Part shown: positions 1-64,000 of the stretch, piece by piece | Numbering within the stretch: position 1 is the stretch's first letter | Layout: the number at the start of each line of letters is the position of its first letter | From: a virus | Taxonomy: Duplodnaviria > Caudoviricetes | Length of the DNA stretch: 64,000 nt | Virus record (IMG/VR): IMGVR_UViG_3300020050_015887 | Coordinates: 1 to 64,000 of that record | Strand: one strand, 5' to 3' | Position numbers and translations under genes: made by a program | The notes under the pieces: model-generated | What the model was told of the DNA's origin: nothing | Databases searched by the model: none | Seen by the model: only the letters and a program-made list of their open reading frames with translations

Positions 1-171
1 GTAAATTCTGAATTGTATTTAAAACGTAATTATTTTGTTGATGATTGTTTAACTTTAGAAATAACCAAAATTTTAAATCCTAAGATTATTGAATATGATA
101 AAGAACAAATTACTTTAAAAAACGAACAATTTTTATTAATTGAAGAAATTAAATTTTATTCCAAAAAATAG
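1..171 (+). CDS. 3' end of hypothetical protein (partial)
   Basis: Frame 1 is open from base 1 to TAG at 169-171 (VNSELYLKRN...FYSKK); not in the supplied track. Confidence 0.45.
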   Translation, partial: VNSELYLKRNYFVDDCLTLEITKILNPKIIEYDKEQITLKNEQFLLIEEIKFYSKK

Positions 172-188
172 ACTACTAGGAGTGTAAA

Positions 189-719
189 ATGAAACCGTAT
201 TTAGCTTTAGACATTGAAACCACCGGTATTAATTTAGAAAAATCTCAGGTTATTCAATTGGCCGCTGTTTTTGTTAATCCTGGTCAACCGGAGTTGATTT
301 ATAATAAAATTATTTATCACAATGTGTTGCAATATGGTGAAAGTTTTGCCCTTGGTATGAACGGGTGGATTTTTGAAAGTATGCATAAACCAGGTGATAT
401 TCCAGTAGCATACCCAGAAGGTGCTAAAAGTCAATGGATGGATTTTATTGCAATGTGTTCAGAGTTATCCGGCGGAAAGATTACAGTTGCCGGTAAAAAC
501 GTAGCAGGATTTGATTTGCCTATTTTAAAAAATAATGGGTTTAGTGTAGATCAGTTTAAACATCGCGTTATTGACGTAGGAACACTTTATCTGCCAGATT
601 TTGGATATGTTCCAACACTTAATGAAATTAATAAACTTAATGGTAGAGAGGTTGTTTCACACAACGCATTAGATGATTGTTATGATGTAATTGCGGCAAT
701 CAACAAAAAAGTTTTATGA
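189..719 (+). CDS. DEDDh 3'-5' exonuclease (DnaQ/oligoribonuclease-like)
   Basis: ExoI ALDIETTG, ExoII GKNVAGFD, ExoIII SHNALDD; GGAG RBS upstream. Confidence 0.85.
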   Translation: MKPYLALDIETTGINLEKSQVIQLAAVFVNPGQPELIYNKIIYHNVLQYGESFALGMNGWIFESMHKPGDIPVAYPEGAKSQWMDFIAMCSELSGGKITVAGKNVAGFDLPILKNNGFSVDQFKHRVIDVGTLYLPDFGYVPTLNEINKLNGREVVSHNALDDCYDVIAAINKKVL

Positions 720-994
720 ACCATATTTGCTATAAATTATCGTATTTTTTTCACTCAGAAGAAAAATGTGTTATTATTAAACCTGAACAAATAAATATTT
801 TACGTGCTGAATATTTTAAAATGTTTGGTTGTTCAATTTCTGAAAAAAGTATAGATTATGATATTTATTGCACAAAACAATATGGGTTTGTTGAAGTTTT
901 AACCGTAAACTGGTCACATTTAATACAGGTTGTAGATAAAAAAATTACTTTTATGAATGAAATTAATAACTCTATTGAAAAAGTTTTAGCCTAA
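716..994 (+). CDS. small protein of the C-terminal-motif family (ends INNSIEKVLA)
   Basis: ATGA overlap with upstream gene; C-terminus matches the shared motif. Confidence 0.75.
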   Translation: MNHICYKLSYFFHSEEKCVIIKPEQINILRAEYFKMFGCSISEKSIDYDIYCTKQYGFVEVLTVNWSHLIQVVDKKITFMNEINNSIEKVLA

Positions 995-995
995 C

Positions 996-1151
996 ATGAA
1001 ACCTTATTATTTATTTGCTCAATCTGGGTTTGTTAAAGTTTATAAATCGTTTTCTGGTATTACAATTGAATCTAACTTAATTTCTTTTAATAAAGAACAG
1101 TTGATTAAACAACTAAAAGAACTTATTGTTTATTTGGAAAAACAAAAATAA
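996..1151 (+). CDS. small hypothetical protein (51 aa)
   Basis: Read by eye: MKPYYLFAQSG...YLEKQK; fills the gap exactly and has a TAATG overlap with the next gene. Confidence 0.55.
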   Translation: MKPYYLFAQSGFVKVYKSFSGITIESNLISFNKEQLIKQLKELIVYLEKQK

Positions 1152-2047
1152 TGCAACTAACCTTAGATTGGGGTAATCCCACATTTTTATCTGAATATTG
1201 GGAAAATAAACGGTTACAAACGTTTGACATTTCCGTTAATAATGATTATATTTACGGTAATCTTCCAAAATTAGAAAAAAATATACGAGAATTACATAAA
1301 AATCAAAAAAATTGCAAGGTTGACGGTAAGTACATTGTCATTGGTAACGGTGCAACGCAGATTTTGTCCGGTTTAATGCACGTTTTAACCGATTATAATA
1401 AAGTTTATGCTAAAGCGCCTTACTTTTCACGATTTCCTGTCCTAGCAAACATGAATTTTATGACTTGGGACAAAGAAGAACACAAAAAATCTTTACAAAT
1501 TATAACTTATCCAAACAATCCCGATAATTCTACAGAAATTTGTGTAAAATCTGATAAAATCATCTACGATTTAACTTATAATTGGTCAACTTATTGCAAA
1601 ACTATTAATTTTGATGAGGATATTAGTGTTTTTAGTTTATCAAAAGCAACAGGGCACGCTTCTGCACGGATTGGATGGGCGGTTCTTGAGGATAAGCAAT
1701 TAGCCGAAGACCTTAAAAATTATATTGAGCACAATTCTAATGGAGTTAGTTTTTATTCACAAGAAATTGCTTGCTTTTTGATAGAAAATTGTGTAAAATA
1801 TGAAGATAATGTATTTTTGTATGGTAAAAAAGAATTAGAGTATCGTTGGAATGTTATTAAGAGCTTAAATCTACCGTTTGAAGTATTAAATTCATCAGGT
1901 ATGTTCCTTTGGTGCAAAGGAGAATGTCCAAAAGAGTTAATTGGAATGAATGGTAGTTGTTTTGGTGTTTCTAATGAGTATTTTAGATTAAATTTAGGTA
2001 CTACTGATAAAAATATTAATAAATTGAAAGAAATGTATGGAAGATAA
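1151..2047 (+). CDS. PLP-dependent enzyme, TAA1/alliinase-like (fold type I)
   Basis: LDWGNPT..EYW, IVIGNGATQI, TYPNNPD, YDLTYNW and PLP-Lys motif FSLSKATGHASARIGWA. Confidence 0.8.
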   Translation: MQLTLDWGNPTFLSEYWENKRLQTFDISVNNDYIYGNLPKLEKNIRELHKNQKNCKVDGKYIVIGNGATQILSGLMHVLTDYNKVYAKAPYFSRFPVLANMNFMTWDKEEHKKSLQIITYPNNPDNSTEICVKSDKIIYDLTYNWSTYCKTINFDEDISVFSLSKATGHASARIGWAVLEDKQLAEDLKNYIEHNSNGVSFYSQEIACFLIENCVKYEDNVFLYGKKELEYRWNVIKSLNLPFEVLNSSGMFLWCKGECPKELIGMNGSCFGVSNEYFRLNLGTTDKNINKLKEMYGR

Positions 2048-2258
2048 TAAACAACCCCAAAAAAGAGTGTGTAAAAATTGTTTAAAAGAAGATTTTCGTA
2101 TTTTAGCTGGTAAATGGGGTAAGGATAAGCGTTTTGTTAATTTAGATGGTAAGAATTGGAATGGTAATGTGTGTCCTTCATGTAATACCGTAAGGGTGCG
2201 TTATAAAATGCGGGAACGTCGAGAAAGGGATAACAGTGGAACAGGAAATCAAGCCTAG
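2037..2258 (+). CDS. small zinc-binding protein
   Basis: CKNC...CPSC pairs; basic C-terminus. Confidence 0.6.
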   Translation: MEDNKQPQKRVCKNCLKEDFRILAGKWGKDKRFVNLDGKNWNGNVCPSCNTVRVRYKMRERRERDNSGTGNQA

Positions 2259-2577
2259 TACAGAAGTTGTTATTAAAGACCAAACTGAGGAAGTTGAGAT
2301 TTTAGCCACTCGTGTTAAACAATTTCAACTGATTCTTACCAATGCTGAAAAAGTCTTTGTAACTTTAGATGATGAGGTTACAAAAACAGAATATCTAAAA
2401 GAAATTCGACCTTTGGTTAAGGATTATGAAAAAATCATTTTAAAAACCAAAACTACGTTAGAAGAACATTTTAAATGGGAAAAAAAAGAAAATAGTCCTA
2501 TTAATTTTTCTTTTCGTAAACTATATAAGTTTATGGACAAAGAACACAAAGGTTTTTTAGCTGCTAAAGGATATTAA
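2236..2577 (+). CDS. hypothetical protein
   Basis: GTG start with GGGA RBS; tight packing. Confidence 0.55.
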   Translation: MEQEIKPSTEVVIKDQTEEVEILATRVKQFQLILTNAEKVFVTLDDEVTKTEYLKEIRPLVKDYEKIILKTKTTLEEHFKWEKKENSPINFSFRKLYKFMDKEHKGFLAAKGY

Positions 2578-2984
2578 TGAATTTTTATACCATTGTAAAT
2601 GGTGAAACACACACTACTATTTCTATAGATAAAAAATATAAAAATGTTATTTATTTGTTTTTAAATGAACTTGAAAATGATTTTGATTTTATAAATAAAT
2701 CTAAAAATGTTTTTCCAGATCATGGTCATAATGAAAGATTAGACGCCGGTAGTATTGTTAGAATTTATAGGTATAAAAAAGAGTTAGCAGAACAATTTTT
2801 AAAACAATCTGTTGAATATTGTGTAGCTAAAGAAGAAAAACGAAAAAAGCAAAACAGATTTCATTTTTCTATTAATCAATTTGATCCAAAAATTATTATT
2901 ATTAACAGTAATGATGAATTTGAAAAGTTTAATAAAAAATGGTTGTCTTTTATAACTGATTTACAAATTAAACAGTTAATTTAA
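2577..2984 (+). CDS. hypothetical protein; weak match to C-terminal-motif family (FITDLQIKQLI)
   Basis: TAATG overlap; C-terminal amphipathic helix. Confidence 0.55.
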   Translation: MNFYTIVNGETHTTISIDKKYKNVIYLFLNELENDFDFINKSKNVFPDHGHNERLDAGSIVRIYRYKKELAEQFLKQSVEYCVAKEEKRKKQNRFHFSINQFDPKIIIINSNDEFEKFNKKWLSFITDLQIKQLI

Positions 2985-3454
2985 ATTTTAAAGATTCTAT
3001 TTTTGGTTGGTCTAGATTGTAAATGTATCCATTGAATCGTCTTAGTTGGATCTTCCATATATAAGTCGCATTGTTCTAATACTTGTTGATTAGCCAATAC
3101 CCATTCTTTAATTTTCCCATCACTATCTCTAAAATCTACCGCTTGACAAAATAAATGAGCACTGTTCTTAGCTCCTCCGGCCTTACTGTTAAACGTTCCA
3201 GGGCGATATCCGCTTGATACTACTAAGGGCTTACCATAAGCTTGTCTAAACTCATTTAAACGCTTCCACAAAATATCTAGATTAGCTTCTAATTCTGGTG
3301 TCAAAGGATATTCTTTATCCCTACCCATTAATATTTCTTGTTTGGTAATAAGATTATAATTTTTTGGCGTTTGGATTACGTTTGATGTTGCGTTTGTTTT
3401 TTTTGTATTTAACAGTATCTTCAGCAATAGGTTCAGCATAACCGCATACCCCAC
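2981..3454 (-). CDS. peptidase M15 family endolysin (start may be ATG 3439)
   Basis: SSGYRP...GGAKNSAHLFCQAVDF...WIHLQ zinc-peptidase motifs. Confidence 0.85.
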   Translation of the reverse strand: MGYAVMLNLLLKILLNTKKTNATSNVIQTPKNYNLITKQEILMGRDKEYPLTPELEANLDILWKRLNEFRQAYGKPLVVSSGYRPGTFNSKAGGAKNSAHLFCQAVDFRDSDGKIKEWVLANQQVLEQCDLYMEDPTKTIQWIHLQSRPTKNRIFKI

Positions 3455-3566
3455 ATTTCATATAATATTCAAATTCAGGGTGTTCTTTTAATAAAGCCAC
3501 CTTGCATATAGGACAAACCCCGCCATTTGATATAGTTTTCATATAATAAATGTTATTATTAAACAA
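3354..3566 (-). CDS. possible zinc-ribbon protein overlapping the endolysin 5' end
   Basis: CPIC...KCGVCGY; overlaps the M15 ORF in another frame. Confidence 0.4.
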   Translation of the reverse strand: MFNNNIYYMKTISNGGVCPICKVALLKEHPEFEYYMKCGVCGYAEPIAEDTVKYKKNKRNIKRNPNAKKL

Positions 3567-3605
3567 AATGTACTTTATAAGCGCATCTCTTTAATTAAAA
3601 CGATG

Positions 3606-3627
3606 AAATTTTAACATTTATATATAG
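3606..3627 (+). promoter_or_regulatory. putative late promoter motif copy
   Basis: aaatTTTAACATTTATATAtag upstream of the packaging operon. Confidence 0.5.
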
Positions 3628-3739
3628 ATACTATGAGATTTATCAAATACTAACAGTCATTTTTATGACAAAGGTTTGAAAAAATAACCAAGTAATAGAG
3701 TAGTTTACGATAATAATCTCTTTATAATTAAAGGTTTAT

Positions 3740-4009
3740 ATGAAAAATGACGTTACACGCGTTATTATTTTGTCGTCTTTTGTTGTTTACTTGACAAAAG
3801 CGTTATTAACTACTCCTTCTTTTGCCGACGCTTCTATTCTTCTTATTTTAGGTGCGTTTTACGGATATATGGAATTTAAAGCCGATAAGATTGAACTAAA
3901 TCAAAACCGTATTCGCCTAGACGAAATTGAGGCTAAATTACTTGATTTAGATAAAAAAGTTAGCACGGTTAAAGTTGCACAAGGATTTAAAAATTTAGGA
4001 CAGAGATAA
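3740..4009 (+). CDS. membrane protein with coiled-coil tail
   Basis: Two hydrophobic stretches, then a heptad-like segment; AAGG RBS. Confidence 0.65.
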   Translation: MKNDVTRVIILSSFVVYLTKALLTTPSFADASILLILGAFYGYMEFKADKIELNQNRIRLDEIEAKLLDLDKKVSTVKVAQGFKNLGQR

Positions 4010-4012
4010 TAA

Positions 4013-4417
4013 ATGGCAGATATCACGGAAATTTATAAACAATTTAAAACCACCGCTGAGCTACAACAATATTGTAATAGCCAATATAAAACGATTTTAG
4101 AATTAACAAAAAAACTTCAATTACTTGAAGATGAGAATAAACATCTAAAACAATTGTTTGATGGTAGTACGGTTATTGTTAATAAAGTTGATAAGTATAA
4201 AGAATATTCAAATGAAGAAGCCGTTTGCATGGAACAAATTGATCGTTTAAAAGAAGTTTCTACAGCCAGAGAACTTTCATATGAAGAAGCCAAAAAATTA
4301 GATATTTATACCAAATTGTTATTAAACATTCAAAGTAAAAAATCTCAAGAAGAAACTGGTTTGAGTTCAATGAATGAAGCAGATTTATTAAAGAGTTTGG
4401 AAAATGGCAAATCTTAA
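4013..4417 (+). CDS. putative terminase small subunit
   Basis: Helical protein directly upstream of and overlapping terL; assignment by position only. Confidence 0.45.
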   Translation: MADITEIYKQFKTTAELQQYCNSQYKTILELTKKLQLLEDENKHLKQLFDGSTVIVNKVDKYKEYSNEEAVCMEQIDRLKEVSTARELSYEEAKKLDIYTKLLLNIQSKKSQEETGLSSMNEADLLKSLENGKS

Positions 4418-5846
4418 TTCTCAACTTGCTAAACAAGAATTGTGGCGTCGTGGTAATTTATCTTTTAAATTAGACCCAGCGCAAAAAGATATTGTAAAAA
4501 AATTAAACGATAATAACCAAAAAATTAATGTGGTGTTATCTTCTCGTCGTTTGGGTAAATCTTACATGGCTTGTATTCTAGCCGTAGAAACGTGTTTACG
4601 TAAACCCAATTCCAGTGTTAAGTTTTTAGCTCCAACTAAGTTAATGATTGAATCTATTATTACACCGTTGCTAAATCAAATTTTTGAAGATTGTCCGGAG
4701 AAACTTAAGCCTGGAAATAATAAAAGTAAATACACATATCATTTTCATAATGGAAGTCAAATTCAATTAGCTGGGTCTGATGGTGGACACGCAGAAAAAC
4801 TTCGTGGTAGTTTTGCTGATCTTTGTATTGTAGATGAAGCTGGGTTTTGTAAGGACCTTACTAATACGGTTAGAAGCATTCTTATTCCTACAACTCTTAA
4901 CACCAAAGGTAAGATTATTCTTATTAGCACACCACCTAAAGAAGTAGACCATGATTTTGTCACTACGTTTTTAGAAGAAGCAGAATTAAACGGAAGTCTA
5001 ATTAAAAAAACTATTTTCGATAACCCCCGTATTACAAAAGAAGAGATTGACCAAATTTTAGTAGCTTATCCGGGCGGAATTAATAACATTGAATTTAGAC
5101 GTGAATTTTTATGTCAAATTATTAAATCGGTTGAAGATTCTGTGCTTCCGGAATTTGATGATGTACTTATTGAAAAAATTGTTAAAGAATGGAAAAAACC
5201 ACCTTTCTATGATGCATACGTTGCAATGGATATTGGTGGTAGAGATTTAACTGCCGTTGTATTTGGTTATTATGATTTTATTAAATCAAAGATTATAATT
5301 GAAGATGAATTAATAATGGATTTCCAAGAACAAAGTAATACAATTAAAAAACTTTGTGATGATATTTATAATAAAGAAAAAACACTTTGGGTTGACCCAT
5401 TAACAAACGAATTTATTAAACCGTATTTAAGAGTTTCAGATATTAACTACATTGTTACTGAAGAAATTTATAAAACAAGTGCTGGACGAGTTAATTTTGT
5501 CACTACTAAAAAGGATGATAAAGAAGCCGCAATTAATAACCTAAGAGTTATGTTGGGAAGTGAAAAAATTATTATTAATCCAAAATGTAAAAATCTTATT
5601 AGACATTTAAAAAACGTTAAATGGTCTAAAAATAAATCAACGTTTAAAAGAAGTCCAGATAATGGACATTACGATTTAGTCGATGCTTTAGTGTATTTTA
5701 CTCGAAGTGTTATTTATAATAAAAATCCGTACCCGTCATATTATAACATGAACACAAAAGATTTAATGGTGTTAAAAGAACCACGTAAAAACAATGAAAA
5801 TACGGTTAATGCTTTTAAAAAAGCTTTTAGAATTAAAGGAAAATAA
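4404..5846 (+). CDS. terL: terminase large subunit
   Basis: Walker A-like SSRRLGKS, Walker B IVDEAGF, coupling motif ISTP, RNase H-like VAMDIGG and HYDLVDAL. Confidence 0.92.
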   Translation: MANLNSQLAKQELWRRGNLSFKLDPAQKDIVKKLNDNNQKINVVLSSRRLGKSYMACILAVETCLRKPNSSVKFLAPTKLMIESIITPLLNQIFEDCPEKLKPGNNKSKYTYHFHNGSQIQLAGSDGGHAEKLRGSFADLCIVDEAGFCKDLTNTVRSILIPTTLNTKGKIILISTPPKEVDHDFVTTFLEEAELNGSLIKKTIFDNPRITKEEIDQILVAYPGGINNIEFRREFLCQIIKSVEDSVLPEFDDVLIEKIVKEWKKPPFYDAYVAMDIGGRDLTAVVFGYYDFIKSKIIIEDELIMDFQEQSNTIKKLCDDIYNKEKTLWVDPLTNEFIKPYLRVSDINYIVTEEIYKTSAGRVNFVTTKKDDKEAAINNLRVMLGSEKIIINPKCKNLIRHLKNVKWSKNKSTFKRSPDNGHYDLVDALVYFTRSVIYNKNPYPSYYNMNTKDLMVLKEPRKNNENTVNAFKKAFRIKGK

Positions 5847-7870
5847 TGATTGCAGGATTAAATAACTCAGCTACATATTTTGCTAGCGATAAACCAGAAG
5901 CCCTGGCACACGAGTTAATGGACCGTTCTAAGGGTTTTTATCAAACAATGAAAGCCAACCTATACCTCACCAAGATGGCAGCGTGCTGGCGCTTCTATCA
6001 CGGTATTTTTGCTGCTGGTTTTAATACCGACCACCAAGTGTCTTTTACTGGTGAACAAGGCGAACTAGTAAACCTTCCTGTTAACCATTTTCGTAATATT
6101 GCACGTCATATGTATGTGATGATTACCTCTAATCGTCCTTCAATGGAAGCACGAGCTATTAACACAGACGCTAAATCATTGGCTCAAGCAACTCTCGCAA
6201 ACGGAATTTTAGAATATTACATGCGTGAAAAAGGTTTAGAAGAAGCACTGAAACTTGCCGTTGAAATGTCTATTGTATTAGGTGCTGCGTTTATTAAAAT
6301 GGAATGGAACGCTACTGGCGGAGAACCGTTTGATTTTGACCCTGAAACTGGTGAGTACAATTATGAAGGTGAAATTGAGTTTTCTAACCTTTCACCATTT
6401 GACGTGGTGTTTGATGGTACAAAAAACACCTGGTCTAATGAATGGATTTTAACTCGTACTTTTAAAAACCGTTTTGACCTTGCTGCAAAATATCCTGAAC
6501 TAAAAGATAAAATTTTAGATCTACCAAATAAAGCAAGCATTGACATTTATCGTTTAAGCTTGTGGTCAAATGATAAAACAGATGATATTCCAGTTTATGA
6601 ATTTTTCCATAAACGAACAGAAGCATTACCTGAAGGTCGATATTTATTATTTTTATCTGATGATATTATTTTATTAGATACCCCAATTCCTTATCGCTCA
6701 CTTCCTGTATTTAGAATTGCTCCAGAAAACTATATTGGAACGCCGTATGGTTATACGTCAATGTTTGATATTTATCCAATTCAAGAATGCATTAATAGCT
6801 TATCTTCAGCTATGATGTCAAACCAAGAAGCAACTTCTGTACAAAGTTTTTATATTCCTAGAGGTGCAGATTTAGATGTATCAGCACTTGAAGGTGGAAT
6901 GACTATTATGGAAGGTAATGCTAAACCTGAAGCCATTAACCTTGAAGGTACTGCTGACTCTACTTTTAAAATGTTAGATTTAATGATTCAAACAGCAGAA
7001 ACATTATCAGGAGTAAGTAGCGTCACTAGAGGCAATCCTGAAGCATCATTAAAATCAGGAACAGCATTGGCTCTTGTACAATCAATGTCATTACAATTTA
7101 TCTCCGGCTTACAACAAAGCTATGTAAGTTTAATCGAAGATGTTGGAACGGCTTTGGTAGTTTATCTTAAAGATTTTGCTAAAGCACCTAGAGTTGCAGC
7201 AATTGTTGGTAAATCTAATAAAACCTATCTAAAAGAATTTACCGGTGATGATTTAGATAGCATCAACCGTGTAATTGTTGATGTTGGTAATCCATTAGCA
7301 CGTTCTACTGCTGGTAGAGTGCAGATGGCAGAACAATTATTACAAATGAAGCTTCTTAAAAACCCAGAACAATATTTTCAAATTATTAATACGGGTAAAT
7401 TAGAAGTTGCTTATGAAGGTGAACAACATGAGTTGTTATTAATTAAACAAGAAAACGAACAACTAATGGTTGGTAATAGTCCTGTTGTTTCTCCTTTAGA
7501 TAAACATAGAGCACATATTAACGAACACAAAGCTGTAATGGCCGACCCTGATATTCGTTTAAATCCGCAATTGCGTGGTGCTGTTATGGAACACATTCAA
7601 AAACATTTGGATGCGTTGCGGACAGTAGACCCAGCATTACTACAAATGATTGGTGAAGAACCTTTACCACCTGTTGGAATGCCTGGTATGCCTCCTGAAC
7701 AGGGTGGTGGTCCTCAAGGTGGGGGTTCAATGGAAGGTATGATGAGTGCTCCAAGTTTAAATTTACCAACAAATGAACAAGCTATGCAAGAAGCCGGTTT
7801 ACCCCCACTTCCAAAACCAGCACCGCCACTTGAAAATCTACCAGTGACGCCTGATCAAATGCCAGTATAA
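5846..7870 (+). CDS. portal protein
   Basis: Follows terL; 674 aa with P22/podovirus portal-like features (NHFRNI, SGVSSVTRG, SGTALAL); Pro-rich C-terminal tail. Confidence 0.85.
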   Translation: MIAGLNNSATYFASDKPEALAHELMDRSKGFYQTMKANLYLTKMAACWRFYHGIFAAGFNTDHQVSFTGEQGELVNLPVNHFRNIARHMYVMITSNRPSMEARAINTDAKSLAQATLANGILEYYMREKGLEEALKLAVEMSIVLGAAFIKMEWNATGGEPFDFDPETGEYNYEGEIEFSNLSPFDVVFDGTKNTWSNEWILTRTFKNRFDLAAKYPELKDKILDLPNKASIDIYRLSLWSNDKTDDIPVYEFFHKRTEALPEGRYLLFLSDDIILLDTPIPYRSLPVFRIAPENYIGTPYGYTSMFDIYPIQECINSLSSAMMSNQEATSVQSFYIPRGADLDVSALEGGMTIMEGNAKPEAINLEGTADSTFKMLDLMIQTAETLSGVSSVTRGNPEASLKSGTALALVQSMSLQFISGLQQSYVSLIEDVGTALVVYLKDFAKAPRVAAIVGKSNKTYLKEFTGDDLDSINRVIVDVGNPLARSTAGRVQMAEQLLQMKLLKNPEQYFQIINTGKLEVAYEGEQHELLLIKQENEQLMVGNSPVVSPLDKHRAHINEHKAVMADPDIRLNPQLRGAVMEHIQKHLDALRTVDPALLQMIGEEPLPPVGMPGMPPEQGGGPQGGGSMEGMMSAPSLNLPTNEQAMQEAGLPPLPKPAPPLENLPVTPDQMPV

Positions 7871-7882
7871 TAAAGGAATAAA

Positions 7883-8611
7883 GTGTTATTAAGAAAACTT
7901 GGAATATTTACCTTAGCCGCAGTTGCTTTTCTTTATCTTGCTAATAAAGAAGAAATTCATCGTTATCAATTGCGTTCTCAAATGACAGAAGCAACTGTTA
8001 TGTTGATAAATCCAACAAAAGGCGGTGGAACCGGGTTTGCTGTTGAAACAGAAAACGGTGGTAAATATATCCTAACTAATGACCATATCTGTGATTTAGC
8101 TGAAGAAGATGGCACGATTTTTGCTAAAGAACAAGATGACCTCATTCCTTTAAAAATTTTACACCGTTCTCCATACACCGATTTGTGTTTAGTATCACCT
8201 TTATTATATAAAACCCCTTTACAATTAGGAAATCATTATTATATTGGTGAAAAGGTATTTATTGCTGGACACGGACGCCTATATGATGATACAATGACAG
8301 ATGGTGAAATAGTACAAAATAAAAGAGTTATGGTGGGTGTACGAGAAGTGGACACTAAAGAAGAGTGTGAAGTATTACCAAAATATAAATACGTTGAAGT
8401 CAACATGATGTTTATGGCACTAAAAATATGTGCTATTGAAGTTGACGCAATGATTACTACCGCGCCTATTCTCCCAGGCAACTCAGGTTCTCCGGTAGTT
8501 AACCGAAGTGGTGAGCTAATAGGAGTAGCTTTCGCTTCCGGTTCTAATGACATAAACAGGGCATGGGTAATACCGCTAAAATCAATTCAGGATTTTTTAA
8601 AGCATTATTAA
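7883..8611 (+). CDS. trypsin-like (S1) serine protease with N-terminal hydrophobic anchor
   Basis: GGTGF, LTNDHIC (His), TDLCLV (Asp), PGNSGSPVVN (Ser); GTG start with AAGGA RBS. Confidence 0.88.
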   Translation: MLLRKLGIFTLAAVAFLYLANKEEIHRYQLRSQMTEATVMLINPTKGGGTGFAVETENGGKYILTNDHICDLAEEDGTIFAKEQDDLIPLKILHRSPYTDLCLVSPLLYKTPLQLGNHYYIGEKVFIAGHGRLYDDTMTDGEIVQNKRVMVGVREVDTKEECEVLPKYKYVEVNMMFMALKICAIEVDAMITTAPILPGNSGSPVVNRSGELIGVAFASGSNDINRAWVIPLKSIQDFLKHY

Positions 8612-9102
8612 GTGTTGTTTTTTGTATTTCTTGTTCTCAACAACAACCTGTTGTAATTGATGACCGAGATTTATTATTGGAACAATTTTTAAGTGCAATT
8701 AAAAAAATTGAATCTAGTGATGGTAAGTATATTAACCACGCTATTATTCAAAAAGGACCATATAAAGGCTATGCCGCGATTGGTTCCTATGGTTTATTAC
8801 CAACAACGGTAAGAGAATTAGTAGATACATATTATAAATCGTTTTTAGTAATTAGACATTGTTCTGATGAAGATTTTGCATATTTAGTTGTTGCTAATCC
8901 AGCAATTGAATATTTGTTAGCTAAAAAATTAGCTATAAAAATTCTAGAAAAAAACAATTATAATTTAATACGCTCCGCTTATGCGTGGAATGTTGGACAT
9001 AATAAAGATTTAAGTAAAATAAGTGAAGAAAAAATTTTAAATAATGTTAATGCTAAAAAAATGAAAGAGATTTTAACTCCTTCTATTTTTAGTGTATTTT
9101 GA
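8563..9102 (+). CDS. lytic transglycosylase-like protein
   Basis: IKKIESS (catalytic Glu), AIGSYGLLPTT and AYAWNVG resemble SLT motifs I-III; hydrophobic N-terminus ending in Cys. Confidence 0.65.
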   Translation: MGNTAKINSGFFKALLSVVFCISCSQQQPVVIDDRDLLLEQFLSAIKKIESSDGKYINHAIIQKGPYKGYAAIGSYGLLPTTVRELVDTYYKSFLVIRHCSDEDFAYLVVANPAIEYLLAKKLAIKILEKNNYNLIRSAYAWNVGHNKDLSKISEEKILNNVNAKKMKEILTPSIFSVF

Positions 9103-9111
9103 AAGGTTAAT

Positions 9112-9279
9112 ATGAAAAATCCTACAGATAATACTTTTTCTGGTATAAAAGGTCTTCTTAAAGAAGGTTATAGCAAAAAGAAAATGGGCAGTGAAGCCGC
9201 TGTACCTAAACAAGTCAAAAAAATTAAGTTTAAACTATTAGAAGGTTTAAACAAAGGTAATAACTTTACCAAAAAATAG
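9112..9279 (+). CDS. small basic protein (55 aa)
   Basis: Read by eye: MKNPTDNTFSG...NFTKK; AAGG RBS. Confidence 0.5.
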   Translation: MKNPTDNTFSGIKGLLKEGYSKKKMGSEAAVPKQVKKIKFKLLEGLNKGNNFTKK

Positions 9280-9282
9280 TTA

Positions 9283-9993
9283 TTATATTTTATTACGTTT
9301 TTTAATATTTTCAGAATCCCACAAAGGTTGTAAGTTTGTATAATGACATAATTTATACAATTCTTCAACCGTTTTGGCTTTTGATAATGGATAAATATGG
9401 TCTAAACTCCAATATCCATTTCCTTTGCCTTGATTATCCCAATTCATTCCAGGTTGAAATAGTTTTTCAATATAAACTTTAAGTTCTTCTGGTGAACAAC
9501 CAATGTATTCATTAAATTTTTCTTTTTTATTCCAATTTTTACTTTTTAACATAGCATAAGTTCTATTTCTAATATAATCTTTTAATTTAAATAAATTATT
9601 TTTGCGTTTATTTTTCATTCTGGTTTTGGAATATAAATTACTATGAATTTTAAAACATTTTTTTGAACATGTTTTTTTCTTAATGGTTTGCGACATAATA
9701 CAAAAGCAGGTAGAACATGTTTTAACTTTAAAATTCTGTATTCTTTTTTTAAGTTTTGTCATTTTTTTATATTTATTGTCACATTCTACAGAACAATAAT
9801 TGGTTTTTTTTAATTTAATAGACCAATAAAATACTCTATTGCAGTATTTACAACAAAGCAATAAATTAAGATTTTGTAATTTTTTATAATAGTTTATTTT
9901 ATTTTTAAGACGTAAACAATTGAAATTATTACAATTTATTTTATTTTTATATTTACTAACAAATGTAATATTACAAAATAAGCATTTTCTCAT
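9283..9993 (-). CDS. HNH homing endonuclease with CxxC repeats
   Basis: GCSPEELKVYIEKLF...WSLDHIYPLS...CHYTNLQPLW..ENIKK; inverted relative to flanking genes and very AT-rich. Confidence 0.8.
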   Translation of the reverse strand: MRKCLFCNITFVSKYKNKINCNNFNCLRLKNKINYYKKLQNLNLLLCCKYCNRVFYWSIKLKKTNYCSVECDNKYKKMTKLKKRIQNFKVKTCSTCFCIMSQTIKKKTCSKKCFKIHSNLYSKTRMKNKRKNNLFKLKDYIRNRTYAMLKSKNWNKKEKFNEYIGCSPEELKVYIEKLFQPGMNWDNQGKGNGYWSLDHIYPLSKAKTVEELYKLCHYTNLQPLWDSENIKKRNKI

Positions 9994-10034
9994 AATATTT
10001 ATATATTAACACAAATTATTATAAAAAACAAGAG

Positions 10035-10056
10035 TTATTTTAACATTTAATAATAG
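10035..10056 (+). promoter_or_regulatory. putative late promoter motif copy
   Basis: TTATTTTAACATTTAATAATAG upstream of scaffold gene. Confidence 0.6.
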
Positions 10057-10123
10057 AGGCATTATCCCAATGTGGGACATGCTTTTCCAAACTATCTATT
10101 ATTAGACGTTTTAAAGGAATTAT

Positions 10124-11110
10124 ATGTCTGAACAAGTATCCGCTCCTGTTGCTGCACCCGCAGCTACCGCTCCAGTAGAAACCCCTTCTACCGCACAAGA
10201 AACCAATCAAAGTCCTGCTGAATTAGAAGCTGGTGCTATTGATGGTGTTGAATCTGAAGAAGGTTCAGAAGAAGCCTCTGAAGAAACCAAACCAGAAGCT
10301 AAAAAACGCATCAAGCAATTAAAATTAAAAGTATTTGGTAAAGAAGTTCTTGAAGATCTTCCGTTTGAAATTGATGAAGATCCTAAAGTAATGGAATACC
10401 TACAAAAACAACTTCAATTAGCTAAAATGGGTCACAAAAATGGACAAGAAGCCACAACCTATAAAAAACAATTAGATGATGTTGCAGATTTCTTAAAAGG
10501 TGCTAGCCAAGATCCTAAACAAGCACGAGAATTATTAAAAGAATTAAAGATTGATGAAGCTAAGCTCATCGAATCTATTTTAGAAGAAGCTGAAGAACTA
10601 GCCAAAAAATCCCCAGAACAAATTCAACGTGAAAAACTTGAAGCCGAACTTAAAGCTTTAAAAGATGAACGCGAGCAAGAAAAAAAGCAATCTGAAGAAC
10701 GTGAATTCCAACGTCTTGTAGAATTAGAAACTCAAAAATACGATCAATCTATTGATGAAGCTGTTTCTTCTAGTAGCCTACCTAAATCTGAATATGTCAT
10801 TAAAAAAGTAGCTGATTATATGTTAATCGGTTTACGTAATGGTATTGATGTTCAACCTAAAGATGTTATTTCTTTAGTTGAAGAAGAAGTTCACGCTGAG
10901 TTTAAACAAATGATTGAACTTATGGGTGAAGATAAGGCCGAACAGTTTATTGGACAGGATGTATTAAAGAAAATCCGTAAGAAAAATTTAGCTAAGGCTA
11001 AACCAGCCGTTCCAGTAAATAAAAGTGTTCTATCAACTAGCAATAAACCTAAAGAAAAACAAGATGTTAACTCTAAAAAACAAACATTTAAAGATTTCTT
11101 AGGGGTTTAA
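10124..11110 (+). CDS. capsid scaffolding protein
   Basis: Acidic low-complexity N-terminus, long coiled coil, basic C-terminus ending KDFLGV; between portal and capsid genes. Confidence 0.75.
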   Translation: MSEQVSAPVAAPAATAPVETPSTAQETNQSPAELEAGAIDGVESEEGSEEASEETKPEAKKRIKQLKLKVFGKEVLEDLPFEIDEDPKVMEYLQKQLQLAKMGHKNGQEATTYKKQLDDVADFLKGASQDPKQARELLKELKIDEAKLIESILEEAEELAKKSPEQIQREKLEAELKALKDEREQEKKQSEEREFQRLVELETQKYDQSIDEAVSSSSLPKSEYVIKKVADYMLIGLRNGIDVQPKDVISLVEEEVHAEFKQMIELMGEDKAEQFIGQDVLKKIRKKNLAKAKPAVPVNKSVLSTSNKPKEKQDVNSKKQTFKDFLGV

Positions 11111-11137
11111 TACACAATTTATTATTTTAGTCAACAC

Positions 11138-11158
11138 TTATTTTAACATTTAGTTATA
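11138..11158 (+). promoter_or_regulatory. putative late promoter motif copy
   Basis: TTATTTTAACATTTAGTTATA upstream of the capsid operon. Confidence 0.6.
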
Positions 11159-11188
11159 TAAGATTTTGTCTTTTTAAAACTTCTCCTA

Positions 11189-11233
11189 CGACTTTATGTA
11201 ACCTTACGGGCATAAATATCCAACCGGAAGTCG
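11189..11233 (+). other. predicted structured 5' leader of capsid operon
   Basis: CGACTT/AAGTCG closing stem enclosing TTATG/CATAA and TCC/GGA hairpins. Confidence 0.35.
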
Positions 11234-11282
11234 ATAAAAGCGAACAATAACAATAATTAACAATATATTACAAGGAGTAATA

Positions 11283-11747
11283 ATGTCTGCTTTTGAAGCT
11301 AAAAATGAATTAGTTCGTGGTAGGCAAGATAAAGTTCAAAGCCTAGTAATCCCGCTTACAATTGCTGGATCTGCAACCGCTGCGAACGTTGTTTGCCGAA
11401 ACGATGAGCCCGGTTTTGTGTTTTTACAAACCGAAGGTGTTGATCAAATTACTGCTGCGCTAAGCACTAACGAAACTGCTACTTATACTACTGCCGCTAA
11501 CGACGCTAACGGAATTTTCCGAATTCTCGTTAAAATCGACGAGCCAGTTGTAAAAGTTTGCGGCGCTTTTCTAAGTCGTCGTTCTGCTGCTGCACAAGAA
11601 CCTGTGTTCTTAGGTAGTGCTACCGGTATTACCACTGGTTCAGGTGGTGGTCAGTCAATCATGCTTGTTGCCGATTCTGCACTCGCCCTTAACAGCGGGT
11701 CAAACACTCTCGACGCTTGCTTAATTGTTCAATACGTTGCTGAATAA
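11283..11747 (+). CDS. putative virion (head decoration) protein
   Basis: Strong AGGAG RBS; capsid-like codon usage; directly upstream of the major capsid gene. Confidence 0.55.
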   Translation: MSAFEAKNELVRGRQDKVQSLVIPLTIAGSATAANVVCRNDEPGFVFLQTEGVDQITAALSTNETATYTTAANDANGIFRILVKIDEPVVKVCGAFLSRRSAAAQEPVFLGSATGITTGSGGGQSIMLVADSALALNSGSNTLDACLIVQYVAE

Positions 11748-11772
11748 TTTAAATAAATAATAGGAGAAATAA

Positions 11773-13035
11773 ATGTCTGCTACAGCTAATACGTGGGGAA
11801 ATCCTGCAGGGGACGTCGGTACCCTTAATGGTCTTTTTAAAGAGACTTATGCCGATAAATTAAAAGAATTAATTCCAGATGGAGTTAAGGTTCTAAACAT
11901 GATTAAGTTCATGCCTAAAGGCAAACAGCCTGGTAACCTTTTCCACCAACCAGTGGTGTTAGGTCTAGAACACGGTATTACGTTTGCCGGATCTGATGAA
12001 GATGCGTTCAATCTATTACCGCCTGTTGCTGGTCAAATCAAAGATGCACAAGTAAAAGGTAATCCTAAAGTATTACGTTCACTCCTTGGTTATGCTGCTG
12101 CTTCACGCGCTGCACAAGGCGGAGCGCAATCTTTCATGGACGCTACTAAATTTCTTGTAGCTAATATGCTCCGTTCCATGGCCAAAAAGCTAGAAATCGA
12201 AATGCTTTATGGTCAAATGGGCTACGGCGTTGTTGAAGGAACCCCTGCTGGTGCAGTCATTACGATTGAAACCGCAGAATGGGCACCTGGAATTTGGGCT
12301 GGTGCTGAAAATATGCCAGTTGAAATCCGCAATGCTGCTGGTTCAACGTCTCGTGGTGAATTCACTGTTGTTTCAGTGGATCTCTCTGCACGTACCGTCA
12401 CTCTCAATGCTTCAGCACAAGCTGCTGGTGTTGTTGATACTGATGTTATCTGGCACAAAGGCGCTTACGGCAATGAATTTGCTGGCGTTCACAAAATCCT
12501 CAGTCAATCAACCGGAACGTTGTTTAATATCAACGTTGCAACTTATAACTTATTCCGTGGAAACAGCTTCTCCGCTTCAAGTGGTGCGCTATCTTTCGCG
12601 AAACTAAGCGAAGCTGCTGCACGCGCGATTGAAAAGGGTCAAGAAGGTAAACTAGTTGCACTTATTAACGTTCGTGCATGGGCTAACCTACTAAACGACC
12701 AAGCTGCGCTACGTAAGTATGATGACAGCTATAGCAAAAAACGCCTAGAAAACGGCGCTGAAGCTCTAACCTTCTATTCTCAAAACGGTGAGATTGATAT
12801 TATGCCTTCAATCTACGTTAAAGAAGGTTATGCTTACTTGCTAAGCACTGAAGAATGGTCACGCGTTGGTTCAACGGATATGACTTTCAATATCCCTGGC
12901 CGCACTGATGAGTTCTTACGTCAAGCTACGGATGCTGCTGCTTACGAACTACGCTTGTATACTGATCAAGCTGTGTTCTGCGCTGCACCTGGACGCAACG
13001 TGTTAATTAACTCTATCGTTAACAGCGAAGTTTAA
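11773..13035 (+). CDS. major capsid protein
   Basis: 420 aa after scaffold; AGGAG RBS; highly biased codons; LNGLFKETY N-arm and ELRLYTDQAVFC..PG C-terminal pattern; followed by a terminator. Confidence 0.85.
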   Translation: MSATANTWGNPAGDVGTLNGLFKETYADKLKELIPDGVKVLNMIKFMPKGKQPGNLFHQPVVLGLEHGITFAGSDEDAFNLLPPVAGQIKDAQVKGNPKVLRSLLGYAAASRAAQGGAQSFMDATKFLVANMLRSMAKKLEIEMLYGQMGYGVVEGTPAGAVITIETAEWAPGIWAGAENMPVEIRNAAGSTSRGEFTVVSVDLSARTVTLNASAQAAGVVDTDVIWHKGAYGNEFAGVHKILSQSTGTLFNINVATYNLFRGNSFSASSGALSFAKLSEAAARAIEKGQEGKLVALINVRAWANLLNDQAALRKYDDSYSKKRLENGAEALTFYSQNGEIDIMPSIYVKEGYAYLLSTEEWSRVGSTDMTFNIPGRTDEFLRQATDAAAYELRLYTDQAVFCAAPGRNVLINSIVNSEV

Positions 13036-13060
13036 TTAATAAAAATATATAGTTAAAGAA

Positions 13061-13089
13061 GGGTCGGGAAGAAATTCCCGGCCTTTTTT
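13061..13089 (+). terminator. intrinsic terminator after capsid gene
   Basis: GGTCGGGAA-GAAA-TTCCCGGCC stem-loop followed by a T-run. Confidence 0.85.
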
Positions 13090-13118
13090 ATTTTATTATA
13101 TTTAATATATATTTTGAG

Positions 13119-13141
13119 CTTATTTTAACATTTAATTATAG
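13119..13141 (+). promoter_or_regulatory. putative late promoter motif copy
   Basis: CTTATTTTAACATTTAATTATAG, identical to 27606-27628; just after the capsid terminator. Confidence 0.65.
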
Positions 13142-13167
13142 ATGATTGTAAAAGGTAAAGGATAATA

Positions 13168-13656
13168 ATGCCTGAAATTGATATTGGCGGGACAATAATT
13201 GATATCCCAAATACAGGCGCTCAGCCTATCTGGTCTGAACCTGTTATTGCTGGTTTTGAGGCTACCGCAGAAGCCCTATCCGGTTTAGTTGGCGCTGGTG
13301 ACATTAGCCGACAAGAATTTACTCTTAATAACTCACATAACCCCGGAACAGACATTGTTTTAACGGGTTTAAGTTTTAATCCAACTTTAGTACGTGGTGC
13401 TTTTATTAACTATACAGTTACTCGTAACACCACAAGTCCAACAGCCACTATTGTTGAAGTTGGTAATATGAATATTATTTATAACGGTGAAAACTCAAGT
13501 GGTTTAAAGTGGGAATGCCAACGTGAATATGTTGGTGATGCACAAATTACTTTTTCCGTTCAAGATGACGGTCAATTTTTATTTACAACCGCAGCTATTG
13601 GCGGAGTAACACATACTGGAACAATTGCATTTACTGCTACAGCATTGTTACAATAA
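13168..13656 (+). CDS. putative virion structural protein
   Basis: Beta-rich, Thr/Gly-rich; first gene of the tail block. Confidence 0.55.
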   Translation: MPEIDIGGTIIDIPNTGAQPIWSEPVIAGFEATAEALSGLVGAGDISRQEFTLNNSHNPGTDIVLTGLSFNPTLVRGAFINYTVTRNTTSPTATIVEVGNMNIIYNGENSSGLKWECQREYVGDAQITFSVQDDGQFLFTTAAIGGVTHTGTIAFTATALLQ

Positions 13657-13668
13657 GAAAGATTTTAC

Positions 13669-15405
13669 ATGGCTACAGGATTTAAAAATTTCTTTGGTGG
13701 AATAACACTAGTTCCAAAATCAGTTTCTACGGTGTCTGCTGGCGGAGATATGGAATTCCTTTCAAGTGTTAGCAAAGCCAATTTACACAATGGAATTTCT
13801 GCTAGTCCAGTAGTAACAGAAGCTCACGCGGCTACACTCACTAATAAAACTATTAACGGTAATGATAACACTATAACAAATATTCCTGATAGTGCATTAC
13901 CCGCCGACATTGTTTATACAAACGATGCACAAGTCCTCACAAACAAAACTTTGGGCACAACTAATACTGTCAACCTACTTGATAGTCAATTCACGCTCCA
14001 AGACGGTGCTAGCCCGTCTAAAGCGGCTAATTTTGAACTGTCTGGTATTAGTGCATCTACGACACGAGTTATTAGTGTTCCTGATGCTGATATTACTTTA
14101 GTTGGAACAGATAACGCTCAAACTCTTTCTAATAAAACATTAGATAATACATCTGCAATTGATATTAAAGATAGTGAATTAGTATTAGAAAACGCTGGTG
14201 ATTCTGATGTTAAAGCTAGATTTGATTTAACCGGGTTAGATTTTGGTGTTACCACAGTATTTAATATGCCAGTTGGTGATACTACCTTAGTTGGAATAGA
14301 TTCCACTCAAACATTAACAAATAAAACTATTAATGGTAGTGTAAACACGGTAACAAATATTAATTTGGCAAACCAAGCAAGTGGTGCGGCTACTAACGGA
14401 CAAGTAGCAACAGCAAACGGAAGCGGCGGAGTTACATTTACTACGCCTACAAATATTCCAAAAAACTATGCACAAAATCCTGGGTTTGATATTTGGCAAC
14501 GTCAAACAACCAACACTACAGCAAACGCTGGTAGAAATTATATTTGCGACAGGTGGTATACAAACAATCTTTTAGGAACTAACGGTGTGATCACTACTTC
14601 TCGTCAAACTGGTAATATTAATGGAAGTAAATATGGTTTACGACAAGTTATTAGCACTGCACCTACGGCATTACAAACTAACGGTTGTGAATTATATCAA
14701 GTACTTGAAAACCAAGATTCATTGACCTTTTATGATCAAACAGCATCCTTTTCAATTTATGTTAGAGGACAAGGTAACGTTAACCAGGTTGGTATTCAAT
14801 TTTATTATGCTACATCAGAAGTGGCGCTTACAACATCTATTGGAAGTGAAGTTACAGCTACAGTATCTTCTGGCGCTGATACACTAGTTAAAATTGATGG
14901 TCAGGCTATTGGTACATCAATGACAACATCTGGAGTTATTGGTGTTCGTATTCGTATCACTGGGGTTTCTTCTGGTAATACTTATGACCTAAACAACGGG
15001 TTTCAAGTAGAACAAGCAATGCTTAATTTGGGTTTATTAGCTGGAACATTTAATAAACCTAGTATGCAAGAAATTACTTCTACCTGTTTACGTTTTTACG
15101 AAAAGTCTTATGCGCCTGCTACTTTTGCCGGAAGTGCAACTCCAATTGGATGTGAATCTCGTGTTCGTGGTGACGGTAGTAATATTTTAAGCGTGAGATA
15201 TCAAATACCTAAACGTGGAACTGGAAATATTGTTGCCTACAGTACAAATACAGGCACCAGCGCTAAAGTGTTTGATCCAACAGCTTCCGCAGATAGAGAT
15301 GCAAATTTAACCAATGGAAGCGTAAACGGATTTCACGCCGATCCGGGTAGCGCAACAGTTGGTAGAACCTATTTATTTCAATGGATTGCAGATTCAGAAA
15401 TTTAA
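13669..15405 (+). CDS. tail fibre / receptor-binding protein
   Basis: Repeated (T/V)L(T/S)NKT(I/L) shaft repeats; C-terminal NPGFDIWQR...DRW...CLRFYEKS carbohydrate-binding-like domain. Confidence 0.75.
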   Translation: MATGFKNFFGGITLVPKSVSTVSAGGDMEFLSSVSKANLHNGISASPVVTEAHAATLTNKTINGNDNTITNIPDSALPADIVYTNDAQVLTNKTLGTTNTVNLLDSQFTLQDGASPSKAANFELSGISASTTRVISVPDADITLVGTDNAQTLSNKTLDNTSAIDIKDSELVLENAGDSDVKARFDLTGLDFGVTTVFNMPVGDTTLVGIDSTQTLTNKTINGSVNTVTNINLANQASGAATNGQVATANGSGGVTFTTPTNIPKNYAQNPGFDIWQRQTTNTTANAGRNYICDRWYTNNLLGTNGVITTSRQTGNINGSKYGLRQVISTAPTALQTNGCELYQVLENQDSLTFYDQTASFSIYVRGQGNVNQVGIQFYYATSEVALTTSIGSEVTATVSSGADTLVKIDGQAIGTSMTTSGVIGVRIRITGVSSGNTYDLNNGFQVEQAMLNLGLLAGTFNKPSMQEITSTCLRFYEKSYAPATFAGSATPIGCESRVRGDGSNILSVRYQIPKRGTGNIVAYSTNTGTSAKVFDPTASADRDANLTNGSVNGFHADPGSATVGRTYLFQWIADSEI

Positions 15406-15417
15406 TAAAGGAAATTA

Positions 15418-15756
15418 ATGTTATTACCTATTCATACACGAACTAATACTCTAATAGATGCTGAACCGTTGGGTTCAAGTTATACTTCTTCTTCAGAAGA
15501 TATTCGAAATTGTGTCGGTTATGCTGCACAATTTGTTTGGACTGATGGAAGTAGCACTTCAGCAAGCGTTGTTGTGCAAGGGTCATTAGATGACACAACT
15601 TATACTGATATTAGTAGTTTTAATATTACCACGACAAGTGGAAGTGCGTTAATTAACGTTGAACGCGCTATGTATACTTTTGTTCGTTTTGTTTTTACTC
15701 GAACTGGTGGTACAGGTGGTACTATTAGTGGTAAAATTTCTGTCAAAGTACAATAA
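15418..15756 (+). CDS. small virion beta-sandwich protein
   Basis: VVVQGSLDDTTYTDI...TFVRFVFT; similar modules occur in 16894-18909. Confidence 0.55.
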   Translation: MLLPIHTRTNTLIDAEPLGSSYTSSSEDIRNCVGYAAQFVWTDGSSTSASVVVQGSLDDTTYTDISSFNITTTSGSALINVERAMYTFVRFVFTRTGGTGGTISGKISVKVQ

Positions 15757-15769
15757 ATAAAGGATAAAA

Positions 15770-16003
15770 ATGGCTTATATTATTATTGCAATTGATGCCG
15801 GTAGTGATTCTATCGGACAATTAAATTCACAAGTTCAAAAACCAACACAACCACATGATGAAGCAGTTGCTCTACGCAATTATTTAGAAAAAATGCTTGC
15901 TGGCGCTAAAGATGCTGATTTTTATGTTGTAACTCGTGATACTGATCCAGTAGTGGCAACGTCTGGCAGCGGAAGTCAAAAAGTTAACTATAGCTTAAAA
16001 TAA
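15770..16003 (+). CDS. hypothetical virion protein
   Basis: AAGGA RBS; in tail block. Confidence 0.55.
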   Translation: MAYIIIAIDAGSDSIGQLNSQVQKPTQPHDEAVALRNYLEKMLAGAKDADFYVVTRDTDPVVATSGSGSQKVNYSLK

Positions 16004-16007
16004 CTAA

Positions 16008-16889
16008 ATGTCCACATATATTAACATTCCAACTTATAACTGGAAAAACCCAGTTGATGCAGTTGTAGACTTACCAACAACATCAAATCAAATTGGTGAT
16101 GCTAGAGTTGTTGTATCTGAATATGCTGTATATGTTTGGACCGGTAGTGCATGGCAAACTTCCGCAGGCGGCGGAGGTGGTGCCGTTGATAGCGTTAACG
16201 GTCAAACTGGAGTGGTTGTTTTAGATGCACAAGATGTAGAAGCAGTAGCACTTGGTGGTAATACTACTGGTGCAGATGTTTCTTTAGGAACCAATGATGG
16301 TCAAGCTGTTATTGTTAAAACTAATAACACGACAAGACTAACAATTGGTGCGGAAGGTGCATTTACGTTTGTTGCAGGAGATGATGTTGGTGGAATTCCA
16401 AACAACGTTAGTTTAACAGCAGGAAATGGTACAACTGGTGGAATTGGTGCAAACGTTAACATTAAAGCTGGTAATAGTGACACTACTTCAGGAAATATTA
16501 ATTTAGAAGTTTCAGATCAATCTAGTTTTTTTGGTGGTGATGGTAAAATTAGATTTTTAAGTGCTTCTACTGAAATTGGTTACTTTGATTCTAATGGTTT
16601 ATGGATTAATAATCCTACAACTAACGGTATTAGATTATTAAACGCTGCCGGAACCTTTTCTCAAGGGTTTCGTGGTGATCCAGATAACGTTATTGCAAGT
16701 AATTTACTTTGGGGTTTACCGCCAACAATTGGAACAGCAGGACAAGTATTAGCTAGAACGGGCGTGAGTGACACAGAATGGGTTACAATGTCTGGTGCTG
16801 GAGATATGACAAAAGCTGTATACGACACAAATAATCAAAACACAGACATTTTTAATTACGCCACGGCAATGGCAATCGCATTAGGATAA
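16008..16889 (+). CDS. tail fibre/appendage protein
   Basis: N-terminal module shared with 19106-20230; VDSVNGQTGVVVL repeat; Gly-rich. Confidence 0.65.
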   Translation: MSTYINIPTYNWKNPVDAVVDLPTTSNQIGDARVVVSEYAVYVWTGSAWQTSAGGGGGAVDSVNGQTGVVVLDAQDVEAVALGGNTTGADVSLGTNDGQAVIVKTNNTTRLTIGAEGAFTFVAGDDVGGIPNNVSLTAGNGTTGGIGANVNIKAGNSDTTSGNINLEVSDQSSFFGGDGKIRFLSASTEIGYFDSNGLWINNPTTNGIRLLNAAGTFSQGFRGDPDNVIASNLLWGLPPTIGTAGQVLARTGVSDTEWVTMSGAGDMTKAVYDTNNQNTDIFNYATAMAIALG

Positions 16890-16893
16890 TGAT

Positions 16894-18909
16894 ATGAAAA
16901 TACAAGTTGGTGTAGATATTGGTAGTTATACATTTGATGCTGCTGCTAAAACTATTACCTTTTCTGGTTTAGGAACTTTAGCATTAGAACAATTTTTATT
17001 AATTACTAATGTTACCGACAATGTTGTTATTTATCAATTTAATAACCCGGCTTTAGGTGCAAGCCTTGCTGGTAGTGTATTAACATTAGATTTTGATACA
17101 ACAACAATGAGCAACACCGATAGTTTACAAATTTTAATGAACATTGATAATCTTGGTCAACAAACCTCAGAACAATCACAATCCGTGGTGTTGGCTAGCG
17201 ATCAGATGGCTGGCGACAACCTGTTCCCGAATTCGCAAGGCTTGCCAGTTCGAAACATTCCAACGCCTTTATTTCGGACCACGTTTGCAAAGGTGATTGC
17301 GTCGGGCGTCGATACCGATTTCTTTACGCTTCTACAAACCGGCACGGGCATGGCTGTTTCTCAGTCTGCCGGGAACTTAGTGATCACTTCGGGTACTACG
17401 GCAAACTCTGAGACGGTTCTTCGTTCAACGACTTCGTTTCGCAATGAACTAATCTTGCGCTGGCAGACGATTTTGTCTCAGCGCATTGCAAACAATAACT
17501 TTGTTGTGGAATTGGTAGACGTTATCGGTGACGGGTTAGCCATCACGGTGAACTCTGCCACTTCGGTGACAGTCACGATTCCTTCTAATCCGTTCACATC
17601 CCAAAACGTAGGCCAAGGGATAACCATTGGCGTGATCAGTGGAATTGCCTCAGCAGTCCCGCAGCGCGGTGTGATTGCTTCGGTATCGGGTAACAACGTG
17701 ACCTTTACCGTTGCTGGTTTTCCTGGCTCTGGCACTGGTACCTGCTCGCTGTTTGGTTGGAACTATTTTCAAGCAATTTACTCCGGAACGACCGCTACAC
17801 AAATGAGTTTCGATGCTCAGCGCAATGGCTGGAACAGCGGCGTAACTACTGCGACGATCAATACGACCGCCTCCGCTGGCCACATGGGGATCATCAACTC
17901 TAGCTATGGTGTGGCTTCGCTTTTAGATCAGTTAGTTGCGAGTGTGGCGACTATCTCTACAACGATGCGCGCGAGCCGGGTAGTTAATTTACCCGATGAA
18001 ACGGCTGAACTTTTCTTACAGTTTCGTGTCCTAAATGGAACGACGAACCCAGCGTCTACTACTACTTGGACAATCGGCATTGGGGCAGTAGAGGACCTTG
18101 TTTCGCTCCCCGTTTCGTTAGTGAACACAAAGGCGCAACCCTTTAACACTCCGCAACCAGTGCAGGTAGTGAACACTCCAGCCACGACGGTTACGGGTAC
18201 TTTAACTACGGTCACAACTGTAACGAACGTAACCGCTGCAAACTTGGCGTTGCCTGGTATTATTGCGGATGTAGCTTCAGCGGCTATTACAACAACTACA
18301 ACCACTGCGGCGTTTACACCTACGTTTGGTGTTGGTTATTCAATTGTTATTCCTGTGACAGTTGTGACGGGAACCACACCAACATTAGACGTGGCGGTAG
18401 AAGAGTCGGATGATACAGGAACGAACTGGTACAAGGTGTACGACTTCCCGCGCATCACGGCCACTGGCGCTTATCGTAGCCCTATTTTACAATTTAAAGG
18501 TAACAGAGTTCGTTACGTACAAACTATTGCAGGCACTACACCAAGCTTTACTCGTGCAATAAATAGATTACAAATTGCCGCAGTTCCACCTAGATATGTA
18601 CAACTTGTTGACCGTACTATTGTTTTAAATACTTTAAATTCTGTTACTGCTTCATTATATAGTGAAGCCTGTGATAATTATTATTTAAGTTTATCTGTTG
18701 CTTCTCAATCAGCACCAGCTACCGTAGCATTACAATTTAGTGATGATGGTAGCAATTGGCACACAAGTTCGGCTTCAGTAGCAACAGTAGTGGGTATGAA
18801 CGTAGCTAAAATTTCTAACGAACAATGGAAATTTGTTCGAGCAACAGTTACTTCTGACGGAACTAGCGTTGTGTACAATTATGTTTGTATAAAAGCTCAA
18901 GGAGTATAA
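16894..18909 (+). CDS. tail fibre/appendage protein with GC-rich central segment
   Basis: YTFDAAAKTITFSG N-terminus; Thr/Val-rich beta structure; abrupt codon-usage shift. Confidence 0.65.
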   Translation: MKIQVGVDIGSYTFDAAAKTITFSGLGTLALEQFLLITNVTDNVVIYQFNNPALGASLAGSVLTLDFDTTTMSNTDSLQILMNIDNLGQQTSEQSQSVVLASDQMAGDNLFPNSQGLPVRNIPTPLFRTTFAKVIASGVDTDFFTLLQTGTGMAVSQSAGNLVITSGTTANSETVLRSTTSFRNELILRWQTILSQRIANNNFVVELVDVIGDGLAITVNSATSVTVTIPSNPFTSQNVGQGITIGVISGIASAVPQRGVIASVSGNNVTFTVAGFPGSGTGTCSLFGWNYFQAIYSGTTATQMSFDAQRNGWNSGVTTATINTTASAGHMGIINSSYGVASLLDQLVASVATISTTMRASRVVNLPDETAELFLQFRVLNGTTNPASTTTWTIGIGAVEDLVSLPVSLVNTKAQPFNTPQPVQVVNTPATTVTGTLTTVTTVTNVTAANLALPGIIADVASAAITTTTTTAAFTPTFGVGYSIVIPVTVVTGTTPTLDVAVEESDDTGTNWYKVYDFPRITATGAYRSPILQFKGNRVRYVQTIAGTTPSFTRAINRLQIAAVPPRYVQLVDRTIVLNTLNSVTASLYSEACDNYYLSLSVASQSAPATVALQFSDDGSNWHTSSASVATVVGMNVAKISNEQWKFVRATVTSDGTSVVYNYVCIKAQGV

Positions 18910-18910
18910 G

Positions 18911-19099
18911 ATGTTAAAATTAACTGGTATTTGTTATCTTATAGATGAAGATGGTAAATTAAAAGTTTCTAAATCTTTTATTGATGAACTAGGAAATGTT
19001 TCTACTCAAATTGAAGATGCAGAAGAAGCACAATCAATTGTAACAATTGTTGAAACAGAAGAAGAAAAACAAAAAGCTCCTTGGTATAAGTTTTGGTAA
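18911..19099 (+). CDS. small hypothetical protein
   Basis: GGAG RBS; tight packing. Confidence 0.55.
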   Translation: MLKLTGICYLIDEDGKLKVSKSFIDELGNVSTQIEDAEEAQSIVTIVETEEEKQKAPWYKFW

Positions 19100-19105
19100 G
19101 TATTT

Positions 19106-20230
19106 ATGGGTTTTATTAACATTCCAAATTATTCCTGGCAAGCTCCAGTGCAACAATTATCTGAGCTTCCAACATTAAATAATAGTGTTGGCGATGCTAG
19201 AATTGTAATCGCGGAAACTGCTGTTTATTTTTGGGATGGAGATAGTTGGGAATTAATATCCGGAGGCGGAGGAGGCGGTGACGCTTTTACCATCATTCAA
19301 ACAGATGCTGGGACAAGTCCAGTAGCAACAGGTCCAAATGATACTCTTACCCTAACCAGCAGTGACAATAGTATTACAATTACAGGTAATGCAATAACAG
19401 ATACAGTTGATTTAATTGTTGCTGGTGGTGGTTCGGGTGACGTTGTAGGACCAGCAAGCTCTACAGATGAATCAATGGTGGTATTTGATGGTGCTACAGG
19501 AAAACTTATTAAAGAAACTAGTCCTTTAATTGGTGGTGGTATAAATACGGCTGATGCAACAACTAAAGTATTTCGTGTTACAAACGACAATAATAGTAAT
19601 TATGGTTTTGAAGTAGGAAAAGCTTTTTGGACATTGACTTCAGGTTCTCGTGTTGCAACTTTTCAACGTGGCGTTACAACTCCTGATTACGATTATGTTG
19701 AAGTCTCTGTAGATAGTAATGATTTAAGTGGTTTTAAGCGCCGTAAGAATTTTTACATGGGCGATGTTAACTGGGATTACCATCAAGCGTTACTTAATAA
19801 TAATGGTTTTCGTTTTTCTATTGGAACAGTTAGTGGTGAACATCGATTTGATTCAATGCTTAGAGGTAGTTCTCATTCACGACCCGGTGATATGGATTAT
19901 GTTTATAATAACAACGGTGGTAGTGATGTTATTTTAGGAACTTGGGAACCAGAAGGAAATTTATTATTTCAACAAGTCGGAAAAGGTATTTCAATAAAAC
20001 AAGGATCTGGTACATTGGCTGGAAATGCGGTTCTTGTTGGAGGAACCGTCACAGTTACTAATACAAATATTACAGCGGATTCAGTTATTATGCTAACACG
20101 TAAAACAGCAGGTGGAAGCATTGGAGATTTAACATATACACTAAGTGCAGGAGCTAGTTTTACAATTAATTCGGCCAATGCGTCTGATACGTCAACGGTA
20201 AGTTATTTTATTATTCAGTCACACGCTTAA
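19106..20230 (+). CDS. tail fibre/appendage protein
   Basis: N-terminal module shared with 16008-16889; GSGDVVGPASSTD and GNAVLVGGTVTV motifs typical of tail fibres. Confidence 0.65.
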   Translation: MGFINIPNYSWQAPVQQLSELPTLNNSVGDARIVIAETAVYFWDGDSWELISGGGGGGDAFTIIQTDAGTSPVATGPNDTLTLTSSDNSITITGNAITDTVDLIVAGGGSGDVVGPASSTDESMVVFDGATGKLIKETSPLIGGGINTADATTKVFRVTNDNNSNYGFEVGKAFWTLTSGSRVATFQRGVTTPDYDYVEVSVDSNDLSGFKRRKNFYMGDVNWDYHQALLNNNGFRFSIGTVSGEHRFDSMLRGSSHSRPGDMDYVYNNNGGSDVILGTWEPEGNLLFQQVGKGISIKQGSGTLAGNAVLVGGTVTVTNTNITADSVIMLTRKTAGGSIGDLTYTLSAGASFTINSANASDTSTVSYFIIQSHA

Positions 20231-20233
20231 TAT

Positions 20234-20473
20234 ATGAAAAATAAATGGGTACAATTTAAAGAAGGTAAAGTAAGAATTTACACTGGTATTAAACCAGAAG
20301 GTGACAATGTGTTTGTATTGTCTGAAGAAAAATTAAGTGAGTTATCAAAAACACCACCTCATTTATGGAAACAAGCAGAATTTTATACAGTAGAAGTACC
20401 GCAAAAGAAGTCTTATGTAAAAATTTGGTTAGCAGTAGCTATTGGGTTAATAGCTATGTATTTGTTATTTTAA
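20234..20473 (+). CDS. small protein with C-terminal TM helix
   Basis: IWLAVAIGLIAMYLLF hydrophobic end. Confidence 0.55.
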   Translation: MKNKWVQFKEGKVRIYTGIKPEGDNVFVLSEEKLSELSKTPPHLWKQAEFYTVEVPQKKSYVKIWLAVAIGLIAMYLLF

Positions 20474-20493
20474 ATATAAAATAAAGGAAAAAA

Positions 20494-20883
20494 ATGTTAC
20501 ACGAAAAACTAATGAAAATGGGTGAAGGTAAACCAAAACTTTCTCCACTTAAATTAAAAGCAAAACAATCTGTATTAGAAGACCTAAGTTCACAAGCTTC
20601 TAGTAAACTAGCTGATAAACTTAAAGGTTTAAAAAAAGTATCAGTAGCTTCTAATTCCCCAGAAGGTTTAGAAGAAGGTTTAGAAAAAGCTCAAGAGCTA
20701 GTAGAATCTAAACCGTTTGAAGGTGAAGAAAGTCCTGAAGAAGAAGCTATGGAACACGCTGAAATGGAAAATGCCATGGATGGTGATTCTGAAGAAGAAT
20801 CAGAAGACGACGAACTTAAAATGCTAAACGATAAAGTTGCAATGTTAGAAGCAAAATTAGACCAACTATTAGCCAAGGGGTAA
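20494..20883 (+). CDS. hypothetical protein (basic N-terminus, acidic C-terminus)
   Basis: AAGGA RBS; strong charge segregation. Confidence 0.6.
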   Translation: MLHEKLMKMGEGKPKLSPLKLKAKQSVLEDLSSQASSKLADKLKGLKKVSVASNSPEGLEEGLEKAQELVESKPFEGEESPEEEAMEHAEMENAMDGDSEEESEDDELKMLNDKVAMLEAKLDQLLAKG

Positions 20884-20886
20884 TTT

Positions 20887-22137
20887 ATGGCCTTCACACC
20901 CTGGCTCACTAGTGAAAAACTAATTGAAGCGGTAAAACGCAAGATATCTTTTCCCGTAGATCAAAATACGTTTAGTGAAGATGATATTTTAGCTTTTGCT
21001 AATGAAGAAATGCAAATTTCTCAAATTCCTAACGTTATGGAATTTCATGAAGAGTATTTTGTAACTTCAATTGGTATTACACTTGAGCCCAATAAAAGCA
21101 GATATGCTATTCCAAATAGAGCAATTGGAATGAAACTTAGGGATGTTATGTATGGTGATGGTAATGTCACAATACAACAACCTTATGGTAATATTTTTGA
21201 AATGACCATGATTAATCCTGGTGATAAAGCATACTTTCAAAATACTAATTCTTCATATCCAGGTTTATTAAAATACTACTTGGAAGGTAATAGCATTGTT
21301 TTGGTTCCAAGCATTTCAACTAATGCTTCTGGTTTATTGGTTTGTTACTTTTTCCTTCGACCCAATCAACTAGTTCAATCTGAACGTGCTGCTATTATTT
21401 CGGGGTTTTCTAAAACCGTAACAATTAATAACGCAACTTTGGCTCCCGGTGACACATTAACTATTTCTAGTGAAAGTTTTACTGCTGTTGCTTCTGGTGC
21501 TGGAGCTAATGAGTTTGAAATTGGAACAACTAACACTCAAACTGCAACAAATTTAGTCGCCTGTTTAAATACTAACGGTATTGTTACAGCAACTAACGGT
21601 TCTCCCGCAACTAATACAGTTAAAGTTGTATATCAAACTAGGTCTTTTGATGTAACGGCTTCCAATACTGTAGCAATTGCAGTTCAGTCTACTATCGGTT
21701 TAGAAAGTGATACAGATATCCCAGCAAACATCACCGATGGTAGTTTAGTAGATGTTTTACAAACTCTCCCTGGTCATAAAACATATTATTATGATGTTTT
21801 AGTTCCAGCGGGCGGTGTTTCTGGTTCAACCTTATCTTTATCTGAGGATGATGTACCAGAAGATTTTCAAATTGGTGATTATATTTGCTCAGAAAACGAA
21901 TGTATTATTCCTCAAATACCACCAGAACTACATACAGGACTTGCAGAACGGGTTTGTGGACGCATTTTAAGTGCAATTGGTGATAGAGAAGGACTACAAG
22001 ACGTTAACGCTAAAATTGAACAAATTAATTCAAAAGAAGGTGCATTAATTGACAATCGTGTAGACGCTTCACCTAAAAAATTGTTTAATAAACGTTCTTT
22101 TATGAGAATGAATAAGAGTAATCAGAGAGTATTCTAA
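20887..22137 (+). CDS. putative tail adaptor / tail tubular protein A with inserted domain
   Basis: Directly precedes the nozzle gene; EDDILAFANEE N-terminal helix; internal Thr/Ala-rich insert. Confidence 0.6.
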   Translation: MAFTPWLTSEKLIEAVKRKISFPVDQNTFSEDDILAFANEEMQISQIPNVMEFHEEYFVTSIGITLEPNKSRYAIPNRAIGMKLRDVMYGDGNVTIQQPYGNIFEMTMINPGDKAYFQNTNSSYPGLLKYYLEGNSIVLVPSISTNASGLLVCYFFLRPNQLVQSERAAIISGFSKTVTINNATLAPGDTLTISSESFTAVASGAGANEFEIGTTNTQTATNLVACLNTNGIVTATNGSPATNTVKVVYQTRSFDVTASNTVAIAVQSTIGLESDTDIPANITDGSLVDVLQTLPGHKTYYYDVLVPAGGVSGSTLSLSEDDVPEDFQIGDYICSENECIIPQIPPELHTGLAERVCGRILSAIGDREGLQDVNAKIEQINSKEGALIDNRVDASPKKLFNKRSFMRMNKSNQRVF

Positions 22138-25100
22138 TGCCTCAACAAAAAGTCACATTACAATCTACCGGTTTACGTACTTCACCCAACCCATTAACTG
22201 TTGGTCAGGGGGGATTATCCAAAGCTAGTAATGTTATTATCCGTAGAGATAACATCGTAGAACAACGTAGAGGGTTTAAAGTGTATGGTACTGGTATGAC
22301 TTCCCAAGCCAAACAACTATTAGAATACAAAGGAACCCTTTTACGACATTTTGAAGACACTTTACAATACGACACACAGGAATTAAACACCAGTGATGTA
22401 TATGAATTTAATACTTTTGCTGGCAATTTTAGCGAAGTAGATGCTGGGTTAAGAATTAAATCCATTGAATCTAATGGAAATTTTTATTTTACAACTTCTG
22501 ATGGTATTAAAAAAATATCAGCTACTAACGCATCGGATTTTACAGAAGATGCTGGTTATATTATTGACGCTGGCGGAGTTAAAGCCACAAACGGCAGTGC
22601 TAGAATTGCATTAGAGCTTGGTGAAATTACCGGATTTTTACCAGAAGACAGTGCTGTTGCTTATCGTTTAGTTTGGGGAATACGAGACGTTAACAACAAT
22701 ACAATTCTTGGAACACCAAGTGAACGTATTCTTATTTACAATCCTTTAATGGGGTTTTTAATTCCTGATTATATGCGTGTTCTTGGTGTACTAGATAATA
22801 TTACTAATACAGCCACTACCGCTTTTATTAGTGATGACAATTACGTTTCTACATTATCTTTAACGCAAGATGCAACTCCTGTAGATTTACAAACAAATCT
22901 ATTAGCTTTAGCTGAAAAAATTGATGATGACATTTTATACGCTACCGCAGATAGCACTGCACCATTAAACATGGATATGTGTTCTATTGATAGTGCTAGT
23001 TTAGCAACTATTACATTTAGCTCTGGTGATGCTACGCAGTATTTTGATGTAGGAAGTGAAATTGAAATTAATGGGTTTACTAGTACATCACCTTTAAAAA
23101 CTCAATTTAATAACATATTTGTTGTTTCTTCTGTAGTTTCAAGTCAAATTACATTTTTAGTTCCTTCTGCTTCTGAATCTATCTCTTCTACGTCAGTAGA
23201 TGCAACAGCACAAATTGTTTCTAATGAATTTAGAAACAGCATGACTGAAGTGGTATATCAAGGTAGTAATTTTAATTTAAATACGTATGATCTTTCTTCT
23301 CCTGTAAATAATAACGATTTAAAAATTCTTCAAGCTGCCATTGAACAAATTATTGTTTTATTACAAACTGTTCCAGATACAGTTGTTAGTGCTTTAGACA
23401 AAACAACATATGTTGATGAATTACAAATTACAACAACTACTAATGTTATTTTAAATATTAACATACCTGATGCAGTGACAAGCTCACATTTTTTACAGAT
23501 TTATAGAAGTAATACGGCTCAAGCCACTGGAACTACAGTATTAAGTGATTTAGTACCAGATGACGAAATGCAACAAGTATATGAAGCTTTTCCAACCGCA
23601 ACTGAATTAGCAGCACATAGAATGATTGTAGAAGACATCTTAATTGATGATTTTAAAGGTGCCAATCTTTATACAAATCCAAGTAGCGGAGAAGGAATTT
23701 TACAAGCTAATGACGTTCCACCTATTGCTAAAGATATTAATCAATTTAGAAATTCAATTTATTATGCCAACACAAGAACTCGTCAAAGATTAAATTTAAA
23801 TCTTCTCGGTATTCAAAATTTTAAAGCTGGTGAAATTGATGGCATAATTAGTGGTTCTTCTGTTGAAGTTACCACTGGAGAACCTCATGATTTATCTACT
23901 AACGATTTAGTTTATATTAATGGAACAGGAATTGTAGGTTTAGATGAACAAATTTTTCCAGCAACAGTTATTAACACTAGTGCATTTACAGTTCCTTTTA
24001 CTTCAGCCAGTAGTTCAAGCGTTGGTTATTGGACTAATGCAATGGTTTCTGTTGTAAAAGATTCAAGTGCATCTAATTATTTCTTTATTCAAAGTCAAGC
24101 CCAACAAGCAACTATTTCAACAATTGCTGATGTAGCTGACAGTTTAAATGGTGATTATTTTACAATTAGTAGTGCTAATGATAACTATAATTATTATGTT
24201 TGGTATAAAACATCTGGTGGTGCGTTAACAGACCCAGCACCAACTGGTTATACAGGAATTCAAGTTAATGTTGCTACTGGAGCTTCAGCTAATGCTGTTG
24301 CAGAAGCAACTCGTGATGCATTACGTCTTTATCCTCAAAATTTTATAGTAAGTGGTGCAACAAACCAAATTATTGTATTAAATTATGAAGAAGGACGTTC
24401 TACCATTCCTGCTGCACAAACGTCAGGATTTACTATTGCCATTGGACAATATGGTAGAGGTGAATATACGGTAAAAAATGAAGTGGGTTTATCTAACAAC
24501 ATTTCTCCGGCTATTGCAGTAGACGAAACGGCAAGAAGTTTTCAAAACGTAGTAAATTCTAATACATCAGAAACGGTGTATATTTATTATCTATCTGGTT
24601 TAAATGATACGCCCGGAAAAATGTTAGTAGAAGGTAGACAATTATCTTCAGAACAATTTTATATTTTAGCTAATAATGATGAAGTTGGAACATCTTTTGA
24701 CCCAGCTATTACTCCTAATCCCAACAATAGAATTACAAATACTGCTTCTACACCTACAGTAATCACAGCATCTGTCCATAATTTAGTAAGTGGTGATGAT
24801 GTTGTAATAGCTTTTAGCAATAGCGGACCCAATATTAACGGTGTTCACACTGTAACATTTTTAACTAGTACGACTTTTTCTATAGCTGAATCTGTTTCTG
24901 TTGCAGGCACTAGCGGAGTAATGATTAAGGCTAAGTTAGCAATATCATCTAACGATGAAGCCAAAAAGAATAGAATTTATTATTCAAAAGTACAACAACC
25001 GGAAGCAGTTCCTATTGTAAATTATCTAGATGTTGGTAGCAGTGAAAAAAACATCTTAAGGATTTTTCCATTAAGAGATAGTTTATTTGTGTTTAAAGAA

Positions 25101-27155
25101 GATGGTTTATATCGTTTATCGGGTGAAACTTTACCTGTATCTGTGGCTTTATTTGATAGTAGCTGTATTCTTGTTGCTCCAGATAGCATTGGTATTGCCA
25201 ATAACATTATTTATGGTTGGACTACTCAAGGTATTCATTCTGTAACTGAATCTGGTGCTGAAACCATTTCTAGAGATATTGATAATATTATTCTTCCTGT
25301 AGCATCAGCAGAATATCCAAATTTTAGAACAGTAACTTGGGGTGTTGGTTATGATAGCGATAACTCATATACTGTATATACAAACACCGCACCGACAGAT
25401 GAATATGCTTCAATTGCTTATAGGTATAGCAACCTAACACAAAGTTGGACTACCGTAGACAAAGAAACTACTTGTGGTATTATTTTATCATCAGATGACA
25501 AATTTTATATGGGTGCTGGAGATATTAATAATATTGAACAAGAAAGAAAAACGTTTTCTCGTTTTGATTATGCAGATAGAGAATATAATTTAAATTTGGG
25601 TGAAAACGGTTATTTTGATGAAGGTGCTAGTTTATATATTGCTGCATCAGATGATTTATCCGAAGGTGATGTACTGGTACAAGAACAATATGTAACAGTT
25701 TACAACTATAATGCTTTATTAAAAAAATTAGACAATGATAGTGGGGTAGCTCAAGTTGCAATTACTTCTATTAGCACAAGTGCTGTTCCTACTATTACAA
25801 CAACGTATTTTGATTTTCCTTCTGCTTCAGTTAATACAACAACTAATATTATTACAGTAAATAATAATGGATTTGTTGCAAACCAAAAAATTAAATTTGC
25901 AACTACTGGAACATTACCAAGTCCTTTAAATAGTACATCAACATACAGAGTTATTAATCCTTCTACTAATGGGTTTTCTGTTGCTGACGATTTTAATGGT
26001 GCTAGCATTGATATTACTACCCAAGGTTCTGGAACTCACACTGTTTATATTTATAATAATTTAGTTGCTGGCAATTATGTTACCCTATTACAAACTAATT
26101 GTGACCCAGTTATTGATGGTAGTCATAGTGTGACTTCTGTTATAAACGGTTATACTTTTACAATTACATTAGATGAAGCAATTACAACTGCCGGAACATC
26201 TGGACAAGCTAGACTAGATTATTATGAAACTTTACAAATGTCAGGCGGAGAAGAACCTAAAACTCGGTTATTAGAATTAGCAACTAAGCTAGATTCTGAT
26301 CCAGGGTTACGTCAAGCTGTATACTTAGAAGGAATCCAAACTGAATCAGGTACAATAACTTCAATTGCAGCAACTAATCCTGCACAAATTACTACTTCAG
26401 GGCCGCATAATTTGGTTGATGGTAGAATTGTATCTATTACTGGTACCGATTCTACACCAGAAATTGACAATATTTTTGCGGTAACAATTATTAACGCAAG
26501 TGTTTTTAGTGTAGATGCGTCGGTCATTTCAACTGGAACAACAGGTTCATTTTCTACACAAAATTCAAACATTGAAGACATTCAAGCGTGTTTTAATTAT
26601 CTAGTTGATACATTAAACGATGATAGCGGACCAACGTTTAACAACTATGTAAACATCACATATGCAACAAACTTTGAAGTATTAATAACTAACATTAATA
26701 AAAATACAAACATTGTTCAAGTTACTCCAGCAATTAATTTATTAGTTGGACCTATTGTTGGATACGAAGCTATAGAAACAGAAATTATCTACACACCTGA
26801 GACAATGGAAGACCCGCTTAACTTTAAACACATAAGAGAAGCAACCATCATGTTCCTTAATAAAGCGTTTACTAGAGCAACGGCTTACTATTCAACAGAT
26901 CTCTTGCCAGAATTTAAAGAAGTTCCATTTGAAGGTGACGGCAATGGTATTTTTGGAAGCAATACTTTTGGTAGTGGTTACTTTGGTGGTGGTAGTCATG
27001 GTGCTCCTTTTAGAACATATCTACCAAGACAAGCACAACGCAATAGATACATCATTGTACGCTTTAAGCACCGTATAGCCAGAGAGATCTTTGGAATTAC
27101 AGGGGTTACACTCACTGGTCAAACAGGGCTTTCTAGCAGAGCATATAGAGGGTAA
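22137..27155 (+). CDS. tail nozzle / tail tubular protein B-like, 1672 aa, with many inserted beta modules
   Basis: Propeller-type motifs (NRIYYSK.QQPEAVP, LRDSLFVFKEDGLYRL, GC.APDSI-like CILVAPDSI); repeated HNL..G..V.I modules. Confidence 0.7.
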   Translation: MPQQKVTLQSTGLRTSPNPLTVGQGGLSKASNVIIRRDNIVEQRRGFKVYGTGMTSQAKQLLEYKGTLLRHFEDTLQYDTQELNTSDVYEFNTFAGNFSEVDAGLRIKSIESNGNFYFTTSDGIKKISATNASDFTEDAGYIIDAGGVKATNGSARIALELGEITGFLPEDSAVAYRLVWGIRDVNNNTILGTPSERILIYNPLMGFLIPDYMRVLGVLDNITNTATTAFISDDNYVSTLSLTQDATPVDLQTNLLALAEKIDDDILYATADSTAPLNMDMCSIDSASLATITFSSGDATQYFDVGSEIEINGFTSTSPLKTQFNNIFVVSSVVSSQITFLVPSASESISSTSVDATAQIVSNEFRNSMTEVVYQGSNFNLNTYDLSSPVNNNDLKILQAAIEQIIVLLQTVPDTVVSALDKTTYVDELQITTTTNVILNINIPDAVTSSHFLQIYRSNTAQATGTTVLSDLVPDDEMQQVYEAFPTATELAAHRMIVEDILIDDFKGANLYTNPSSGEGILQANDVPPIAKDINQFRNSIYYANTRTRQRLNLNLLGIQNFKAGEIDGIISGSSVEVTTGEPHDLSTNDLVYINGTGIVGLDEQIFPATVINTSAFTVPFTSASSSSVGYWTNAMVSVVKDSSASNYFFIQSQAQQATISTIADVADSLNGDYFTISSANDNYNYYVWYKTSGGALTDPAPTGYTGIQVNVATGASANAVAEATRDALRLYPQNFIVSGATNQIIVLNYEEGRSTIPAAQTSGFTIAIGQYGRGEYTVKNEVGLSNNISPAIAVDETARSFQNVVNSNTSETVYIYYLSGLNDTPGKMLVEGRQLSSEQFYILANNDEVGTSFDPAITPNPNNRITNTASTPTVITASVHNLVSGDDVVIAFSNSGPNINGVHTVTFLTSTTFSIAESVSVAGTSGVMIKAKLAISSNDEAKKNRIYYSKVQQPEAVPIVNYLDVGSSEKNILRIFPLRDSLFVFKEDGLYRLSGETLPVSVALFDSSCILVAPDSIGIANNIIYGWTTQGIHSVTESGAETISRDIDNIILPVASAEYPNFRTVTWGVGYDSDNSYTVYTNTAPTDEYASIAYRYSNLTQSWTTVDKETTCGIILSSDDKFYMGAGDINNIEQERKTFSRFDYADREYNLNLGENGYFDEGASLYIAASDDLSEGDVLVQEQYVTVYNYNALLKKLDNDSGVAQVAITSISTSAVPTITTTYFDFPSASVNTTTNIITVNNNGFVANQKIKFATTGTLPSPLNSTSTYRVINPSTNGFSVADDFNGASIDITTQGSGTHTVYIYNNLVAGNYVTLLQTNCDPVIDGSHSVTSVINGYTFTITLDEAITTAGTSGQARLDYYETLQMSGGEEPKTRLLELATKLDSDPGLRQAVYLEGIQTESGTITSIAATNPAQITTSGPHNLVDGRIVSITGTDSTPEIDNIFAVTIINASVFSVDASVISTGTTGSFSTQNSNIEDIQACFNYLVDTLNDDSGPTFNNYVNITYATNFEVLITNINKNTNIVQVTPAINLLVGPIVGYEAIETEIIYTPETMEDPLNFKHIREATIMFLNKAFTRATAYYSTDLLPEFKEVPFEGDGNGIFGSNTFGSGYFGGGSHGAPFRTYLPRQAQRNRYIIVRFKHRIAREIFGITGVTLTGQTGLSSRAYRG

Positions 27156-27156
27156 T

Positions 27157-27588
27157 ATGAAGCTTCCAACATTTAAAACAATTCGTAAAGAAGATTATCC
27201 TGATAAGATTACAGAAGACGTAAACTTTAAAGGTATTATTGAACGCCTTGGATTTTCTGTTAATAATAGCATTCAAACATTAGTAGAATTAGCAAATAAT
27301 AAAATTTCATTACAAGATAATGTATTGTGTGTTGTTAAAACTATCACGATTCAAGTTGATGCTAATGGTAATCCTTTAAACCAAACTTTAATTGCTTTGG
27401 GTTTTGTTGTACAAAAGGCTATTGGTACTCAAGTTATTAATTATGTAAATAATACAGATAGCAATATTAGACCAACTAGTGGAATTCAATTAGGATTTAC
27501 TCAAATTGGTTCTAACGTTCGAATAGATCACGTTGCAGGATTACAAGCCGGTTACAACTATAGCTTAACTGTTGTTGTATATGGTTAA
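27157..27588 (+). CDS. putative virion protein
   Basis: ATG 27157 after GAGG RBS (the supplied ORF 27091 start overlaps the upstream gene). Confidence 0.6.
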   Translation: MKLPTFKTIRKEDYPDKITEDVNFKGIIERLGFSVNNSIQTLVELANNKISLQDNVLCVVKTITIQVDANGNPLNQTLIALGFVVQKAIGTQVINYVNNTDSNIRPTSGIQLGFTQIGSNVRIDHVAGLQAGYNYSLTVVVYG

Positions 27589-27605
27589 TTATTATAATTT
27601 TAAGG

Positions 27606-27628
27606 CTTATTTTAACATTTAATTATAG
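27606..27628 (+). promoter_or_regulatory. putative late promoter motif copy
   Basis: CTTATTTTAACATTTAATTATAG upstream of the ejection-protein block. Confidence 0.65.
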
Positions 27629-27636
27629 GCGGTGCT

Positions 27637-29082
27637 ATGACAAATAACAATCAACCTAAAGGAACCGGATTCGTTAACCTTTCCCGGTATTTAGGTGCAA
27701 ATCAAAATAATAAATTGGGTAGTGCAGTATCTAACAACGTTTCTGGGCGTGTTGGGGACGTAAAATCTAATTTAGGTCAGTTAAAAAACGACTTTGCTCA
27801 AAGGGCCGGTGAAAATGCTCTTGGAACGCAGTCTAATGTTGAAGCTCGCACAAAAGCTTTAGAGTCTATTATGGGTGGAAACACCGCGTTAACCCCACAA
27901 ACAGAACAAGATTTTGCTAAATTTAGAACTGGTGCTTATGCTGGTCCTACGGAACTAGATGCAACTAAAACTGCAAGCACTGCGGCTAAAGCCGGACAAG
28001 TAGAACGTGACGTTAAAGGATTAGGAACTGTTGAAGGTCGTGGAAATTTATTACGACAAACAGTTGGTAAACCTGGTTACTCACAAGGTCAACAAAAATT
28101 AGACACGTTGTTATTAGGTCAACAATCTAATGAATTAAATAGTGCTAGACGTGATGCTACAGGCTTAGGTCGTAGTGTAGAAGAAGCTCGTCAAGGTGCG
28201 CAACAAATTGGACAAACACAAATTGCTAAAGCTCAACAATTTGGACGAGACACTCAAGGTGCTTTAAAAACAAATACTGGATCTATTGTTAGTGATTTAG
28301 AAGCCAGAGCCGCTCAAGCTAACCAACAACGTCCTGAAATTTACAATTCATTAGTTAATGCTATTCAACAAGGTGATATTACTCCAGAACAAGCACAGAT
28401 GTTGGGATTAGAAGAAGGTACACAAACATATGGTTTAAATTTTGATCCTTTTGTATCACAAAGTCAAATTGCAGCAGATAAAAGTAATATTGCTGGAGAA
28501 ATAGACAAAGCTAAATTATCTGCGTTGGCTAAATTGTCTGGACAAACTGGCGTTGACGCAATTAACACCGCAGCAGAAGCTTATCGCGGACCTTTAAATG
28601 TTAGAAAAGAAGATTTATTAAAAGGTATTAATGATAGAAAATCTGCTTATGAAGATTTATTAAATAGAGGCGTAGATATTCTTGGACAAGGTGGAGTTGC
28701 CGGAGCACTTAAATCAAATCAAAGACAAAACGGAGAAAGCACAGAAGATTATCTTAATAGAATTATTCAAAACCGTGGTAATGTTGGTGATACATATAAA
28801 AACAGTTCTGGTCAAACCCAACAATTAAATTCATTAAATAATTATTTTAAATCAATACAATCTAATATTGATAATGCTTCAAAAACTAGAGAAAAAGCTC
28901 AAGCTGATTTTGCTCGTTTAGGAAATAATTTTGCAACATCTAAAGGTAATCAAATTTTATATGGTCAACAAGCATTAGACCATATTTTACAAGGTTCATT
29001 ACAACAAGAACAATCATTGAAAAATGAACTAAATCAATTAAAAGCACCTTTAGACCAAGCTTATAATAAGGTATTAAAATAA
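27637..29082 (+). CDS. putative internal virion (ejection) protein
   Basis: Gln/Ala/Gly-rich helical protein after the nozzle gene. Confidence 0.55.
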   Translation: MTNNNQPKGTGFVNLSRYLGANQNNKLGSAVSNNVSGRVGDVKSNLGQLKNDFAQRAGENALGTQSNVEARTKALESIMGGNTALTPQTEQDFAKFRTGAYAGPTELDATKTASTAAKAGQVERDVKGLGTVEGRGNLLRQTVGKPGYSQGQQKLDTLLLGQQSNELNSARRDATGLGRSVEEARQGAQQIGQTQIAKAQQFGRDTQGALKTNTGSIVSDLEARAAQANQQRPEIYNSLVNAIQQGDITPEQAQMLGLEEGTQTYGLNFDPFVSQSQIAADKSNIAGEIDKAKLSALAKLSGQTGVDAINTAAEAYRGPLNVRKEDLLKGINDRKSAYEDLLNRGVDILGQGGVAGALKSNQRQNGESTEDYLNRIIQNRGNVGDTYKNSSGQTQQLNSLNNYFKSIQSNIDNASKTREKAQADFARLGNNFATSKGNQILYGQQALDHILQGSLQQEQSLKNELNQLKAPLDQAYNKVLK

Positions 29083-30050
29083 TGGAACCGATTACAATAG
29101 GAATGGGATTAGCGGGTTTAGCTGGGGATATTTTTGGTTCTATCTTTAGTGCTGATGAACGTGATGCGGCCAATGCTGCGTATCAACAAGCTATTGATCA
29201 AATTAATGCTGTCGGTGCTCCTCCAGAATTAGCTAGAGAAATTATCTTAAAACATTTCGATCAAGCGGGTTTATATACTCCTCAACTTGAAGAAGCTATT
29301 AATCTTGGTGTATCTAAAGTTTCTCAAATACAGGAAGACCAAAAAAGTAAACAAGCACAAGATGAGGCATTACAATTAATTGGTCAACGGGCTCGCACTG
29401 GTTTAACTCCAGAAGATAGATCCGCTTTTAATCAATTACGTAGAGAAACACAACGTGAAGCAGAAGCTAAACGTCAGCAAATTTTACAAAACTTTCAAGC
29501 TCGCGGACAAGCGGGTAGTGGCGCAGAACTAGCTGCACAGCTTTCTTCAGCACAATCTGGTGATGAAAAGCTGGCTGCTGCTGGTGATAATATTTCTGCG
29601 GAAGCTTCACGACGCGCTTTAGAATCATTATCTGCTTATTCTGGTGCTGCAACAAATGCGCGTGGACAAAGTTTCGATATTGATAGAGCTAAAGCCGCCG
29701 CTGAGGATGATTTTAGTAAATTTAATACACAAAATCAAATTTCTAGACAAGCCAGAAATGTTGCTTCTCAAAATGATGCAGCTAAACAAAATCTTAGTGA
29801 AAAACAGCGTATTGCTGATAGTAATGTTAACGTTGATAATACTCAAACCATGAATAGAGTTGCTCAAAAACAGGCGGATTGGGGTAATAAATTAGGTTAT
29901 GCTAAAACACAAAATAACGCTTTAATGTCCAAAGCCGCTCAAGATGAAAAGAATGCTGACCGAATCGCAAGCAACTGGTCTAATGTTGGTGGTGGTATTA
30001 GTGATTTCTTGGGTAAATTTGGAACAGATAAAATTTTGGGTGGTAAATAA
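29082..30050 (+). CDS. putative internal virion (ejection) protein
   Basis: MEPITIGMGLAGLAG hydrophobic Gly-rich N-terminus, then Ala/Gln helices. Confidence 0.6.
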   Translation: MEPITIGMGLAGLAGDIFGSIFSADERDAANAAYQQAIDQINAVGAPPELAREIILKHFDQAGLYTPQLEEAINLGVSKVSQIQEDQKSKQAQDEALQLIGQRARTGLTPEDRSAFNQLRRETQREAEAKRQQILQNFQARGQAGSGAELAAQLSSAQSGDEKLAAAGDNISAEASRRALESLSAYSGAATNARGQSFDIDRAKAAAEDDFSKFNTQNQISRQARNVASQNDAAKQNLSEKQRIADSNVNVDNTQTMNRVAQKQADWGNKLGYAKTQNNALMSKAAQDEKNADRIASNWSNVGGGISDFLGKFGTDKILGGK

Positions 30051-30051
30051 T

Positions 30052-31527
30052 ATGAATTTTTATCAAGACATGATTGCAAAATATCCAGATCTTAAAGAAC
30101 AAGTTGACCGTTTAAAAAGATCTAAAGAAGCTGAAATATTAGAACCGACTTCTATGCGTGACATGGAAGATCCAACTGGAAAATTTGCTACTCAATTATC
30201 AGATTCAGAAATGCCTAGCACTTTTGTTGTTGCACCAGAAAGCACACCAAAACGTCCAGATTCAGGGTTTTTACCTGAACAAGCTGGTCCTTCTCGTCCA
30301 AGCCCTATTGCTGATTTTTTAGGAAATAGAGAACAAATTGATTTAAAACCTAGTGAGTTTGCTGGTGCTGGTGACAAAGCTTTAGCACAATTACCACCTA
30401 AACAAGACATTGTTTCTTTAGCAAAGGAAATGGCTTTATCAAAAAAACTACCAGAAGAATCATTTACAGCTAAGCCTGCTATGATGGTTCCACCTTTGAT
30501 TGAACCAAAGGCACAACAACTAGAATTAGACACCAATGACACTTTAGGTACTGTTGAAAATTTAAGAGAAGCTCAAGATAAAGCAAATGAAATTCGCAGT
30601 ATGGCTGGTTATGCACAAGCTTTTGACCGTATTGGTTCTGGTATTGCCGGAAGAAAACCAACAGATCCACAACATTTTAAAGACATGGAAAAAGATGCAG
30701 CATTGCCTGAACAACAATTAGAGGCATTGGTACAACAAGAAAAGAAAGACCCTAAGAGTGGTATTTCTAAAGGGTTTACATCTTATCTTAAACAATTTGG
30801 GGTTGATATTAAGGGCGGAATTTCTGCCGAAGTTGCAGCAACTATGCTTCCTACTATTTATAAGCAATATGAAGACAAGATTAAACTTGCCCATGATGAA
30901 AAAATTAAGGGAATGGAAATTGCTTCTAAAGAAAAAATTGAATCTGAAAAGGGCAATCTTAAAAAATCTATTGCTCAAATTGTTGCAGATAATAAAAAGG
31001 GCGCAAAGGAAAACGAATTTACTAAAACTCGTGAAAGAGAAACAGCTAAGCGATTAACTAAGTGGTCACTTGGTGAAAACAAGATGATTAGATCCGATAT
31101 TGATAAGTTAAAAGAAGTTGAAGCTAAACTAGAAGCAGCAGTTAAACAAGGTAAGGGTAATTATACAGGTCCAATTAAGGGTAATATCCCAGGACAATCT
31201 ATTTTTAATCCTGCCGGTCAAGAATTAGCTAACAGTGTTGGTTCAGTTACTCAAAAGAACTTACGTGAAATTTTGGGCGGCCAGTTTGCACAAAAAGAAG
31301 GTGAGCAACTATTAAAACGTGCATACGAGCCAGGTAAAGATGAAAAATATAACCTAGAACGTATTCGTCAACTAAGAACCGCAATGGAACAAGCCGCCGA
31401 TGCTAAAGACGAACAACTTGCTTACCTAGAAGAACATGAAGGTAACATGAAAGGATTTCGTACTGTGGCCAAAGAAAAAACCATGGACGACGAATTCAAA
31501 GATTTAGGATTTGAAGCTGATGAATAA
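30052..31527 (+). CDS. putative internal virion (ejection) protein
   Basis: ATG 30052 follows the previous stop; Pro-rich N-terminus, helical C-terminus. Confidence 0.55.
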   Translation: MNFYQDMIAKYPDLKEQVDRLKRSKEAEILEPTSMRDMEDPTGKFATQLSDSEMPSTFVVAPESTPKRPDSGFLPEQAGPSRPSPIADFLGNREQIDLKPSEFAGAGDKALAQLPPKQDIVSLAKEMALSKKLPEESFTAKPAMMVPPLIEPKAQQLELDTNDTLGTVENLREAQDKANEIRSMAGYAQAFDRIGSGIAGRKPTDPQHFKDMEKDAALPEQQLEALVQQEKKDPKSGISKGFTSYLKQFGVDIKGGISAEVAATMLPTIYKQYEDKIKLAHDEKIKGMEIASKEKIESEKGNLKKSIAQIVADNKKGAKENEFTKTRERETAKRLTKWSLGENKMIRSDIDKLKEVEAKLEAAVKQGKGNYTGPIKGNIPGQSIFNPAGQELANSVGSVTQKNLREILGGQFAQKEGEQLLKRAYEPGKDEKYNLERIRQLRTAMEQAADAKDEQLAYLEEHEGNMKGFRTVAKEKTMDDEFKDLGFEADE

Positions 31528-33415
31528 AGTAAGAGTAAAATTACCTTCCGGTAAAACAGGAAGTATTCCTGAAGAAAGTTTACCAGATGCCCTTAAAAAG
31601 GGTGCTGTTCGTCTTGATGAGAATACTCCCGTTGGTTCTTCTACAATGGCAATGCCACAAGAAGACTATACAACAATGGATAGCATTAAAGACGGTGCAG
31701 TTGATGCTAGCAGAGGATTAGCTCAAGGTATGACCATGGGTTTTTCTGATGAGCTTACTGCCGGAATGCGTGCTTTATTAAATAAGAAAAAAGAACAAAG
31801 TTTAAAGGATGCTTATAATGCAAATTTACAAGAAGAACGCACCGCTCTACACGAAAGCAGTGAACGTTCTCCTTGGGTTTATGGTGCAAGTGATATTGCT
31901 GGAAGCGTATTGCCTGCAATTGCTTCTGGTGGTGCTTCTTTATTGCCATTGGCAGGTAAAGAAAGTTTACGACAAGTTTTAAAACGTGGCGGAGCTAAAG
32001 CCTTAACCAGTGAATTAGGCACTATTGCTGCCGGAAGTGGTGCAGCAGGTGGTGTAGAAGCTTTGGGACGCTCAGAAGGTACCACAAACGACGCTATAGC
32101 TAAAGATGTTATGGGTGGTATTGCATTGGGTGCTGTTGCTGGTCCTACGTTTAAAGCTGGAAGCGATTTAATGGGTGTTGGAGTTCAACAGGCTAAAGGA
32201 TTGCTTGGCGGCGGAGATCCTACAAAACAAGCTCCATTCGTAGCTCAAGTAGGTAAAGCTTTTCAACAAGGTAAAGAAGGTAAAAATATTAGTGAAGCCT
32301 TAATTGACCAAGAACGTATTGGTGCTGAACAAATTGGACACGTAAAAGATATTGCTGGTCGTTTTAGAACTGCTGAAGACAAAATTGCTCAAGAAGGTAA
32401 AGACATGCTAGAAATGGCTAGTGTTGATAAAAAGAATTTTATTAATATTAGACCTGATGTTGACGAAATTGCCGCAAGCGTAGAAGGGTTAGTACGTTCT
32501 CAACCTCATTTGGGTTCATTAAAAGAAATTAAACAATTAAGAGATAGACTTAGTAAAGTATATAGCGTTGTAAGTCCTCAAGAAGCTGTTAATTTACAGA
32601 AAGACATTGCTAAAATTGCGTCTAGATCAACCAATCAAGAAGTTAAAGCTGTTGCTAATGAACTAGCCGATAGACTTGAAAAACAAGTTGATGAAGTTGT
32701 TCCTGGTTTAAAACAAACCAACCAAGCATTAAATGATTTTAAATATGCTGGTAGTGAAACTATCACTTCCAAAGGACTACCAAGAGAAATGCGTGCTAAT
32801 GTTGGTCCAGGCGTTACAGAAGAAAAACTAGGCGAATCAATTACCGACTTATTATCCAATTTACGTACACCTGGTAATAGCAAAGCTGACAGTGTTAGAA
32901 CCTTTGCTGAATTAAAGCGTCAATTAGAAATTTATAATAATAAATATCCCGGTAAATTAGAAAAACTAGGTATTGATATTGATGATTTAGAAAATGCAAT
33001 TGTTGATAAAGCGGATGAATTTGCTATTACACGTCAAGCATTGGGTTCTGAACCTAGAGGCGCTGGACTTGCACGTTCTGCAACTACTGGTTTAATTGGT
33101 AGCTTAGCTGCTGCCGGTAGAGGTAAGATTGTTGGCGCCGCTAACATTGCTGGTGGTATCACTAAAAAAGTGGCTGAGAGTGCTCCAGCTAAAACAAGTC
33201 AGTTTTTATACCAAAAGAGTGGCGACCAGTTGAGAGGCTTAGCAGATAAACTAATGAATTCTAATAACTCACAAGCACAATATGTTGCTCAATCATTGGT
33301 TAAAGCTCTAGATGATAAAAACATGATTGCAAAAAATGCTGCGTTATTTAATATTTTACAAAACCCCGAACTAAGAGACATGATTAAAGATGACTTGGGA
33401 TTATTAGAAGAATAA
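31520..33415 (+). CDS. putative internal virion (ejection) protein
   Basis: RGLAQGMTMGFSDELTAG motif and Gly/Ala-rich membrane-active segments; ATGA overlap at 31520. Confidence 0.6.
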   Translation: MNKVRVKLPSGKTGSIPEESLPDALKKGAVRLDENTPVGSSTMAMPQEDYTTMDSIKDGAVDASRGLAQGMTMGFSDELTAGMRALLNKKKEQSLKDAYNANLQEERTALHESSERSPWVYGASDIAGSVLPAIASGGASLLPLAGKESLRQVLKRGGAKALTSELGTIAAGSGAAGGVEALGRSEGTTNDAIAKDVMGGIALGAVAGPTFKAGSDLMGVGVQQAKGLLGGGDPTKQAPFVAQVGKAFQQGKEGKNISEALIDQERIGAEQIGHVKDIAGRFRTAEDKIAQEGKDMLEMASVDKKNFINIRPDVDEIAASVEGLVRSQPHLGSLKEIKQLRDRLSKVYSVVSPQEAVNLQKDIAKIASRSTNQEVKAVANELADRLEKQVDEVVPGLKQTNQALNDFKYAGSETITSKGLPREMRANVGPGVTEEKLGESITDLLSNLRTPGNSKADSVRTFAELKRQLEIYNNKYPGKLEKLGIDIDDLENAIVDKADEFAITRQALGSEPRGAGLARSATTGLIGSLAAAGRGKIVGAANIAGGITKKVAESAPAKTSQFLYQKSGDQLRGLADKLMNSNNSQAQYVAQSLVKALDDKNMIAKNAALFNILQNPELRDMIKDDLGLLEE

Positions 33416-33416
33416 T

Positions 33417-33710
33417 ATGGATATTGAAGATAAATTTACACGTATTGACAATAAACTAGATAAAATGCAAGATAATTTGCATTCTATTGATAAAACATTA
33501 GTTGCTCAACACGAGAATTTAAAACTTCATATCAAAAGAACCGATTTATTAGAAAATCACGTTCAAACTTTAGAAAAACAAATTAAACCAATTAGTGACC
33601 ACGTTTTAAAAGTTAATTTTATCTTCACTTTAATTGGCGGAATATCTATTGGTGTTGGTATTATTGTTGGTGTTACTCAAATTGTAGAATTTTTCTCTAA
33701 ACTACCCTAA
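33417..33710 (+). CDS. XhlA/hemolysin-like holin candidate
   Basis: N-terminal coiled coil plus C-terminal TM helix (FIFTLIGGISIGVGIIVGV). Confidence 0.55.
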   Translation: MDIEDKFTRIDNKLDKMQDNLHSIDKTLVAQHENLKLHIKRTDLLENHVQTLEKQIKPISDHVLKVNFIFTLIGGISIGVGIIVGVTQIVEFFSKLP

Positions 33711-34061
33711 CTATTTCTTAGGTTTTTTAGATCTTCCTTTTCCCATCTTTCCCCAAATTGTATGCATATTATCATTTGTCAGGGCATCTGTATGGATGTC
33801 ATTTAAACTATCCATTTTTCCAGCTGCTTTATTACGAGAATGAATGTCTCGATTACGGGCATTGTTACGGTCTTCACAATCTTTTTTAAGAGAAGGGGTA
33901 TTGTGAATAATCTTACCACCGTGTTTAAAGTTTGCATGAATATACTCTTGTATAAATCCATGCATAAAAGCTTTTTCTTCAGGATTAAGTTTTTCTAGAT
34001 AATCAAAATCCATTTCCTCCAACCGGTTCCTCACCGGACGAGACTTTTTCTTCTTCGACAT
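33711..34061 (-). CDS. hypothetical protein
   Basis: ORF track; its stop abuts the stop of the last + strand gene. Confidence 0.6.
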   Translation of the reverse strand: MSKKKKSRPVRNRLEEMDFDYLEKLNPEEKAFMHGFIQEYIHANFKHGGKIIHNTPSLKKDCEDRNNARNRDIHSRNKAAGKMDSLNDIHTDALTNDNMHTIWGKMGKGRSKKPKK

Positions 34062-34644
34062 TGGTTTCCTTTAATTTAACCTCACTTGTTAGTTGTTTAA
34101 TAGCATACTCTTTTTCATTAAACTTATTAAATCGATTTTGAAAGTATAAGTCACACATATACATAACATTTTGATGCGATTCAATAGGGTCAATCCTTTT
34201 ATAAAGCTGTAATAATACATTAAATGGTGTCCAAGTTTTGCCTTGGGTGATGTTATTATCTGCTAACATCTTTTCAAATTTTTCTTGAAACACAGTGTTT
34301 TTATGACGTTTCATTTCTTTAGGCGGCGGTGCAATCTCAATAACCTTTTTGGTTAGATTGGAAATTGAAAGATTGATAGAATAGAACGGTTGTTTGTTCT
34401 TATTCTCATATGGATATAACCGATTCATTTCTGTAAAAAACTCATCTTGTTGGATTTTAGTCTTAGACCAGGCTTGGTAGATCTGGTGAAGGTATTTACC
34501 TGACACCTTATTATCACCAATTTCTAGATTAAACGTAGAAGCAAAAAGGATAATGTCGTTATTAAACACTTCCTTTTGGTCATTTTGAAGAGTAAGCTCT
34601 AATAGTTCTTCATCTGTTAGTTTGTGTGGGGATTTATCACTCAC
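34003..34644 (-). CDS. hypothetical protein (possible DNA-binding)
   Basis: GTG start, 213 aa. Confidence 0.55.
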   Translation of the reverse strand: MSDKSPHKLTDEELLELTLQNDQKEVFNNDIILFASTFNLEIGDNKVSGKYLHQIYQAWSKTKIQQDEFFTEMNRLYPYENKNKQPFYSINLSISNLTKKVIEIAPPPKEMKRHKNTVFQEKFEKMLADNNITQGKTWTPFNVLLQLYKRIDPIESHQNVMYMCDLYFQNRFNKFNEKEYAIKQLTSEVKLKETNVEEEKVSSGEEPVGGNGF

Positions 34645-35097
34645 TTAAACTTTCTTTAAATGGTCTAAAACTTGCTGAGAGGTACCTGAGTAGCACCCCC
34701 ACTCTTTGGCACGCTTCTTGAACGTTTCTAGGCGGGTTAAATGACCTTTTGGAATGGGCTTACTGTCCCTTGATTCATATCGTTTTGTATGAGTTTCTAG
34801 GGTTTCAATAATAAACACTGGCACTACGGTTAAACCGGCTTTTTCTAGGGGTTCTTTAATTTCGCTAATGCTGAAAGGTGCTTCAGCCAATAACTTATTA
34901 TTTGTGTCAGAAGCTTTAATAATAGCTTTGACATAATCGGCATTCTGGGTTTTGGTGATGTTATTATCGTGGGCAACGTATTTAAACTTATCTTTAAGTT
35001 GGTCGCACACCCATGACTTACCACTACCGGGAATACCACAAACTAGGTAAACAGTTGCTTTAGGTGTTTTTTTAAACACCTTAATAAAATTAGACAT
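34645..35097 (-). CDS. P-loop nucleotide kinase (AAA_33-like)
   Basis: VCGIPGSGKS Walker A; ATG 35097 (MSNFIK) overlaps the upstream stop. Confidence 0.75.
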   Translation of the reverse strand: MSNFIKVFKKTPKATVYLVCGIPGSGKSWVCDQLKDKFKYVAHDNNITKTQNADYVKAIIKASDTNNKLLAEAPFSISEIKEPLEKAGLTVVPVFIIETLETHTKRYESRDSKPIPKGHLTRLETFKKRAKEWGCYSGTSQQVLDHLKKV

Positions 35098-35608
35098 TAA
35101 TATGTTTCCATGTTTTATTAGTAATAATGCGCGCAATTGTTGTTTTGTGAACATTATATATATTTGCAATTTTTTGATAACTTAACTGGTTATTTTTATA
35201 TAGATTTTTAATATTTAAAATATCTTTATTTAAAAAATTAGTTAAGGAATGATTTTCTCCGTAATTTTTCATTAGTCCAATTTTAAAGGCGTGTTGTGTA
35301 TTTTTTTTAGAAGAACACCATTCTAAATTTGTTACTTTGTTATTTTGTTTATTACCATCTATATGATTTACGGTTAAACTTAAATCATCATTTGAAATAA
35401 ATGTTAAAGCGACAAGCCTATGTATAGTTTTAGTTTGTCTTTTATTGTGACCATATAGTGTAACAATTGGATAATGGTACGAATCAAACCCCGGTTTTAA
35501 AATTCGTTTTTGTTTTTTACCTTTTCTAAATAAAGAAATAATTCTTCCGTGATTTGATATTAAATATCGATCTTCATATCCTTTAAGTTTTTTCCAAATT
35601 TCTTTCAT
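35090..35608 (-). CDS. NUMOD4-HNH homing endonuclease
   Basis: EIWKKLKGYEDRYLISNHGRI (NUMOD4); HRLVA..F...VNHIDGNKQNNKVTNLEW (HNH); C-terminal HTH. Confidence 0.88.
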   Translation of the reverse strand: MKEIWKKLKGYEDRYLISNHGRIISLFRKGKKQKRILKPGFDSYHYPIVTLYGHNKRQTKTIHRLVALTFISNDDLSLTVNHIDGNKQNNKVTNLEWCSSKKNTQHAFKIGLMKNYGENHSLTNFLNKDILNIKNLYKNNQLSYQKIANIYNVHKTTIARIITNKTWKHINV

Positions 35609-35982
35609 TTATTTACAGCTTTAAATACTAAAATAGTTGAAATTGTTCCTAGCGCAAACCAAGCAAACCGTTCGACGTTACTCATACTTTGAGCACTAGA
35701 CAATGATTTTGCCAAACTATCCGTGTGCTCAAGCAAAATTTTAGTCTTTGATTGTTCTATTGTATACAAATCTTGCATAGAAGTCAAGGATTTTTTATAT
35801 GATTCGTTTAATTTTTGTTCAGTTTCTAAATCGATAAGTTTGTTTCTGATTTCTTTTGTCTTGTCAATGCTAAACACCCATGAATCTTGGGGTAGTACGT
35901 GGCCTTTCTGGGCCAGATATGGGTCTGTTTCTGCTAACAGTAGGGAAGGGATTAATAATAATAATAAAATTAATTTATTCAT
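35605..35982 (-). CDS. signal-peptide protein with coiled coil and C-terminal TM (spanin-like candidate)
   Basis: MNKLILLLLLIPSLLLA signal; FAWFALGTISTILVF TM. Confidence 0.5.
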   Translation of the reverse strand: MNKLILLLLLIPSLLLAETDPYLAQKGHVLPQDSWVFSIDKTKEIRNKLIDLETEQKLNESYKKSLTSMQDLYTIEQSKTKILLEHTDSLAKSLSSAQSMSNVERFAWFALGTISTILVFKAVNK

Positions 35983-36227
35983 TTCATTTTCCTTTTTCGT
36001 CTTTCTCTTAATTTTTTAGACCGATAGATACCCAATGCAATAGACGTGTACATCATTCGACGTAACTCAAGAGATTTTAGTGTTGTGCGAATTTTATTAA
36101 ATTTTGTATAATAAAACAATCTTACAAATAAAGGAAAATTTTTAAGTTTATTTAATAACATTTTATGTCGTCTATCAAATTGTAAGGCTTTATTAATAAA
36201 TTTATTATATAAATCTTTCTCGTTCAT
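35979..36227 (-). CDS. basic hypothetical protein
   Basis: ATGA overlaps at both ends. Confidence 0.55.
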   Translation of the reverse strand: MNEKDLYNKFINKALQFDRRHKMLLNKLKNFPLFVRLFYYTKFNKIRTTLKSLELRRMMYTSIALGIYRSKKLRERRKRKMK

Positions 36228-36445
36228 ACCTTCTTATATAATTTAGATACTTGTTGAATTTCTGGGGTTACACCACTTGATGCTTCAAACACCGTTACGG
36301 TGGTAAGTTTACCGTTAACACCGGCAAACAATAGATTAATTTTGCTATTATTAAAAGCGTCTTTATGAATTTCAATATCAAAACCTTCAAGAGTAGAAGG
36401 CACTTGTTCAATGGCTAGTTTAATATCTGCTAGTTTTACTCTCAT
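36224..36445 (-). CDS. hypothetical protein
   Basis: ORF track; ATGA overlap. Confidence 0.55.
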   Translation of the reverse strand: MRVKLADIKLAIEQVPSTLEGFDIEIHKDAFNNSKINLLFAGVNGKLTTVTVFEASSGVTPEIQQVSKLYKKV

Positions 36446-36454
36446 TGTAATGCT

Positions 36455-36706
36455 TTATTTAAAGTCTTCGGGCTTAACGTCTTGTTGTTTGCGGTTAAAC
36501 GCCTGTTCAGATTCATATGTACGAATAAGTTCTTCTACAGCAAGCGTCTGTTGAGATTTAATCTTTTCCTGGTCTAGAGTTAAAAGTTTTTCTTTAGTAG
36601 CTTGATTGGTTAATAACGCTTCTGCGGTTTTACGTTTACCATTAATAAACCACAATCCACCAGTTAATAATACAACCAATCCACCTAATGCTGTTAATAA
36701 ATCCAT
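36455..36706 (-). CDS. N-terminal TM plus coiled-coil protein (lysis accessory candidate)
   Basis: MDLLTALGGLVVLLTGGLWF TM. Confidence 0.55.
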   Translation of the reverse strand: MDLLTALGGLVVLLTGGLWFINGKRKTAEALLTNQATKEKLLTLDQEKIKSQQTLAVEELIRTYESEQAFNRKQQDVKPEDFK

Positions 36707-36879
36707 TAAAATCTTTCTTTTTCAGAAGCCGTTACACAATAAACTTCTTTGGTATTATAAAAGTTTTTATTATTTTCTATAATAATTTGTTTAAATTTTA
36801 AACATTCTTCTTTTGAATCAACCGGGGTATAAACAACGTTACCGTTTAATGATACCATTACTAGTAATAAAAAAACCAT
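36706..36879 (-). CDS. small secreted/membrane protein (57 aa)
   Basis: Read by eye: MVFLLLVMVSLNG...EKERF; TAATG overlaps. Confidence 0.5.
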   Translation of the reverse strand: MVFLLLVMVSLNGNVVYTPVDSKEECLKFKQIIIENNKNFYNTKEVYCVTASEKERF

Positions 36880-37019
36880 TATCGCTTTCTTTTTTGTTTC
36901 TTTTTCTTTGGTTTTTTAAATATAATATTTCTTTCTTCTTTACAAAAAGAACAAAGTCTAGCCTCTGAACCATGAGGAGTATCACACGTACATCCTGTAT
37001 TGTCTGGGTACCAGCCCAT
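36879..37019 (-). CDS. small Cys-rich basic peptide (46 aa)
   Basis: Read by eye: MGWYPDNTGCTCDTPHG...CSFC...KKQKRKR; AGGAG RBS. Confidence 0.55.
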   Translation of the reverse strand: MGWYPDNTGCTCDTPHGSEARLCSFCKEERNIIFKKPKKKKQKRKR

Positions 37020-37093
37020 TATTTTCTCCTTTTAGATTTAGCTTTTTTAAAATCTATTACGTTACCTTTGTACGTAGGTTTAGAATTAATTAT

Positions 37094-37122
37094 ATTATAC
37101 ACGCATACACCAAAAAAAGCAA
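37094..37122 (-). promoter_or_regulatory. sigma70-like promoter
   Basis: TTGCTT-17 nt-TATAAT with TG upstream of the -10. Confidence 0.6.
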
Positions 37123-37157
37123 CAAAAAAGATTATAATAAGGTCACTATAGCCCATA

Positions 37158-37448
37158 TTATTCTTTCTTTTCTTCTACGGTTACGTCTGTGGTTTTACCC
37201 TTAACCCCAACACGGCGTGACCAATACAAGCTAGCGCACACACCAAATAATACAATAGATTGGTCTAAATCAATACCACCTAGATAACCAGAAATTTTAC
37301 CAATTAACCCAATAACAACAATATTAAAGCTAATAAATGTTAATGTTAAAGAAACGCTAGGTAATTGAGATAACGGATCTTTTAGAACGGGCAAGGGAAA
37401 TCCCTTACTGTTTAATTTTTCTAGCAAGTCTTTTAGTTGCTCTAGCAT
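37158..37448 (-). CDS. holin-like two-TM membrane protein
   Basis: DP...SVSLTLTFISFNIVVIG and IVLFGVCASLYWSRR; charged C-terminus. Confidence 0.5.
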   Translation of the reverse strand: MLEQLKDLLEKLNSKGFPLPVLKDPLSQLPSVSLTLTFISFNIVVIGLIGKISGYLGGIDLDQSIVLFGVCASLYWSRRVGVKGKTTDVTVEEKKE

Positions 37449-37899
37449 TTTTCTTTCCTTTAGTTTTCTTTTCTAATCTTTGTAATTGTTCTTCTGTAAA
37501 TTGTTTTGATTGTCGTCTTTGTTCTTGTTCTCTTTTTGTTTTTTCAGCATGACAAGGTTCTTCACAAATAACCGACCATCCACCTTCGTATGGTAAAGCC
37601 CTATCTAAATACTCATTCCAATCCATTCTGGTCGGGTCTTCTTTTCTTTTTAACTGCCTATTAGTTGGAATAATTGGTTCTTGATGATCCAAATTCATTT
37701 GAGAATCCGGTTTAATAACGCCGCAAATTGCACATTTGCTATGCCAAGCCAACCTACCACTTTTAGGATTAATACGTCTGTCTACTCTAGCTGCCTTTTT
37801 AGCATCGTTAGCCGCAGGCCATTTAATAGTGATACGACGTATTTGATTGCGCAACCAATCGTCTCTACGTTGATCTGGAGTTTTTGGAATTCTTTTCAT
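37405..37899 (-). CDS. HNH-family endonuclease
   Basis: CAICG...LDHQEP...ICEEPCHAEKT. Confidence 0.7.
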   Translation of the reverse strand: MKRIPKTPDQRRDDWLRNQIRRITIKWPAANDAKKAARVDRRINPKSGRLAWHSKCAICGVIKPDSQMNLDHQEPIIPTNRQLKRKEDPTRMDWNEYLDRALPYEGGWSVICEEPCHAEKTKREQEQRRQSKQFTEEQLQRLEKKTKGKKNARATKRLARKIKQ

Positions 37900-37901
37900 A
37901 C

Positions 37902-37920
37902 ATATATAAATGTTAATTTA
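37902..37920 (-). promoter_or_regulatory. putative late promoter motif copy
   Basis: taaaTTAACATTTATATAT on the - strand, upstream of the HNH/holin block. Confidence 0.45.
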
Positions 37921-37987
37921 TGTATAAAAAAAAATAAAACCTCTTAAATTTTAATAGTTTAAGGGGTAAATTACAAATTATTATTGG

Positions 37988-38212
37988 TTAATTGTCTATT
38001 AACTTATTAACTGTGTTATTAATTTTTTCTTTCACCCATTCATCGTAATTTATAAAATAAATCATATCCGTTGGAACCATACTACTTATACTGATTTCAA
38101 TGTTCTGAAATTCAAATTCGGCTTTTATTTTTTCTGCATTAACAGGAGCCACCATAATATGAGGACGCATATTTGGTGTAGCAATTGGAATTATAATACA
38201 TTTATTCATCAA
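37988..38212 (-). CDS. C-terminal-motif family protein (INNTVNKLIDN)
   Basis: Shared C-terminal motif. Confidence 0.7.
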   Translation of the reverse strand: MMNKCIIIPIATPNMRPHIMVAPVNAEKIKAEFEFQNIEISISSMVPTDMIYFINYDEWVKEKINNTVNKLIDN

Positions 38213-38402
38213 TTAACTTATTAACATTAGTGTTGATTGTATGTTTTAGCATTTCTTCTTCATACCATTCATTAAACACCGTCCAAAACCCGCTTTTTGG
38301 TGGTGTACTATAAACTACAATTTGACCAGCACTATTAGACATTGTTTCTTGTGTGATGGTTGTTCCACTATCTATAATATAATATGGTGGTTGTTGTTTC
38401 AT
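38202..38402 (-). CDS. C-terminal-motif family protein (INTNVNKLIDE)
   Basis: Shared C-terminal motif; ATGA overlap. Confidence 0.7.
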   Translation of the reverse strand: MKQQPPYYIIDSGTTITQETMSNSAGQIVVYSTPPKSGFWTVFNEWYEEEMLKHTINTNVNKLIDE

Positions 38403-38698
38403 TTTTCTTCTTTAGTTTTTGTTCGATTATCGCAACCTTCATTTGTACATTTTCTAAAATAACGATTACCCAAAGATACCTTTTCCATATTTCCAACGTG
38501 ACAAACGTAACATATTTTTTTAGCAATCTTTTTAGCTGATACAACCGCTTCCTTTTCCTTATCGTCAAATAAAAACTTATTATATCCTTTGTTAAGTTTT
38601 CTAATGCTAGCAGTTAAACCTTTAATATGGTTTTTAAGTTCTCTATTTTCTCTTTCTAAACGGTCAATGATTTTATCTTCCCGTTCGTATTTTTTCAT
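38399..38698 (-). CDS. coiled-coil plus zinc-ribbon protein
   Basis: CYVC...CTNEGC. Confidence 0.6.
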   Translation of the reverse strand: MKKYEREDKIIDRLERENRELKNHIKGLTASIRKLNKGYNKFLFDDKEKEAVVSAKKIAKKICYVCHVGNMEKVSLGNRYFRKCTNEGCDNRTKTKEEK

Positions 38699-39153
38699 AA
38701 GCCACTACTTCCAAACCCCTTGCTACCACGTTCACTACTCCATAATTCTTCTACTTCTACAATAGGCGGTGTCTCACATTTGTATACAATAAGCTGTGCA
38801 ATACGATCGCCTTTATTAACTTTGTATCCAAGTTTACCTAAACTAAACACATTGTCATATTGTGATTCATTATTAAGATTGTGTAACACTACCCCAATTT
38901 CACCAGTAAACTTAGCATCAATAACTCCAGCACCACTACGCAGCCCTTTCAAAGCCATACTGCTTCTATCACCAATAATACCCACATACCCATCTTCAAT
39001 GTGAATAGCTACACCGGTAGGGATTAAACGAGTTTCACCCAATGGAATAAACATATCTACTAAGCTATAAAGATCGACCCCTGCATCAAAACTGTGATTG
39101 CGTGTAGGCAATGTTGCATATTTATTAATTTTATAAACTTCAATTTTATTCAT
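38695..39153 (-). CDS. dut: trimeric dUTPase
   Basis: DAGVDLYS, GDRSSMA, GVIDAKFTGEI, GDRIAQL, RGSKGFGSSG motifs. Confidence 0.95.
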   Translation of the reverse strand: MNKIEVYKINKYATLPTRNHSFDAGVDLYSLVDMFIPLGETRLIPTGVAIHIEDGYVGIIGDRSSMALKGLRSGAGVIDAKFTGEIGVVLHNLNNESQYDNVFSLGKLGYKVNKGDRIAQLIVYKCETPPIVEVEELWSSERGSKGFGSSGL

Positions 39154-39392
39154 GCTAACACCTTCTCAATATTTTCTTCTACTTCTTTAACAATGGCTGG
39201 TTCAAATCTATTACTTTGAAACCAATGCTCATCACCATAATACAAAAGTTTAAGACCAATTTTATACTCATCACCAGTTGAACTTATCTCATAAACAGGG
39301 TATACTTGACCTGGTTCTAAAAATAAACCTTCATGGTCGTGTTTACATCGAACATAAAATAAAACATCTTTATTGTTTTTTGTATCTGTCAT
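39150..39392 (-). CDS. C-terminal-motif family protein (VEENIEKVLA)
   Basis: Shared motif; paralogous to 39713-39940. Confidence 0.75.
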   Translation of the reverse strand: MTDTKNNKDVLFYVRCKHDHEGLFLEPGQVYPVYEISSTGDEYKIGLKLLYYGDEHWFQSNRFEPAIVKEVEENIEKVLA

Positions 39393-39726
39393 CTTGAGTT
39401 TTATCCCGAATAACGTTTTCTAGTGCCATTAATAAATTAGCTACGGCACAAGCCAAGTGATGCACTGGGCGACCTAGCATTTCCGAACTTTCTTTATCGT
39501 AATCTTCTCCAGCCATAAATTGAAAGATATGTCTTAATGCGCCACCAACGCAACGAGTTGCACTAAGTCCTTGCATGAAATTAAAAGCACCGTATTTGTT
39601 TTTACCAACAAGAAACGGATATCCAACTTCCAACATTGCTAAAGGGGGAAGATAAGCCATAGCTGGTTTTTTATCATCAAACTTCACACCTTTTTTATGC
39701 TTAGTTTTTTTGTTATTCTTTTTCAT
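39370..39726 (-). CDS. DUF5664-like dATP/dGTP diphosphohydrolase
   Basis: GVKFDDKKP..YLPP, GKNKYGAFNF, ALRH, GEDYD.ESS, HHLACAVAN. Confidence 0.8.
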   Translation of the reverse strand: MKKNNKKTKHKKGVKFDDKKPAMAYLPPLAMLEVGYPFLVGKNKYGAFNFMQGLSATRCVGGALRHIFQFMAGEDYDKESSEMLGRPVHHLACAVANLLMALENVIRDKTQDDRYKKQ

Positions 39727-39940
39727 TTAATAATCCTTCAATGCATTGTTCAACGTCGTGTTCCATTTTTACTTTAAAGCGTGTTTGTAACCAATCACCA
39801 AATGTGTGTTCAAGTTCGTAATAAGTATCACCAACAATGTTTACAGTGTAAATTTTATCAACAACTAATACACCTTTAGCACCATGGTCATTATTAATAC
39901 AAATGACTTCAAAGGGTGGTTTCATTTTACTTGTCGCCAA
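39713..39940 (-). CDS. C-terminal-motif family protein (VEQCIEGLLNEKE)
   Basis: Shared motif; paralogous to 39150-39392. Confidence 0.7.
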   Translation of the reverse strand: MATSKMKPPFEVICINNDHGAKGVLVVDKIYTVNIVGDTYYELEHTFGDWLQTRFKVKMEHDVEQCIEGLLNEKE

Positions 39941-40685
39941 GATTTACAATATTACGTTTTTTATTTGGTTCTTTTTTAGCGGCTTTACTGTAAGCTTTAC
40001 AATCCATACAACGGTATTTACGAAATACAGATCGTTCCGTTCTGATAATGCCACAAGATTTAAGATGTTCGCCGCCACAAACAGGACAATTATCCGGTTT
40101 ATCAAAATCATTAACATTGGGATGAGTTTTCATCCAAGGACGAATATGTTTATAAACACCTTCCAACAAGAACACATCGTGACGATTATAACGCTCCATA
40201 TCTTTCCAAGACTGTGCGTCGTTTTTCATACAACCAAGCCACATATCATAGCCAGGATGTTTTAATTTACTTCCAACTTTAAAATATTTAGCTAAAGCGT
40301 CTAATGAATTACTATTAAATCCAAAATATTTTCTAGCTTCAAGTTTGGTGTCTAAAATTTTAAATGGACTAGGTGGTGGAAGATTGTGTACTGCAATTCT
40401 AGCGTTTACTTTTTTAATATCAAAACTTTTTCCGTTATGAGCTAAAATAATATCGGCTTCATCAAACAACTTCCATAACTTTTCAACTAATTTTTTATCA
40501 TTTGATTTTTGATAATTAGCTTGACGAATAAATTTAATATCTTTATCACCAAACCATTTATATGAAGCGGATAAAATTTCCCATTCACGTTCTACGTGGT
40601 GAACATTGGTTTCCCAAATTTTCCAAGTATGACCAACAGTTGCAGAAGTTTCGATGTCAAAGATTAAAATTTTCTGTTTCAACAC
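39927..40685 (-). CDS. RNase H-like 3'-5' exonuclease (RNase_H_2 type) with C-terminal zinc ribbon
   Basis: LIFDIETS, AHNGKSFD, YNRHDVFLL; CPVCG...CMDC. Confidence 0.8.
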   Translation of the reverse strand: MLKQKILIFDIETSATVGHTWKIWETNVHHVEREWEILSASYKWFGDKDIKFIRQANYQKSNDKKLVEKLWKLFDEADIILAHNGKSFDIKKVNARIAVHNLPPPSPFKILDTKLEARKYFGFNSNSLDALAKYFKVGSKLKHPGYDMWLGCMKNDAQSWKDMERYNRHDVFLLEGVYKHIRPWMKTHPNVNDFDKPDNCPVCGGEHLKSCGIIRTERSVFRKYRCMDCKAYSKAAKKEPNKKRNIVNLGDK

Positions 40686-40695
40686 TATCCTTTAA

Positions 40696-41067
40696 TTAGT
40701 CCCAAAGTTCAATTTGGGTTTTCTTTAATACCTTAACAAACCGCTGTAATATCTTAACCTGCATTGCAAAATGTTCATATCCATGATCAAAACAATTTGG
40801 GTGAATATGAGCCAATTCGTGTGCTAAAGTATCTAACAACAAACCTTTATACTCTTCTTTATACTTTTCTTTTTCTTTACTATAATTATGTGTTTTAATA
40901 GTGATTAAAAACTTACCGTTTTTATAATGAGTACAACCTTCTGTTTGAACTTCTTTACTGGGAATTTGTTTATAACCTTTAATTTTAGTTATTTTAGATA
41001 GGTCTATTAATCCCTCAGTTGCTTCTACAAAAGGAAGCATCCATTGTAATTCATTACTAATCTTCAC
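40696..41067 (-). CDS. SprT-like HExxH metallo-protein
   Basis: TLAHELAHI...DHG. Confidence 0.6.
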   Translation of the reverse strand: MKISNELQWMLPFVEATEGLIDLSKITKIKGYKQIPSKEVQTEGCTHYKNGKFLITIKTHNYSKEKEKYKEEYKGLLLDTLAHELAHIHPNCFDHGYEHFAMQVKILQRFVKVLKKTQIELWD

Positions 41068-41290
41068 TTTTAATTTCTTTTTCTATCTTCTTAAGGTAAA
41101 TGTTAAGATAAACCTTATTTTCCATTATAGAAGATATTGTGTTTTTTACAGGGACGTATTTCTTATATTCGTTTAATTGTAAGAGTGCATTATATAAGAT
41201 TTTATCTAAAGCTTTAAGGTCTTTAGCAATGGCTTTATATTTTTTATTCTTCTTATAAGAATCTAAGTCTAACGGTTTAAGGAGTGCCAT
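41057..41290 (-). CDS. hypothetical protein
   Basis: ORF track; coupled overlaps. Confidence 0.55.
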   Translation of the reverse strand: MALLKPLDLDSYKKNKKYKAIAKDLKALDKILYNALLQLNEYKKYVPVKNTISSIMENKVYLNIYLKKIEKEIKSED

Positions 41291-41498
41291 CCGTCATTTC
41301 TTTTTTGTATTTGTCAAGTAAATCACGGTTGATAATCTTTTTTACAATACTGTTCCATGGAGTAAACTGAATATATTCACAGGTGTTAGGTGCATAATAC
41401 ACCAACATTGTTCCATATCCAAACCCAACAAACCTACCAATTTTTTCAATAAAACCACTGTCACCAGTCGCATAAAATTTAGGATTAGCGTTCTTCAT
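41277..41498 (-). CDS. hypothetical protein
   Basis: GGAG RBS. Confidence 0.55.
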   Translation of the reverse strand: MKNANPKFYATGDSGFIEKIGRFVGFGYGTMLVYYAPNTCEYIQFTPWNSIVKKIINRDLLDKYKKEMTDGTP

Positions 41499-41500
41499 AT

Positions 41501-41716
41501 TTACTCCTTAGGGGTTTTCTTTAGTTGTTCGCGTACATATTTAGCGTGGGCTAAGAAAAACTTTCCGATCCGAGTAGCTTCCGCCTCTGTTAATACCCAC
41601 TCACAACCTTCAGGAACGGTGGTGAGTACAGATGGTAAATCACCTGGGCCATTGTCAATGGATTGAAATTGAAATTCATACTCTTGCGGATTTAATAATA
41701 CTGCTTTTGGTTTCAT
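41501..41716 (-). CDS. hypothetical protein
   Basis: GGAG RBS. Confidence 0.55.
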   Translation of the reverse strand: MKPKAVLLNPQEYEFQFQSIDNGPGDLPSVLTTVPEGCEWVLTEAEATRIGKFFLAHAKYVREQLKKTPKE

Positions 41717-41720
41717 TTCT

Positions 41721-43853
41721 TTACTCCTTACCGTAAGCCGTAGCTTCTACGGCACTGTTGTTGGACACTACTACATATTTACAATTCTGTACAAATTCAT
41801 CGATATTACGGGCGTTTAAATAAGTCATACCGCTACGTAATCCACCCTCAAAGTAGTTCATTAAATTTTCAACACTACCAGACACGGGAATTGTATAAGA
41901 TTCACCCTCTGGCGCTCTAAAACTAGCAGTTTTGTTTTGCACTTCATATGAAGACTGAGAAGCACTTCCCCTGTAAATCTTAGATAAAGGTGACATATCA
42001 GCAATGGGTGCAGCACTCTCAATCGTGCCAGCCATTAAACGACCCATAAAAACCCCTTTAACGCCTAATGCCAGGGCTTTTGATAAATCTCCAGGGGTAG
42101 ACATACCCCCGTCTTGAATGAGCGTATAACCCGTTCTAGCACAATCTAAAATACAAGAAACCGAAGGGGTTCCTACCCCGGCAACAATGCGAGTTTTGCA
42201 CGCGCTATTATGAACAATTGCATTATTGGCAATAAAACTGTGAGTAGGACAATCTACTTCAATGTCATATGTTTCAACAATTTCATCGATTGTTGTATAA
42301 TTGTTAATTCTGACAATTTGGTAATTCTCTGTTAATTGAGAATTCCAGGTTTTAAACGTTTTAGCACGAAAAGAAGGTTTAATATTTGCTAATGTAGCAT
42401 TTTTTAAACCACCAACTGTTGGTTTTCTATAAGACTGACTTGGAAAATAACCATATAATAAATAATTTATAATTGCAAACAATTCTATTAACTGTGGTGA
42501 TGTATTTGTTAATACTAATTTACCGTCGTCCTCGTGACCATCACTGTCAATTAAACCATCAAAAATTCCACGTAAATAGTTATTATTAATAACTAAATAA
42601 TTATTTGGTAAATGTTTTTCTTGTTTTTTACCAAAATTAATCATTAATCTTGCCAATGGTAAACAGTTAGCATTAACAACAATAACGTTATTGATCTTTT
42701 TTGTGGTTACGTTAATGTTAAATACTTCTTTTAATGCGGTAGTTAATTTATAAACAATGTCCGTTTCGGTTTTATTAAAATACCAAGAAACTTTTCCGCG
42801 AACAGAATTTTTATGAATATTAACTCTTGAGTGACCATCACCCAAAAATGTTCCAAAAATATATCCCAAATTATACGAAGATTTAATTTCATTATTATAT
42901 TCTTGAGCTTCAAAAGATTTTGAACGAATTGAAAATTCTTTTAAATTAATTAAAAAGTTTTCTTTTAAATCGAATTTAATATTTTTTGGCATTAACAATG
43001 TGCTTTTTTGGGTTTGATCAATTCTTTGCCATTTATATTTAGAATCCCCACTTTTGGTTGATTTATCTAAAACATTACCCAAACCCACGTCGTTAATATT
43101 TTTTATTGTAGAATAATCACCGATCCAATGTCGATGATCGGGCGTAACGATCGTTTCTTTGTAAAAATTATTGTTTTTATATTTAACTACCGATCTGAAC
43201 CCGGAGTTTTTTGTTCCAATAACCTTTACCGATTGGCCATTTTTATTAATGACAAAATCACCAACTTTTACATCTTCAATATTTTTATAGGTAGCATTTG
43301 ACATTAACACTCGCGTTCCAGCAGCAAAACAACCAGGCCCTACACCAATCTTCCAAGCCGTTGGAATTTTACCACTTTTTTCAACAAACGTGTTAATTTG
43401 TCCACTATTATCAAAATTACCAACAATAATATCTACGTCAAATAACATTTTTAGTGCTTTAAATTGGTTTAACACCTTCTCTTGAGCGCCGTTGGCCACG
43501 TCAATTACCAAAGTTTCAGCGCCAGCGTGAACTAAAGCCTCTGCGCGTTCAATCTCTGCGGTTCCTACACCTACAGACACCCAAGGCTTAACGTTATTAT
43601 AAATACCTTCTTTAAAAAGAACAATATTTTGGTCAATAGTACAAAAACGATGTACCGTAGCAATACCACCTTGTTTAATAACAGCAGCAGATAATTGCGG
43701 CGAATAAACACTATCCATATTAGAAGCGATAATAGGTACTTGTAATGTTGTGTTGCCAATTTTAACACTAGTGTCTACGTCGGAACGTGATGAAATAGTT
43801 GTAAAATTTGCTGGCACTAGGGAAATATCTTTAAATGTTAAATTTTTATTCAT
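41721..43853 (-). CDS. IMP dehydrogenase / GMP reductase family protein (no CBS domains), intein-containing
   Basis: PIIASNMDSV, IDVANG, KIGVGPG|SACKTR, QDGG, MGRLMAG, YRGSAS, PEGE, GGLRSGMTY. Confidence 0.9.
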   Translation of the reverse strand: MNKNLTFKDISLVPANFTTISSRSDVDTSVKIGNTTLQVPIIASNMDSVYSPQLSAAVIKQGGIATVHRFCTIDQNIVLFKEGIYNNVKPWVSVGVGTAEIERAEALVHAGAETLVIDVANGAQEKVLNQFKALKMLFDVDIIVGNFDNSGQINTFVEKSGKIPTAWKIGVGPGCFAAGTRVLMSNATYKNIEDVKVGDFVINKNGQSVKVIGTKNSGFRSVVKYKNNNFYKETIVTPDHRHWIGDYSTIKNINDVGLGNVLDKSTKSGDSKYKWQRIDQTQKSTLLMPKNIKFDLKENFLINLKEFSIRSKSFEAQEYNNEIKSSYNLGYIFGTFLGDGHSRVNIHKNSVRGKVSWYFNKTETDIVYKLTTALKEVFNINVTTKKINNVIVVNANCLPLARLMINFGKKQEKHLPNNYLVINNNYLRGIFDGLIDSDGHEDDGKLVLTNTSPQLIELFAIINYLLYGYFPSQSYRKPTVGGLKNATLANIKPSFRAKTFKTWNSQLTENYQIVRINNYTTIDEIVETYDIEVDCPTHSFIANNAIVHNSACKTRIVAGVGTPSVSCILDCARTGYTLIQDGGMSTPGDLSKALALGVKGVFMGRLMAGTIESAAPIADMSPLSKIYRGSASQSSYEVQNKTASFRAPEGESYTIPVSGSVENLMNYFEGGLRSGMTYLNARNIDEFVQNCKYVVVSNNSAVEATAYGKE
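42207..43331 (-). mobile_element. intein with LAGLIDADG homing endonuclease (375 aa)
   Basis: Starts CFAAGTRV, ends IVHN with +1 Ser; blocks LGYIFGTFLGDG and LRGIFDGLIDSDG; block F TYDIEVDCPTHSFIAN. Confidence 0.93.
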
Positions 43854-43859
43854 GTGTTT

Positions 43860-43888
43860 ATTTTATCTTAAATTATGTTATTTGTCAA
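43860..43888 (-). promoter_or_regulatory. sigma70-like promoter
   Basis: TTGACA-17 nt-TAAAAT directly upstream of the IMPDH/GMPR start. Confidence 0.65.
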
Positions 43889-43905
43889 TAATATTGTTAA
43901 CTGTA

Positions 43906-44532
43906 TTATACATAAACTTTTTCAATTACACCAGTTCGTGTTAAATCCGTAAAGTTATTAATTTGAAACAAATGATAATCGATAAGACGCGCCGTCTGAT
44001 TTATACTAAGCTGTTCAAATAAATCTGTATCTTTTCTAAATCCAAAAACAACTATAGCTGTCCCTGGACCATTTTGTTTTTTTTCATAAATACCTTGTAA
44101 GGTAACAACACACCATTTTGATGAATCGACTACATTTTGTACTCCAAAACAACATGCAACATAATTATAAATAGAAAAACTACTAAAAAATTCATCCGGT
44201 AATGGTCTGTCATCTGCAAATTTACTATCTGGGAATAAAACAATGTTCATTTCTTCCCAATAGGATTTGCTCTGTTGTATGGTGTCATACCACTCACCTT
44301 TGGGTTCTACTATTAAAACTTGAATATTTTGTTTATTGCAATACTCTATTAAATCGGTTTTTTCTTTACGTGTAACTACTAAAGGAACTAAATTATATTT
44401 AGCACAATAATTAAAATGCCATTGAATTAATGGTTGATTGGTTACAGGGTCAATCAATAATTCTTTTGATTGATTGGGTAACATACCCATCCGTGTACCT
44501 AAACCTGCTGCCGGAATAATTGCGCGTTTCAT
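43906..44532 (-). CDS. sugar-1-phosphate nucleotidyltransferase (NTP_transferase family)
   Basis: MKRAIIPAAGLGTRM...SKELL signature. Confidence 0.8.
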   Translation of the reverse strand: MKRAIIPAAGLGTRMGMLPNQSKELLIDPVTNQPLIQWHFNYCAKYNLVPLVVTRKEKTDLIEYCNKQNIQVLIVEPKGEWYDTIQQSKSYWEEMNIVLFPDSKFADDRPLPDEFFSSFSIYNYVACCFGVQNVVDSSKWCVVTLQGIYEKKQNGPGTAIVVFGFRKDTDLFEQLSINQTARLIDYHLFQINNFTDLTRTGVIEKVYV

Positions 44533-44741
44533 TTTAATAAATCCTCTATTAACACGTCTTGATAAAAGTTTAAATAATTTAAATATTCATCTTCTAATAA
44601 AACAGGTTTTTCTAAATCCAAATATTTGTCGGTTTTGAGTTTATTTTTTTGAAAATGTTCTTTCCATGTAAAATATAAAAGTGGATCAATTTTTCTATTT
44701 GTTGTTGAACCATCTTTGTTTAAGATAATCATTATAATCAT
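44529..44741 (-). CDS. C-terminal-motif family protein (QDVLIEDLLK)
   Basis: Shared motif; tandem paralogue of 44745-44948. Confidence 0.7.
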   Translation of the reverse strand: MIIMIILNKDGSTTNRKIDPLLYFTWKEHFQKNKLKTDKYLDLEKPVLLEDEYLNYLNFYQDVLIEDLLK

Positions 44742-44744
44742 ACG

Positions 44745-44948
44745 TTATTTTAATAACTCATTTATTAAAGCGTCTTGTGTATAATTCATAAAATCTGAAT
44801 ATTCGTAATCATATAAAATTGGAATGGGAGCATTTAACCACACGTCCCTTGTTTTATGTTTGGTGTAATATTTTTTCCATTGTTTGTACTTTTCAGGATT
44901 TACGTTTTCTATTTCTGTTAATCCATTTTTTAATACATGTATTTTCAT
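44745..44948 (-). CDS. C-terminal-motif family protein (QDALINELLK)
   Basis: Shared motif; tandem paralogue of 44529-44741. Confidence 0.7.
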   Translation of the reverse strand: MKIHVLKNGLTEIENVNPEKYKQWKKYYTKHKTRDVWLNAPIPILYDYEYSDFMNYTQDALINELLK

Positions 44949-45745
44949 ATTTTATTTGAATATTGTTGTAAAAATAATAACAAATCATTACTAGGTTTAA
45001 ATCGGTTTTGATGTTTTGATATTTTATTTAAATCTTCCGGTAAACCAGAATATTGAAAACTACACAATTTAACAATTTTATTATCTAGTTTATTATGTAT
45101 CCAACAAACTCCGTTTTGTTCAATAATGTCTCTTTCGTGTAAATTATAATAAGCAACATTATAAGAATAATCTCTTAAGATTGTAACATTATCAACAAAA
45201 AAAGGCAAACAGTTTAACCAACTCTGATCTAAAAAAATACCACTACCAGATACACAATGGGTTTTTTGTGTATTGTATTGCCATTTAAGAAACTCTATGG
45301 TTTCTTTTGTGTTGACCCACGCCACGGTGTCACTATTAATATGACCAGTTTGTATCACACCAATCTGATTAGGAAAATTTTGGTCTACTGGAAGTGGTGT
45401 AAGAGTGTGAGGTAATACAACGTTGTTATTATTGTCTAATAATTTATCTGGGTAACAAAAAAATTCTACATCTGCGCCAGTAAATACAACCTTTTCATAT
45501 CCTTGTTCAAAAGCATCTAACACAATTAACGGTCTAATGCTACAGATAATTTGCAAAGGGTCTTTGTATTGTGTTGAGTTATATAAATGATTAATGTTAA
45601 TTACTTCATCAAAAACGGGCGTTTCATACCCAATGTGGTATAGAATTTGTGTTGCGTGTGGGACATGTTTTTTTACACTATCAAATAACACCTTATAATT
45701 TGATAGATATAAATCAGAGGCAATACAGATAAATGCCGTTTTCAT
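44945..45745 (-). CDS. putative GT-A glycosyltransferase
   Basis: RP..V, VFTGADVEFF, FLDQSWLN..P, YNVAYYNLHER, FQYSG pattern recalled from uncharacterised GT-A proteins. Confidence 0.65.
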   Translation of the reverse strand: MKTAFICIASDLYLSNYKVLFDSVKKHVPHATQILYHIGYETPVFDEVININHLYNSTQYKDPLQIICSIRPLIVLDAFEQGYEKVVFTGADVEFFCYPDKLLDNNNNVVLPHTLTPLPVDQNFPNQIGVIQTGHINSDTVAWVNTKETIEFLKWQYNTQKTHCVSGSGIFLDQSWLNCLPFFVDNVTILRDYSYNVAYYNLHERDIIEQNGVCWIHNKLDNKIVKLCSFQYSGLPEDLNKISKHQNRFKPSNDLLLFLQQYSNKI

Positions 45746-46350
45746 TATTCAATGTTCCAGGTTGGTTTATTAATTTTTTCAAGCACTAATAGTATTTCGT
45801 ATTGTCCCCAAGCGTGTTGTTCTGGTGGTATAGAATAGTTATATCCTTTATCGCCGTCTTCTAATACTCGTACTCTATAACTATTAGGTTCAAATGCTTG
45901 TTCAATTTCTGCCAACAACGTGGCCGGAGAATAGAATACGCGATGATCTCCATTATATCTACTGGGTTTATTAAGTTTCTTTTCGTAAAGAAATTGGTGC
46001 GGCACTGCAATAATTAAATGACCGCCAATCTTAATAACCCGCATCCATTCCCGTAGGGTTTCAATACGATTATCAATGTGCTCTAAAACGTGACTACTGT
46101 AAACCGCGTCTTGAGTGCTATCACCAAACGGCAAATGTAACCCGTCATACCCTGGAGTATTTAAATTAATAACTTTAGTGTTTGGTAATACACCAACGCT
46201 ATCAATATAACCATCCGCACCTATCTCAACTGTTTCACCGGACATATATTTATCAAAAAAACCATTGTCAATTTTATCTTCATACGTGCGGCTAGTTTCT
46301 TCACCAACCCTACGTTTAAGTAATTCTTTTTTATTATTTTTATAACTCAT
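45745..46350 (-). CDS. class I SAM-dependent methyltransferase (type 11-like)
   Basis: VEIGADG, LPFGDSTQDAVYSSHVLEHI, EWMRVIKIGGHLIIAVP. Confidence 0.85.
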   Translation of the reverse strand: MSYKNNKKELLKRRVGEETSRTYEDKIDNGFFDKYMSGETVEIGADGYIDSVGVLPNTKVINLNTPGYDGLHLPFGDSTQDAVYSSHVLEHIDNRIETLREWMRVIKIGGHLIIAVPHQFLYEKKLNKPSRYNGDHRVFYSPATLLAEIEQAFEPNSYRVRVLEDGDKGYNYSIPPEQHAWGQYEILLVLEKINKPTWNIE

Positions 46351-47321
46351 AAAATTTTATCCAATTCTAGTATAAATAAATCCGGCGTTAAAGATTTTAA
46401 ACACTCAATTTCAGCACCGGTTGCATTTTTATCGTAATAACACTTAGTAAAAGATTCATGATGAAAAGCAAATACAAAATTACTTTGACAAAACCGACAC
46501 TCAACAGAATCAGGCGGTATTACAGGTATAAAATTATATCCTTTAACTCCGTTGTTTCTAAACGGTACGCGATGTTGTGGGTCTACCGTTGTAAAACCAC
46601 ATACAACCGTGTTTGTTGGGTGTGTTGCAGCCAAATGAATTAAACCATTATCCAAACCAACTGTAGTTTTTGCTCCATATAAAATTTTAGCTGTTTCTAG
46701 AAGATTAGTTTGGTCTATTAAATTAATTCCTTTGTGGTAATTAATAGTGGTGTCAAATTTACCTTTAATAATATAATTAAATCCATTGTCGGTTTCTTTT
46801 TTACCTAAAAATACTGGAGTATAACCTTTAAACAACACATAATCAATAATAGAATTAATGGTGGTAGGTAAGAACTCTCTAACCGTGCTGGTAAAGCCGG
46901 TTGTAATAACCACATATTTATCTGGCAAGTTAAACTTAGTGATATTAACGTCATCAAGTTTAATAGGAAGGTAGTTTTTGTGTTTATCTTCTACTTGTTT
47001 ATTAATAAATAAATTAAACCCATGTTCAGTCATATGGTATGACAGGTTTGTGTGAGTATTAGAAGCTGAGGCTCTAGTCGGAAATAGTTTATTAAACTTA
47101 TCTTTTTGAGAAAACTTTTTTAATACAACTCTACCAGGAGTTAAAGAACGCTTAGCAATATCATAGAAAAAATCAGGTATCCAAACGTGGGGGATTACTT
47201 CAGGGTGATTTTGAATTACATATTCAATAGCTGGAAGTCTTGCAAGACAATCACCCAATCCACCATCGTTAAATAAGAAATTCACATGAAATGTTCTGTC
47301 CGCTTTATTATTTCTAAACAT
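46347..47321 (-). CDS. GT9 family (heptosyltransferase-like) glycosyltransferase
   Basis: GGLGDCL, NLIDQTNLLET, VGLDNGLIHLAA, C..CQ...C motif. Confidence 0.82.
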   Translation of the reverse strand: MFRNNKADRTFHVNFLFNDGGLGDCLARLPAIEYVIQNHPEVIPHVWIPDFFYDIAKRSLTPGRVVLKKFSQKDKFNKLFPTRASASNTHTNLSYHMTEHGFNLFINKQVEDKHKNYLPIKLDDVNITKFNLPDKYVVITTGFTSTVREFLPTTINSIIDYVLFKGYTPVFLGKKETDNGFNYIIKGKFDTTINYHKGINLIDQTNLLETAKILYGAKTTVGLDNGLIHLAATHPTNTVVCGFTTVDPQHRVPFRNNGVKGYNFIPVIPPDSVECRFCQSNFVFAFHHESFTKCYYDKNATGAEIECLKSLTPDLFILELDKIL

Positions 47322-48136
47322 TATTTACGGTCCTGAATTTCTTTTAATGTTGGAGCATATACCCCAAATTGTTCTACACAAACAGCAGCCGCCTTAGAAG
47401 CAAATTCAATTGCTTTGTTTAATTCATATCCGTTCATTATAGCATAAGTTAATGATGCAATACAAGTGTCACCACACCCAGTAACATCAACAACTCTAGT
47501 GCTTAGTGCTGGCATAGAATCAATAAAGTTTTGTTGTTGTGTTTTGGCGTGCATACCATTATCACCATCTGTAATAACAACAATTTGAGCATTAGTAATT
47601 TCAAATAGTTTTCTAAAAATTTTAGGCAGGCTAGTTTCTCCGGTAGCCGTTTTGGCTTCTTCTAAATTGGGTTTTAATAAATAACAATTTTTATAGTTAT
47701 TAAAATCTACATTCTTACTTGGATCAACAAAAGTTTTAATACCAGAAGAGAATACAGCATTATAAATTGCTGGAGTAAACCAACCCTTACCATAATCTTC
47801 AACAATAATAGCATCCGTGGTTGTTTTGTATAAGTTAATAAAATCTAAGATCTCTTGTTCAGAACAGTTTCTAGCGGGATAATCAACATCAATACGAGCT
47901 ATTTGTTTATCTTTTTCAAACACTCTAGTTTTAGTGATGGTGTTGCCATCTGCTTTTTCATGAACATTTACACCAAGTTTATACAAATTCGTAGCCACAT
48001 TATGAGACATTCCCCATTTTGTAATTTGATTATTAACTTTTAATACAGGAACAAGAATGTTTTCTGGTGATTGACGTGTGTGTTCGGTGTATAAATATAT
48101 ATCAGCGCACTGTTCGCCGAGTACCATGACATTCAT
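47321..48136 (-). CDS. heptose-7-phosphate kinase (PfkB family, HldE/RfaE kinase domain only)
   Basis: RQSPE..VPV, NVATNL..LG, EDYGKG, KPNLEEA, VVDVTGCGDT. Confidence 0.85.
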   Translation of the reverse strand: MNVMVLGEQCADIYLYTEHTRQSPENILVPVLKVNNQITKWGMSHNVATNLYKLGVNVHEKADGNTITKTRVFEKDKQIARIDVDYPARNCSEQEILDFINLYKTTTDAIIVEDYGKGWFTPAIYNAVFSSGIKTFVDPSKNVDFNNYKNCYLLKPNLEEAKTATGETSLPKIFRKLFEITNAQIVVITDGDNGMHAKTQQQNFIDSMPALSTRVVDVTGCGDTCIASLTYAIMNGYELNKAIEFASKAAAVCVEQFGVYAPTLKEIQDRK

Positions 48137-48384
48137 TTTAATACACTTTCTAAATTAGAATAAAATTTATCATTAAAAAAATCATTTAATAACCGAACTT
48201 CTCGTTCAAGGAATAAAAGTTTAACTATTTCTGTATTAGTGTTTTGTTTTCTAAAATTAATATGATCTTGTAAATACCACCGGTAATCATTATTTAATGA
48301 ATTTAAAAATTCATCCAATTGTTCTTGTGTTAAAGTAACAATTTTGTCTTTACTTCCACCTGCTTGAAAAATTACATATTTCAC
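48133..48384 (-). CDS. C-terminal-motif family protein (FYSNLESVLK)
   Basis: Shared motif; sits between gmhA and the kinase. Confidence 0.7.
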   Translation of the reverse strand: MKYVIFQAGGSKDKIVTLTQEQLDEFLNSLNNDYRWYLQDHINFRKQNTNTEIVKLLFLEREVRLLNDFFNDKFYSNLESVLK

Positions 48385-48953
48385 AGTAATTGTTCCTCAA
48401 CAAAATTACAAATAGAATGCATTAGCACTTCATGTACTGTTTGTATTGTGCTAGTTCTTTCAGATTGAGCATGAAATGTTTTCGTAGCTAAAAAACTACC
48501 TTTGCTATTATTTTTACCTGAAAACAAGATGCTTTTAATTTTATGTTGTTCGCAATATTCTAAAGCTTTTACTATATTTGCAGAATTACCGCTAGTAGAA
48601 AATGCAATGAATAAATCTTTATCCGTGGCCTTACCTTCTAGTTGCCGAGAAAACACTTGTTCATAACTATAGTCGTTTGCAATAGCTGTAATGGTAGCTA
48701 AATCGGTGGTTAAAGCCTCTACATTGAGCGCCTTGCGTTCTTTTTCAAACCGTCCTACCAATTCCCCTGCCATGTGGGAGGCGCCGCTAGCAGACCCGCC
48801 GTTTCCAGCAATAAATATCTTATTACCTGTTTGTATAGTTTTTGTGATGATGTTCTGAATAGATTTTAAAGTAGTTTTATTAGCAATAATAGAATTGGTC
48901 AGTGAGGTTTGCACTTCTAAAGTGTGGTTTTGAAAGTAGTGTTGTAAATTCAT
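48381..48953 (-). CDS. gmhA: phosphoheptose isomerase
   Basis: AGNGGSA, TAIANDYSYEQVFSRQ, FSTSGNSANIVKAL, IQTVH SIS-domain motifs. Confidence 0.92.
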   Translation of the reverse strand: MNLQHYFQNHTLEVQTSLTNSIIANKTTLKSIQNIITKTIQTGNKIFIAGNGGSASGASHMAGELVGRFEKERKALNVEALTTDLATITAIANDYSYEQVFSRQLEGKATDKDLFIAFSTSGNSANIVKALEYCEQHKIKSILFSGKNNSKGSFLATKTFHAQSERTSTIQTVHEVLMHSICNFVEEQLL

Positions 48954-49168
48954 TTTAATAACTTATCAATAGATTTACTAACTTTTTTTTCTAGTTTAAA
49001 CTGTCTTAACAATTTTCTAATTTTTTTATCTTCAGAATAAGACATAGAAGGAAAATCTTGATCAATCCAAATAACTTTACTATCATCTAAAACGTTAGAA
49101 ATTTTTTGTATAAATTCTTTACTTACATATTCTTTTTTACCATTAAAATATAATATATAATGTTTCAT
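48950..49168 (-). CDS. C-terminal-motif family protein (VSKSIDKLLK)
   Basis: Shared motif; ATGA overlaps at both ends. Confidence 0.7.
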   Translation of the reverse strand: MKHYILYFNGKKEYVSKEFIQKISNVLDDSKVIWIDQDFPSMSYSEDKKIRKLLRQFKLEKKVSKSIDKLLK

Positions 49169-49644
49169 GGTAGGTTTAATCCAGATATTACTTTTAATAA
49201 AATCCAGTTATTCTTAGCACAAATTCCTGCCAATTGACCACGCGGATCATCATCCACCAATATAACTTGATCGCCTTTTTTTTGATATTTTTTAATCTCT
49301 TTTTGTTTAAAATATCCATAACTTGTTTTATCATTTGATGAACGCATTATTAATTTACGTTTAGGAAATTTATGTTTGGTTAACCATTTTACGGTTATTG
49401 CTCTATACTTTTCATCTCTGCTAGTTAGATAAACAAACTTACCTAATTTTCTAGCAAGTGTACGCATAGACTTAATAACTTTGTCATTAAGCATGTCATG
49501 TTCTTTTTGAACAAGGTCCAACCAATGTAAATATTCAGCACTATAATGCGTTTTATTTTTAGGTGCTTTAATAGACTTAAGACGGCGTGAGCTATCACAC
49601 ACCGTACCGTCTAAATCAACATAAATTTTTACTTTATTCTTCAT
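49165..49644 (-). CDS. HAD-superfamily phosphatase
   Basis: YVDLDGT motif I, LTSR motif II, LVDDDP motif IV; ATG 49644. Confidence 0.8.
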   Translation of the reverse strand: MKNKVKIYVDLDGTVCDSSRRLKSIKAPKNKTHYSAEYLHWLDLVQKEHDMLNDKVIKSMRTLARKLGKFVYLTSRDEKYRAITVKWLTKHKFPKRKLIMRSSNDKTSYGYFKQKEIKKYQKKGDQVILVDDDPRGQLAGICAKNNWILLKVISGLNLP

Positions 49645-49659
49645 AATAAATATTTGCAA

Positions 49660-49862
49660 GCGGGTTAGGCTGAGTAGCTACGCTCTCGATTAACCAATGC
49701 TACCGTGATCAGCGGCTTCCAGATTGATCACCTAACCTATTTTAACGCAACTTTGCGTGAGCAAAACGCAATATTACCGCCTGCTGGTCCCTCTGAGCTT
49801 TCGCAGCGAGGGGTCACTTGTTTGGAGCATGTATTGCATCTATGTCTGCAACACCAAACAAA
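49660..49862 (-). ncRNA. candidate structured RNA (unassigned)
   Basis: GC-rich 200-nt intergenic stretch with several nested helices and a GAAA tetraloop; no tRNA or known riboswitch signature recognised. Confidence 0.45.
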
Positions 49863-49863
49863 C

Positions 49864-51066
49864 TTAAACCATCTTTACAGTTTTACCAACCTTTTTCAAA
49901 GGATGATCAACTTGTCCTTGTTTAGAAATAATCCAAAGGATGTTATTATTAAGATGATATTTTCTATTGGCTTCACCATAATAACCGTCCGTCAACACGA
50001 CCGTAAGATCTGGTTGAAGCTTTTCAACCGTCTCTAACACACAGTTTGGATCGGTACCACCACCAGTAATATCTTTAGAGTTTAAATCTTTGCGCAATTT
50101 GTATTTAATTGTGTTACGCATTGCTGTATCCCAAAAACTTAGCTTACAATCATTCTCACCAACTTTTAAGAAACCATCAATAACCTTTAAGCACTCATTA
50201 ATTTCTTTATATGAAATACTACCGGACACATCCATAAAAAAGTGAATGCTTGGTAATTTAGCTTTGGTTGTACCAGGAGCATAAACACCATAACGTTTAT
50301 TAGGCCGGTTCCATGTGCTTGCACGGTTTTTTGACGTTGCAGTTTTCTTAATACAAGCAGCTAAAATACGTTTATAGTCAAGCGCACCAATTTGGCTATC
50401 AATCTTTTGAATCAAATCCCGCATAAAATCTGGAATGTTGCTATGACCAAACTTTGTTTTATCAATAGTGCGTTCAAAAATATCTTTGGTTTGTTCTAAA
50501 AATTTACGTTTTTCACTCTCAGACAATTGGTCAAACCAATCGTGAACGTCAAATTCTCCACCCTCACCAGTATATTTCTTTAGTTCTTCTTTAGTTTCTT
50601 CAGTAAGATTTTCAGGATGTTCTAAAAGGTCTAGATACAACTCAAACAATTTTTGTTCAGGAAAAGGTTGTGGTTTCTTATTATCATCAATATAAGAAAA
50701 CTTCTTAACGTCAACACAATCAGCAGGCAAGCCTGGAATGTATTGATTAATTGCCATATCCATAGCAATGTTTAATAATTTTTTATCATTCTTTTCAAAC
50801 TCAAACGCTCTAAAAATATGTTGGTGAACAAAATGAAGAATTTCATGCCACAATACGGCACCACGTTCAACCGTTGTTTTAGCAGCAAACCATTCATAAT
50901 TGATTTCAATCCAAAACAATGCGCGTTCTTTATCGTACATTAACGCAGCAGTTGGAATACGATTTGTATATCGAATATTAACTTCTTGAATTAATGCAGC
51001 ATAGAATGCATTTTTCTTAGAAAGTTCGTAAATTGCAGATTCAAGATATTTGCTATCAAAATTCAT
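49864..51066 (-). CDS. DUF2201-type metallopeptidase-like plus VWA domain protein
   Basis: WHEILHFVHQH, NIAMDMAINQ, WNRPNKR, MDVSGSI (MIDAS), GGGTD, LTDGY. Confidence 0.88.
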   Translation of the reverse strand: MNFDSKYLESAIYELSKKNAFYAALIQEVNIRYTNRIPTAALMYDKERALFWIEINYEWFAAKTTVERGAVLWHEILHFVHQHIFRAFEFEKNDKKLLNIAMDMAINQYIPGLPADCVDVKKFSYIDDNKKPQPFPEQKLFELYLDLLEHPENLTEETKEELKKYTGEGGEFDVHDWFDQLSESEKRKFLEQTKDIFERTIDKTKFGHSNIPDFMRDLIQKIDSQIGALDYKRILAACIKKTATSKNRASTWNRPNKRYGVYAPGTTKAKLPSIHFFMDVSGSISYKEINECLKVIDGFLKVGENDCKLSFWDTAMRNTIKYKLRKDLNSKDITGGGTDPNCVLETVEKLQPDLTVVLTDGYYGEANRKYHLNNNILWIISKQGQVDHPLKKVGKTVKMV

Positions 51067-51083
51067 TTGTTCACCTTTTAATA

Positions 51084-51112
51084 ATTATAATACAAATCTA
51101 TAATAAAAGCAA
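51084..51112 (-). promoter_or_regulatory. sigma70-like promoter
   Basis: TTGCTT-17 nt-TATAAT upstream of the VWA gene. Confidence 0.6.
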
Positions 51113-51120
51113 GAAAAATA

Positions 51121-51148
51121 TGTCCCGTTTTGGTCACACTACGGGACA
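51121..51148 (-). terminator. hairpin / probable intrinsic terminator after the AAA gene
   Basis: TGTCCCGT...ACGGGACA stem followed by ATATTTTTC on the - strand. Confidence 0.6.
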
Positions 51149-51200
51149 AGAGTGTCGAAAGGAGAGAAGCCGATAGCTTCAATTGACCATCCAGACGATA

Positions 51201-52256
51201 TTAGTCTTTTAGACGAGATTTTAGGTGTTCAGTAAGTTCTTTACTGCTACCAATGATACGCTCAGCCAACTTTTCTTCATTACGAACAAAACTTAGTTCT
51301 TTAATAAGAACAATAGCTTGGTCGGCTGGAATGGTGAGTAACACTTCTCTTAGCAAGTCATCAGAAATTTCATTTGTTTTAATGATATCCTTAATGGTGA
51401 TGCTAATTTGAGCGTTATTATACGATTTTGGATTGCTGTATGTTTCTAGGCGACCCAATGCCTTTTTCTTAGTTTTTGCATTAGCTAAATTCTCATACAA
51501 CACGGGTACTTCATTGTACAAGAAGCTGTAAAATGCATTACCGTAGTTATCACCAAGAATAGATTGAAATACTTCAAGTTCCATTTCTCGGGGAATACCA
51601 GCGGCTAATACACTATTTACTTGAGCAAAAGAACGTGGCGACACATACTTATTACCAGTGTTCTCAGCAACTTTTTCTGGGTTAACGTATTTCCAGATAC
51701 CACTTTGCACAAACATAACCAGACGTTCATCCCATTTGTTAACTTCCATATAATCAACAAACGTTTTTTGGTCATATTCTACTTCAAACATGACGAAACG
51801 ATTTTTAAGTGCGCTATCCATGACGTTAACATCATAGGATTCGGTTTCTGGGTTAATGGCACCAACAATCAACCATCCTTCGGGAAGATGGTATTCATGG
51901 ATCTTACGGTCGGTGAGAAGTTGCATAAACGTGTTCATAACGCTTGTAGTACCGCGATTGGGTTCTTCAAGTAGCAACACCCCTTCACCGGTAGTGGGAA
52001 GCCAGCTTGGTGGATTATGCACAGTAACTTGACGATCACCAACTAGCGTGATGCTAGGAAATCCAATGATGTCTGGTGCCTCAAGATATGCTGCACGCAA
52101 ATCAATAAATGGCATGTTATTTTCAGCACACCATTGTTGAATTACACTACTTTTCGCGACTCCTGGGGGTCCCACAAACAGCGGGTTAAGCAACCCCTTG
52201 GATTTACGAACATTTCTTGCCATGTCTAGAACGTTTTTAATTTGCGATGGTTTCAT
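51201..52256 (-). CDS. MoxR-like AAA+ ATPase
   Basis: GPPGVAKS Walker A, LLLEEPNR Walker B, GAINP sensor 1, DSALKNRF Arg finger, SPRS. Confidence 0.88.
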   Translation of the reverse strand: MKPSQIKNVLDMARNVRKSKGLLNPLFVGPPGVAKSSVIQQWCAENNMPFIDLRAAYLEAPDIIGFPSITLVGDRQVTVHNPPSWLPTTGEGVLLLEEPNRGTTSVMNTFMQLLTDRKIHEYHLPEGWLIVGAINPETESYDVNVMDSALKNRFVMFEVEYDQKTFVDYMEVNKWDERLVMFVQSGIWKYVNPEKVAENTGNKYVSPRSFAQVNSVLAAGIPREMELEVFQSILGDNYGNAFYSFLYNEVPVLYENLANAKTKKKALGRLETYSNPKSYNNAQISITIKDIIKTNEISDDLLREVLLTIPADQAIVLIKELSFVRNEEKLAERIIGSSKELTEHLKSRLKD

Positions 52257-52311
52257 TTAACTACTATCTCCTTTTGGTTAATGCTTTATATTATGTATAT
52301 TAACATGACTA

Positions 52312-52560
52312 TTATAATTTGTCTAGTAAATTGTTTACGGTGGTAGAAATAATTTCTTTTTTTAAAGCGTTTTCACAATCTTTTTTAGTTGCTCTATTAT
52401 CTAACCACAAAGCCATTTTATCTTTTATAACACTTTTTAAATGATTTGTTTGATATGTTAAATCTTCTTTTCCAAATTCAGGATAAAATACAGTAAGTAA
52501 AAATATATATTCGTTTAAAGTTACATAAATTTCATCACAGCCAAGTTTAATACAAATCAT
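52312..52560 (-). CDS. C-terminal-motif family protein (ISTTVNNLLDKL)
   Basis: Shared motif. Confidence 0.7.
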   Translation of the reverse strand: MICIKLGCDEIYVTLNEYIFLLTVFYPEFGKEDLTYQTNHLKSVIKDKMALWLDNRATKKDCENALKKEIISTTVNNLLDKL

Positions 52561-52561
52561 A

Positions 52562-52822
52562 TTATTTTAATAATTTATCTATGTTAGTGGTAAAATTATC
52601 TTTTAAAATTAATTCATTAATAATGGGCATTCCCTTTGCGTCATAGTCGGTATCCAACACATAATTAATGTTTTGGCTAATAAAACAAGCTACATTCATT
52701 TTTTTAAATAAACCGGTAGATAAATAATCTTTGTGAACAAAATAAACACTTTCCATATCTTTATCTTCAACGTTTTTATTTAATGCCAAATCGGTGATAT
52801 AATCGTATAAAAAATATCTCAT
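52562..52822 (-). CDS. C-terminal-motif family protein (FTTNIDKLLK)
   Basis: Shared motif. Confidence 0.7.
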   Translation of the reverse strand: MRYFLYDYITDLALNKNVEDKDMESVYFVHKDYLSTGLFKKMNVACFISQNINYVLDTDYDAKGMPIINELILKDNFTTNIDKLLK

Positions 52823-53295
52823 AAAATTACCTCAAGTTGTTGATTTACCAATGTAATTTGAGTGGGTAAAGAAGCGTCAAATACACACAAACAGCTAGGT
52901 TTTGTATTACTGGACGTACTGCCGTCAAATTGAATTCTACCAGAAATAATAAAAATTTGATTAGGTAGGCTATCTTTAAAATATTTGGTTGTTATCTTCT
53001 CTAGGGGTATGAGCATAACAATTTTAGCACCCTTATCACGCTCTATATGGGCTTTAGCAAGCCAATCATACGCATTTGAATAGGGAGGGTTACACCAAGC
53101 ATATCCGTTGATTTTATGCCATTCTTGTTGAAAACTGTCTATTCCTTGGTTGTAATAATAGCCGTTAATACATTTAGAATTGTGTGTTTCACATGCTAAA
53201 TCCCACACAAAATTGTATTTGTTGTTCACGATATTATAAAACCAATCCGGTGTTACCCAATTGTCCTTGCCACTAGAATGTTCAACAAGTTTCAT
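52819..53295 (-). CDS. phage DNA N6-adenine methyltransferase (Dam-type)
   Basis: DNWVTPDWF, FVWDLAC, WCNPPYS, ISGRIQF. Confidence 0.85.
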   Translation of the reverse strand: MKLVEHSSGKDNWVTPDWFYNIVNNKYNFVWDLACETHNSKCINGYYYNQGIDSFQQEWHKINGYAWCNPPYSNAYDWLAKAHIERDKGAKIVMLIPLEKITTKYFKDSLPNQIFIISGRIQFDGSTSSNTKPSCLCVFDASLPTQITLVNQQLEVIL

Positions 53296-53549
53296 GCCAA
53301 CACCTTTTCAATAACATTATTGATGTTACGTTGTTTTAACCAAATAATAAAATTGGGGTTATGTTGAAATAACGGGTCAAGAGTTAAAAAATACGGTTTT
53401 TGAAGTGTATTTAAATAGGTATAAAAATAATCTTTATTTACAAAACCGTTATAACCGTCATCGTTATAAAACGACAAACAAAATTCTCTGTACAACTCAG
53501 GGTCAACTTGTATTTCTTCTGTTCCAATTTTTATTGTTAATAACTTCAT
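53292..53549 (-). CDS. C-terminal-motif family protein (INNVIEKVLA)
   Basis: Shared motif; ATGA overlaps. Confidence 0.75.
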   Translation of the reverse strand: MKLLTIKIGTEEIQVDPELYREFCLSFYNDDGYNGFVNKDYFYTYLNTLQKPYFLTLDPLFQHNPNFIIWLKQRNINNVIEKVLA

Positions 53550-53911
53550 AACTTATTATACCCCGTTTCAGTTGTATAATAAACATTTTTTATTCCATAT
53601 TGCTTAATAATTTCTTGACACACTGAACAAGGTTTAGACATGGCCATGCTACCGTCTTGCAATTCTCTATACACGTAAATGCTTCCACCTTGGGTTTCTT
53701 CTATAGACAATCCCAATAAGGTTTTAAATTCTGCATGGATATAACCACCCCAACCTTTACTTTTTGTATGGGTTTTAGTCATGTCGTTAGAAGCAAAGTT
53801 TAATACCCGATGTTTTTTATCTAGAACAACGGCACCAAGTTTAAATTTACTATTGGATTTTTGGGCAGACTTCTTGGCTAGTCTAAAAAATTGCTTTTTC
53901 ATTTTAAACAT
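53546..53911 (-). CDS. cytidine/dCMP deaminase-like zinc protein
   Basis: KLGAVV, IHAEF, SKPCSVC, GIKNVYYT. Confidence 0.85.
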   Translation of the reverse strand: MFKMKKQFFRLAKKSAQKSNSKFKLGAVVLDKKHRVLNFASNDMTKTHTKSKGWGGYIHAEFKTLLGLSIEETQGGSIYVYRELQDGSMAMSKPCSVCQEIIKQYGIKNVYYTTETGYNKL

Positions 53912-54180
53912 TTCTCAACATTATCTAAAATGATTAATTGTAATTTATGTTCTTTATATATTTCATGAACATCACAGCCATCAAACCAAATACAAAATTT
54001 GCCGTCTATATTTTTACAACACCAATTATATAATAAAAAATCATCGATTTGTTCAAATAAATAATTAATCTGTGTTTCTGAAAGAACTATAGTTGTTAAA
54101 GGTTGCGCGTCCGATTTAACTCCTTCTCCGTCTGGTGTCATGTCGGCAACACTATAAATTTTTATTATCCGATCCATCAC
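53899..54180 (-). CDS. C-terminal-motif family protein (ILDNVEKCLK)
   Basis: Shared motif. Confidence 0.7.
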   Translation of the reverse strand: MMDRIIKIYSVADMTPDGEGVKSDAQPLTTIVLSETQINYLFEQIDDFLLYNWCCKNIDGKFCIWFDGCDVHEIYKEHKLQLIILDNVEKCLK

Positions 54181-54189
54181 ATTATTATA

Positions 54190-54456
54190 TCACAGGCTAT
54201 TAATAATGTCATCTACTGGTTTACTAAAAATTACTTCTTTAATTAATTTTACCGTTTCAGGAAAACTATATACAATTGGTCCTTTGTCGCCATGTATTTG
54301 TTTAAATGAACCTAAGCTGCTATGTTTAAATTTATAATAATTATCATGTGCTTTGACTATTGCTTCAGCCGTAGATTCGTTTACGATATACGTTGAAACG
54401 GTGAAACTACCATCATTTGTATCGTTATATTCAATTAATTGAATATTATATTGCAT
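54190..54456 (-). CDS. C-terminal-motif family protein (FSKPVDDIINSL)
   Basis: Shared motif. Confidence 0.6.
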   Translation of the reverse strand: MQYNIQLIEYNDTNDGSFTVSTYIVNESTAEAIVKAHDNYYKFKHSSLGSFKQIHGDKGPIVYSFPETVKLIKEVIFSKPVDDIINSL

Positions 54457-55120
54457 TTAATAACTCTTTGTTTTTCTTAAGTGAATAATTAATAAACACT
54501 TCTTTACCGAGAACAGGCCAAAATAATTTAGCTGTATTGTATAACTTTTTTACAAGTGCCATCTTATCGTACTCGCCTGTAAAATTTTCACATAGTTCTA
54601 AAGTACCATCTTCTTTGAAAAACAACCAAACTCTATCACCTTCTTTATACTCAGTGTCTTCAATAGCATCAACAATTTTTGTTTCATTTGTGCGTTCTGA
54701 AGTCATAGTTGTTTGACTGAGAGTTTTTCTACTACTCCAACGTTTAACGTCTTGAACGTTTAAAGCTTCTTTAATATACCTGTGATATACTTCTACGTAA
54801 TCATTTTTATCGTATAGAATGCTATTGATAACATCTTTAATAAAATCACGTAGTGCTTGTTCGCGATTACCAGAACGGATAGCACTTCCCTTGTAAGTGA
54901 TATCCCCGTCACTATCTAACATTACGTAGTTCTTAGCCTTGAACACTATCGTTTTACGGAAATACCCATCTGGTGCAAAATTAATAAGCTCAGGAAATAA
55001 TCCGTTTAACTCTTCTAATAAATCGTGTTGTTCTTGTTCTGTAAATTCAGAACCATCTGGTTTATTAACCATAATCGAATCAGTGTCAGCATTGGTTAAA
55101 ATAAAATTATAGGTTTTCAT
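54446..55120 (-). CDS. family B DNA polymerase, C-terminal part
   Basis: Motif C NADTDSI, KAKNY, YKGS. Confidence 0.85.
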   Translation of the reverse strand: MKTYNFILTNADTDSIMVNKPDGSEFTEQEQHDLLEELNGLFPELINFAPDGYFRKTIVFKAKNYVMLDSDGDITYKGSAIRSGNREQALRDFIKDVINSILYDKNDYVEVYHRYIKEALNVQDVKRWSSRKTLSQTTMTSERTNETKIVDAIEDTEYKEGDRVWLFFKEDGTLELCENFTGEYDKMALVKKLYNTAKLFWPVLGKEVFINYSLKKNKELLNAI

Positions 55121-55389
55121 TTTAATACACTCTCAACAACATTATTAATTTTGTTTTGTTGTAAAACGGTTTCAATTGTCAAATATATAGGCTTAGGAAC
55201 AAAAAATAATTCATCTTGTATGTTACCAAATACAAAACCACCTTGTGATACTCTATATTTGTTTAAAACCCAATATAATGACATCTTTTTTTGTTGAATA
55301 AAATATTTATCCAAAATAATTTCTTTTGAATTATCAATTTCTAAACGACTATTTTCAAGAGTATAAATTACAATCATTCTACATTCCAT
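55117..55389 (-). CDS. C-terminal-motif family protein (INNVVESVLK) between the two PolB halves
   Basis: Shared motif; overlaps both polymerase ORFs. Confidence 0.7.
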   Translation of the reverse strand: MECRMIVIYTLENSRLEIDNSKEIILDKYFIQQKKMSLYWVLNKYRVSQGGFVFGNIQDELFFVPKPIYLTIETVLQQNKINNVVESVLK

Positions 55390-56900
55390 TCTTTATAAGA
55401 TTTTCCCGTTGCCCATTTAATGGATGTTTCTAAAATTTCTCTACCTTTTCTAGTCACTTCAGAAGCAGAATTAGAATCGTTAAAACACAAACCGGGCGCA
55501 CCAAGCAACCCGTAGGAACTATTGATAAAAATTTTCCTTGAGTTACTTACATCTTCATAATACTTATTTTTGGTTTTATTGTATTCTTGTTTGTCTAGAA
55601 GTCTTTGGTCTGTAAAATACTTTAAGATTTTAAGGAACACTTTCTGTGGGTCTTTAAATTTAGGGTAAATTTCATATTGCAACATGACGCTAGGGTACAA
55701 ACTGCTGATATCCCACTTGATGCAATTTGACCAAATCCCGGGATTGCCCCAGCTAATTGCTCCTGTAAACTCTCTACCCTCACTAGTTTTAGGAATGCTA
55801 TGTCCTTGTTGTAAATAAGCACGCACAAGCATTGAATTAACTTGGCTACCAGTTGCACTTTCAACAATTGATTGAAATGCTTTAGGTACGTTTTGAGCAA
55901 AATAAAATGTTGGTGCAATCATTAAATCATACAATTTTAATGCATCGTCGGCGTCGTGTTCGCAATATTGTTTAATCTTTTCCCATTCTGTTTTATCTTT
56001 ATAATTATGTCTAATGGTAGATGCATCATAAAATACTCGATTAGGGTCTTCCAAACCTTCTTTACTGATAATAGGTTTTAACCCATAGCTATCGTATTTC
56101 TTTTTAACAACATCATATCTAATAGCAACAAACAAAGTGTCACAAATTTCACGTCCAAAACAACGCACCTTATGATAGTTTAAAAATTGTGTCTGGTCTT
56201 TACGAAACTTACTTTCATATTGTTCAAACACAATGTCACTACCGTCTCTACCTAATTCTAAAGATGTTAGGTGTTCTTGTGCGCATAAATTTAAATAGGG
56301 TAGGTCAAACGAATAGATATTATGTCCAATGATAATTGAAGGGTCTTTTTCTCTTACCCATTTGCACCAAGCTTTAATCATTTCACCCTGGTTTGCATAA
56401 TCATCGTAAGCAAATAGTTTACGTTCAATAACGCCATTTTTGCGGAATGTATTAGAAATTAATAAAACCTTGTCTTTCGATGTATATTCTAAACTTGTGG
56501 TTTCAATGTCAAAAGAAAGAATTGACACTTCTTTATAATCCATACCTTTATAATAAGTGTATCCTTCTTTAACTAGAAAAGATTCTTTAGCGTCATAAAT
56601 AGAATAAATGTCTTTTTCTTTAAAAAACCGACGAGCTTTAATAAAGTCTAATCTTTCATTAAACTTTTTACCCCACTTGTAATGTAAGTCACCTTTTAAA
56701 CGAATGCTTTTTTCATCAAGCTTTTCATTAGATAAAATCCAATAACTATTTTTTACAAATTGTTTGGTAATGGTGCCGTCTTGGTTTTCAATAAATAATA
56801 ACGTTTGTTCATCTAAGGGTTCAACAGAAACAATACGCTCAAGGTCTTGTTTACCGTACACTAAATTTTTAATTTCATTGTCCATTATTATGGGTTCCAA
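55374..56900 (-). CDS. family B DNA polymerase, N-terminal part (exonuclease plus motifs A and B)
   Basis: SFDIETT, IIGHNIYSFDLPYL, YCEHD, WDISSLYPS, KIFINSSYGLLG. Confidence 0.9.
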   Translation of the reverse strand: MEPIIMDNEIKNLVYGKQDLERIVSVEPLDEQTLLFIENQDGTITKQFVKNSYWILSNEKLDEKSIRLKGDLHYKWGKKFNERLDFIKARRFFKEKDIYSIYDAKESFLVKEGYTYYKGMDYKEVSILSFDIETTSLEYTSKDKVLLISNTFRKNGVIERKLFAYDDYANQGEMIKAWCKWVREKDPSIIIGHNIYSFDLPYLNLCAQEHLTSLELGRDGSDIVFEQYESKFRKDQTQFLNYHKVRCFGREICDTLFVAIRYDVVKKKYDSYGLKPIISKEGLEDPNRVFYDASTIRHNYKDKTEWEKIKQYCEHDADDALKLYDLMIAPTFYFAQNVPKAFQSIVESATGSQVNSMLVRAYLQQGHSIPKTSEGREFTGAISWGNPGIWSNCIKWDISSLYPSVMLQYEIYPKFKDPQKVFLKILKYFTDQRLLDKQEYNKTKNKYYEDVSNSRKIFINSSYGLLGAPGLCFNDSNSASEVTRKGREILETSIKWATGKSYKEWNVE

Positions 56901-57129
56901 TTAATTGATCTAGTTTATTGGTTAATTTATTATTAAACTGTTGTTGATGAACTTCTAACATAATTTGATCAATCGTTAAATTCATAAAACAAGATTGATC
57001 GTTATTTTTAAAATAGATAATACAATGGCTATTAGATTCTTGATAGATATAGGCAACGTCTTCGTATTTAAAACAACACTTGTTGCCGTCGGTACCTGTT
57101 ACAATAATCCAATCACCAAGCATTAGCAC
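56875..57129 (-). CDS. C-terminal-motif family protein (LTNKLDQLIG...)
   Basis: Shared motif near the C-terminus. Confidence 0.6.
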   Translation of the reverse strand: MLMLGDWIIVTGTDGNKCCFKYEDVAYIYQESNSHCIIYFKNNDQSCFMNLTIDQIMLEVHQQQFNNKLTNKLDQLIGTHNNGQ

Positions 57130-59086
57130 TTTCTTTTTCTTGTTTTCTAGCTTCCTTAATATCGTCTAATCTACGAGATTCTTCAAAGGTTAAATCTCTT
57201 ACCGTGCCACTTAAACCGTCCCAATATTGATCGATCTTGAAAAGTCCACCCATGCGGTTTTTCAGACAGGTAATAGATAAAAATTTATCATCTTCTGGGT
57301 GTTCAGGATGAAACCCTGGGCGGTTGATACCCAACATTACCGACACTGCTTGTGCTACCGCTGAAGAACCTTTAGCTGCTTGGTATGTTGTGATGGTGTC
57401 TGCCGGATTAGCATACACTTTACCGGGTTGTAATAGTGAAATAACGCAACAATTAAATTTATGGGAAATTTCCCGAAGCTTTTGTGCAACTAATGCACTA
57501 CTAGCCGTAGCATCACCCATTTCAGTTAAAATTAACTCATTATAATCTACAATAACCAACCGAGACTTTTGTCCGCGTTTTTCCTCTACCGCACGAATTG
57601 TTTCTTCAATTTGTGGAATAGTTTGTCCTGCGTCAAAACAAAACTCAATATTTTTGTATTCTTTTTGTAGTAGTTCTAAAACCTGGCGTTCAAATTCTGG
57701 GTCTTGTTGTTTCATCTTATTAAAGATTGCCTCAGATTGTAAACCCATGTGTTTTTGTACTAACTTTTGAATAACAAGGGAATGATACATGTCATATGAA
57801 AGAAAAATACAAAGCTCATTGTTCTTACTCATGGTGTTTAAAATTTGAATAGCAATGCTGGTTTTACCCGTTGAAGGAGGAGCAACAATACCAACAAACA
57901 TACCAATTGTTAGTCGAACACGTTCATCCAAAGCTTTAATACCCGTTTTAATTGTTAGCTTATCGATGTTAGTAGCATAGTCTTTAAACAAACCAAATGC
58001 GTCGTGAATTTGGATAGTTTTTTGTTCGTGCTTTTTACAAGCATGTTCACCAAGGGATTGACAATAATCGTGTAGTGGTCCTTCTACTTCACATGAATAT
58101 TGGCCGCCTTGCCACGTTGTACTGTATACAGATTCGAGAATGTTTTCCCAAATTTCATCTGTACTAAACTCATCTTGATTAAACTTTCTAGCTTGTTTTT
58201 TTACGGCAGATTTAAGCATATAATATGCTGTTTCTCTGTCATATCCTAAACCACGACATGTTGCGGCTAATGTAAGCAATGCTTGATGGCGATTGCCACT
58301 TTCAAAGTTACCCTGGAGAAGTGACCACTTGCAATTTCTCCATTCTTTGGGTTTATCTGAAAAGTCACTAGTAACAACTTTTGTATTTGTTTGTTGTACT
58401 TCAGACGTTAATTTGTTTGTTGTATCCCTGGTAAGCTTACTAAACTCGTTAATACCTGGTAAAACGCTTTTAACAACGTTTCTATCAAGCTTCCTAGGGG
58501 TAGATGCCAATTTAACAATCTCATCAATTGGAAGAGATTCTAGTTCTTCTAATGTCAAGGGAATTTTATACAAACCACTGTTTGGATGACGGCTATTGGG
58601 CAAGCGAATAATACGTACCGGATCTGCAACAACTGTATCGATTGTATTATATTTTTTATTAAAATTAGATAGTACACTTTTAAGATGAACAGGATTAATA
58701 AACTCTGTTAGATATACTTCTAAACAAAATCCTTTACTACCAGTAAAAGAACAATGAATACTTTCTTCAGAAATTCCATAATTAACTAAATCAAGTGCTA
58801 ACGCCGTAGATTGTTTTTGAGCTTCTTTTAAATCTTTTGAATCTAGATCAAAAAATAAACGATTAGACTGAGTATCTTTAATACCAGCAAATGAACCGGT
58901 TTGTTCAAAAATACTTTTTTGTGCTTCATTATAATAATATAAACTTGTATAGTAGTCTTTTTTATTATCAATAATTAAATCATCATTCAAACTAAAGTTT
59001 TGTTCTACGGTAAGATTTGGATTAACTTCAATTAAAGTGGCTTTGCTTGTTAAGCCTTGTTTTAAGGCGATAAAATATTTTTGCAC
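57113..59086 (-). CDS. primase-helicase (AEP-like primase, PriCT-like region, SF4 helicase)
   Basis: FFDLDSKD, TGSKGF, RIIRLPNSRH; RHQALLTLA; APPSTGKTS, VIVDYNEL, KNRMGG. Confidence 0.85.
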   Translation of the reverse strand: MQKYFIALKQGLTSKATLIEVNPNLTVEQNFSLNDDLIIDNKKDYYTSLYYYNEAQKSIFEQTGSFAGIKDTQSNRLFFDLDSKDLKEAQKQSTALALDLVNYGISEESIHCSFTGSKGFCLEVYLTEFINPVHLKSVLSNFNKKYNTIDTVVADPVRIIRLPNSRHPNSGLYKIPLTLEELESLPIDEIVKLASTPRKLDRNVVKSVLPGINEFSKLTRDTTNKLTSEVQQTNTKVVTSDFSDKPKEWRNCKWSLLQGNFESGNRHQALLTLAATCRGLGYDRETAYYMLKSAVKKQARKFNQDEFSTDEIWENILESVYSTTWQGGQYSCEVEGPLHDYCQSLGEHACKKHEQKTIQIHDAFGLFKDYATNIDKLTIKTGIKALDERVRLTIGMFVGIVAPPSTGKTSIAIQILNTMSKNNELCIFLSYDMYHSLVIQKLVQKHMGLQSEAIFNKMKQQDPEFERQVLELLQKEYKNIEFCFDAGQTIPQIEETIRAVEEKRGQKSRLVIVDYNELILTEMGDATASSALVAQKLREISHKFNCCVISLLQPGKVYANPADTITTYQAAKGSSAVAQAVSVMLGINRPGFHPEHPEDDKFLSITCLKNRMGGLFKIDQYWDGLSGTVRDLTFEESRRLDDIKEARKQEKESANAW

Positions 59087-59125
59087 TTATGTTTCCTTTG
59101 AGTAGATAAAATACATTGTGGTGTA

Positions 59126-59155
59126 ATTATATCACACTTTCTTACGTTTGTTCAA
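59126..59155 (-). promoter_or_regulatory. sigma70-like promoter (extended -10)
   Basis: TTGAAC-18 nt-TATAAT with TGn; upstream of primase-helicase. Confidence 0.55.
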
Positions 59156-59156
59156 C

Positions 59157-59199
59157 AAAAACCCCAGAAATTCTACAGAGGATATAGAAAATCTGGGGT
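59157..59199 (-). terminator. probable intrinsic terminator
   Basis: ACCCCAGA.TTCTA...TAGAA.TCTGGGGT hairpin followed by TTTG on the - strand. Confidence 0.6.
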
Positions 59200-59225
59200 A
59201 GTTGGGGTATTTGCAGACAGGGTAA

Positions 59226-59513
59226 TTATTCTTCAGTGACAATTACCAATTCATACTTAAGTGATTCAGGAACATTGCGTGGCTTTTGTCCTTCTTTCAC
59301 TGGTCGCTTACGGGGATCTTGAAGTTGGATCGCACCGTTAACAACATCCAACACCTTATCACCCTTAGCGTTCTTCACCATGATTTTAACATCAAAATTA
59401 TAATCTTGGTTTTTATTTTTGTTATCACCCAATTGAGCATACGGGCCGAATTTACCTTCCCAGATATTACCAATTTTAGTGTATTTCTTTTTCTTTTTTA
59501 CTTCTTCAGACAT
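59226..59513 (-). CDS. small protein, possible ssDNA-binding
   Basis: YTKIGNIWEGKFG beta-rich; located next to ERF and replication genes; inference only. Confidence 0.35.
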   Translation of the reverse strand: MSEEVKKKKKYTKIGNIWEGKFGPYAQLGDNKNKNQDYNFDVKIMVKNAKGDKVLDVVNGAIQLQDPRKRPVKEGQKPRNVPESLKYELVIVTEE

Positions 59514-59976
59514 TTTCTTTTTCTCCTGTTAAGTTATTTTCTTGAACATTTTCTTGCGGTTGTTCTTGAGTAGGAGCTTCTGTTTGTTGTTTTTCAAGCT
59601 CCGATGCTTGTTGAATGCTTTGAAAATTGGCGTACAATAACATCATATATTTAGATGTTAATAAATCATCACCAACTGAAAACACTGTTTTTTCTTCTTC
59701 AGAAGTAAACTTAAGTGCTTTTGTTTCTAAAGGATATAATACAAGGTTTTTTAATACTCGTTTAGCTTGTCGTGCAGTTAATACATTAACTGCCAGTTCA
59801 AACCGACTTGAGTATTGTTTAAATTTTAATGCTGCAATATCTTCCGGTGCCATTGCTTGATTTTGATTAACCTGTACATCTTGAGAATATACAGCGTCGG
59901 CACTAGTAGACACTACTTCTTGTGTTAGTTGTTGTTCGTTATCTGCCGGTACTAATACTTGTTCTTCGTTTACCAT
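59506..59976 (-). CDS. hypothetical protein
   Basis: AAGGTG RBS; Gln/Glu-rich termini. Confidence 0.6.
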   Translation of the reverse strand: MVNEEQVLVPADNEQQLTQEVVSTSADAVYSQDVQVNQNQAMAPEDIAALKFKQYSSRFELAVNVLTARQAKRVLKNLVLYPLETKALKFTSEEEKTVFSVGDDLLTSKYMMLLYANFQSIQQASELEKQQTEAPTQEQPQENVQENNLTGEKENV

Positions 59977-60620
59977 TCTTCACCTTTATTTTCTTGCACT
60001 GGAGTTAGGGGTTCCGGTTGAATTGCTGTTGGTAATGGTTGTTTTTTAAAAGAAGAAACAGGCTTAGTTTCTTGTTTAACTGGTGGTGCTTTAATTGTAG
60101 CAGATGCTAGGCTACCATCATCATCTTCACTAGGAATGAACATCAATGATTGTAGGCTATAGCGTCTAGCATAGCTAATTGCACTACCGTAGTCTTGCAT
60201 GTTTTTAGGTGTAAGCAAACGCATACGAGAAGTAAGTGTTTCACCAGATTCAGCATGAATCAATTGAGTTTCAACGTATTCACCAGTGGTGTCTGATACA
60301 ACAGGTTGAGTAACTACAATTCCTGCATTATTAAGTGCATCTTTACAAGCTTCCATTACACTACCAAGGGTAGCATAGTTACTTTTAAAGAAAGGGTTCT
60401 TTGCGTCTTTTACTGCTGCACCAATATTACGTTGTGCAGTTAGTAGTGCTTTAGCAATGTTTTTCACCGATACTACTCCTAATTGTGGGATACTACTTTG
60501 CGGAATAAATGTCCAAGGTGTTGTGCTTGGATCAAGAAACACGCTGTTTGTTTGTTGTGTTGCACTACCTTGTGTACCATTAAATTCTTTATCCCAATCA
60601 TATTTATTATTTTCTGCCAT
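59970..60620 (-). CDS. erf: ERF family single-strand annealing protein
   Basis: KNPFFKSNYATL, QDYGSAISYARRYSL, EDDDG. Confidence 0.88.
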   Translation of the reverse strand: MAENNKYDWDKEFNGTQGSATQQTNSVFLDPSTTPWTFIPQSSIPQLGVVSVKNIAKALLTAQRNIGAAVKDAKNPFFKSNYATLGSVMEACKDALNNAGIVVTQPVVSDTTGEYVETQLIHAESGETLTSRMRLLTPKNMQDYGSAISYARRYSLQSLMFIPSEDDDGSLASATIKAPPVKQETKPVSSFKKQPLPTAIQPEPLTPVQENKGEEW

Positions 60621-60632
60621 ATTTTCCTTTAA

Positions 60633-60902
60633 TTATTTTTGACAAGACACCTTAACTAAATTGTTTGAAGACACTAATTCATAACCTAATCCACCTTTAA
60701 AGAAAGAACTAGGATATGACAATTCAACTTCATATTTATTGGGAATAAAATGAACTTTATAAATTTGATTATAACCTAATGTACGTACACAATCTCCAAT
60801 TTTATACGTGTTGTTGTTAGATTGATATGCTTGAAAAAGCATTCCAGATACAAATGTTATTGTTAATACTAACACGCCACTAACATTATACAAAAAATTC
60901 AT
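60633..60902 (-). CDS. membrane-anchored small protein
   Basis: N-terminal TM; YKIGDCVR beta domain. Confidence 0.55.
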   Translation of the reverse strand: MNFLYNVSGVLVLTITFVSGMLFQAYQSNNNTYKIGDCVRTLGYNQIYKVHFIPNKYEVELSYPSSFFKGGLGYELVSSNNLVKVSCQK

Positions 60903-60977
60903 TTAATCTCCAGACAAAAACAAATATACAGAGGTAAACGTAAAACCAATAAGAAACCCAATAACAAAGTAACTCAT
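60903..60977 (-). CDS. 24-aa membrane peptide
   Basis: Read by eye: MSYFVIGFLIGFTFTSVYLFLSGD; ATGA overlap. Confidence 0.4.
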   Translation of the reverse strand: MSYFVIGFLIGFTFTSVYLFLSGD

Positions 60978-61240
60978 TTAAGTAATTCCTTTCCAAGAAC
61001 AATTTTAAAACGTTCCTGGGCTTCCAAAACAGTGTCACCCGCTTTGCTAAATTCTACAACACCAACATCACCCGTTGATGGATTAAATTTAATCCTAACA
61101 AGTTGCCAAGAACTACCAACTTTAACAATACTGTAAGCAGTGTTTTTCATTTCTGCTACAACCTTGGCTTCTTGATGAATAACTTCTACAGATTTATCCT
61201 CAATCTTGGGACGACCTGGTTTCTTCTTCACTTGTTCCAT
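60974..61240 (-). CDS. hypothetical protein with AT-hook-like KKPGRPK
   Basis: ORF track; KPGRPK motif. Confidence 0.6.
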   Translation of the reverse strand: MEQVKKKPGRPKIEDKSVEVIHQEAKVVAEMKNTAYSIVKVGSSWQLVRIKFNPSTGDVGVVEFSKAGDTVLEAQERFKIVLGKELLK

Positions 61241-61436
61241 TATCCGTTCCTTTAATTTGTTCTCTCATTTTATCAAGTTTTGATGATAAAAGCAAGTTTA
61301 AAGTTTGTTGTATCAAAAATAATATAATTAATAGTTGTAGATGTAGTTCTGAAGTTTTATAAACTAGATGCAATAATACGCCAATCATAGCATATCTACT
61401 AAGAATATACAAAATGTTATTTAATAACAAAGTCAT
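61200..61436 (-). CDS. two-TM small membrane protein
   Basis: Hydrophobic segments. Confidence 0.5.
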   Translation of the reverse strand: MTLLLNNILYILSRYAMIGVLLHLVYKTSELHLQLLIILFLIQQTLNLLLSSKLDKMREQIKGTDNGTSEEETRSSQD

Positions 61437-61543
61437 TAATATGCTCCTTGTAACACCATTACACTAATCCAAAATAACACACTAAATAAAACCATATAAC
61501 CAATTGGGTGCATTGTTTCTTGTTTTTTAATTTTATTTTTCAT
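61436..61543 (-). CDS. 35-aa membrane peptide
   Basis: Read by eye: MKNKIKKQETMHPIGYMVLFSVLFWISVMVLQGAY; directly downstream of a sigma70 promoter. Confidence 0.45.
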   Translation of the reverse strand: MKNKIKKQETMHPIGYMVLFSVLFWISVMVLQGAY

Positions 61544-61549
61544 GCTTTT

Positions 61550-61578
61550 ATTATACCTTATTATATTAATAAAGTCTA
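61550..61578 (-). promoter_or_regulatory. sigma70-like promoter
   Basis: TAGACT-17 nt-TATAAT. Confidence 0.55.
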
Positions 61579-61803
61579 CCTCTGTTTTCCACACTCCGCG
61601 TAATAACCGTTAGTCGTGACCTTAAAGAATCGTATAAGGCAAGGTGAACGTTTGTAATGAACAGAACACCTAGACCTAGCACTTAAATAGCTTTTTTGGT
61701 CCATTGTATTCCATTTACTGCCGTCTTTTATGATGATTTGAGGGGTAGGACAGGAGGTAGCTAAAGCAATGCCGTAAAACGCATTTAAAAGCAAATTATT
61801 CAT
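61576..61803 (-). CDS. small secreted Cys-containing protein
   Basis: Signal-like N-terminus; four Cys. Confidence 0.55.
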   Translation of the reverse strand: MNNLLLNAFYGIALATSCPTPQIIIKDGSKWNTMDQKSYLSARSRCSVHYKRSPCLIRFFKVTTNGYYAECGKQR

Positions 61804-61913
61804 TATAAGCTATTTTATCATTCTTTGCTTTACGGGTCAATTCCTTTTTACGGTCTTTAAATACAATAACACCTTTAGATGAGATGGGTTTACGTATTAA
61901 CTCATGGGCTTGT

Positions 61914-63035
61914 TTAGGAAGTTTCTTTTTTTTCATTGGACATGTCCTTTAAACCCTCATTGCTATTATAGTAACACTTATTGTAAAAAGTGCATTTTCC
62001 GTACCCGGTTATACAACTGTTTAGGTTTCTATTATACACCTTATTCTTCATTGCTACGTTAATATGGTCAAAGTTTTCTAATACAATTTCTTCTGTACGT
62101 GCGGGTATTTCGTTAATTAACACTTGTACTCTAACTTCAGGGTTAATGGTTTCTGTCCACTCACCTTCACAGCGGGTTGGTTTACCTTTTGCATTAACGC
62201 CCACTTCATTATTGCAACTCTTAAAGCGTGTACCACTACCATCAAACCCACACTTCTGACAAATTTTGGTACGGTTTTTTACCACTTGTTTATTAAACAC
62301 AAAAAACCCAGCTAGTCTGGTTTTAAACTCATCACTTAAAATATGAGTGTATAAGCTAAGTTGTGGCGACCGCAATACCTCATCTGCATCATAATCCCTA
62401 GTGCTAGTTTTCCAATCAGCAATAATGGGCAATGTATACCCTTTATATTCAAATACAATATCTACATAACCAATAACACTATCACCCTCAGAATTTTCTA
62501 ATTTTACATATTTTTGAACAGCATGAACTTTAGTGATATTAGGGATAATTTTAGTTTCTAAAGCATCAATCATTAGGTGTCCTTTTCTAAATAAGGATAA
62601 CCAAATTAAATGATTGTATCTTTCTTGTTCTTCTTTTTCTAAGTTATCGTATCCAAACTCATTACGTTTTTCGGTTAACATGTAATGATCTTCTAATACA
62701 TTAGTGAGATTGTATTTTGTTTGGTGTGTGTTAATATCTTCTGGTAACAACAGTTCTTCGTCAAAATCAGTTTTTGAATAGGCAATTTCAGTGCATGTCG
62801 GTAGGTATGTTTTAGTTTTATTAATATCTTGGAAGCGCCAAAAATAATTAAAGGTGTCCTTTGGTTTTTTTGTGGGATCTTTAAACCGTGTAGTAAAAGC
62901 CTGGTCAATTGCCGTACCAAATAATAATCCCGCGCCTGTAGTTTTAGCCCTAAGTTTATCTACGTAATGGTATTTCCATTTTGTGGGACATTCCATCCAC
63001 TTTTGGGTAGAGGAATGTGAAATAATATTAGACAT
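61914..63035 (-). CDS. PD-(D/E)xK (Cas4-like) exonuclease
   Basis: SHSSTQKWMECP, GYVDIV, IADWKT, QLSLY, C-terminal C..C..C. Confidence 0.85.
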   Translation of the reverse strand: MSNIISHSSTQKWMECPTKWKYHYVDKLRAKTTGAGLLFGTAIDQAFTTRFKDPTKKPKDTFNYFWRFQDINKTKTYLPTCTEIAYSKTDFDEELLLPEDINTHQTKYNLTNVLEDHYMLTEKRNEFGYDNLEKEEQERYNHLIWLSLFRKGHLMIDALETKIIPNITKVHAVQKYVKLENSEGDSVIGYVDIVFEYKGYTLPIIADWKTSTRDYDADEVLRSPQLSLYTHILSDEFKTRLAGFFVFNKQVVKNRTKICQKCGFDGSGTRFKSCNNEVGVNAKGKPTRCEGEWTETINPEVRVQVLINEIPARTEEIVLENFDHINVAMKNKVYNRNLNSCITGYGKCTFYNKCYYNSNEGLKDMSNEKKETS

Positions 63036-63846
63036 ATGTCCACGTATATCCTAAATAAGTTGCTTGTTGTTTACATAATCTAGATATTTTATTTCTAGAT
63101 ACTTTTTCTTTTTTATGCGCCACAAACAACGATGAATAAATAATTTCATCTTGTTGGTTGTATTTTTTAATTCTTATTGGTGTTTTAAATTTTTTTAAAG
63201 GTTGATTTTTGTAATGAAATACATAATTACGACATTTTAAAGATTGTCCCGTTAAACTATTACTAATTGAATCTAAAGGTATGTTTAATTTTAAAGAAGC
63301 TTCTTTTAAACTAGAATAATGTTGTTTTTCTAAAGAAAATACATTGATTGAATAAATAGGTTTTAATTTTGGGTGTTTAAATCCGTTTTTATATTTATTT
63401 TTCAAAGTGTAACTTTGACGTTCACGCTGTTCTTTAGTTTTTTTAATTCCTTTAACTGAACCAACATAAGGTAATAATTGTTTTGGTATTACACCTTTTT
63501 TAGGAATGTACCTTTTAACAAACTTATATCCCTTTTTATTACCATCACCACCGTCTTGTAAATTAGTTAATTTAATATTATTATCTCTAAAAAATTTAAT
63601 AAAATATTTTTCTTGTTCTAATAAGAAATTTTCATCTTCACTTTCAATCAAAGATTTAATTAAGGGGATTTGAGGTGAAATGTGTTTAATCCAACTTTCG
63701 TTTTTATTTAATTTTTTCTTCTTTTTACTGTTAGAAATGTGACAAGCAAGTCGTTGTTTTAAAGAACCCATTGTTTTACCCACATATTTTATAATGTGAG
63801 TATCAGGATTTAATAATACGTAAACATAACCTATAGACATTACCAA
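63028..63846 (-). CDS. GIY-YIG homing endonuclease with NUMOD-type C-terminal repeats
   Basis: GYVYVL...YVGKT...RL..H, EKYFI, NLQDGGDG; YSSLKEAS and YSSLFVA repeats. Confidence 0.85.
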   Translation of the reverse strand: MVMSIGYVYVLLNPDTHIIKYVGKTMGSLKQRLACHISNSKKKKKLNKNESWIKHISPQIPLIKSLIESEDENFLLEQEKYFIKFFRDNNIKLTNLQDGGDGNKKGYKFVKRYIPKKGVIPKQLLPYVGSVKGIKKTKEQRERQSYTLKNKYKNGFKHPKLKPIYSINVFSLEKQHYSSLKEASLKLNIPLDSISNSLTGQSLKCRNYVFHYKNQPLKKFKTPIRIKKYNQQDEIIYSSLFVAHKKEKVSRNKISRLCKQQATYLGYTWTYV

Positions 63847-63998
63847 CTTTCATTAAAAGGGTCTGGTTTAGTGGGTGCAGCGCCGTCTGAAAATAAATCA
63901 TCAAGGAACGTGTCTACTTTTTTGTTAATAAGTTCATTTTTTAATTCAACATAAGTAAACATAGTTTTTTGAACTTCAGTTACACTTAAAGGTTTTGA
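63840..63998 (-). CDS. 3' end of hypothetical protein (partial)
   Basis: Read by eye: SKPLSVTEVQK...LINKKVDTFLDDLFSDG...NESW*. Confidence 0.45.
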   Translation of the reverse strand, partial: SKPLSVTEVQKTMFTYVELKNELINKKVDTFLDDLFSDGAAPTKPDPFNESW

Positions 63999-64000
63999 TA

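Follow-up and report, generated by a model that had tools for sequence, protein, structure and literature searches.

A C-terminal helix shared by at least 31 small, fast-changing proteins of an uncultured phage, a candidate docking handle

RESULTS

Small genes ending in a common helix

The DNA analyzed here (the window, 64 kb) is the first part of one 84.5 kb contig from an uncultured, myovirus-like phage, whose genes include a portal, a protease-like protein, and an HK97-type major head protein. A sequence-only reading of the window had proposed that 16 small, mostly unrelated proteins end in the same helix, and all 16 quoted tails were recovered from the sequence at their positions. They are listed below with coordinates, strand, protein length, the tail up to the stop codon, and the score on a position matrix of the tag; genes are named by their first coordinate.

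716..994, plus strand: tagged gene, 92 aa; tail INNSIEKVLA; 22.2 bits
37988..38212, minus strand: tagged gene, ATG at 38209, 73 aa; tail INNTVNKLIDN; 21.7 bits
38202..38402, minus strand: tagged gene, 66 aa; tail INTNVNKLIDE; 20.1 bits
39150..39392, minus strand: tagged gene, 80 aa, type-B (DUF6501-like) body; tail VEENIEKVLA; 17.5 bits
39713..39940, minus strand: tagged gene, 70 aa from the ATG at 39925, type-B body; tail VEQCIEGLLNEKE; 16.8 bits
44529..44741, minus strand: half tag only, 70 aa; tail LIEDLLK; full matrix -3.8 bits
44745..44948, minus strand: half tag only, 67 aa; tail LINELLK; full matrix -2.8 bits
48133..48384, minus strand: tagged gene, 83 aa; tail FYSNLESVLK; 14.6 bits
48950..49168, minus strand: tagged gene, 72 aa; tail VSKSIDKLLK; 20.6 bits
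52312..52560, minus strand: tagged gene, 82 aa; tail ISTTVNNLLDKL; 16.0 bits
52562..52822, minus strand: tagged gene, 86 aa; tail FTTNIDKLLK; 19.6 bits
53292..53549, minus strand: tagged gene, 85 aa; tail INNVIEKVLA; 22.5 bits
53899..54180, minus strand: tagged gene, 80 to 93 aa depending on the start; tail ILDNVEKCLK; 16.3 bits
54190..54456, minus strand: tagged gene, 88 aa; tail FSKPVDDIINSL; 14.2 bits
55117..55389, minus strand: tagged gene, 86 to 90 aa; tail INNVVESVLK; 22.1 bits
56875..57129, minus strand: doubtful copy, LTNKLDQLIG followed by 6 further residues; 1.7 bits

Thirteen of the 16 copies are strong (at least 14 bits). The other three fell away: 44529 and 44745, which encode paralogs (E = 4e-10), have only the last 6 to 7 residues of the tag, and 56875 is weak. 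A suggested 17th copy, 2577, is not a member. On the other hand, the family had been undercounted: where about 0.6 strong copies would be expected in the whole 84.5 kb genome, there are 31, with 13 inside the window and 18 past it at 64.5 to 83.6 kb.

Motif counts were made on a set of 160 genes, called anew. The pattern by which the tails had originally been described occurs at most 4 residues from the C terminus in 30 of the 160 genes, compared to 0.6 ± 0.7 matches in shuffled tails (maximum 4; 2,000 shuffles) and to 2 of 508 non-gene or out-of-frame ORF ends, which confirmed the original observation. Its density at C termini is 62 times the internal density, and among genes of 60 to 100 aa it is present in 26 of 69. 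A motif-agnostic index of tail sharing gave z = 11.2. Furthermore, the position matrix scores were bimodal (31 genes at 14 bits or more, one at 9.8, and the rest at 5.1 or less), although this split is partly circular because the matrix was trained on the same tags.

The consensus of the tag is h-[ND]-[NK]-x-[IV]-[ED]-K-[VLI]-L-K, a C-terminal amphipathic helix of 10 to 13 residues. It lies 0 to 5 residues from the C terminus in every copy, usually with a single residue between motif and stop (exactly one in 19 of 30 copies), and three copies end in VLA. Positions 1, 2, 3, 6, and 9, which the search pattern leaves free, carry 0.8 to 1.1 bits each, and conservation is sharply limited to the last 10 to 14 residues. 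The conserved polar positions (N, N/K, E/D, and K) adjoin the hydrophobic face of the helix, a layout that points to specific recognition and not just to packing.

Roughly one in five genes of the phage encodes a small, fast-changing protein with this tag. The genes are found at 0.7 kb and from 38 to 84 kb, dispersed among replication genes and early regions; one of them, 55117, sits between the two halves of a split family B polymerase (PolB; exo/N-terminal half at 55374 to 56900, C-terminal half at 54446 to 55120), and 15 form a tandem array at 79.4 to 83.6 kb that is headed by sigma-70-like promoters. The head gene lies at 11.8 to 13.0 kb, in a strand block other than that of the tagged genes. 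Across the phage and its sister strains, the tagged proteins number at least 31, measure about 55 to 125 aa, and are acidic and soluble as a class: their median pI is 5.4, compared to 8.8 in the comparison set, and TM-like segments occur in 1 of 35 of them versus 19 of 66. Searches of Pfam and PHROGs assigned a family to 0 of 33 tagged proteins, and our literature search found no paper describing such a shared C-terminal helix.

The tag is conserved as protein

Sister strains are seen in L040, L047, L048, and L049, and substitution rates were determined against two of them, L047 and L048. The estimate of selection comes from only five ortholog pairs, with 60 tag codons, of one 3 kb segment. 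The tags showed a dS of 0.355 and a dN of 0.086 (dN/dS, 0.24), the bodies of the tagged genes a dS of 0.46 and a dN of 0.28, and core genes a dS of 0.36 and a dN of 0.027. Synonymous change in the tags is thus about as frequent as in core genes, whereas amino acid change in the bodies is some 10 times that of the neighboring core genes, and nonsynonymous change differs between tag and body (Fisher p = 1e-5). Single genes illustrate this. The ortholog of 39713 in L047 is 51% identical overall but retains 12 of 14 tail residues, and that of 38202 in L048 (74% identical) differs in the tag by 5 synonymous and 2 nonsynonymous changes. Similarly, the tag is kept in the L048 ortholog of 37988 (92% identical) and in both orthologs of 39150, P0129 and P0131 (64% and 55% identical). 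Purifying selection on the protein therefore preserves the tag helix. This is in agreement with the sequence-only reading, which had argued for protein-level selection from three IEKVLA copies whose synonymous codons differ exactly as quoted.

The bodies had been described as a variable set, and this was borne out not only by their dN but also by the gain and loss of whole tagged genes between strains; L048 has one extra tagged gene, a clean whole-gene indel. An independent assembly, L080, in which 53899 is called as 80 aa, has all tagged genes 100% identical and, being the same strain, adds no divergence data.

We also considered whether the motif could be an artefact at the DNA or RNA level, namely, a translated ribosome binding site (RBS) with an ATGA start-stop overlap, or a promoter, serving the downstream gene. 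Indeed, an ATGA overlap ends 10 of the 31 tags, the terminal lysine is often AAA before TGA, and codons ending in G are enriched at tag positions 5 to 7 (GAG in 7 of 17 versus 14%, AAG in 9 of 15 versus 18%), with the Shine-Dalgarno-like GAGAAGGTG in some copies. However, 8 of the 31 tags are not followed by any gene within 15 nt, two of them lying at convergent gene ends, and in 7 more the stop is not overlapped. Thus, 716 shows no overlap with the next start, 52562 ends in TAA without an ATGA overlap, 52312 is followed by a gap of 55 nt, and behind 37988 a gap of 88 nt makes an RBS unnecessary. In addition, the conservation covers 30 nt, codon choice over the tag as a whole is in line with genome usage (p = 0.20), orthologs differ synonymously inside conserved tags, the motif is nearly absent from out-of-frame and non-gene ends, and other genes with ATGA overlaps lack it. 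This explanation, now left with next to no probability, is excluded and already refuted by these results. A promoter in the tag DNA (TTGAAA from I-E-K) was likewise rejected, as the codon before it is unconstrained at its third position.

One tag on at least two kinds of body

At least two body types with no relation to each other, here called type A and type B, carry the tag. When the two were compared with hhalign, only the 13 tag columns aligned, and neither BLASTP nor iterated profiles found significant similarity between the body types. Three type-B bodies are encoded by 39150, 39713, and 72347 (39150 and 72347 products, E = 4e-7). Their profile matches tandem-repeat proteins with E values down to 4.5e-20: the same body, without the tag, recurs 10 to 11 times in proteins of 1,200 to 1,900 aa that match Pfam DUF6501, and the same stretch of these proteins passes the PF20111 cut-off. 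The link of type B to DUF6501 is indirect, by way of these repeat proteins; when the window proteins were themselves scanned against Pfam, they stayed below threshold, with DUF7244 alone appearing (E = 0.057). The DUF6501/DUF7244 repeats in Pfam end at a ...RF-x-h-V motif without a C-terminal helix, unlike the type-B phage proteins, which have one. These findings support the earlier proposal that the tag is portable.

To describe the bodies as mostly unrelated, however, was too strong. Held-out bodies from tagged proteins outscored small proteins without the tag on a tag-stripped body profile (p = 3e-5; best held-out match, the 48133 product at 11 bits), and many bodies may therefore be divergent paralogs.

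In an AlphaFold2 (AF2) model of type A (pLDDT 75), the body continues into a helix of 26 residues whose end is formed by the tag, so part of the tag may be structural. The predicted order of elements, beta1-beta2-alpha1-alpha2-beta3-alpha3, is that of the BTB/POZ-Skp1-Elongin C core. Foldseek against viral models (BFVD) gave marginal BTB/POZ matches (best E = 3.8e-3, TM 0.51), and a wide VIA-align search gave Z of at most 4.5 with BTB mixed among other folds. Foldseek against the PDB returned nothing at E of 0.001 or less, matches in the ESM Atlas had TM below 0.5, and sequence-profile searches of Pfam and PDB gave no match for type A. We therefore treat a BTB/Skp1 fold of the type-A body as a lead only. 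The type-B model (pLDDT 46) was unusable.

The continuous helix bears on a second explanation, in which all tagged genes would form one hyperdivergent paralog family and the inherited helix would be a structural or self-association (dimerization) element with no common external partner. This would account for the tandem array and for the ranking of the held-out bodies, and at the body dN reported above, similarity between paralogs would soon vanish. However, type B is a DUF6501-like domain in its own right, which occurs elsewhere without the helix and has nothing but the tag in common with type A, no body similarity reached significance, the weak profile signal could be compositional, and simple packing does not need the conserved polar residues. 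We consider this explanation somewhat unlikely, though it carries real weight.

The tag is restricted to a narrow lineage

The family is genome-wide in the sense that its copies are spread across the 84.5 kb, but this holds for a narrow lineage only. The tag is absent from relatives at 31 to 66% core-protein identity. In the PolB neighborhoods of these relatives, homologs were found for 0 of 36 tagged proteins but for 12 of 82 small proteins lacking the tag (p = 0.017). A search of viral contigs with TerL found no relatives. A scan of IMG/VR with a degenerate DNA pattern turned up 37 loci, every one with a single match; their unrelated ORFs, including HK97-gp10-like proteins and a Vsr/DUF559-type endonuclease, mark them as chance matches to a generic helix, and they were rejected. 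A distant relative, L077, has an analogous arrangement with different tails.

DISCUSSION

Our data describe a helix preserved by selection at the end of small, mostly acidic proteins whose bodies change rapidly. We propose, at roughly even confidence, that this helix is a portable docking or addressing handle on variable accessory proteins. Through such a handle, a single partner would gather many variable bodies, which would act as specificity or effector parts and whose rapid change may reflect encounters with variable host factors. Loading into the capsid interior, delivery to a protease or unfoldase, and binding to a host hub would all be special cases of docking. Among candidate hubs, the phage encodes a MoxR-like AAA+ ATPase adjoining a metallopeptidase/VWA protein, and also an S8 protease; all three occur in untagged relatives as well.

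The capsid version of docking supposes that the helix binds the scaffold or the interior of the HK97-fold shell; the small proteins would then be packaged along with the DNA and enter the host cell with it. This version has a precedent in the internal proteins of T4-type phages (IPI, IPII, IPIII, and Alt), diverse, fast-evolving small proteins that have only a capsid targeting sequence (CTS) in common and whose variable parts are thought to counter host defenses (PMC3012670). The likeness lies in diverse bodies joined to one short terminal peptide, as in our phage, where the tag alone aligns between body types; hypervariable bodies are also what one expects of proteins in host conflict. A second precedent is found in family 1 encapsulins, where unrelated cargo proteins dock inside an HK97-fold shell through a C-terminal peptide of about 10 residues (PMC11664910). 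The phage tag is likewise short and C-terminal, and the phage has portal, protease-like, and HK97-type head proteins. However, encapsulin targeting peptides have a Gly/Ser/Leu-rich consensus, unlike the charged amphipathic helix seen here, and encapsulin cargo genes adjoin the shell gene, whereas the tagged genes are dispersed, lying among replication genes and in the promoter-headed array, outside the head module. The T4 CTS, for its part, sits at the N terminus and is cleaved off by the prohead protease. The phage tag also differs from it in marking acidic proteins, a poor fit to copackaging with DNA, and in marking far more of them (at least 31); more than 30 cargo species would be unusual. 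Capsid loading is thus unlikely.

Alternatively, the helix could be a common degron or protease-adaptor handle, read by an unfoldase or protease of the host or the phage, either to set how long early proteins last or to hand over whatever a variable body has bound. The strict placement of the motif at the extreme C terminus, mostly one residue from the stop, the three VLA endings, and the AAA+, metallopeptidase/VWA, and S8 proteins of the phage are in line with this idea. So is the logic of poxvirus ankyrin-repeat proteins, in which variable target-binding bodies are joined by a short C-terminal PRANC/F-box-like helical module to one host machine. Like the tagged genes, these form a viral multigene family with variable bodies and a common C-terminal helical module; unlike them, they are eukaryotic, use ubiquitin ligases, and have a single body type (ankyrin repeats), whereas the phage has a bacterial host, at least two body types, and a reader that is only proposed. 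Against a degron, most tags end in LLK, which to our knowledge resembles no known bacterial degron, and the candidate proteases are shared with untagged relatives. ClpP was rejected as the reader, being absent from the genome. We regard the degron version as improbable, marginally more so than capsid loading.

On the docking reading in general, a broader and more tentative idea, which we consider possible but short of probable, is that phages repeatedly evolve private address systems, in which one reader, of phage or host origin, recognizes a lineage-specific helix on dozens of small, fast-evolving effectors. A single handle would then route a changing arsenal to one destination, for example a protease, the capsid, or a replication or transcription hub, and the 84.5 kb genome would be a compact example with at least 31 clients.

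In other host-parasite systems, hypervariable bodies on a constant handle are the hallmark of effector arsenals. In tailed phages, as far as we found, this combination has been described only for the N-terminal capsid signal of the T4 internal proteins. If the tag is a docking label, one peptide pull-down would lead to the machine that about one-fifth of the phage's genes feed, and dozens of ORFans that databases leave unexplained would gain a functional entry. The tag also offers a simple sequence rule for finding accessory and conflict genes in uncultured phage genomes and could be used as a portable means of directing proteins within infected cells.

A C-terminal tag shared by small genes across the phage genome

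The sequence-only reading had listed 16 small proteins with a common C-terminal pattern, [ILVF]-x3-[ILV]-[DEN]-x-[VLIC]-[LI], plus a weak 17th at 2577, and every tail that it quoted is present in the sequence. When this pattern was counted over the 160 genes called in the whole genome, it lay at most 4 residues from the C terminus in 30 of them, and it was present in 26 of the 69 genes that encode 60-100 aa. By comparison, proteins with their final 30 residues shuffled gave 0.6 ± 0.7 matches (maximum, 4 in 2000 shuffles), only 2 of 508 non-gene ORF ends matched, and the density at C termini was 62 times the internal one. A motif-agnostic tail-sharing index also stood out (z = 11.2), and a position matrix, self-trained on the very tags that it scores, was bimodal: 31 genes reached at least 14 bits, one scored 9.8 and the remainder did not exceed 5.1. 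The C-terminal tag is thus real. Its conservation has sharp limits: each of the ten tag positions holds 0.8 to 2.1 bits, each of the four lysine-rich positions before them 0.4 to 0.8, and anything farther upstream about 0. The five positions that the pattern does not constrain hold 0.8 to 1.1 bits each, with preferences for N/D, N/K, N/S/T, K and K. Thirteen of the 16 listed copies are strong, whereas 44529 and 44745 share only the last 6-7 residues and 56875 reaches 1.7 bits; 2577 is not a member. Beyond the window we found 18 more strong copies, including consecutive tagged genes at 79.4-83.6 kb.

The phage genome is a single contig of 84.5 kb (97% complete by CheckV; GC content, about 33%), of which the window covers the first 64 kb, with no close cultured phage in the reference collection. 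On the plus strand, 4.4-33.7 kb encodes a portal, a protease-like protein, an HK97-type major head protein and further virion structural proteins. Replication and nucleotide-metabolism genes occupy the minus strand from 34 kb on.

Minus-strand features from 34 kb on
From 34 kb, minus: DnaB-primase and split family B polymerase (PolB)
From 34 kb, minus: ERF recombinase, PD-(D/E)XK nuclease, dUTPase, two deaminases
From 34 kb, minus: MoxR-like AAA+ ATPase adjoining a DUF2201 metallopeptidase/VWA protein
From 34 kb, minus: S8 protease, peptide deformylase
41721-43853, minus: IMPDH/GMP-reductase gene split by an intein (Hint and LAGLIDADG matches)
43906-49659, minus: co-oriented sugar-modification cluster with interleaved tagged genes
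54446-55120, minus: PolB C-terminal half, 224 aa
55374-56900, minus: PolB exo/N-terminal half, 508 aa

Tagged genes are placed between these replication and metabolism genes, and one of 90 aa sits between the two PolB halves. About half of the relatives have an unsplit PolB of ~715 aa, and in the outside contig L043 an HNH/NUMOD homing endonuclease occupies the same gap. In the relative L044, IMPDH is uninterrupted (358 aa) and an intein is found in the DnaB-primase instead. The sugar-modification cluster (HAD phosphatase, SIS-domain protein, PfkB kinase, GT9 heptosyltransferase-like protein and methyltransferase) points to a Gram-negative host. A 15-gene tagged array is preceded by sigma-70-like promoter matches, which are mere consensus matches in AT-rich DNA.

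The tag is selected at the protein level while the bodies diverge

Because a short motif next to a stop codon might be a mere ribosome-binding site or start-stop overlap, we examined its DNA context. An ATGA overlap does end 10 of the 31 tags. However, 8 of the 31 lack any gene in the 15 nt downstream, among them a convergent pair of genes meeting end to end at 83.1 kb, and in 7 further tags the stop is not overlapped. Moreover, AAATGA ends many other genes that lack the motif, and codon choice in the tags agrees with genome-wide usage (p = 0.20). Tag positions 5-7 show an excess of G-ending codons (GAG, 7/17, 41% versus 14%; AAG, 9/15, 60% versus 18%; GTG, 4/9, 44% versus 13%), also in tags without a downstream gene. 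This excess may reflect either a Shine-Dalgarno-like element superimposed on the protein constraint in some copies or inherited DNA.

The direct test came from L047 and L048, short sister-strain contigs collinear with 37.4-40.7 kb of the window. Untagged genes there are 97-100% identical to the genome at the protein level (RNase H-like, 98%; dGTP diphosphohydrolase, 97%; dUTPase, 97%; 38399 product, 100%), whereas the interleaved tagged genes are 51%, 55-64%, 74% and 92% identical, each of them keeping its tag. By the Nei-Gojobori method, core genes gave a dS of 0.36 and a dN of 0.027 (dN/dS, 0.075), tagged bodies 0.46 and 0.28 (0.62), and tags 0.355 and 0.086 (0.24); tags and bodies differ (Fisher p = 1e-5) in this small sample of five pairs and 60 tag codons. 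Since dS is alike in the three classes, the tagged genes were inherited alongside their neighbors rather than swapped in as ancient alleles. The bodies thus take amino acid changes about 10 times faster than core genes, while the tags resist. This bears out the earlier suggestion of protein-level selection, and we exclude a DNA-level origin of the tag, the chance of which we consider negligible.

Tagged genes are also gained and lost whole between strains. L048 holds an extra one at the place of an 88-nt gap in the phage genome; the alignment breaks off directly after the upstream tag and picks up again in the next core gene. In the PolB neighborhoods of six relatives, 12 of 82 untagged small proteins had homologs versus 0 of 36 tagged ones (p = 0.017).

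Divergence between strains is mosaic: dS against relatives is 0.16-0.7 over 37405-40685 of the window, and 43906-57913 hardly differs from the independent contig L080. In L040, a 99% identical variant, a segment is inverted relative to genome positions 79741-80696, with one breakpoint where the tag of gene 79700-79993 begins, which leaves that gene tagless; the inversion may be genuine or stem from a chimeric assembly. Between the same two strains, the tagged gene at 81620-81871 (L002:7620-7871) shows 8 nonsynonymous and 2 synonymous differences, and most of its neighbors show none.

At least two unrelated bodies carry the tag

The bodies had been described as mostly unrelated. BLASTP on tag-stripped bodies found one similar pair, the neighbors 44529 and 44745, an iterated profile gave nothing significant, and none of 33 tagged proteins matched Pfam or PHROGs. 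However, when a profile was built from 13 bodies of the 79-84 kb region without their tags and cross-validated, the 21 held-out tagged bodies outscored 66 small untagged proteins (p = 3e-5; N-terminal 45 residues alone, p = 0.018). This may reflect old paralogy of many bodies or a common composition bias. As a group, tagged proteins are acidic (median pI, 5.4 versus 8.8 for untagged small proteins; p = 0.0009), and a membrane-like segment occurs in 1 of 35 versus 19 of 66.

An AF2 model of the 80489 product (body type A), built on a 24-sequence paralog alignment, was of moderate confidence (pLDDT 75, pTM 0.50). In it, a beta-hairpin is followed by two helices, a third strand and a C-terminal helix of 26 residues, the final ten of which form the tag; this order of elements is the same as in the BTB/Skp1/Elongin C core. 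Giant-virus BTB proteins topped its viral Foldseek list (E = 3.8e-3, TM 0.51); the other structure and profile searches with the type-A body stayed within noise, and we assign it to no fold.

The type-B body is shared by the 39150, 39713 and 72347 products (E = 4e-7 and 1e-3). An exhaustive type-B profile search returned small tagged orthologs on other contigs and, in addition, uncharacterized proteins of 1,200-1,900 aa (P0127, P0128 and P0130) with 10-11 tandem copies of this body and no tag. Over the same stretch these proteins exceed the Pfam DUF6501 cut-off, and they match DUF7244 weakly. Profile-profile comparison of types A and B aligned only the 13 tag columns. As the two types align in the tag only, and one exists tagless elsewhere, the helix is an extra element on at least one independent domain rather than part of a single fold. 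The claim of unrelated bodies thus holds for at least these two types, but is too strong for the whole set, in which many may be paralogs by the held-out scores. The main rival explanation, a single hyper-divergent paralog family in which the helix is structural or self-associating, draws on those same scores and appears rather unlikely to us.

The tag is limited to a narrow lineage

Metagenomic contigs of 60-120 kb encode thousands of PolB homologs with 53-66% identity. The proposed search of related phages found the tag on no small gene, either in six syntenic PolB neighborhoods (102 kb) or in 30 loci recovered via the RNase H-like gene (193 kb, 31-49% identity); the sole match of at least 10 bits was a glycosyltransferase's own tail, and the motif-agnostic index was unremarkable in most loci. 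The tag was seen solely in the phage genome and in the near-identical or sister-strain contigs L040, L047, L048, L049 and L080. The description of the family as genome-wide therefore holds only for a narrow lineage.

Two relatives carry other shared tails. In a distant relative, L077:601-3313 (31% RNase H identity, 50% GC), four proteins of 69-106 aa with weak mutual similarity (E about 1e-3) end in [ST]-Q-x-G-F-x-x-P. In L044:19933-20572, an adjacent pair just after the VWA gene follows F-H-x-K-F-D-x-h-h-x-G-D, ending in QFHEKFDKVIDGD and KFHTKFDSMLEGD. These loosely resemble QFHKNLEKLLK at a C terminus in the phage genome, and might represent a divergent form related to the tag.

Possible roles of the helix

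No hub emerges from these data. Untagged relatives have the AAA+ ATPase, VWA protein and S8 protease too, and ClpP is absent from the genome. Poxvirus ankyrin/PRANC proteins combine variable bodies with a C-terminal docking module, and their logic is like that of the tagged proteins. The otherwise diverse internal proteins of T4 have a short capsid targeting sequence in common (PMC3012670). It is N-terminal and cleaved, unlike the C-terminal tag, which does not fit that class on this feature. In family 1 encapsulins, C-terminal peptides of ~10 residues direct cargo into an HK97-fold shell (PMC11664910), although gene arrangement and peptide type differ from those seen here. Our literature search found no description of such a phage family.

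Overall, the helix is under protein-level selection on at least two unrelated, hypervariable bodies. We give about even chances to its being a common handle for one partner; this includes capsid loading, which is improbable in itself, and a protease or degron role, slightly less probable still. Such a handle would bring variable bodies to one common partner through the C-terminal helix.

Follow-up and report, generated by a model that had tools for sequence, protein, structure and literature searches.

A compact Alliinase_C/TAA1-family enzyme encoded by uncultured tailed phages

The window (the whole stretch of DNA that was analysed, 64,000 nucleotides) covers bases 1-64000 of G000, one virus record of 84.5 kb that is 97% complete by CheckV. 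Near its left end lies a gene for a 298-residue protein, here called P0001, which a preliminary description had placed at positions 1151-2047 and read as a phage PLP enzyme resembling plant TAA1 tryptophan aminotransferase and alliinase. The open reading frame (ORF) is found exactly there on the + strand, with an ATG start and 298 open codons, and the opposite strand carries stops throughout. The features that frame this gene, along with a distant cluster that bears on its possible function, are as follows.

996-1151, + strand: 51-residue ORF upstream of the P0001 gene; its TAA stop overlaps the P0001 ATG (TAATG)
1151-2047, + strand: gene for P0001, the 298-residue Alliinase_C/TAA1-family PLP enzyme (ORF, Pfam, PDB, AF2/Foldseek and dN/dS evidence)
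2037-2258, + strand: 73-residue ORF downstream of the P0001 gene, overlapping its 3′ end by 11 nt
43906-49659, strand opposite to P0001: heptose nucleotide-sugar cluster with NTP-transferase, methyltransferase, GT9, PfkB kinase, SIS/GmhA-like and HAD genes

Given the TAATG stop/start overlap, the 51-residue ORF and the P0001 gene are probably co-transcribed and translationally coupled, and the overlaps with both flanking ORFs place the enzyme gene in a tightly packed + strand operon. Relatives of the 73-residue ORF adjoin the enzyme gene in 10 related loci and are present also in relatives that lack the enzyme. The leader of the P0001 gene is A-rich and carries no Shine-Dalgarno sequence, and a promoter and terminator scan around the gene returned sites at a frequency not above that in shuffled sequence.

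The phage setting proposed at the outset is borne out within this one virus record. Genes for the large terminase, portal and M15 endolysin all lie just downstream of the P0001 gene, and the replication genes include a split family-B polymerase (PolB), a primase-helicase and ERF. The record also encodes Dam and deaminases and has a GMP-reductase-like gene that contains an intein; tRNA genes were not found. The G+C content of the phage is roughly 33%. Together with the A-rich upstream sequence free of a Shine-Dalgarno element and one homologue-bearing contig binned into a bacterial genome (described below), this value indicates that the host probably belongs to the Bacteroidota/Flavobacteriaceae.

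Profile, sequence and structure comparisons all assign P0001 to the same family. The Pfam model Alliinase_C (PF04864) matches with an E value of 3.6e-43 and 148.3 bits (cut-off 22), versus 3.4e-11 and 43.4 bits for Aminotran_1_2. The size of this margin matters because the Alliinase_C model also gives low scores to ordinary aminotransferases in control bacteria. The profile match spans position 3 to 274 of 363, and a BLASTP alignment to a homologue from a green alga extends over residues 2-282 and takes in the C-terminal Arg, in keeping with the earlier claim of an end-to-end match. Among PDB sequences searched with HMMER, Arabidopsis TAA1 (3bwn) ranks first at 1.4e-29, followed by garlic alliinase at 4e-23, with the next aminotransferase reaching only 1e-4. 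P0001 and TAA1 are 26% identical over about 350 columns, and the TAA1 motifs cited in the preliminary description do appear in the HMMER alignment to 3bwn. The six peptides originally quoted from P0001 are likewise in place: LTLDWGNPTFLSEYW at residues 3-17, YIVIGNGATQI at 61-71, TYPNNPD at 119-125, IYDLTYNW at 138-145, FSLSKATGHASARIGWAVLED at 161-181 and NGVSFYSQ at 197-204.

An AF2 model of P0001, built on a 40-sequence family alignment, has a pLDDT of 95 and a pTM of 0.93. When this model is used as a Foldseek query, TAA1 is the first match (2e-29) with a TM score of 0.90 when normalised to the query and 0.75 when normalised to the target. Alliinase follows at 1e-26, and generic class I aminotransferases appear at 4e-17 or weaker with TM scores of around 0.73, which leaves a 12-order gap in E value. 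Thus, in the Pfam, PDB and Foldseek comparisons alike, the margin over generic class I aminotransferases falls to Alliinase_C/TAA1, as had been proposed. By its sequence and its predicted fold, P0001 is a fold-type I PLP enzyme of the Alliinase_C/TAA1 family. Its C-terminal small domain is reduced to approximately 60 residues, a shortening that could change the substrate pocket. No match to PF04863, the EGF-like N-terminal domain, was found in P0001 with Pfam.

The same comparisons bear on whether P0001 might be an ordinary HisC/AspC/CobD-type aminotransferase, recently captured from a host, whose resemblance to TAA1 is generic. The low scores that the Alliinase_C model assigns to such enzymes in control bacteria are what this reading has in its favour. 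Against it stand the difference between 148 and 43 bits, the Foldseek gap, and the outcome with NCBIfam, in which P0001 reached no family cut-off and gave its best score, 31 bits, to hisC (cut-off 276.55). A tree placement within the Alliinase_C clade (support 97/99) and the lack of any homologue at E<=1e-15 in 400 other genomes of the likely host phylum, both detailed below, reduce this explanation to almost no likelihood. Assignment of P0001 to the HisC/AspC/CobD-type class I aminotransferases was rejected on NCBIfam scores below the equivalog cut-offs and on its position elsewhere in the tree.

The alignments also locate the residues that would form the active site.

1172-1249, + strand: predicted N-terminal substrate-lid segment Gly8-Tyr33, corresponding to alliinase Gly64 and Tyr92; both ends invariant
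1517-1519, + strand: Asn123 codon, in the PNNP motif, corresponding to alliinase Asn207
1568-1579, + strand: Asp140-Tyr143 (DLTY) codons, corresponding to alliinase Asp225 and Tyr228
1643-1645, + strand: Lys165 codon, predicted PLP Schiff-base lysine, corresponding to TAA1 Lys217 and alliinase Lys251 (HMMER alignment)
1667-1669, + strand: Arg173 codon, predicted PLP-phosphate-binding arginine, corresponding to alliinase Arg259
1985-1987, + strand: Arg279 codon, in YFRLNLG, predicted alpha-carboxylate-binding arginine, corresponding to alliinase Arg401 and AspAT Arg386

The PLP and alpha-carboxylate roles given to these residues are those that we take from class I aminotransferases and alliinase. 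Specifically, Asp140 presumably pairs with the PLP pyridine N and Tyr143 with O3′, as do their class I equivalents. Confidence in the mapping comes from the fact that the alignments recover the published numbers of the catalytic lysines, Lys251 in alliinase and Lys217 in TAA1. The assignment of Arg279 draws on the second HMMER domain and on BLASTP alignments to algal and long bacterial homologues.

All eight of these positions (G8, Y33, N123, D140, Y143, K165, R173 and R279) are invariant in 40 family members that are 34-48% identical to P0001, and the same eight ligand residues are conserved in each group of the tree alignment. Six further residues (H49, N54, W145, F161, R232 and W233) are common to P0001 and the eukaryotic proteins and do not occur in generic aminotransferases. 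Comparison with an 83%-identical relative (L054) yields a dN/dS value of roughly 0.11, with dS near saturation, which indicates that P0001 is under purifying selection. An intact active site and selective constraint are consistent with a working enzyme, and it is very probable that P0001 is an active PLP enzyme acting on an alpha-amino acid.

P0001 belongs to a large clade that is found almost only in uncultured phages, in several unrelated lineages. A search of 5.8 billion proteins returned 183 matches at 36-48% identity, many of them on 60-90-kb contigs. Clade members are compact, with nearly all of the 183 matches having 290-330 residues and the clade overall having about 300-350. An exhaustive search of representatives gave 781 clusters (50% identity) at E<=1e-3, of which 111 remain at E<=1e-30; the closer clusters match at E values of 1e-30 to 1e-76 and are mostly phage-carried. 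The nearest clusters in the ESM Atlas are 83-99% viral, and IMG/VR holds 37 loci in at least three genome contexts.

Cultured phages and sampled bacteria present a different picture. A tblastn search of 50,697 GenBank phage records with three divergent members revealed no homologue. Its sole matches, at 26% identity in two Staphylococcus phage records, were rejected as a generic aminotransferase. When GTDB representative genomes were scanned with a 12-sequence family alignment, the sole match was a 15.7-kb contig binned into a Flavobacteriaceae metagenome-assembled genome (MAG). This contig accounts for the single positive among 401 sampled genomes of the likely host phylum, and the 400 others have no homologue at E<=1e-15.

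The phylogeny was inferred with IQ-TREE (LG+C20+F+G4 PMSF; 82 rows and 327 columns) and rooted on five ordinary aminotransferases from that Flavobacteriaceae MAG. A core Alliinase_C clade of 70 rows, supported at 97/99, unites all short forms from viruses and metagenomes, the long forms from metagenomes and bacteria, and the eukaryotic proteins; ordinary aminotransferases and a ClpP-linked group fall outside it. A placement of P0001 with HisC, AspC or CobD enzymes, which had been named as the finding that would overturn the family assignment, is not seen. P0001 lies within a 13-row viral subclade (97/95).

The 14 eukaryotic sequences, which include chlorophyte, Euglena, TAR2-like, TAR3/4-like and alliin-lyase-like plant proteins, form a single group (100/98), and closest to it are metagenomic proteins of 390-465 residues (98/92). 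The contexts of three of these long forms are, respectively, bacterial signalling genes (SpoIIE/STAS), four amino-acid permease genes, and surroundings that are archaeal- or eukaryote-like. The backbone of the viral radiation is poorly resolved, with eukaryotes and long bacterial forms placed inside the viral short forms, and an AU test does not reject an arrangement in which the viral short forms are a single sister clade (p 0.276).

P0001 is outside the eukaryotic clade and hence outside the land-plant TAA1/TAR1/TAR2 clade. Judged by this placement, it is an orthologue of neither TAA1 nor alliinase, so orthology gives no ground for assigning it either tryptophan transamination or C-S lysis. 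The proposed TAA1/alliinase resemblance stands at the level of family, where profile, fold and tree agree, and does not extend to orthology. P0001 is also not an isolated case, being one member of a very large phage clade.

Members of the Alliinase_C family carry out both transamination (TAA1) and beta-lysis (alliinase) on one scaffold, and sequence by itself therefore leaves the reaction type unfixed. If P0001 were an alliinase-like beta-lyase (C-S lyase), it would convert host cysteine, cystine, cystathionine, S-alkyl-cysteine (or its sulfoxide) or a sulfonated amino acid to pyruvate, ammonia and a reactive sulfur species. Garlic alliinase is the second-ranking match by both sequence and fold, the P0001 lid GNPTFLSEYW has the F-L pair of the alliinase segment GDGLFLEEYW, and invariant P0001 residues match alliinase Gly64, Tyr92 and Arg401. 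However, monophyly of the entire eukaryotic clade makes P0001 equidistant from the TAA and alliinase subclades, the EGF-like N-terminal domain of alliinase is missing from P0001, and nothing in the genomic contexts examined hints at sulfur metabolism. We regard a C-S lyase as possible, if somewhat unlikely.

Genomic neighbourhoods were compared by clustering all ORFs of 40 loci and scanning the conserved neighbours against Pfam. In the lineage of the window (group A), the enzyme gene lies just upstream of the M15 endolysin and terminase genes, and in some members it resides in a replication module. In phages of 120-160 kb (group B), the gene sits between GroEL-like and SbcC-like genes in an order that is kept across deep divergence. 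In phages of about 165 kb (group C), a gene from a more distant PLP clade lies between genes for ClpP and a CYTH protein. Neighbour clustering and Pfam scans found no metabolic partner common to groups A, B and C.

Many phages whose terminases are 49-59% identical have no enzyme gene upstream of the terminase gene. Whole-record searches, in which five of five positive controls were matched, found the enzyme gene absent from two complete relatives with direct terminal repeats (G402 and G404) and from one relative that is 96% complete. Its absence from complete relatives makes it an accessory gene. When three alliinase-positive and three alliinase-negative related genomes were compared, no metabolic gene tracked the presence of the enzyme gene; only a 634-residue late protein (31511-33415) did so, and six genomes are too few for this to mean much. 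No longer, fused (Rosetta-stone) forms of the enzyme were found, which is weak negative evidence. Thus, the enzyme gene is accessory and stand-alone, with no phage-encoded partner travelling along.

These contexts also bear on the base or sugar modification role that had been offered as one possibility, and neither version of it fared well. In one version, P0001 would trim an amino acid attached to phage DNA or a nucleotide, in the manner of thymidine hypermodification. PLP enzymes that act on amino-acid-decorated bases are known from phages (PMC8989533), substrates of that pathway keep free alpha-amino and alpha-carboxylate groups, and several lineages carry the enzyme gene among replication or recombination genes. 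Yet the known PLP enzymes of this pathway are tryptophan-synthase-beta-like (fold type II) and occur with 5-HMUDK, aGPT-Pplase and dUMP hydroxymethylase (PMC8989533), whereas P0001 is assigned to fold type I. In addition, no ThyA-type or ThyX-type hydroxymethylase homologue was found in the 97%-complete record, and the neighbourhood and gene-content comparisons, in which no aGPT-Pplase profile was used, found no kinase or transferase partner in any context or co-varying with the gene. Hypermodification is therefore very unlikely.

The second version casts P0001 as a sugar aminotransferase serving the phage's own heptose nucleotide-sugar cluster. Although that cluster is in the same genome, it lies some 42 kb away on the opposite strand and does not co-occur with the enzyme gene: two alliinase-positive genomes (G407 and G408) lack the whole cluster, and parts of it are present in two alliinase-negative genomes (G403 and G404). 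Moreover, P0001 has kept Arg279, and the enzymes it matches work on amino acids and are not DegT-type sugar aminotransferases. This makes the sugar aminotransferase reading extremely unlikely.

On balance, we favour a model wherein P0001 is an active, stand-alone PLP enzyme of the Alliinase_C family, accessory in several uncultured tailed-phage lineages, that acts on a free host amino acid, most likely by TAA1-like transamination. Lys165 would hold PLP as an internal aldimine with the assistance of Asp140, Asn123, Tyr143 and Arg173, whereas Arg279, Gly8 and Tyr33 would hold the substrate, an L-alpha-amino acid, by its alpha-carboxylate. Tyr33 probably reaches the site from the partner subunit of a homodimer. 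The conserved carboxylate arginine points to an L-alpha-amino acid as substrate, and since no phage-encoded partner enzyme is seen, this substrate most likely comes from the free amino acids of the infected cell. Also consistent with an amino-acid substrate is the bacterial long-form relative that adjoins four amino-acid permease genes. If this model is correct, a bulky or aromatic amino acid would pass its amino group to pyruvate or a different 2-oxo acid and itself become the corresponding 2-oxo acid, to the presumed benefit of the phage. The transaminase assignment, taken singly, is tentative and falls somewhat short of an even chance. Some other PLP chemistry is unlikely.

Reviews and large surveys present the Alliinase_C/TAA family as all but limited to plants and protists (PMC11214133, PMC9309667), and a compact phage version is indeed as unexpected as first suggested. 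In the debate over the origin of plant TAA proteins, the best prokaryotic relatives cited reach an E value of only about 1e-8 at 25% identity (PMC4754409), and full-text literature searches yielded no paper that ties alliinase, TAA1 or PF04864 to phages. Assigning such proteins to the family is in itself no novelty, given that some metagenomic members already carry an automatic annotation as L-tryptophan-pyruvate aminotransferase. The new elements are a large clade of compact, phage-borne proteins and the place of that clade beside the eukaryotic family. The phage forms and the long bacterial forms that group with eukaryotes provide real outgroups for rooting the TAA/alliinase tree. The phage forms also bring to light an accessory enzyme that is widespread in phages, lacks a PHROGs family and was not found in the GenBank phage records searched. 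At around 300 residues, the members of this clade are among the smallest fold-type I aminotransferase-like proteins, and this small size recommends them as a minimal scaffold in structural studies and engineering.

The tree raises the further idea that the compact phage clade is a close non-eukaryotic sister or source pool of the plant and algal TAA-alliinase family; added to this is the suggestion that its members make a bioactive product (such as indole-3-pyruvate, or a reactive sulfenic acid or thiosulfinate) in infected aquatic bacteria. Indole-3-pyruvate is an auxin precursor. We consider this combined proposal quite unlikely; were it true, phage infection would alter signalling between bacterium and alga, or chemical defence.

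Among named systems, the PLP decarboxylases of thymidine hypermodification, M6 gp52 and ViI gp226, are like P0001 in being phage-encoded and act on an amino-acid moiety, as proposed here for P0001 (PMC8989533). They differ in having a tryptophan-synthase-beta-like fold and in residing in 5-HMUDK/aGPT-Pplase clusters (PMC8989533), whereas P0001 is predicted to be of fold type I and no such partners were seen. P0265 and P0245, the latter from a Bacillota MAG, exemplify the long Alliinase_C proteins (390-465 residues) of bacteria and metagenomes, which share the core clade with P0001. A long bacterial form aligns with P0001 by BLASTP over a stretch that begins at residue 44 and ends close to the C terminus (28% identity, E 6e-36), with the catalytic Lys and the C-terminal Arg included. 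Nevertheless, the long forms are encoded by cells, and in the tree their affinity is with the eukaryotes (98/92) and not with the phage proteins.

Allium alliinase (1lk9/2hor/2hox) is much longer than P0001 and carries the EGF-like domain (PF04863) that P0001 lacks, yet its Gly64, Tyr92, Asn207, Asp225, Tyr228, Lys251, Arg259 and Arg401 all have invariant counterparts in the phage protein. Arabidopsis TAA1 (3bwn/3bwo), like P0001, has no EGF-like domain. P0001 is some 90 residues shorter than TAA1: about 25 are missing at the N terminus and about 35 from the C-terminal small domain, and several loops are absent. Unlike TAA1, it is phage-encoded and lies outside the eukaryotic clade, and no YUCCA-type partner was found among the phage genes scanned. 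TAA1 is nonetheless the best match in both sequence and fold: its PLP lysine K217 corresponds to K165, the two proteins agree at every PLP and carboxylate ligand, and they share the motifs GxP...EYW, ELH, PNNPD, DxxYxW, SKxTGHAxxRxGW, GVSxxSQ and RW.

The Alliinase_C enzyme has a recurrent setting in a lineage of phage contigs of 120-160 kb, in which a GroEL-like chaperonin gene is followed by one or two ORFs (~90 aa), the Alliinase_C enzyme gene and then a gene for an SbcC/SMC-like ATPase. This order is conserved across the three contigs below, although their copies of the enzyme are deeply diverged.

L019, 5950-10698: GroEL-like to SbcC/SMC-like arrangement
L125, 3432-8479: GroEL-like to SbcC/SMC-like arrangement
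L127, 2578-7225: GroEL-like to SbcC/SMC-like arrangement

A distant clade of PLP enzymes (23-30% identity), which falls outside the Alliinase_C core clade of the tree, is carried by phages of ~165 kb (L036, 6328-9465; other loci within L023-L037). Here UvsX-like, primase and helicase genes stand upstream of the PLP gene, whose flanking genes encode a ClpP protease, a 200-270-aa protein of unknown function and a CYTH-domain protein. Separately, a contig that IMG/VR labels as a giant-virus MAG (GVMAG) carries a family member (L034, 7078-7812) that is divergent and has a very long branch.

Within the phage under study (G000), the following genes of the window were compared or annotated.

31511-33415, + strand: 634-aa protein of the late region
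41721-43853, - strand: IMPDH/GMP-reductase-family gene (710 aa) split by an intein
43906-49659, - strand: co-oriented heptose cluster (NTP-transferase, SAM methyltransferase, GT9 heptosyltransferase-like, PfkB kinase, SIS/GmhA-like, HAD phosphatase)

The 634-aa protein, which has no family match, is the sole G000 gene besides the enzyme that the two alliinase-positive relatives share and all three negatives lack, a pattern drawn from six genomes only, too few to judge. This protein may function in host recognition, in which case the alliinase-positive phages would have a host range in common. The heptose cluster was not found in the positive relatives (G407 and G408) by gene-content comparison, and is therefore unrelated to the enzyme finding. 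In the intein-split protein, the Hint domain begins near residue 175, the LAGLIDADG match is weak and the best IMPDH-domain match spans residues 550-705.

Further genes of the same phage lie beyond the window.

64743-65372 of the genome (L044, 743-1372), - strand: peptide deformylase (8e-43)
67513-68235 of the genome (L044, 3513-4235), - strand: subtilase-family protease
68219-68629 of the genome: second dCMP/cytidine deaminase-like gene

Long forms of the enzyme occur in other settings.

L055, 1-11441: dense contig with a 391-aa long-form relative
L057, 1-7592: bacterial contig (Bacillota MAG) with a 404-aa long-form Alliinase_C protein

The 391-aa relative shares its contig with eIF2-alpha, OTU, GPN-loop ATPase and LRR genes, a context that is archaeal, eukaryote-like or giant-virus-like, not bacterial. 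Directly upstream of the 404-aa protein come four genes for amino-acid permeases and one that is nucleoside-transporter-like (Gate), and these neighbours hint that the cellular forms have a role in amino-acid catabolism.

Follow-up and report, generated by a model that had tools for sequence, protein, structure and literature searches.

An operon of eleven chained ORFs

The window analysed here covers positions 1 to 64,000 of IMG/VR record IMGVR_UViG_3300020050_015887, from an uncultured phage whose whole genome is 84.5 kb and 97% complete. Its minus strand carries, at 43906-49659, 11 chained and mostly overlapping ORFs. Adjoining ORFs overlap by 1-4 nt, with a single 3-nt gap as the exception. 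The cluster is located in the early/replication module and not among the virion genes. It encodes, from its 5' end, a HAD-superfamily phosphatase (HAD164), a sedoheptulose-7-phosphate isomerase (GmhA190), a stand-alone PfkB kinase (Kin271), a virus-type GT9 glycosyltransferase (GT9_324), a methyltransferase (MT201), a probable second glycosyltransferase (GTA266) and a short nucleotidylyltransferase (NT208). All genes named in an earlier sequence-only reading were found at the same coordinates, co-oriented on the minus strand, and the limit of 49644 given there is the alternative ATG start of HAD164. Its description of the cluster as phage-encoded, heptose-related and non-canonical is borne out.

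Four small tagged ORFs that were not on that gene list are interleaved among the enzymes, also on the minus strand. These are s72 (48950-49168; 72 aa, ending in IDKLLK), s83 (48133-48384; 83 aa, LESVLK), s67 (44745-44948; 67 aa, INELLK) and s70 (44529-44741; 70 aa, IEDLLK). None gave a family match in Pfam/PHROG-type searches, s72 matching nothing in either Pfam or PHROG. s72 is probably not a pathway enzyme.

Heptose synthesis genes

The pathway to ADP-L-glycero-beta-D-manno-heptose comprises GmhA, HldA or HldE, GmhB, HldC or HldE, and HldD. Judging from their sequences, the isomerase and the HldA-type kinase of the phage are intact. GmhA190 (48381-48953) scores 153 bits against NF010546 and 145 bits against TIGR00441, both under the equivalog cut-offs (209 for TIGR00441), and 125 bits against the GmhA structure 1tk9. 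It keeps the His and Glu of the GNGGSA..H..E motif, the STSGNS loop and the Q...H motif, which contain the catalytic and zinc residues. Kin271 (47321-48136) corresponds to domain I of HldE and is predicted to be a heptose-7-phosphate 1-kinase of the beta type. Its best model is TIGR02198 (rfaE_dom_I), with 184 bits for a cut-off of 345 and 64 bits for the next model. It also matches PF00294 (78.9 bits) and phrog_8133 (6.6e-44). The best PDB match is HldA 4e84 (59 bits; the next sugar kinase scores 36 bits), and the GxGD motif is present as GCGDT. The beta-type assignment made previously is thus supported by both the best model and the best structure. Relatives of this kinase are encoded on more than 556 viral contigs.

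The case of HAD164 (49165-49659; TTG start at 49659, alternative ATG at 49644) is less clear. Its DxDxT and DD motifs are intact. The protein matches PF03767 (43.5 bits), PF25109 (29.1 bits) and phrog_415, annotated as polynucleotide kinase (5.6e-20), and its best PDB match is Pnkp1 4xrp (1.2e-4). No GmhB match was found among the models and PDB structures searched. Three homologues were found, one of them on an 86,728-bp contig. The suggestion that this HAD replaces GmhB is plausible by position only, and HAD164 may be considered a candidate heptose-1,7-bisphosphate 7-phosphatase on that ground; its nearest relatives are polynucleotide-phosphatase-type HADs.

The remaining steps of the pathway are not encoded in recognizable form. 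At E<=1, PF01467, the family of the HldC/HldE adenylyltransferases, matches each of 14 control genomes but nothing in the 84.5-kb phage genome. tblastn searches of the whole genome with two phage HldC proteins and with a bacterial GmhB returned nothing, nor did PF01370, the family of the HldD epimerase. The absences first noted in the window (HldE adenylyltransferase domain, GmhB orthologue, HldD) therefore extend to the entire genome. Related kinases were compared at 80 viral loci; an HldC-like gene adjoins the kinase at 74 of these, and no locus has an NT208-like gene. Because of this, the lack of HldC in the present phage is atypical.

A virus-type GT9 with a putative metal finger

GT9_324 (46347-47321), the core gene of the cassette, is a heptosyltransferase-like enzyme of GT-B fold that matches PF01075 with 34.1 bits (cut-off 22). 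We found 192 homologues, a large number of which lie on contigs of 85-95 kb, and examined 34 viral loci. The family is almost entirely viral according to the Atlas, and our literature search found no paper describing it. Foldseek and VIA both place TibC first. The invariant cysteines C275, C278, C294 and C307 align with C339, C342, C358 and C370 of the TibC iron finger, and D24, T144 and R148 align with TibC Asp110, Thr226 and Lys230. As far as sequence can tell, GT9_324 thus retains the catalytic Asp and the donor-site motifs of heptosyltransferases, plus the four-cysteine putative metal finger of TibC. The two proteins also differ. GT9_324 has 324 residues for 406 in TibC, the structural alignment begins at TibC residue 73, and the N-terminal beta-barrel (TibC residues 1-97) is missing. 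The position of TibC Arg286 is not conserved in the family and Trp305 is replaced by His229. The score against the BAHT equivalog TIGR04414 is 26.2 bits, for a cut-off of 200.

At the sequence level, the best match is of the WaaF/WaaC kind (1psw, 4.1e-7), as is the donor-site motif. This would be consistent with remodelling of the host envelope, GT9_324, MT201 and GTA266 acting on LPS core or another lipid-linked glycan. However, alignments with WaaC/WaaF show no Cys4 finger of the TibC type in these enzymes, scores with TIGR02193 (26.7 bits, cut-off 185) and TIGR02195 (21.1 bits, cut-off 135) are far under the cut-offs, and the viral distribution of the family also argues against such a role.

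The relatives of the cassette inform on the origin of the donor. Three complete genomes of 85-89 kb (G001, G002 and G004) keep the GT9 and have neither GmhA nor kinase nor NT208, so that in these phages the host has to provide the donor. A PolA-type phage (G006) has the same GT9 and methyltransferase pair alongside a canonical set of GmhA, kinase and HldC, a pairing that connects this family of GT9 enzymes with the beta-heptose route. We conclude that ADP-heptose probably comes from the host or is completed there. The GT9 lies beside DNA polymerase and nucleotide-metabolism genes in all relatives.

MT201 and GTA266, probable partners of the GT9

MT201 (45745-46350) is a class I SAM-dependent methyltransferase (PF08241, 41.5 bits). 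Copies 50-56% identical adjoin the GT9 at four loci (L002, L004, L005 and L006) and lie nearby at two others (L008 and L016). A copy with 36% identity is found in Butyrivibrio, in a cluster of GT9 genes, HldE, GmhA and GmhB. Butyrivibrio is not known to have LPS, so that this cluster speaks against an envelope target. In G001, the place of MT201 is occupied by a TylF sugar O-methyltransferase and a pyruvyl transferase also follows the GT9. MT201 is a probable sugar O-methyltransferase partnering the GT9.

GTA266 (44945-45745) has no significant Pfam or PDB sequence match. In the ESM Atlas, its structure matches glycosyltransferase clusters with TM values of 0.84-0.92, part of the members being GT8/PF03407. 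The motifs GADxE, PH, TGH.N.D and QYSG are conserved. From these Atlas structure matches only, GTA266 is a probable glycosyltransferase of GT-A fold, GT8/Nucleotid_trans-like. GT9 together with GT8 forms the enzyme set for LPS core assembly, and this combination counts in favor of the envelope. Fusion proteins of other viruses (Atlas) join GT9 to a GT8, a methyltransferase or a GT4 domain. We infer from these fusions, from the TylF and pyruvyl transferase genes of G001 and from the Butyrivibrio cluster that the enzymes build one shared glycan.

NT208 and the activation step

NT208 (43906-44532) has an NTP_transferase fold and is a predicted sugar-1-phosphate nucleotidylyltransferase. UDP-glucose pyrophosphorylases (GalU) are its nearest matches by both sequence and fold, but it does not rise above the cut-off of the GalU equivalog model TIGR01099 with full-length similarity. 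A homologue of GTA266 was detected at four related loci (L002, L005, L007 and L012), and NT208 adjoins this GT-A gene at each of them. The two genes are separated in the window by just two small ORFs. At L010, NT208 follows an unplaced 216-aa ORF in which a HIDSDV stretch was seen by eye; this may be another GT-A. NT208 is therefore a probable supplier of NDP-hexose for GTA266, with activation of heptose-1-phosphate as the alternative role.

This alternative role corresponds to the hybrid route proposed from the sequence, in which NT208 would replace HldC and activate the heptose-1-phosphate produced by GmhA190, Kin271 and HAD164. This would make the pathway self-sufficient as well as unusual in its chemistry, with an NDP-heptose, possibly not ADP-heptose, as the donor for the GT9 or GTA266. 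Several observations point in this direction. The genome has no HldC/HldE adenylyltransferase domain in spite of its frequency beside viral kinases, NT208 belongs to the same overlapping operon, and every NT208 homologue locus examined also holds the GT9. The 86,728-bp contig is listed for the closest GT9 (69%), for an NT208 relative (48%) and for a HAD164 relative (53%), presumably as one contig. Finally, HddC 5xhw is among the structural matches of NT208 (TM 0.70), ranked under GalU/RmlA enzymes. HddC is the NTP_transferase-fold guanylyltransferase acting on heptose-1-phosphate in the GDP-D-glycero-alpha-D-manno-heptose pathway, whose other enzymes are GmhA, the GHMP-type kinase HddA and GmhB.

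The distribution of NT208 and its sequence argue the other way. Related phages G003 and G005 have NT208 and their records hold neither GmhA nor kinase; none was found either in the locus DNA examined of L002, L007, L012 and L119, all NT208-bearing. Conversely, the orthologous GT9s of G001, G002, G004 and G006 occur without any NT208. Wherever the GTA266 homologue was detected, NT208 lies directly beside it. The best matches are GalU enzymes, and the HddC model NF049965 gives 15.5 bits for a cut-off of 300. Moreover, the substrates of known NTP_transferase-fold enzymes are alpha-D (or beta-L) sugar-1-phosphates, whereas HldA-type kinases make the beta-D anomer. The hybrid route is thus supported in part, through the true absence of HldC, and weakened by the GalU likeness, the pairing with a GT-A gene and the occurrence without GmhA or kinase. 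We consider it possible, but rather unlikely and not the best-supported reading. The accompanying idea that the neighbouring IMPDH/GMPR gene feeds GTP is unsupported: a homologue adjoins the GT9 in G002, which has no NT208.

A bolder version appears quite improbable. NT208 would be a new beta-heptose-1-phosphate nucleotidyltransferase of NTP_transferase fold producing an NDP-heptose foreign to the host, and the Cys4-finger GT9 and MT201 would heptosylate and methylate the phage's own virion proteins. In such a scheme, the beta-heptose-1-phosphate would come from the HldA-type kinase together with a HAD that is not a GmhB.

Proposed pathway and acceptor

Our best explanation, with a probability of about 0.45 as a whole, is that the stretch is one translationally coupled operon, a modular cassette for glycan assembly with a virus-specific GT9 heptosyltransferase at its core. 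GmhA190 would convert sedoheptulose-7-phosphate to heptose-7-phosphate, Kin271 would produce the beta-1,7-bisphosphate and HAD164 would strip the 7-phosphate. Host HldE or HldC, with HldD, all presumed present, would complete ADP-heptose, so that the phage genes would raise the supply and not constitute a self-sufficient route. GT9_324 would then transfer the heptose to the acceptor and MT201 would O-methylate it. The GalU-like NT208 would make an NDP-hexose, probably resembling UDP-glucose, from which GTA266 would attach a second sugar. As a counter-point, it is atypical for a phage with GmhA, kinase and phosphatase to leave activation to the host, and NT208 could be the replacement.

The acceptor is most likely a protein, for example one of the Ser/Thr-rich fibre or tail proteins that the phage itself encodes, with odds that nevertheless fall a little short of even. 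No conserved candidate acceptor or substrate gene adjoining the GT9 was seen in the neighbourhoods of the relatives.

A host envelope glycolipid such as LPS core comes second. To the arguments given above for an envelope target may be added the location of the cluster away from the virion genes and the initial interpretation of cyanophage heptose genes as LPS genes (PMC1079782). On the other side, no integrase was found in the subset of ORFs scanned. Envelope remodelling is rather unlikely overall. If true, it could mean receptor masking, a block to superinfection or less sticking of progeny to debris.

The phage DNA is an unlikely acceptor. Here a modified base would carry the heptose, together with its methyl group and the second sugar. 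The position of the GT9 next to DNA polymerase and nucleotide-metabolism genes would be in line with this, and a preprint reports phage gene clusters that produce heptosyl- and di-heptosyl-5hmC (10.1101/2023.12.21.572611). However, no gene for a thymidylate-synthase-like hydroxymethylase, ThyX, a TET/JBP dioxygenase or a C5 cytosine methyltransferase is present in the genome, and the reported DNA heptosyltransferase resembles T4 beta-GT, while the matches of GT9_324 are GT9 enzymes. DNA hypermodification is thus highly improbable. Among the targets envisaged previously, LPS and virion proteins remain candidates and DNA becomes unlikely, as no hydroxymethyl-pyrimidine route is encoded.

Comparison with known systems

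GT9_324 shares with the bacterial autotransporter heptosyltransferases TibC/Aah (BAHT; PDB 4RAP, 4RB4; PMC4358343), which act on proteins, the GT9-type GT-B catalytic domain, the catalytic Asp, the Thr/Lys(Arg) donor-site positions and the four finger cysteines. It differs by the lack of the beta-barrel, of Arg286 and of Trp305, and no autotransporter substrate gene is nearby. WaaC and WaaF (PDB 2H1H, 1PSW) are set apart by the extra Cys4 insertion of GT9_324, its sub-cut-off equivalog scores and its almost entirely viral family.

Precedent for a protein target comes from a different host group, the mycobacteriophages, for which we know of no report of heptose in virion glycosylation. Their glycosyltransferases decorate their own capsid and tail proteins, as PMC12619734 describes, citing Freeman et al. 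2023.

The heptosyl-5hmC clusters (Pyle et al., 10.1101/2023.12.21.572611) likewise combine a HAD-like enzyme, a nucleotidyltransferase and a heptose-installing GT-B transferase. The latter is T4 beta-GT-like and the clusters lie beside C5-methyltransferase and TET-type enzymes, none of which was found here.

NDP-heptose enzymes have been surveyed across kingdoms including viruses, with nucleotidyltransferases defined as HldC/HldE-type (Tang et al. 2024, in PMC11573728); their role in viruses is described there as unknown. The isomerase and kinase steps of that viral set are shared, whereas an HldC/HldE-type nucleotidyltransferase is absent here. Cyanomyoviruses (P-SSM2 PSSM2_309-311; S-CAM1, S-SSM7, S-T4) also combine a phage GmhA with a short HldA-type kinase that stands alone and shares 28-30% identity with Kin271, and their heptose genes were read as 'LPS genes' (PMC1079782). 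Immediately ahead of the kinase gene, these phages have one for a canonical HldC-type nucleotidyltransferase, and P-SSM2 encodes a nucleotide-sugar epimerase as well. The window has neither, and adds to the cyanophage set a HAD, a Cys4-finger GT9, MT201, a GT-A glycosyltransferase and a GalU-like nucleotidyltransferase.

Genome setting and organization of the cassette

The phage record is 84.5 kb long and is rated 97% complete in IMG/VR, the window covering its first 64 kb. About 80 bases are common to its first and last 100 bases (genome 1-100 and 84401-84500), which probably means that the record, although labeled 'linear', is either terminally repeated or an assembly closed into a circle. 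Up to ~33.4 kb, the plus strand carries virion genes; identified among them are the portal and a fiber protein whose C-terminal domain is a K1 lyase. The minus strand is devoted to replication and nucleotide metabolism, with a primase-helicase, a split family-B polymerase, a Dam methylase, a MoxR/VWA pair, ERF, a PD-(D/E)XK nuclease, a dUTPase, a dCMP deaminase, a second deaminase and a peptide deformylase. The dUTPase and the two cytidine/dCMP-deaminase-family genes are located at window positions 38695-39153 and 53546-53911 and genome positions 68219-68629. Despite their presence, no thymidylate synthase of either type was found in the genome. No tRNA gene was found in the window.

The cassette (43906-49659, minus strand) lies inside this minus-strand block. 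Its eleven ORFs each overlap the next by 1-4 nt, except at one junction with a 3-nt gap. In transcription order, these are HAD164, s72, GmhA190, s83, Kin271, GT9_324, MT201, GTA266, s67, s70 and NT208, where numbers give lengths in residues. Every enzyme named in the sequence-only reading was recovered: a HAD phosphatase (HAD164), GmhA, a PfkB-type kinase (Kin271), a GT9 glycosyltransferase, a methyltransferase (MT201), a probable second glycosyltransferase (GTA266) and an NTP_transferase-fold enzyme (NT208). Scattered between these enzymes are four small minus-strand ORFs that have a C-terminal motif in common: s72 (48950-49168) ends with IDKLLK, s83 (48133-48384) with LESVLK, s67 (44745-44948) with INELLK and s70 (44529-44741) with IEDLLK.

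A gene of the IMPDH/GMP-reductase family (41721-43853, minus strand) neighbors NT208. Its reading frame contains an intein, which comprises a Hint domain and a homing endonuclease of LAGLIDADG type; relatives have homologues of ~365 aa that lack the intein (locus L004, 9326-10423). The 52-nt gap between NT208 and this gene contains a near-consensus sigma-70-like site (43860-43888, minus strand; TTGACA, 17 nt, TAAAAT). The promoter scan as a whole was uninformative, with 48 sites versus 46.7 in shuffles. This enzyme had been proposed to feed GTP to the heptose route. A homologue adjoins GT9 in the related phage genome G002, where NT208 is absent, and the promoter-like site intervenes in the window. 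The gene is not tied to the cassette, and the proposal is unsupported.

A viral GT9 transferase with a TibC-like finger

The AlphaFold model of GT9_324 is confident (pLDDT 91). Foldseek ranks TibC first (TM 0.71-0.73), followed by a Veillonella GT9 (0.64), WaaF (0.60) and WaaC (0.55), the last two being LPS core heptosyltransferases. TibC, from enterotoxigenic E. coli, heptosylates proteins and contains iron; its iron-finger ligands are Cys339, Cys342, Cys358 and Cys370 (PMC4358343). In a profile alignment, the four invariant cysteines of GT9_324 fall exactly on these residues. D24 falls on the catalytic base Asp110, and T144 and R148 on Thr226 and Lys230. On the other hand, GT9_324 lacks the N-terminal beta-barrel of TibC, shows no conservation at the Arg286 position and has a histidine in place of Trp305. 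Its donor-site motif, GLDNGLLH, belongs to the WaaC/WaaF type, and TIGR04414, the model for the autotransporter heptosyltransferases (BAHT) that include TibC, gives 26 bits for a cut-off of 200. For these reasons, we classify GT9_324 as a virus-type GT9 with a predicted TibC-like finger, and not as a BAHT member.

GT9_324 has 192 homologues, many of them on 85-95 kb contigs, and the best 120 are 40-69% identical to it. Alignment of 25 members shows that G21, G23, D24, T144, R148, D224, G226 and H229 are invariant, together with the four cysteines. Almost all of the structural clusters closest to GT9_324 in the ESM Atlas are viral, with GT9-GT8, GT9-methyltransferase and GT9-GT4 fusions among them. 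Viral relatives of GT9_324 and Kin271 were recovered by alignment-based searches only, which gave 34 viral loci for GT9. Single-protein scans of viral contigs with GT9_324, HAD164 and Kin271, as well as metagenome scans with Kin271 and NT208, gave no match. Among cultured phages, the region had no match in a DNA search, nor did GT9_324 in a protein search.

A modular cassette

In relatives of 85-89 kb, GT9 lies in the replication module, in several cases beside the family-B polymerase, and MT201 usually adjoins it. Three related genomes that are complete, as judged from terminal repeats or 100% completeness (G001, G002 and G004), have GT9 but lack GmhA, the kinase and NT208 anywhere. The GT9 donor must therefore be host-made in these phages. 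In G001 (87.6 kb), a TylF-type sugar O-methyltransferase and a polysaccharide pyruvyl transferase (locus L003, 9172-9747 and 10288-11193) come right after GT9 in place of MT201, a tailoring set that differs while the GT9 core is unchanged. In G006, a different phage of PolA type (47 kb), the GT9-MT201 pair is accompanied by GmhA, a kinase and a protein of 140 aa that resembles the heptose-1-phosphate adenylyltransferase HldC. The cassette is thus modular: relatives keep GT9 and a methyltransferase, and the heptose-supply and GT-A plus NT208 modules are optional.

Heptose-phosphate enzymes

GmhA190 is recognizable as a clear GmhA. It aligns with Campylobacter GmhA (1tk9) with 125 bits and keeps the GNGGSA..H..E, STSGNS and Q...H motifs. 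Its relatives, 36-49% identical, are scattered over many phyla (Pirellulales, Gammaproteobacteria, Aquificales, archaea) and point to no particular host. Kin271 scores 184 bits with the HldE domain-I model, versus 64 for the next PfkB model. Its best solved relative is the Burkholderia heptose-7-phosphate kinase HldA. Kin271 also retains the GxGD motif.

The HAD motifs of HAD164 are intact. This protein had been suggested to stand in for GmhB, and its place in the operon agrees with this, but its relatives are Acid_phosphat_B and polynucleotide-phosphatase-type HADs rather than GmhB. A genuine Butyrivibrio GmhB likewise matches the PNK 3'-phosphatase Pfam family, so this resemblance is compatible with a GmhB-like function. 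HAD164 is a purely positional candidate for the GmhB step. A role in an RNA-repair set is also conceivable from its polynucleotide-phosphatase type and from the RtcB or RNA ligase genes that relatives have at its position near GT9 (L004, 6040-7251; L005, 12179-13246; L006, 9191-10318). The window's genome itself has neither RNA ligase nor RtcB.

The adenylyltransferase domain of HldE, GmhB and the epimerase HldD had been reported absent from the window, and the same holds for the whole 84.5-kb genome, where neither a cytidylyltransferase-fold domain nor an epimerase was found. Phage HldC and bacterial GmhB used as tblastn queries also gave no match in the genome.

Sugar activation

Stand-alone HldA-type kinases are common in viruses: the kinase alignment search returned relatives on more than 556 viral contigs. 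Gene content was taken from the 80 best loci (L126-L205, IMG/VR). GmhA was detected in 15 of these and a GmhB-like HAD in 11; none has a relative of NT208 or HAD164. An HldC-like gene is present in 74 of the 80, nearly always adjoining the kinase and mostly just upstream, which makes a phage kinase without HldC rare. This rarity, together with the other nucleotidyltransferase in the same operon, underlies the proposal that NT208 activates the heptose in place of HldC. In addition, a relative of NT208, a relative of HAD164 and the closest GT9 are each assigned to a contig of 86,728 bp, presumably one and the same. However, known NTP_transferase-fold enzymes take alpha-D sugar-1-phosphates, whereas HldA-type kinases give the beta anomer, so that such a route would be chemically unusual.

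The distribution of NT208 also weighs against this route. NT208 directly follows a GT-A gene in L002, L005, L007 and L012; in L010, the preceding ORF (216 aa, unplaced) contains an HIDSDV stretch, by eye a possible DXD motif. G003 and G005 encode NT208, and their records contain no GmhA and no kinase; neither gene was found within the fetched DNA of L002, L007, L012 and L119. Of the initial proposal, the absence of an HldC/HldE adenylyltransferase and the presence of NT208 in the operon stand, and heptose activation by NT208 is a serious but less likely alternative. GTA266 has no significant sequence match. Its predicted structure is grouped in the Atlas with GT8/Nucleotid_trans-type transferases, and four homologues have the GADxE, PH, TGH.N.D and QYSG motifs in common. 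The two genes are adjacent in relatives and parted by two small ORFs in the window. NT208 would supply GTA266 with an NDP-hexose, which fits its position and distribution.

Possible acceptors

DNA, one of the acceptors put forward initially, is unlikely. Published heptosyl-5hmC clusters adjoin C5-MT/TET-type enzymes and use a T4 beta-GT-like transferase (preprint 10.1101/2023.12.21.572611). Family searches of the genome found no thymidylate-synthase-like enzyme, ThyX, TET/JBP or C5 methyltransferase, and DNA modification was rejected.

The target may be protein, as suggested by the TibC-type finger, by a GT9 family largely confined to viruses and by a gene cluster of Butyrivibrio fibrisolvens 16/4 (L105, FP929036.1 531729-544238). 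This cluster groups three GT9 genes with HldE, GmhA, GmhB and a methyltransferase that shares 36% identity with MT201. To our knowledge, this Firmicute has no LPS, and the cluster therefore implies that a methylated heptose glycan is attached to an acceptor other than LPS. The target may also be LPS, in line with the WaaC/F-like donor motif, the GT9 and GT8 combination and the early-module position of the cassette. Five tail or fiber-like ORFs contain 20-29% Ser+Thr, which is common for such proteins and points to no acceptor. Virion ORFs rich in Ser/Thr are located at 13669-15405, 15418-15756, 16894-18909, 19106-20230 and 22137-27155.

Comparison with known systems

The large, almost purely viral GT9 family with its TibC-like metal finger is the likely user of viral heptose. 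In a lineage of uncultured phages of 85-90 kb, GT9 is the constant core, around which heptose supply, methylation, pyruvylation and second-sugar modules vary; in other viruses such modules are fused to it. If the target is the virion, glycosylation of phage particles would extend well beyond mycobacteriophages, which would matter for how hosts, grazers and immune systems recognize phages.

Phage genes for heptose synthesis have been on record since 2005. Our literature searches turned up no description of a GT9 or TibC-like transferase from a phage. Production of NDP-heptoses by viral enzymes was demonstrated recently, with the viral use of the sugar left open (PMC11573728). Lacking the usual HldC, the window offers a natural test case of whether a GalU-like enzyme such as NT208 can activate heptose. 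In the known phage heptose genes of cyanomyoviruses, by comparison, HldC, the kinase and GmhA lie together (PMC1079782).
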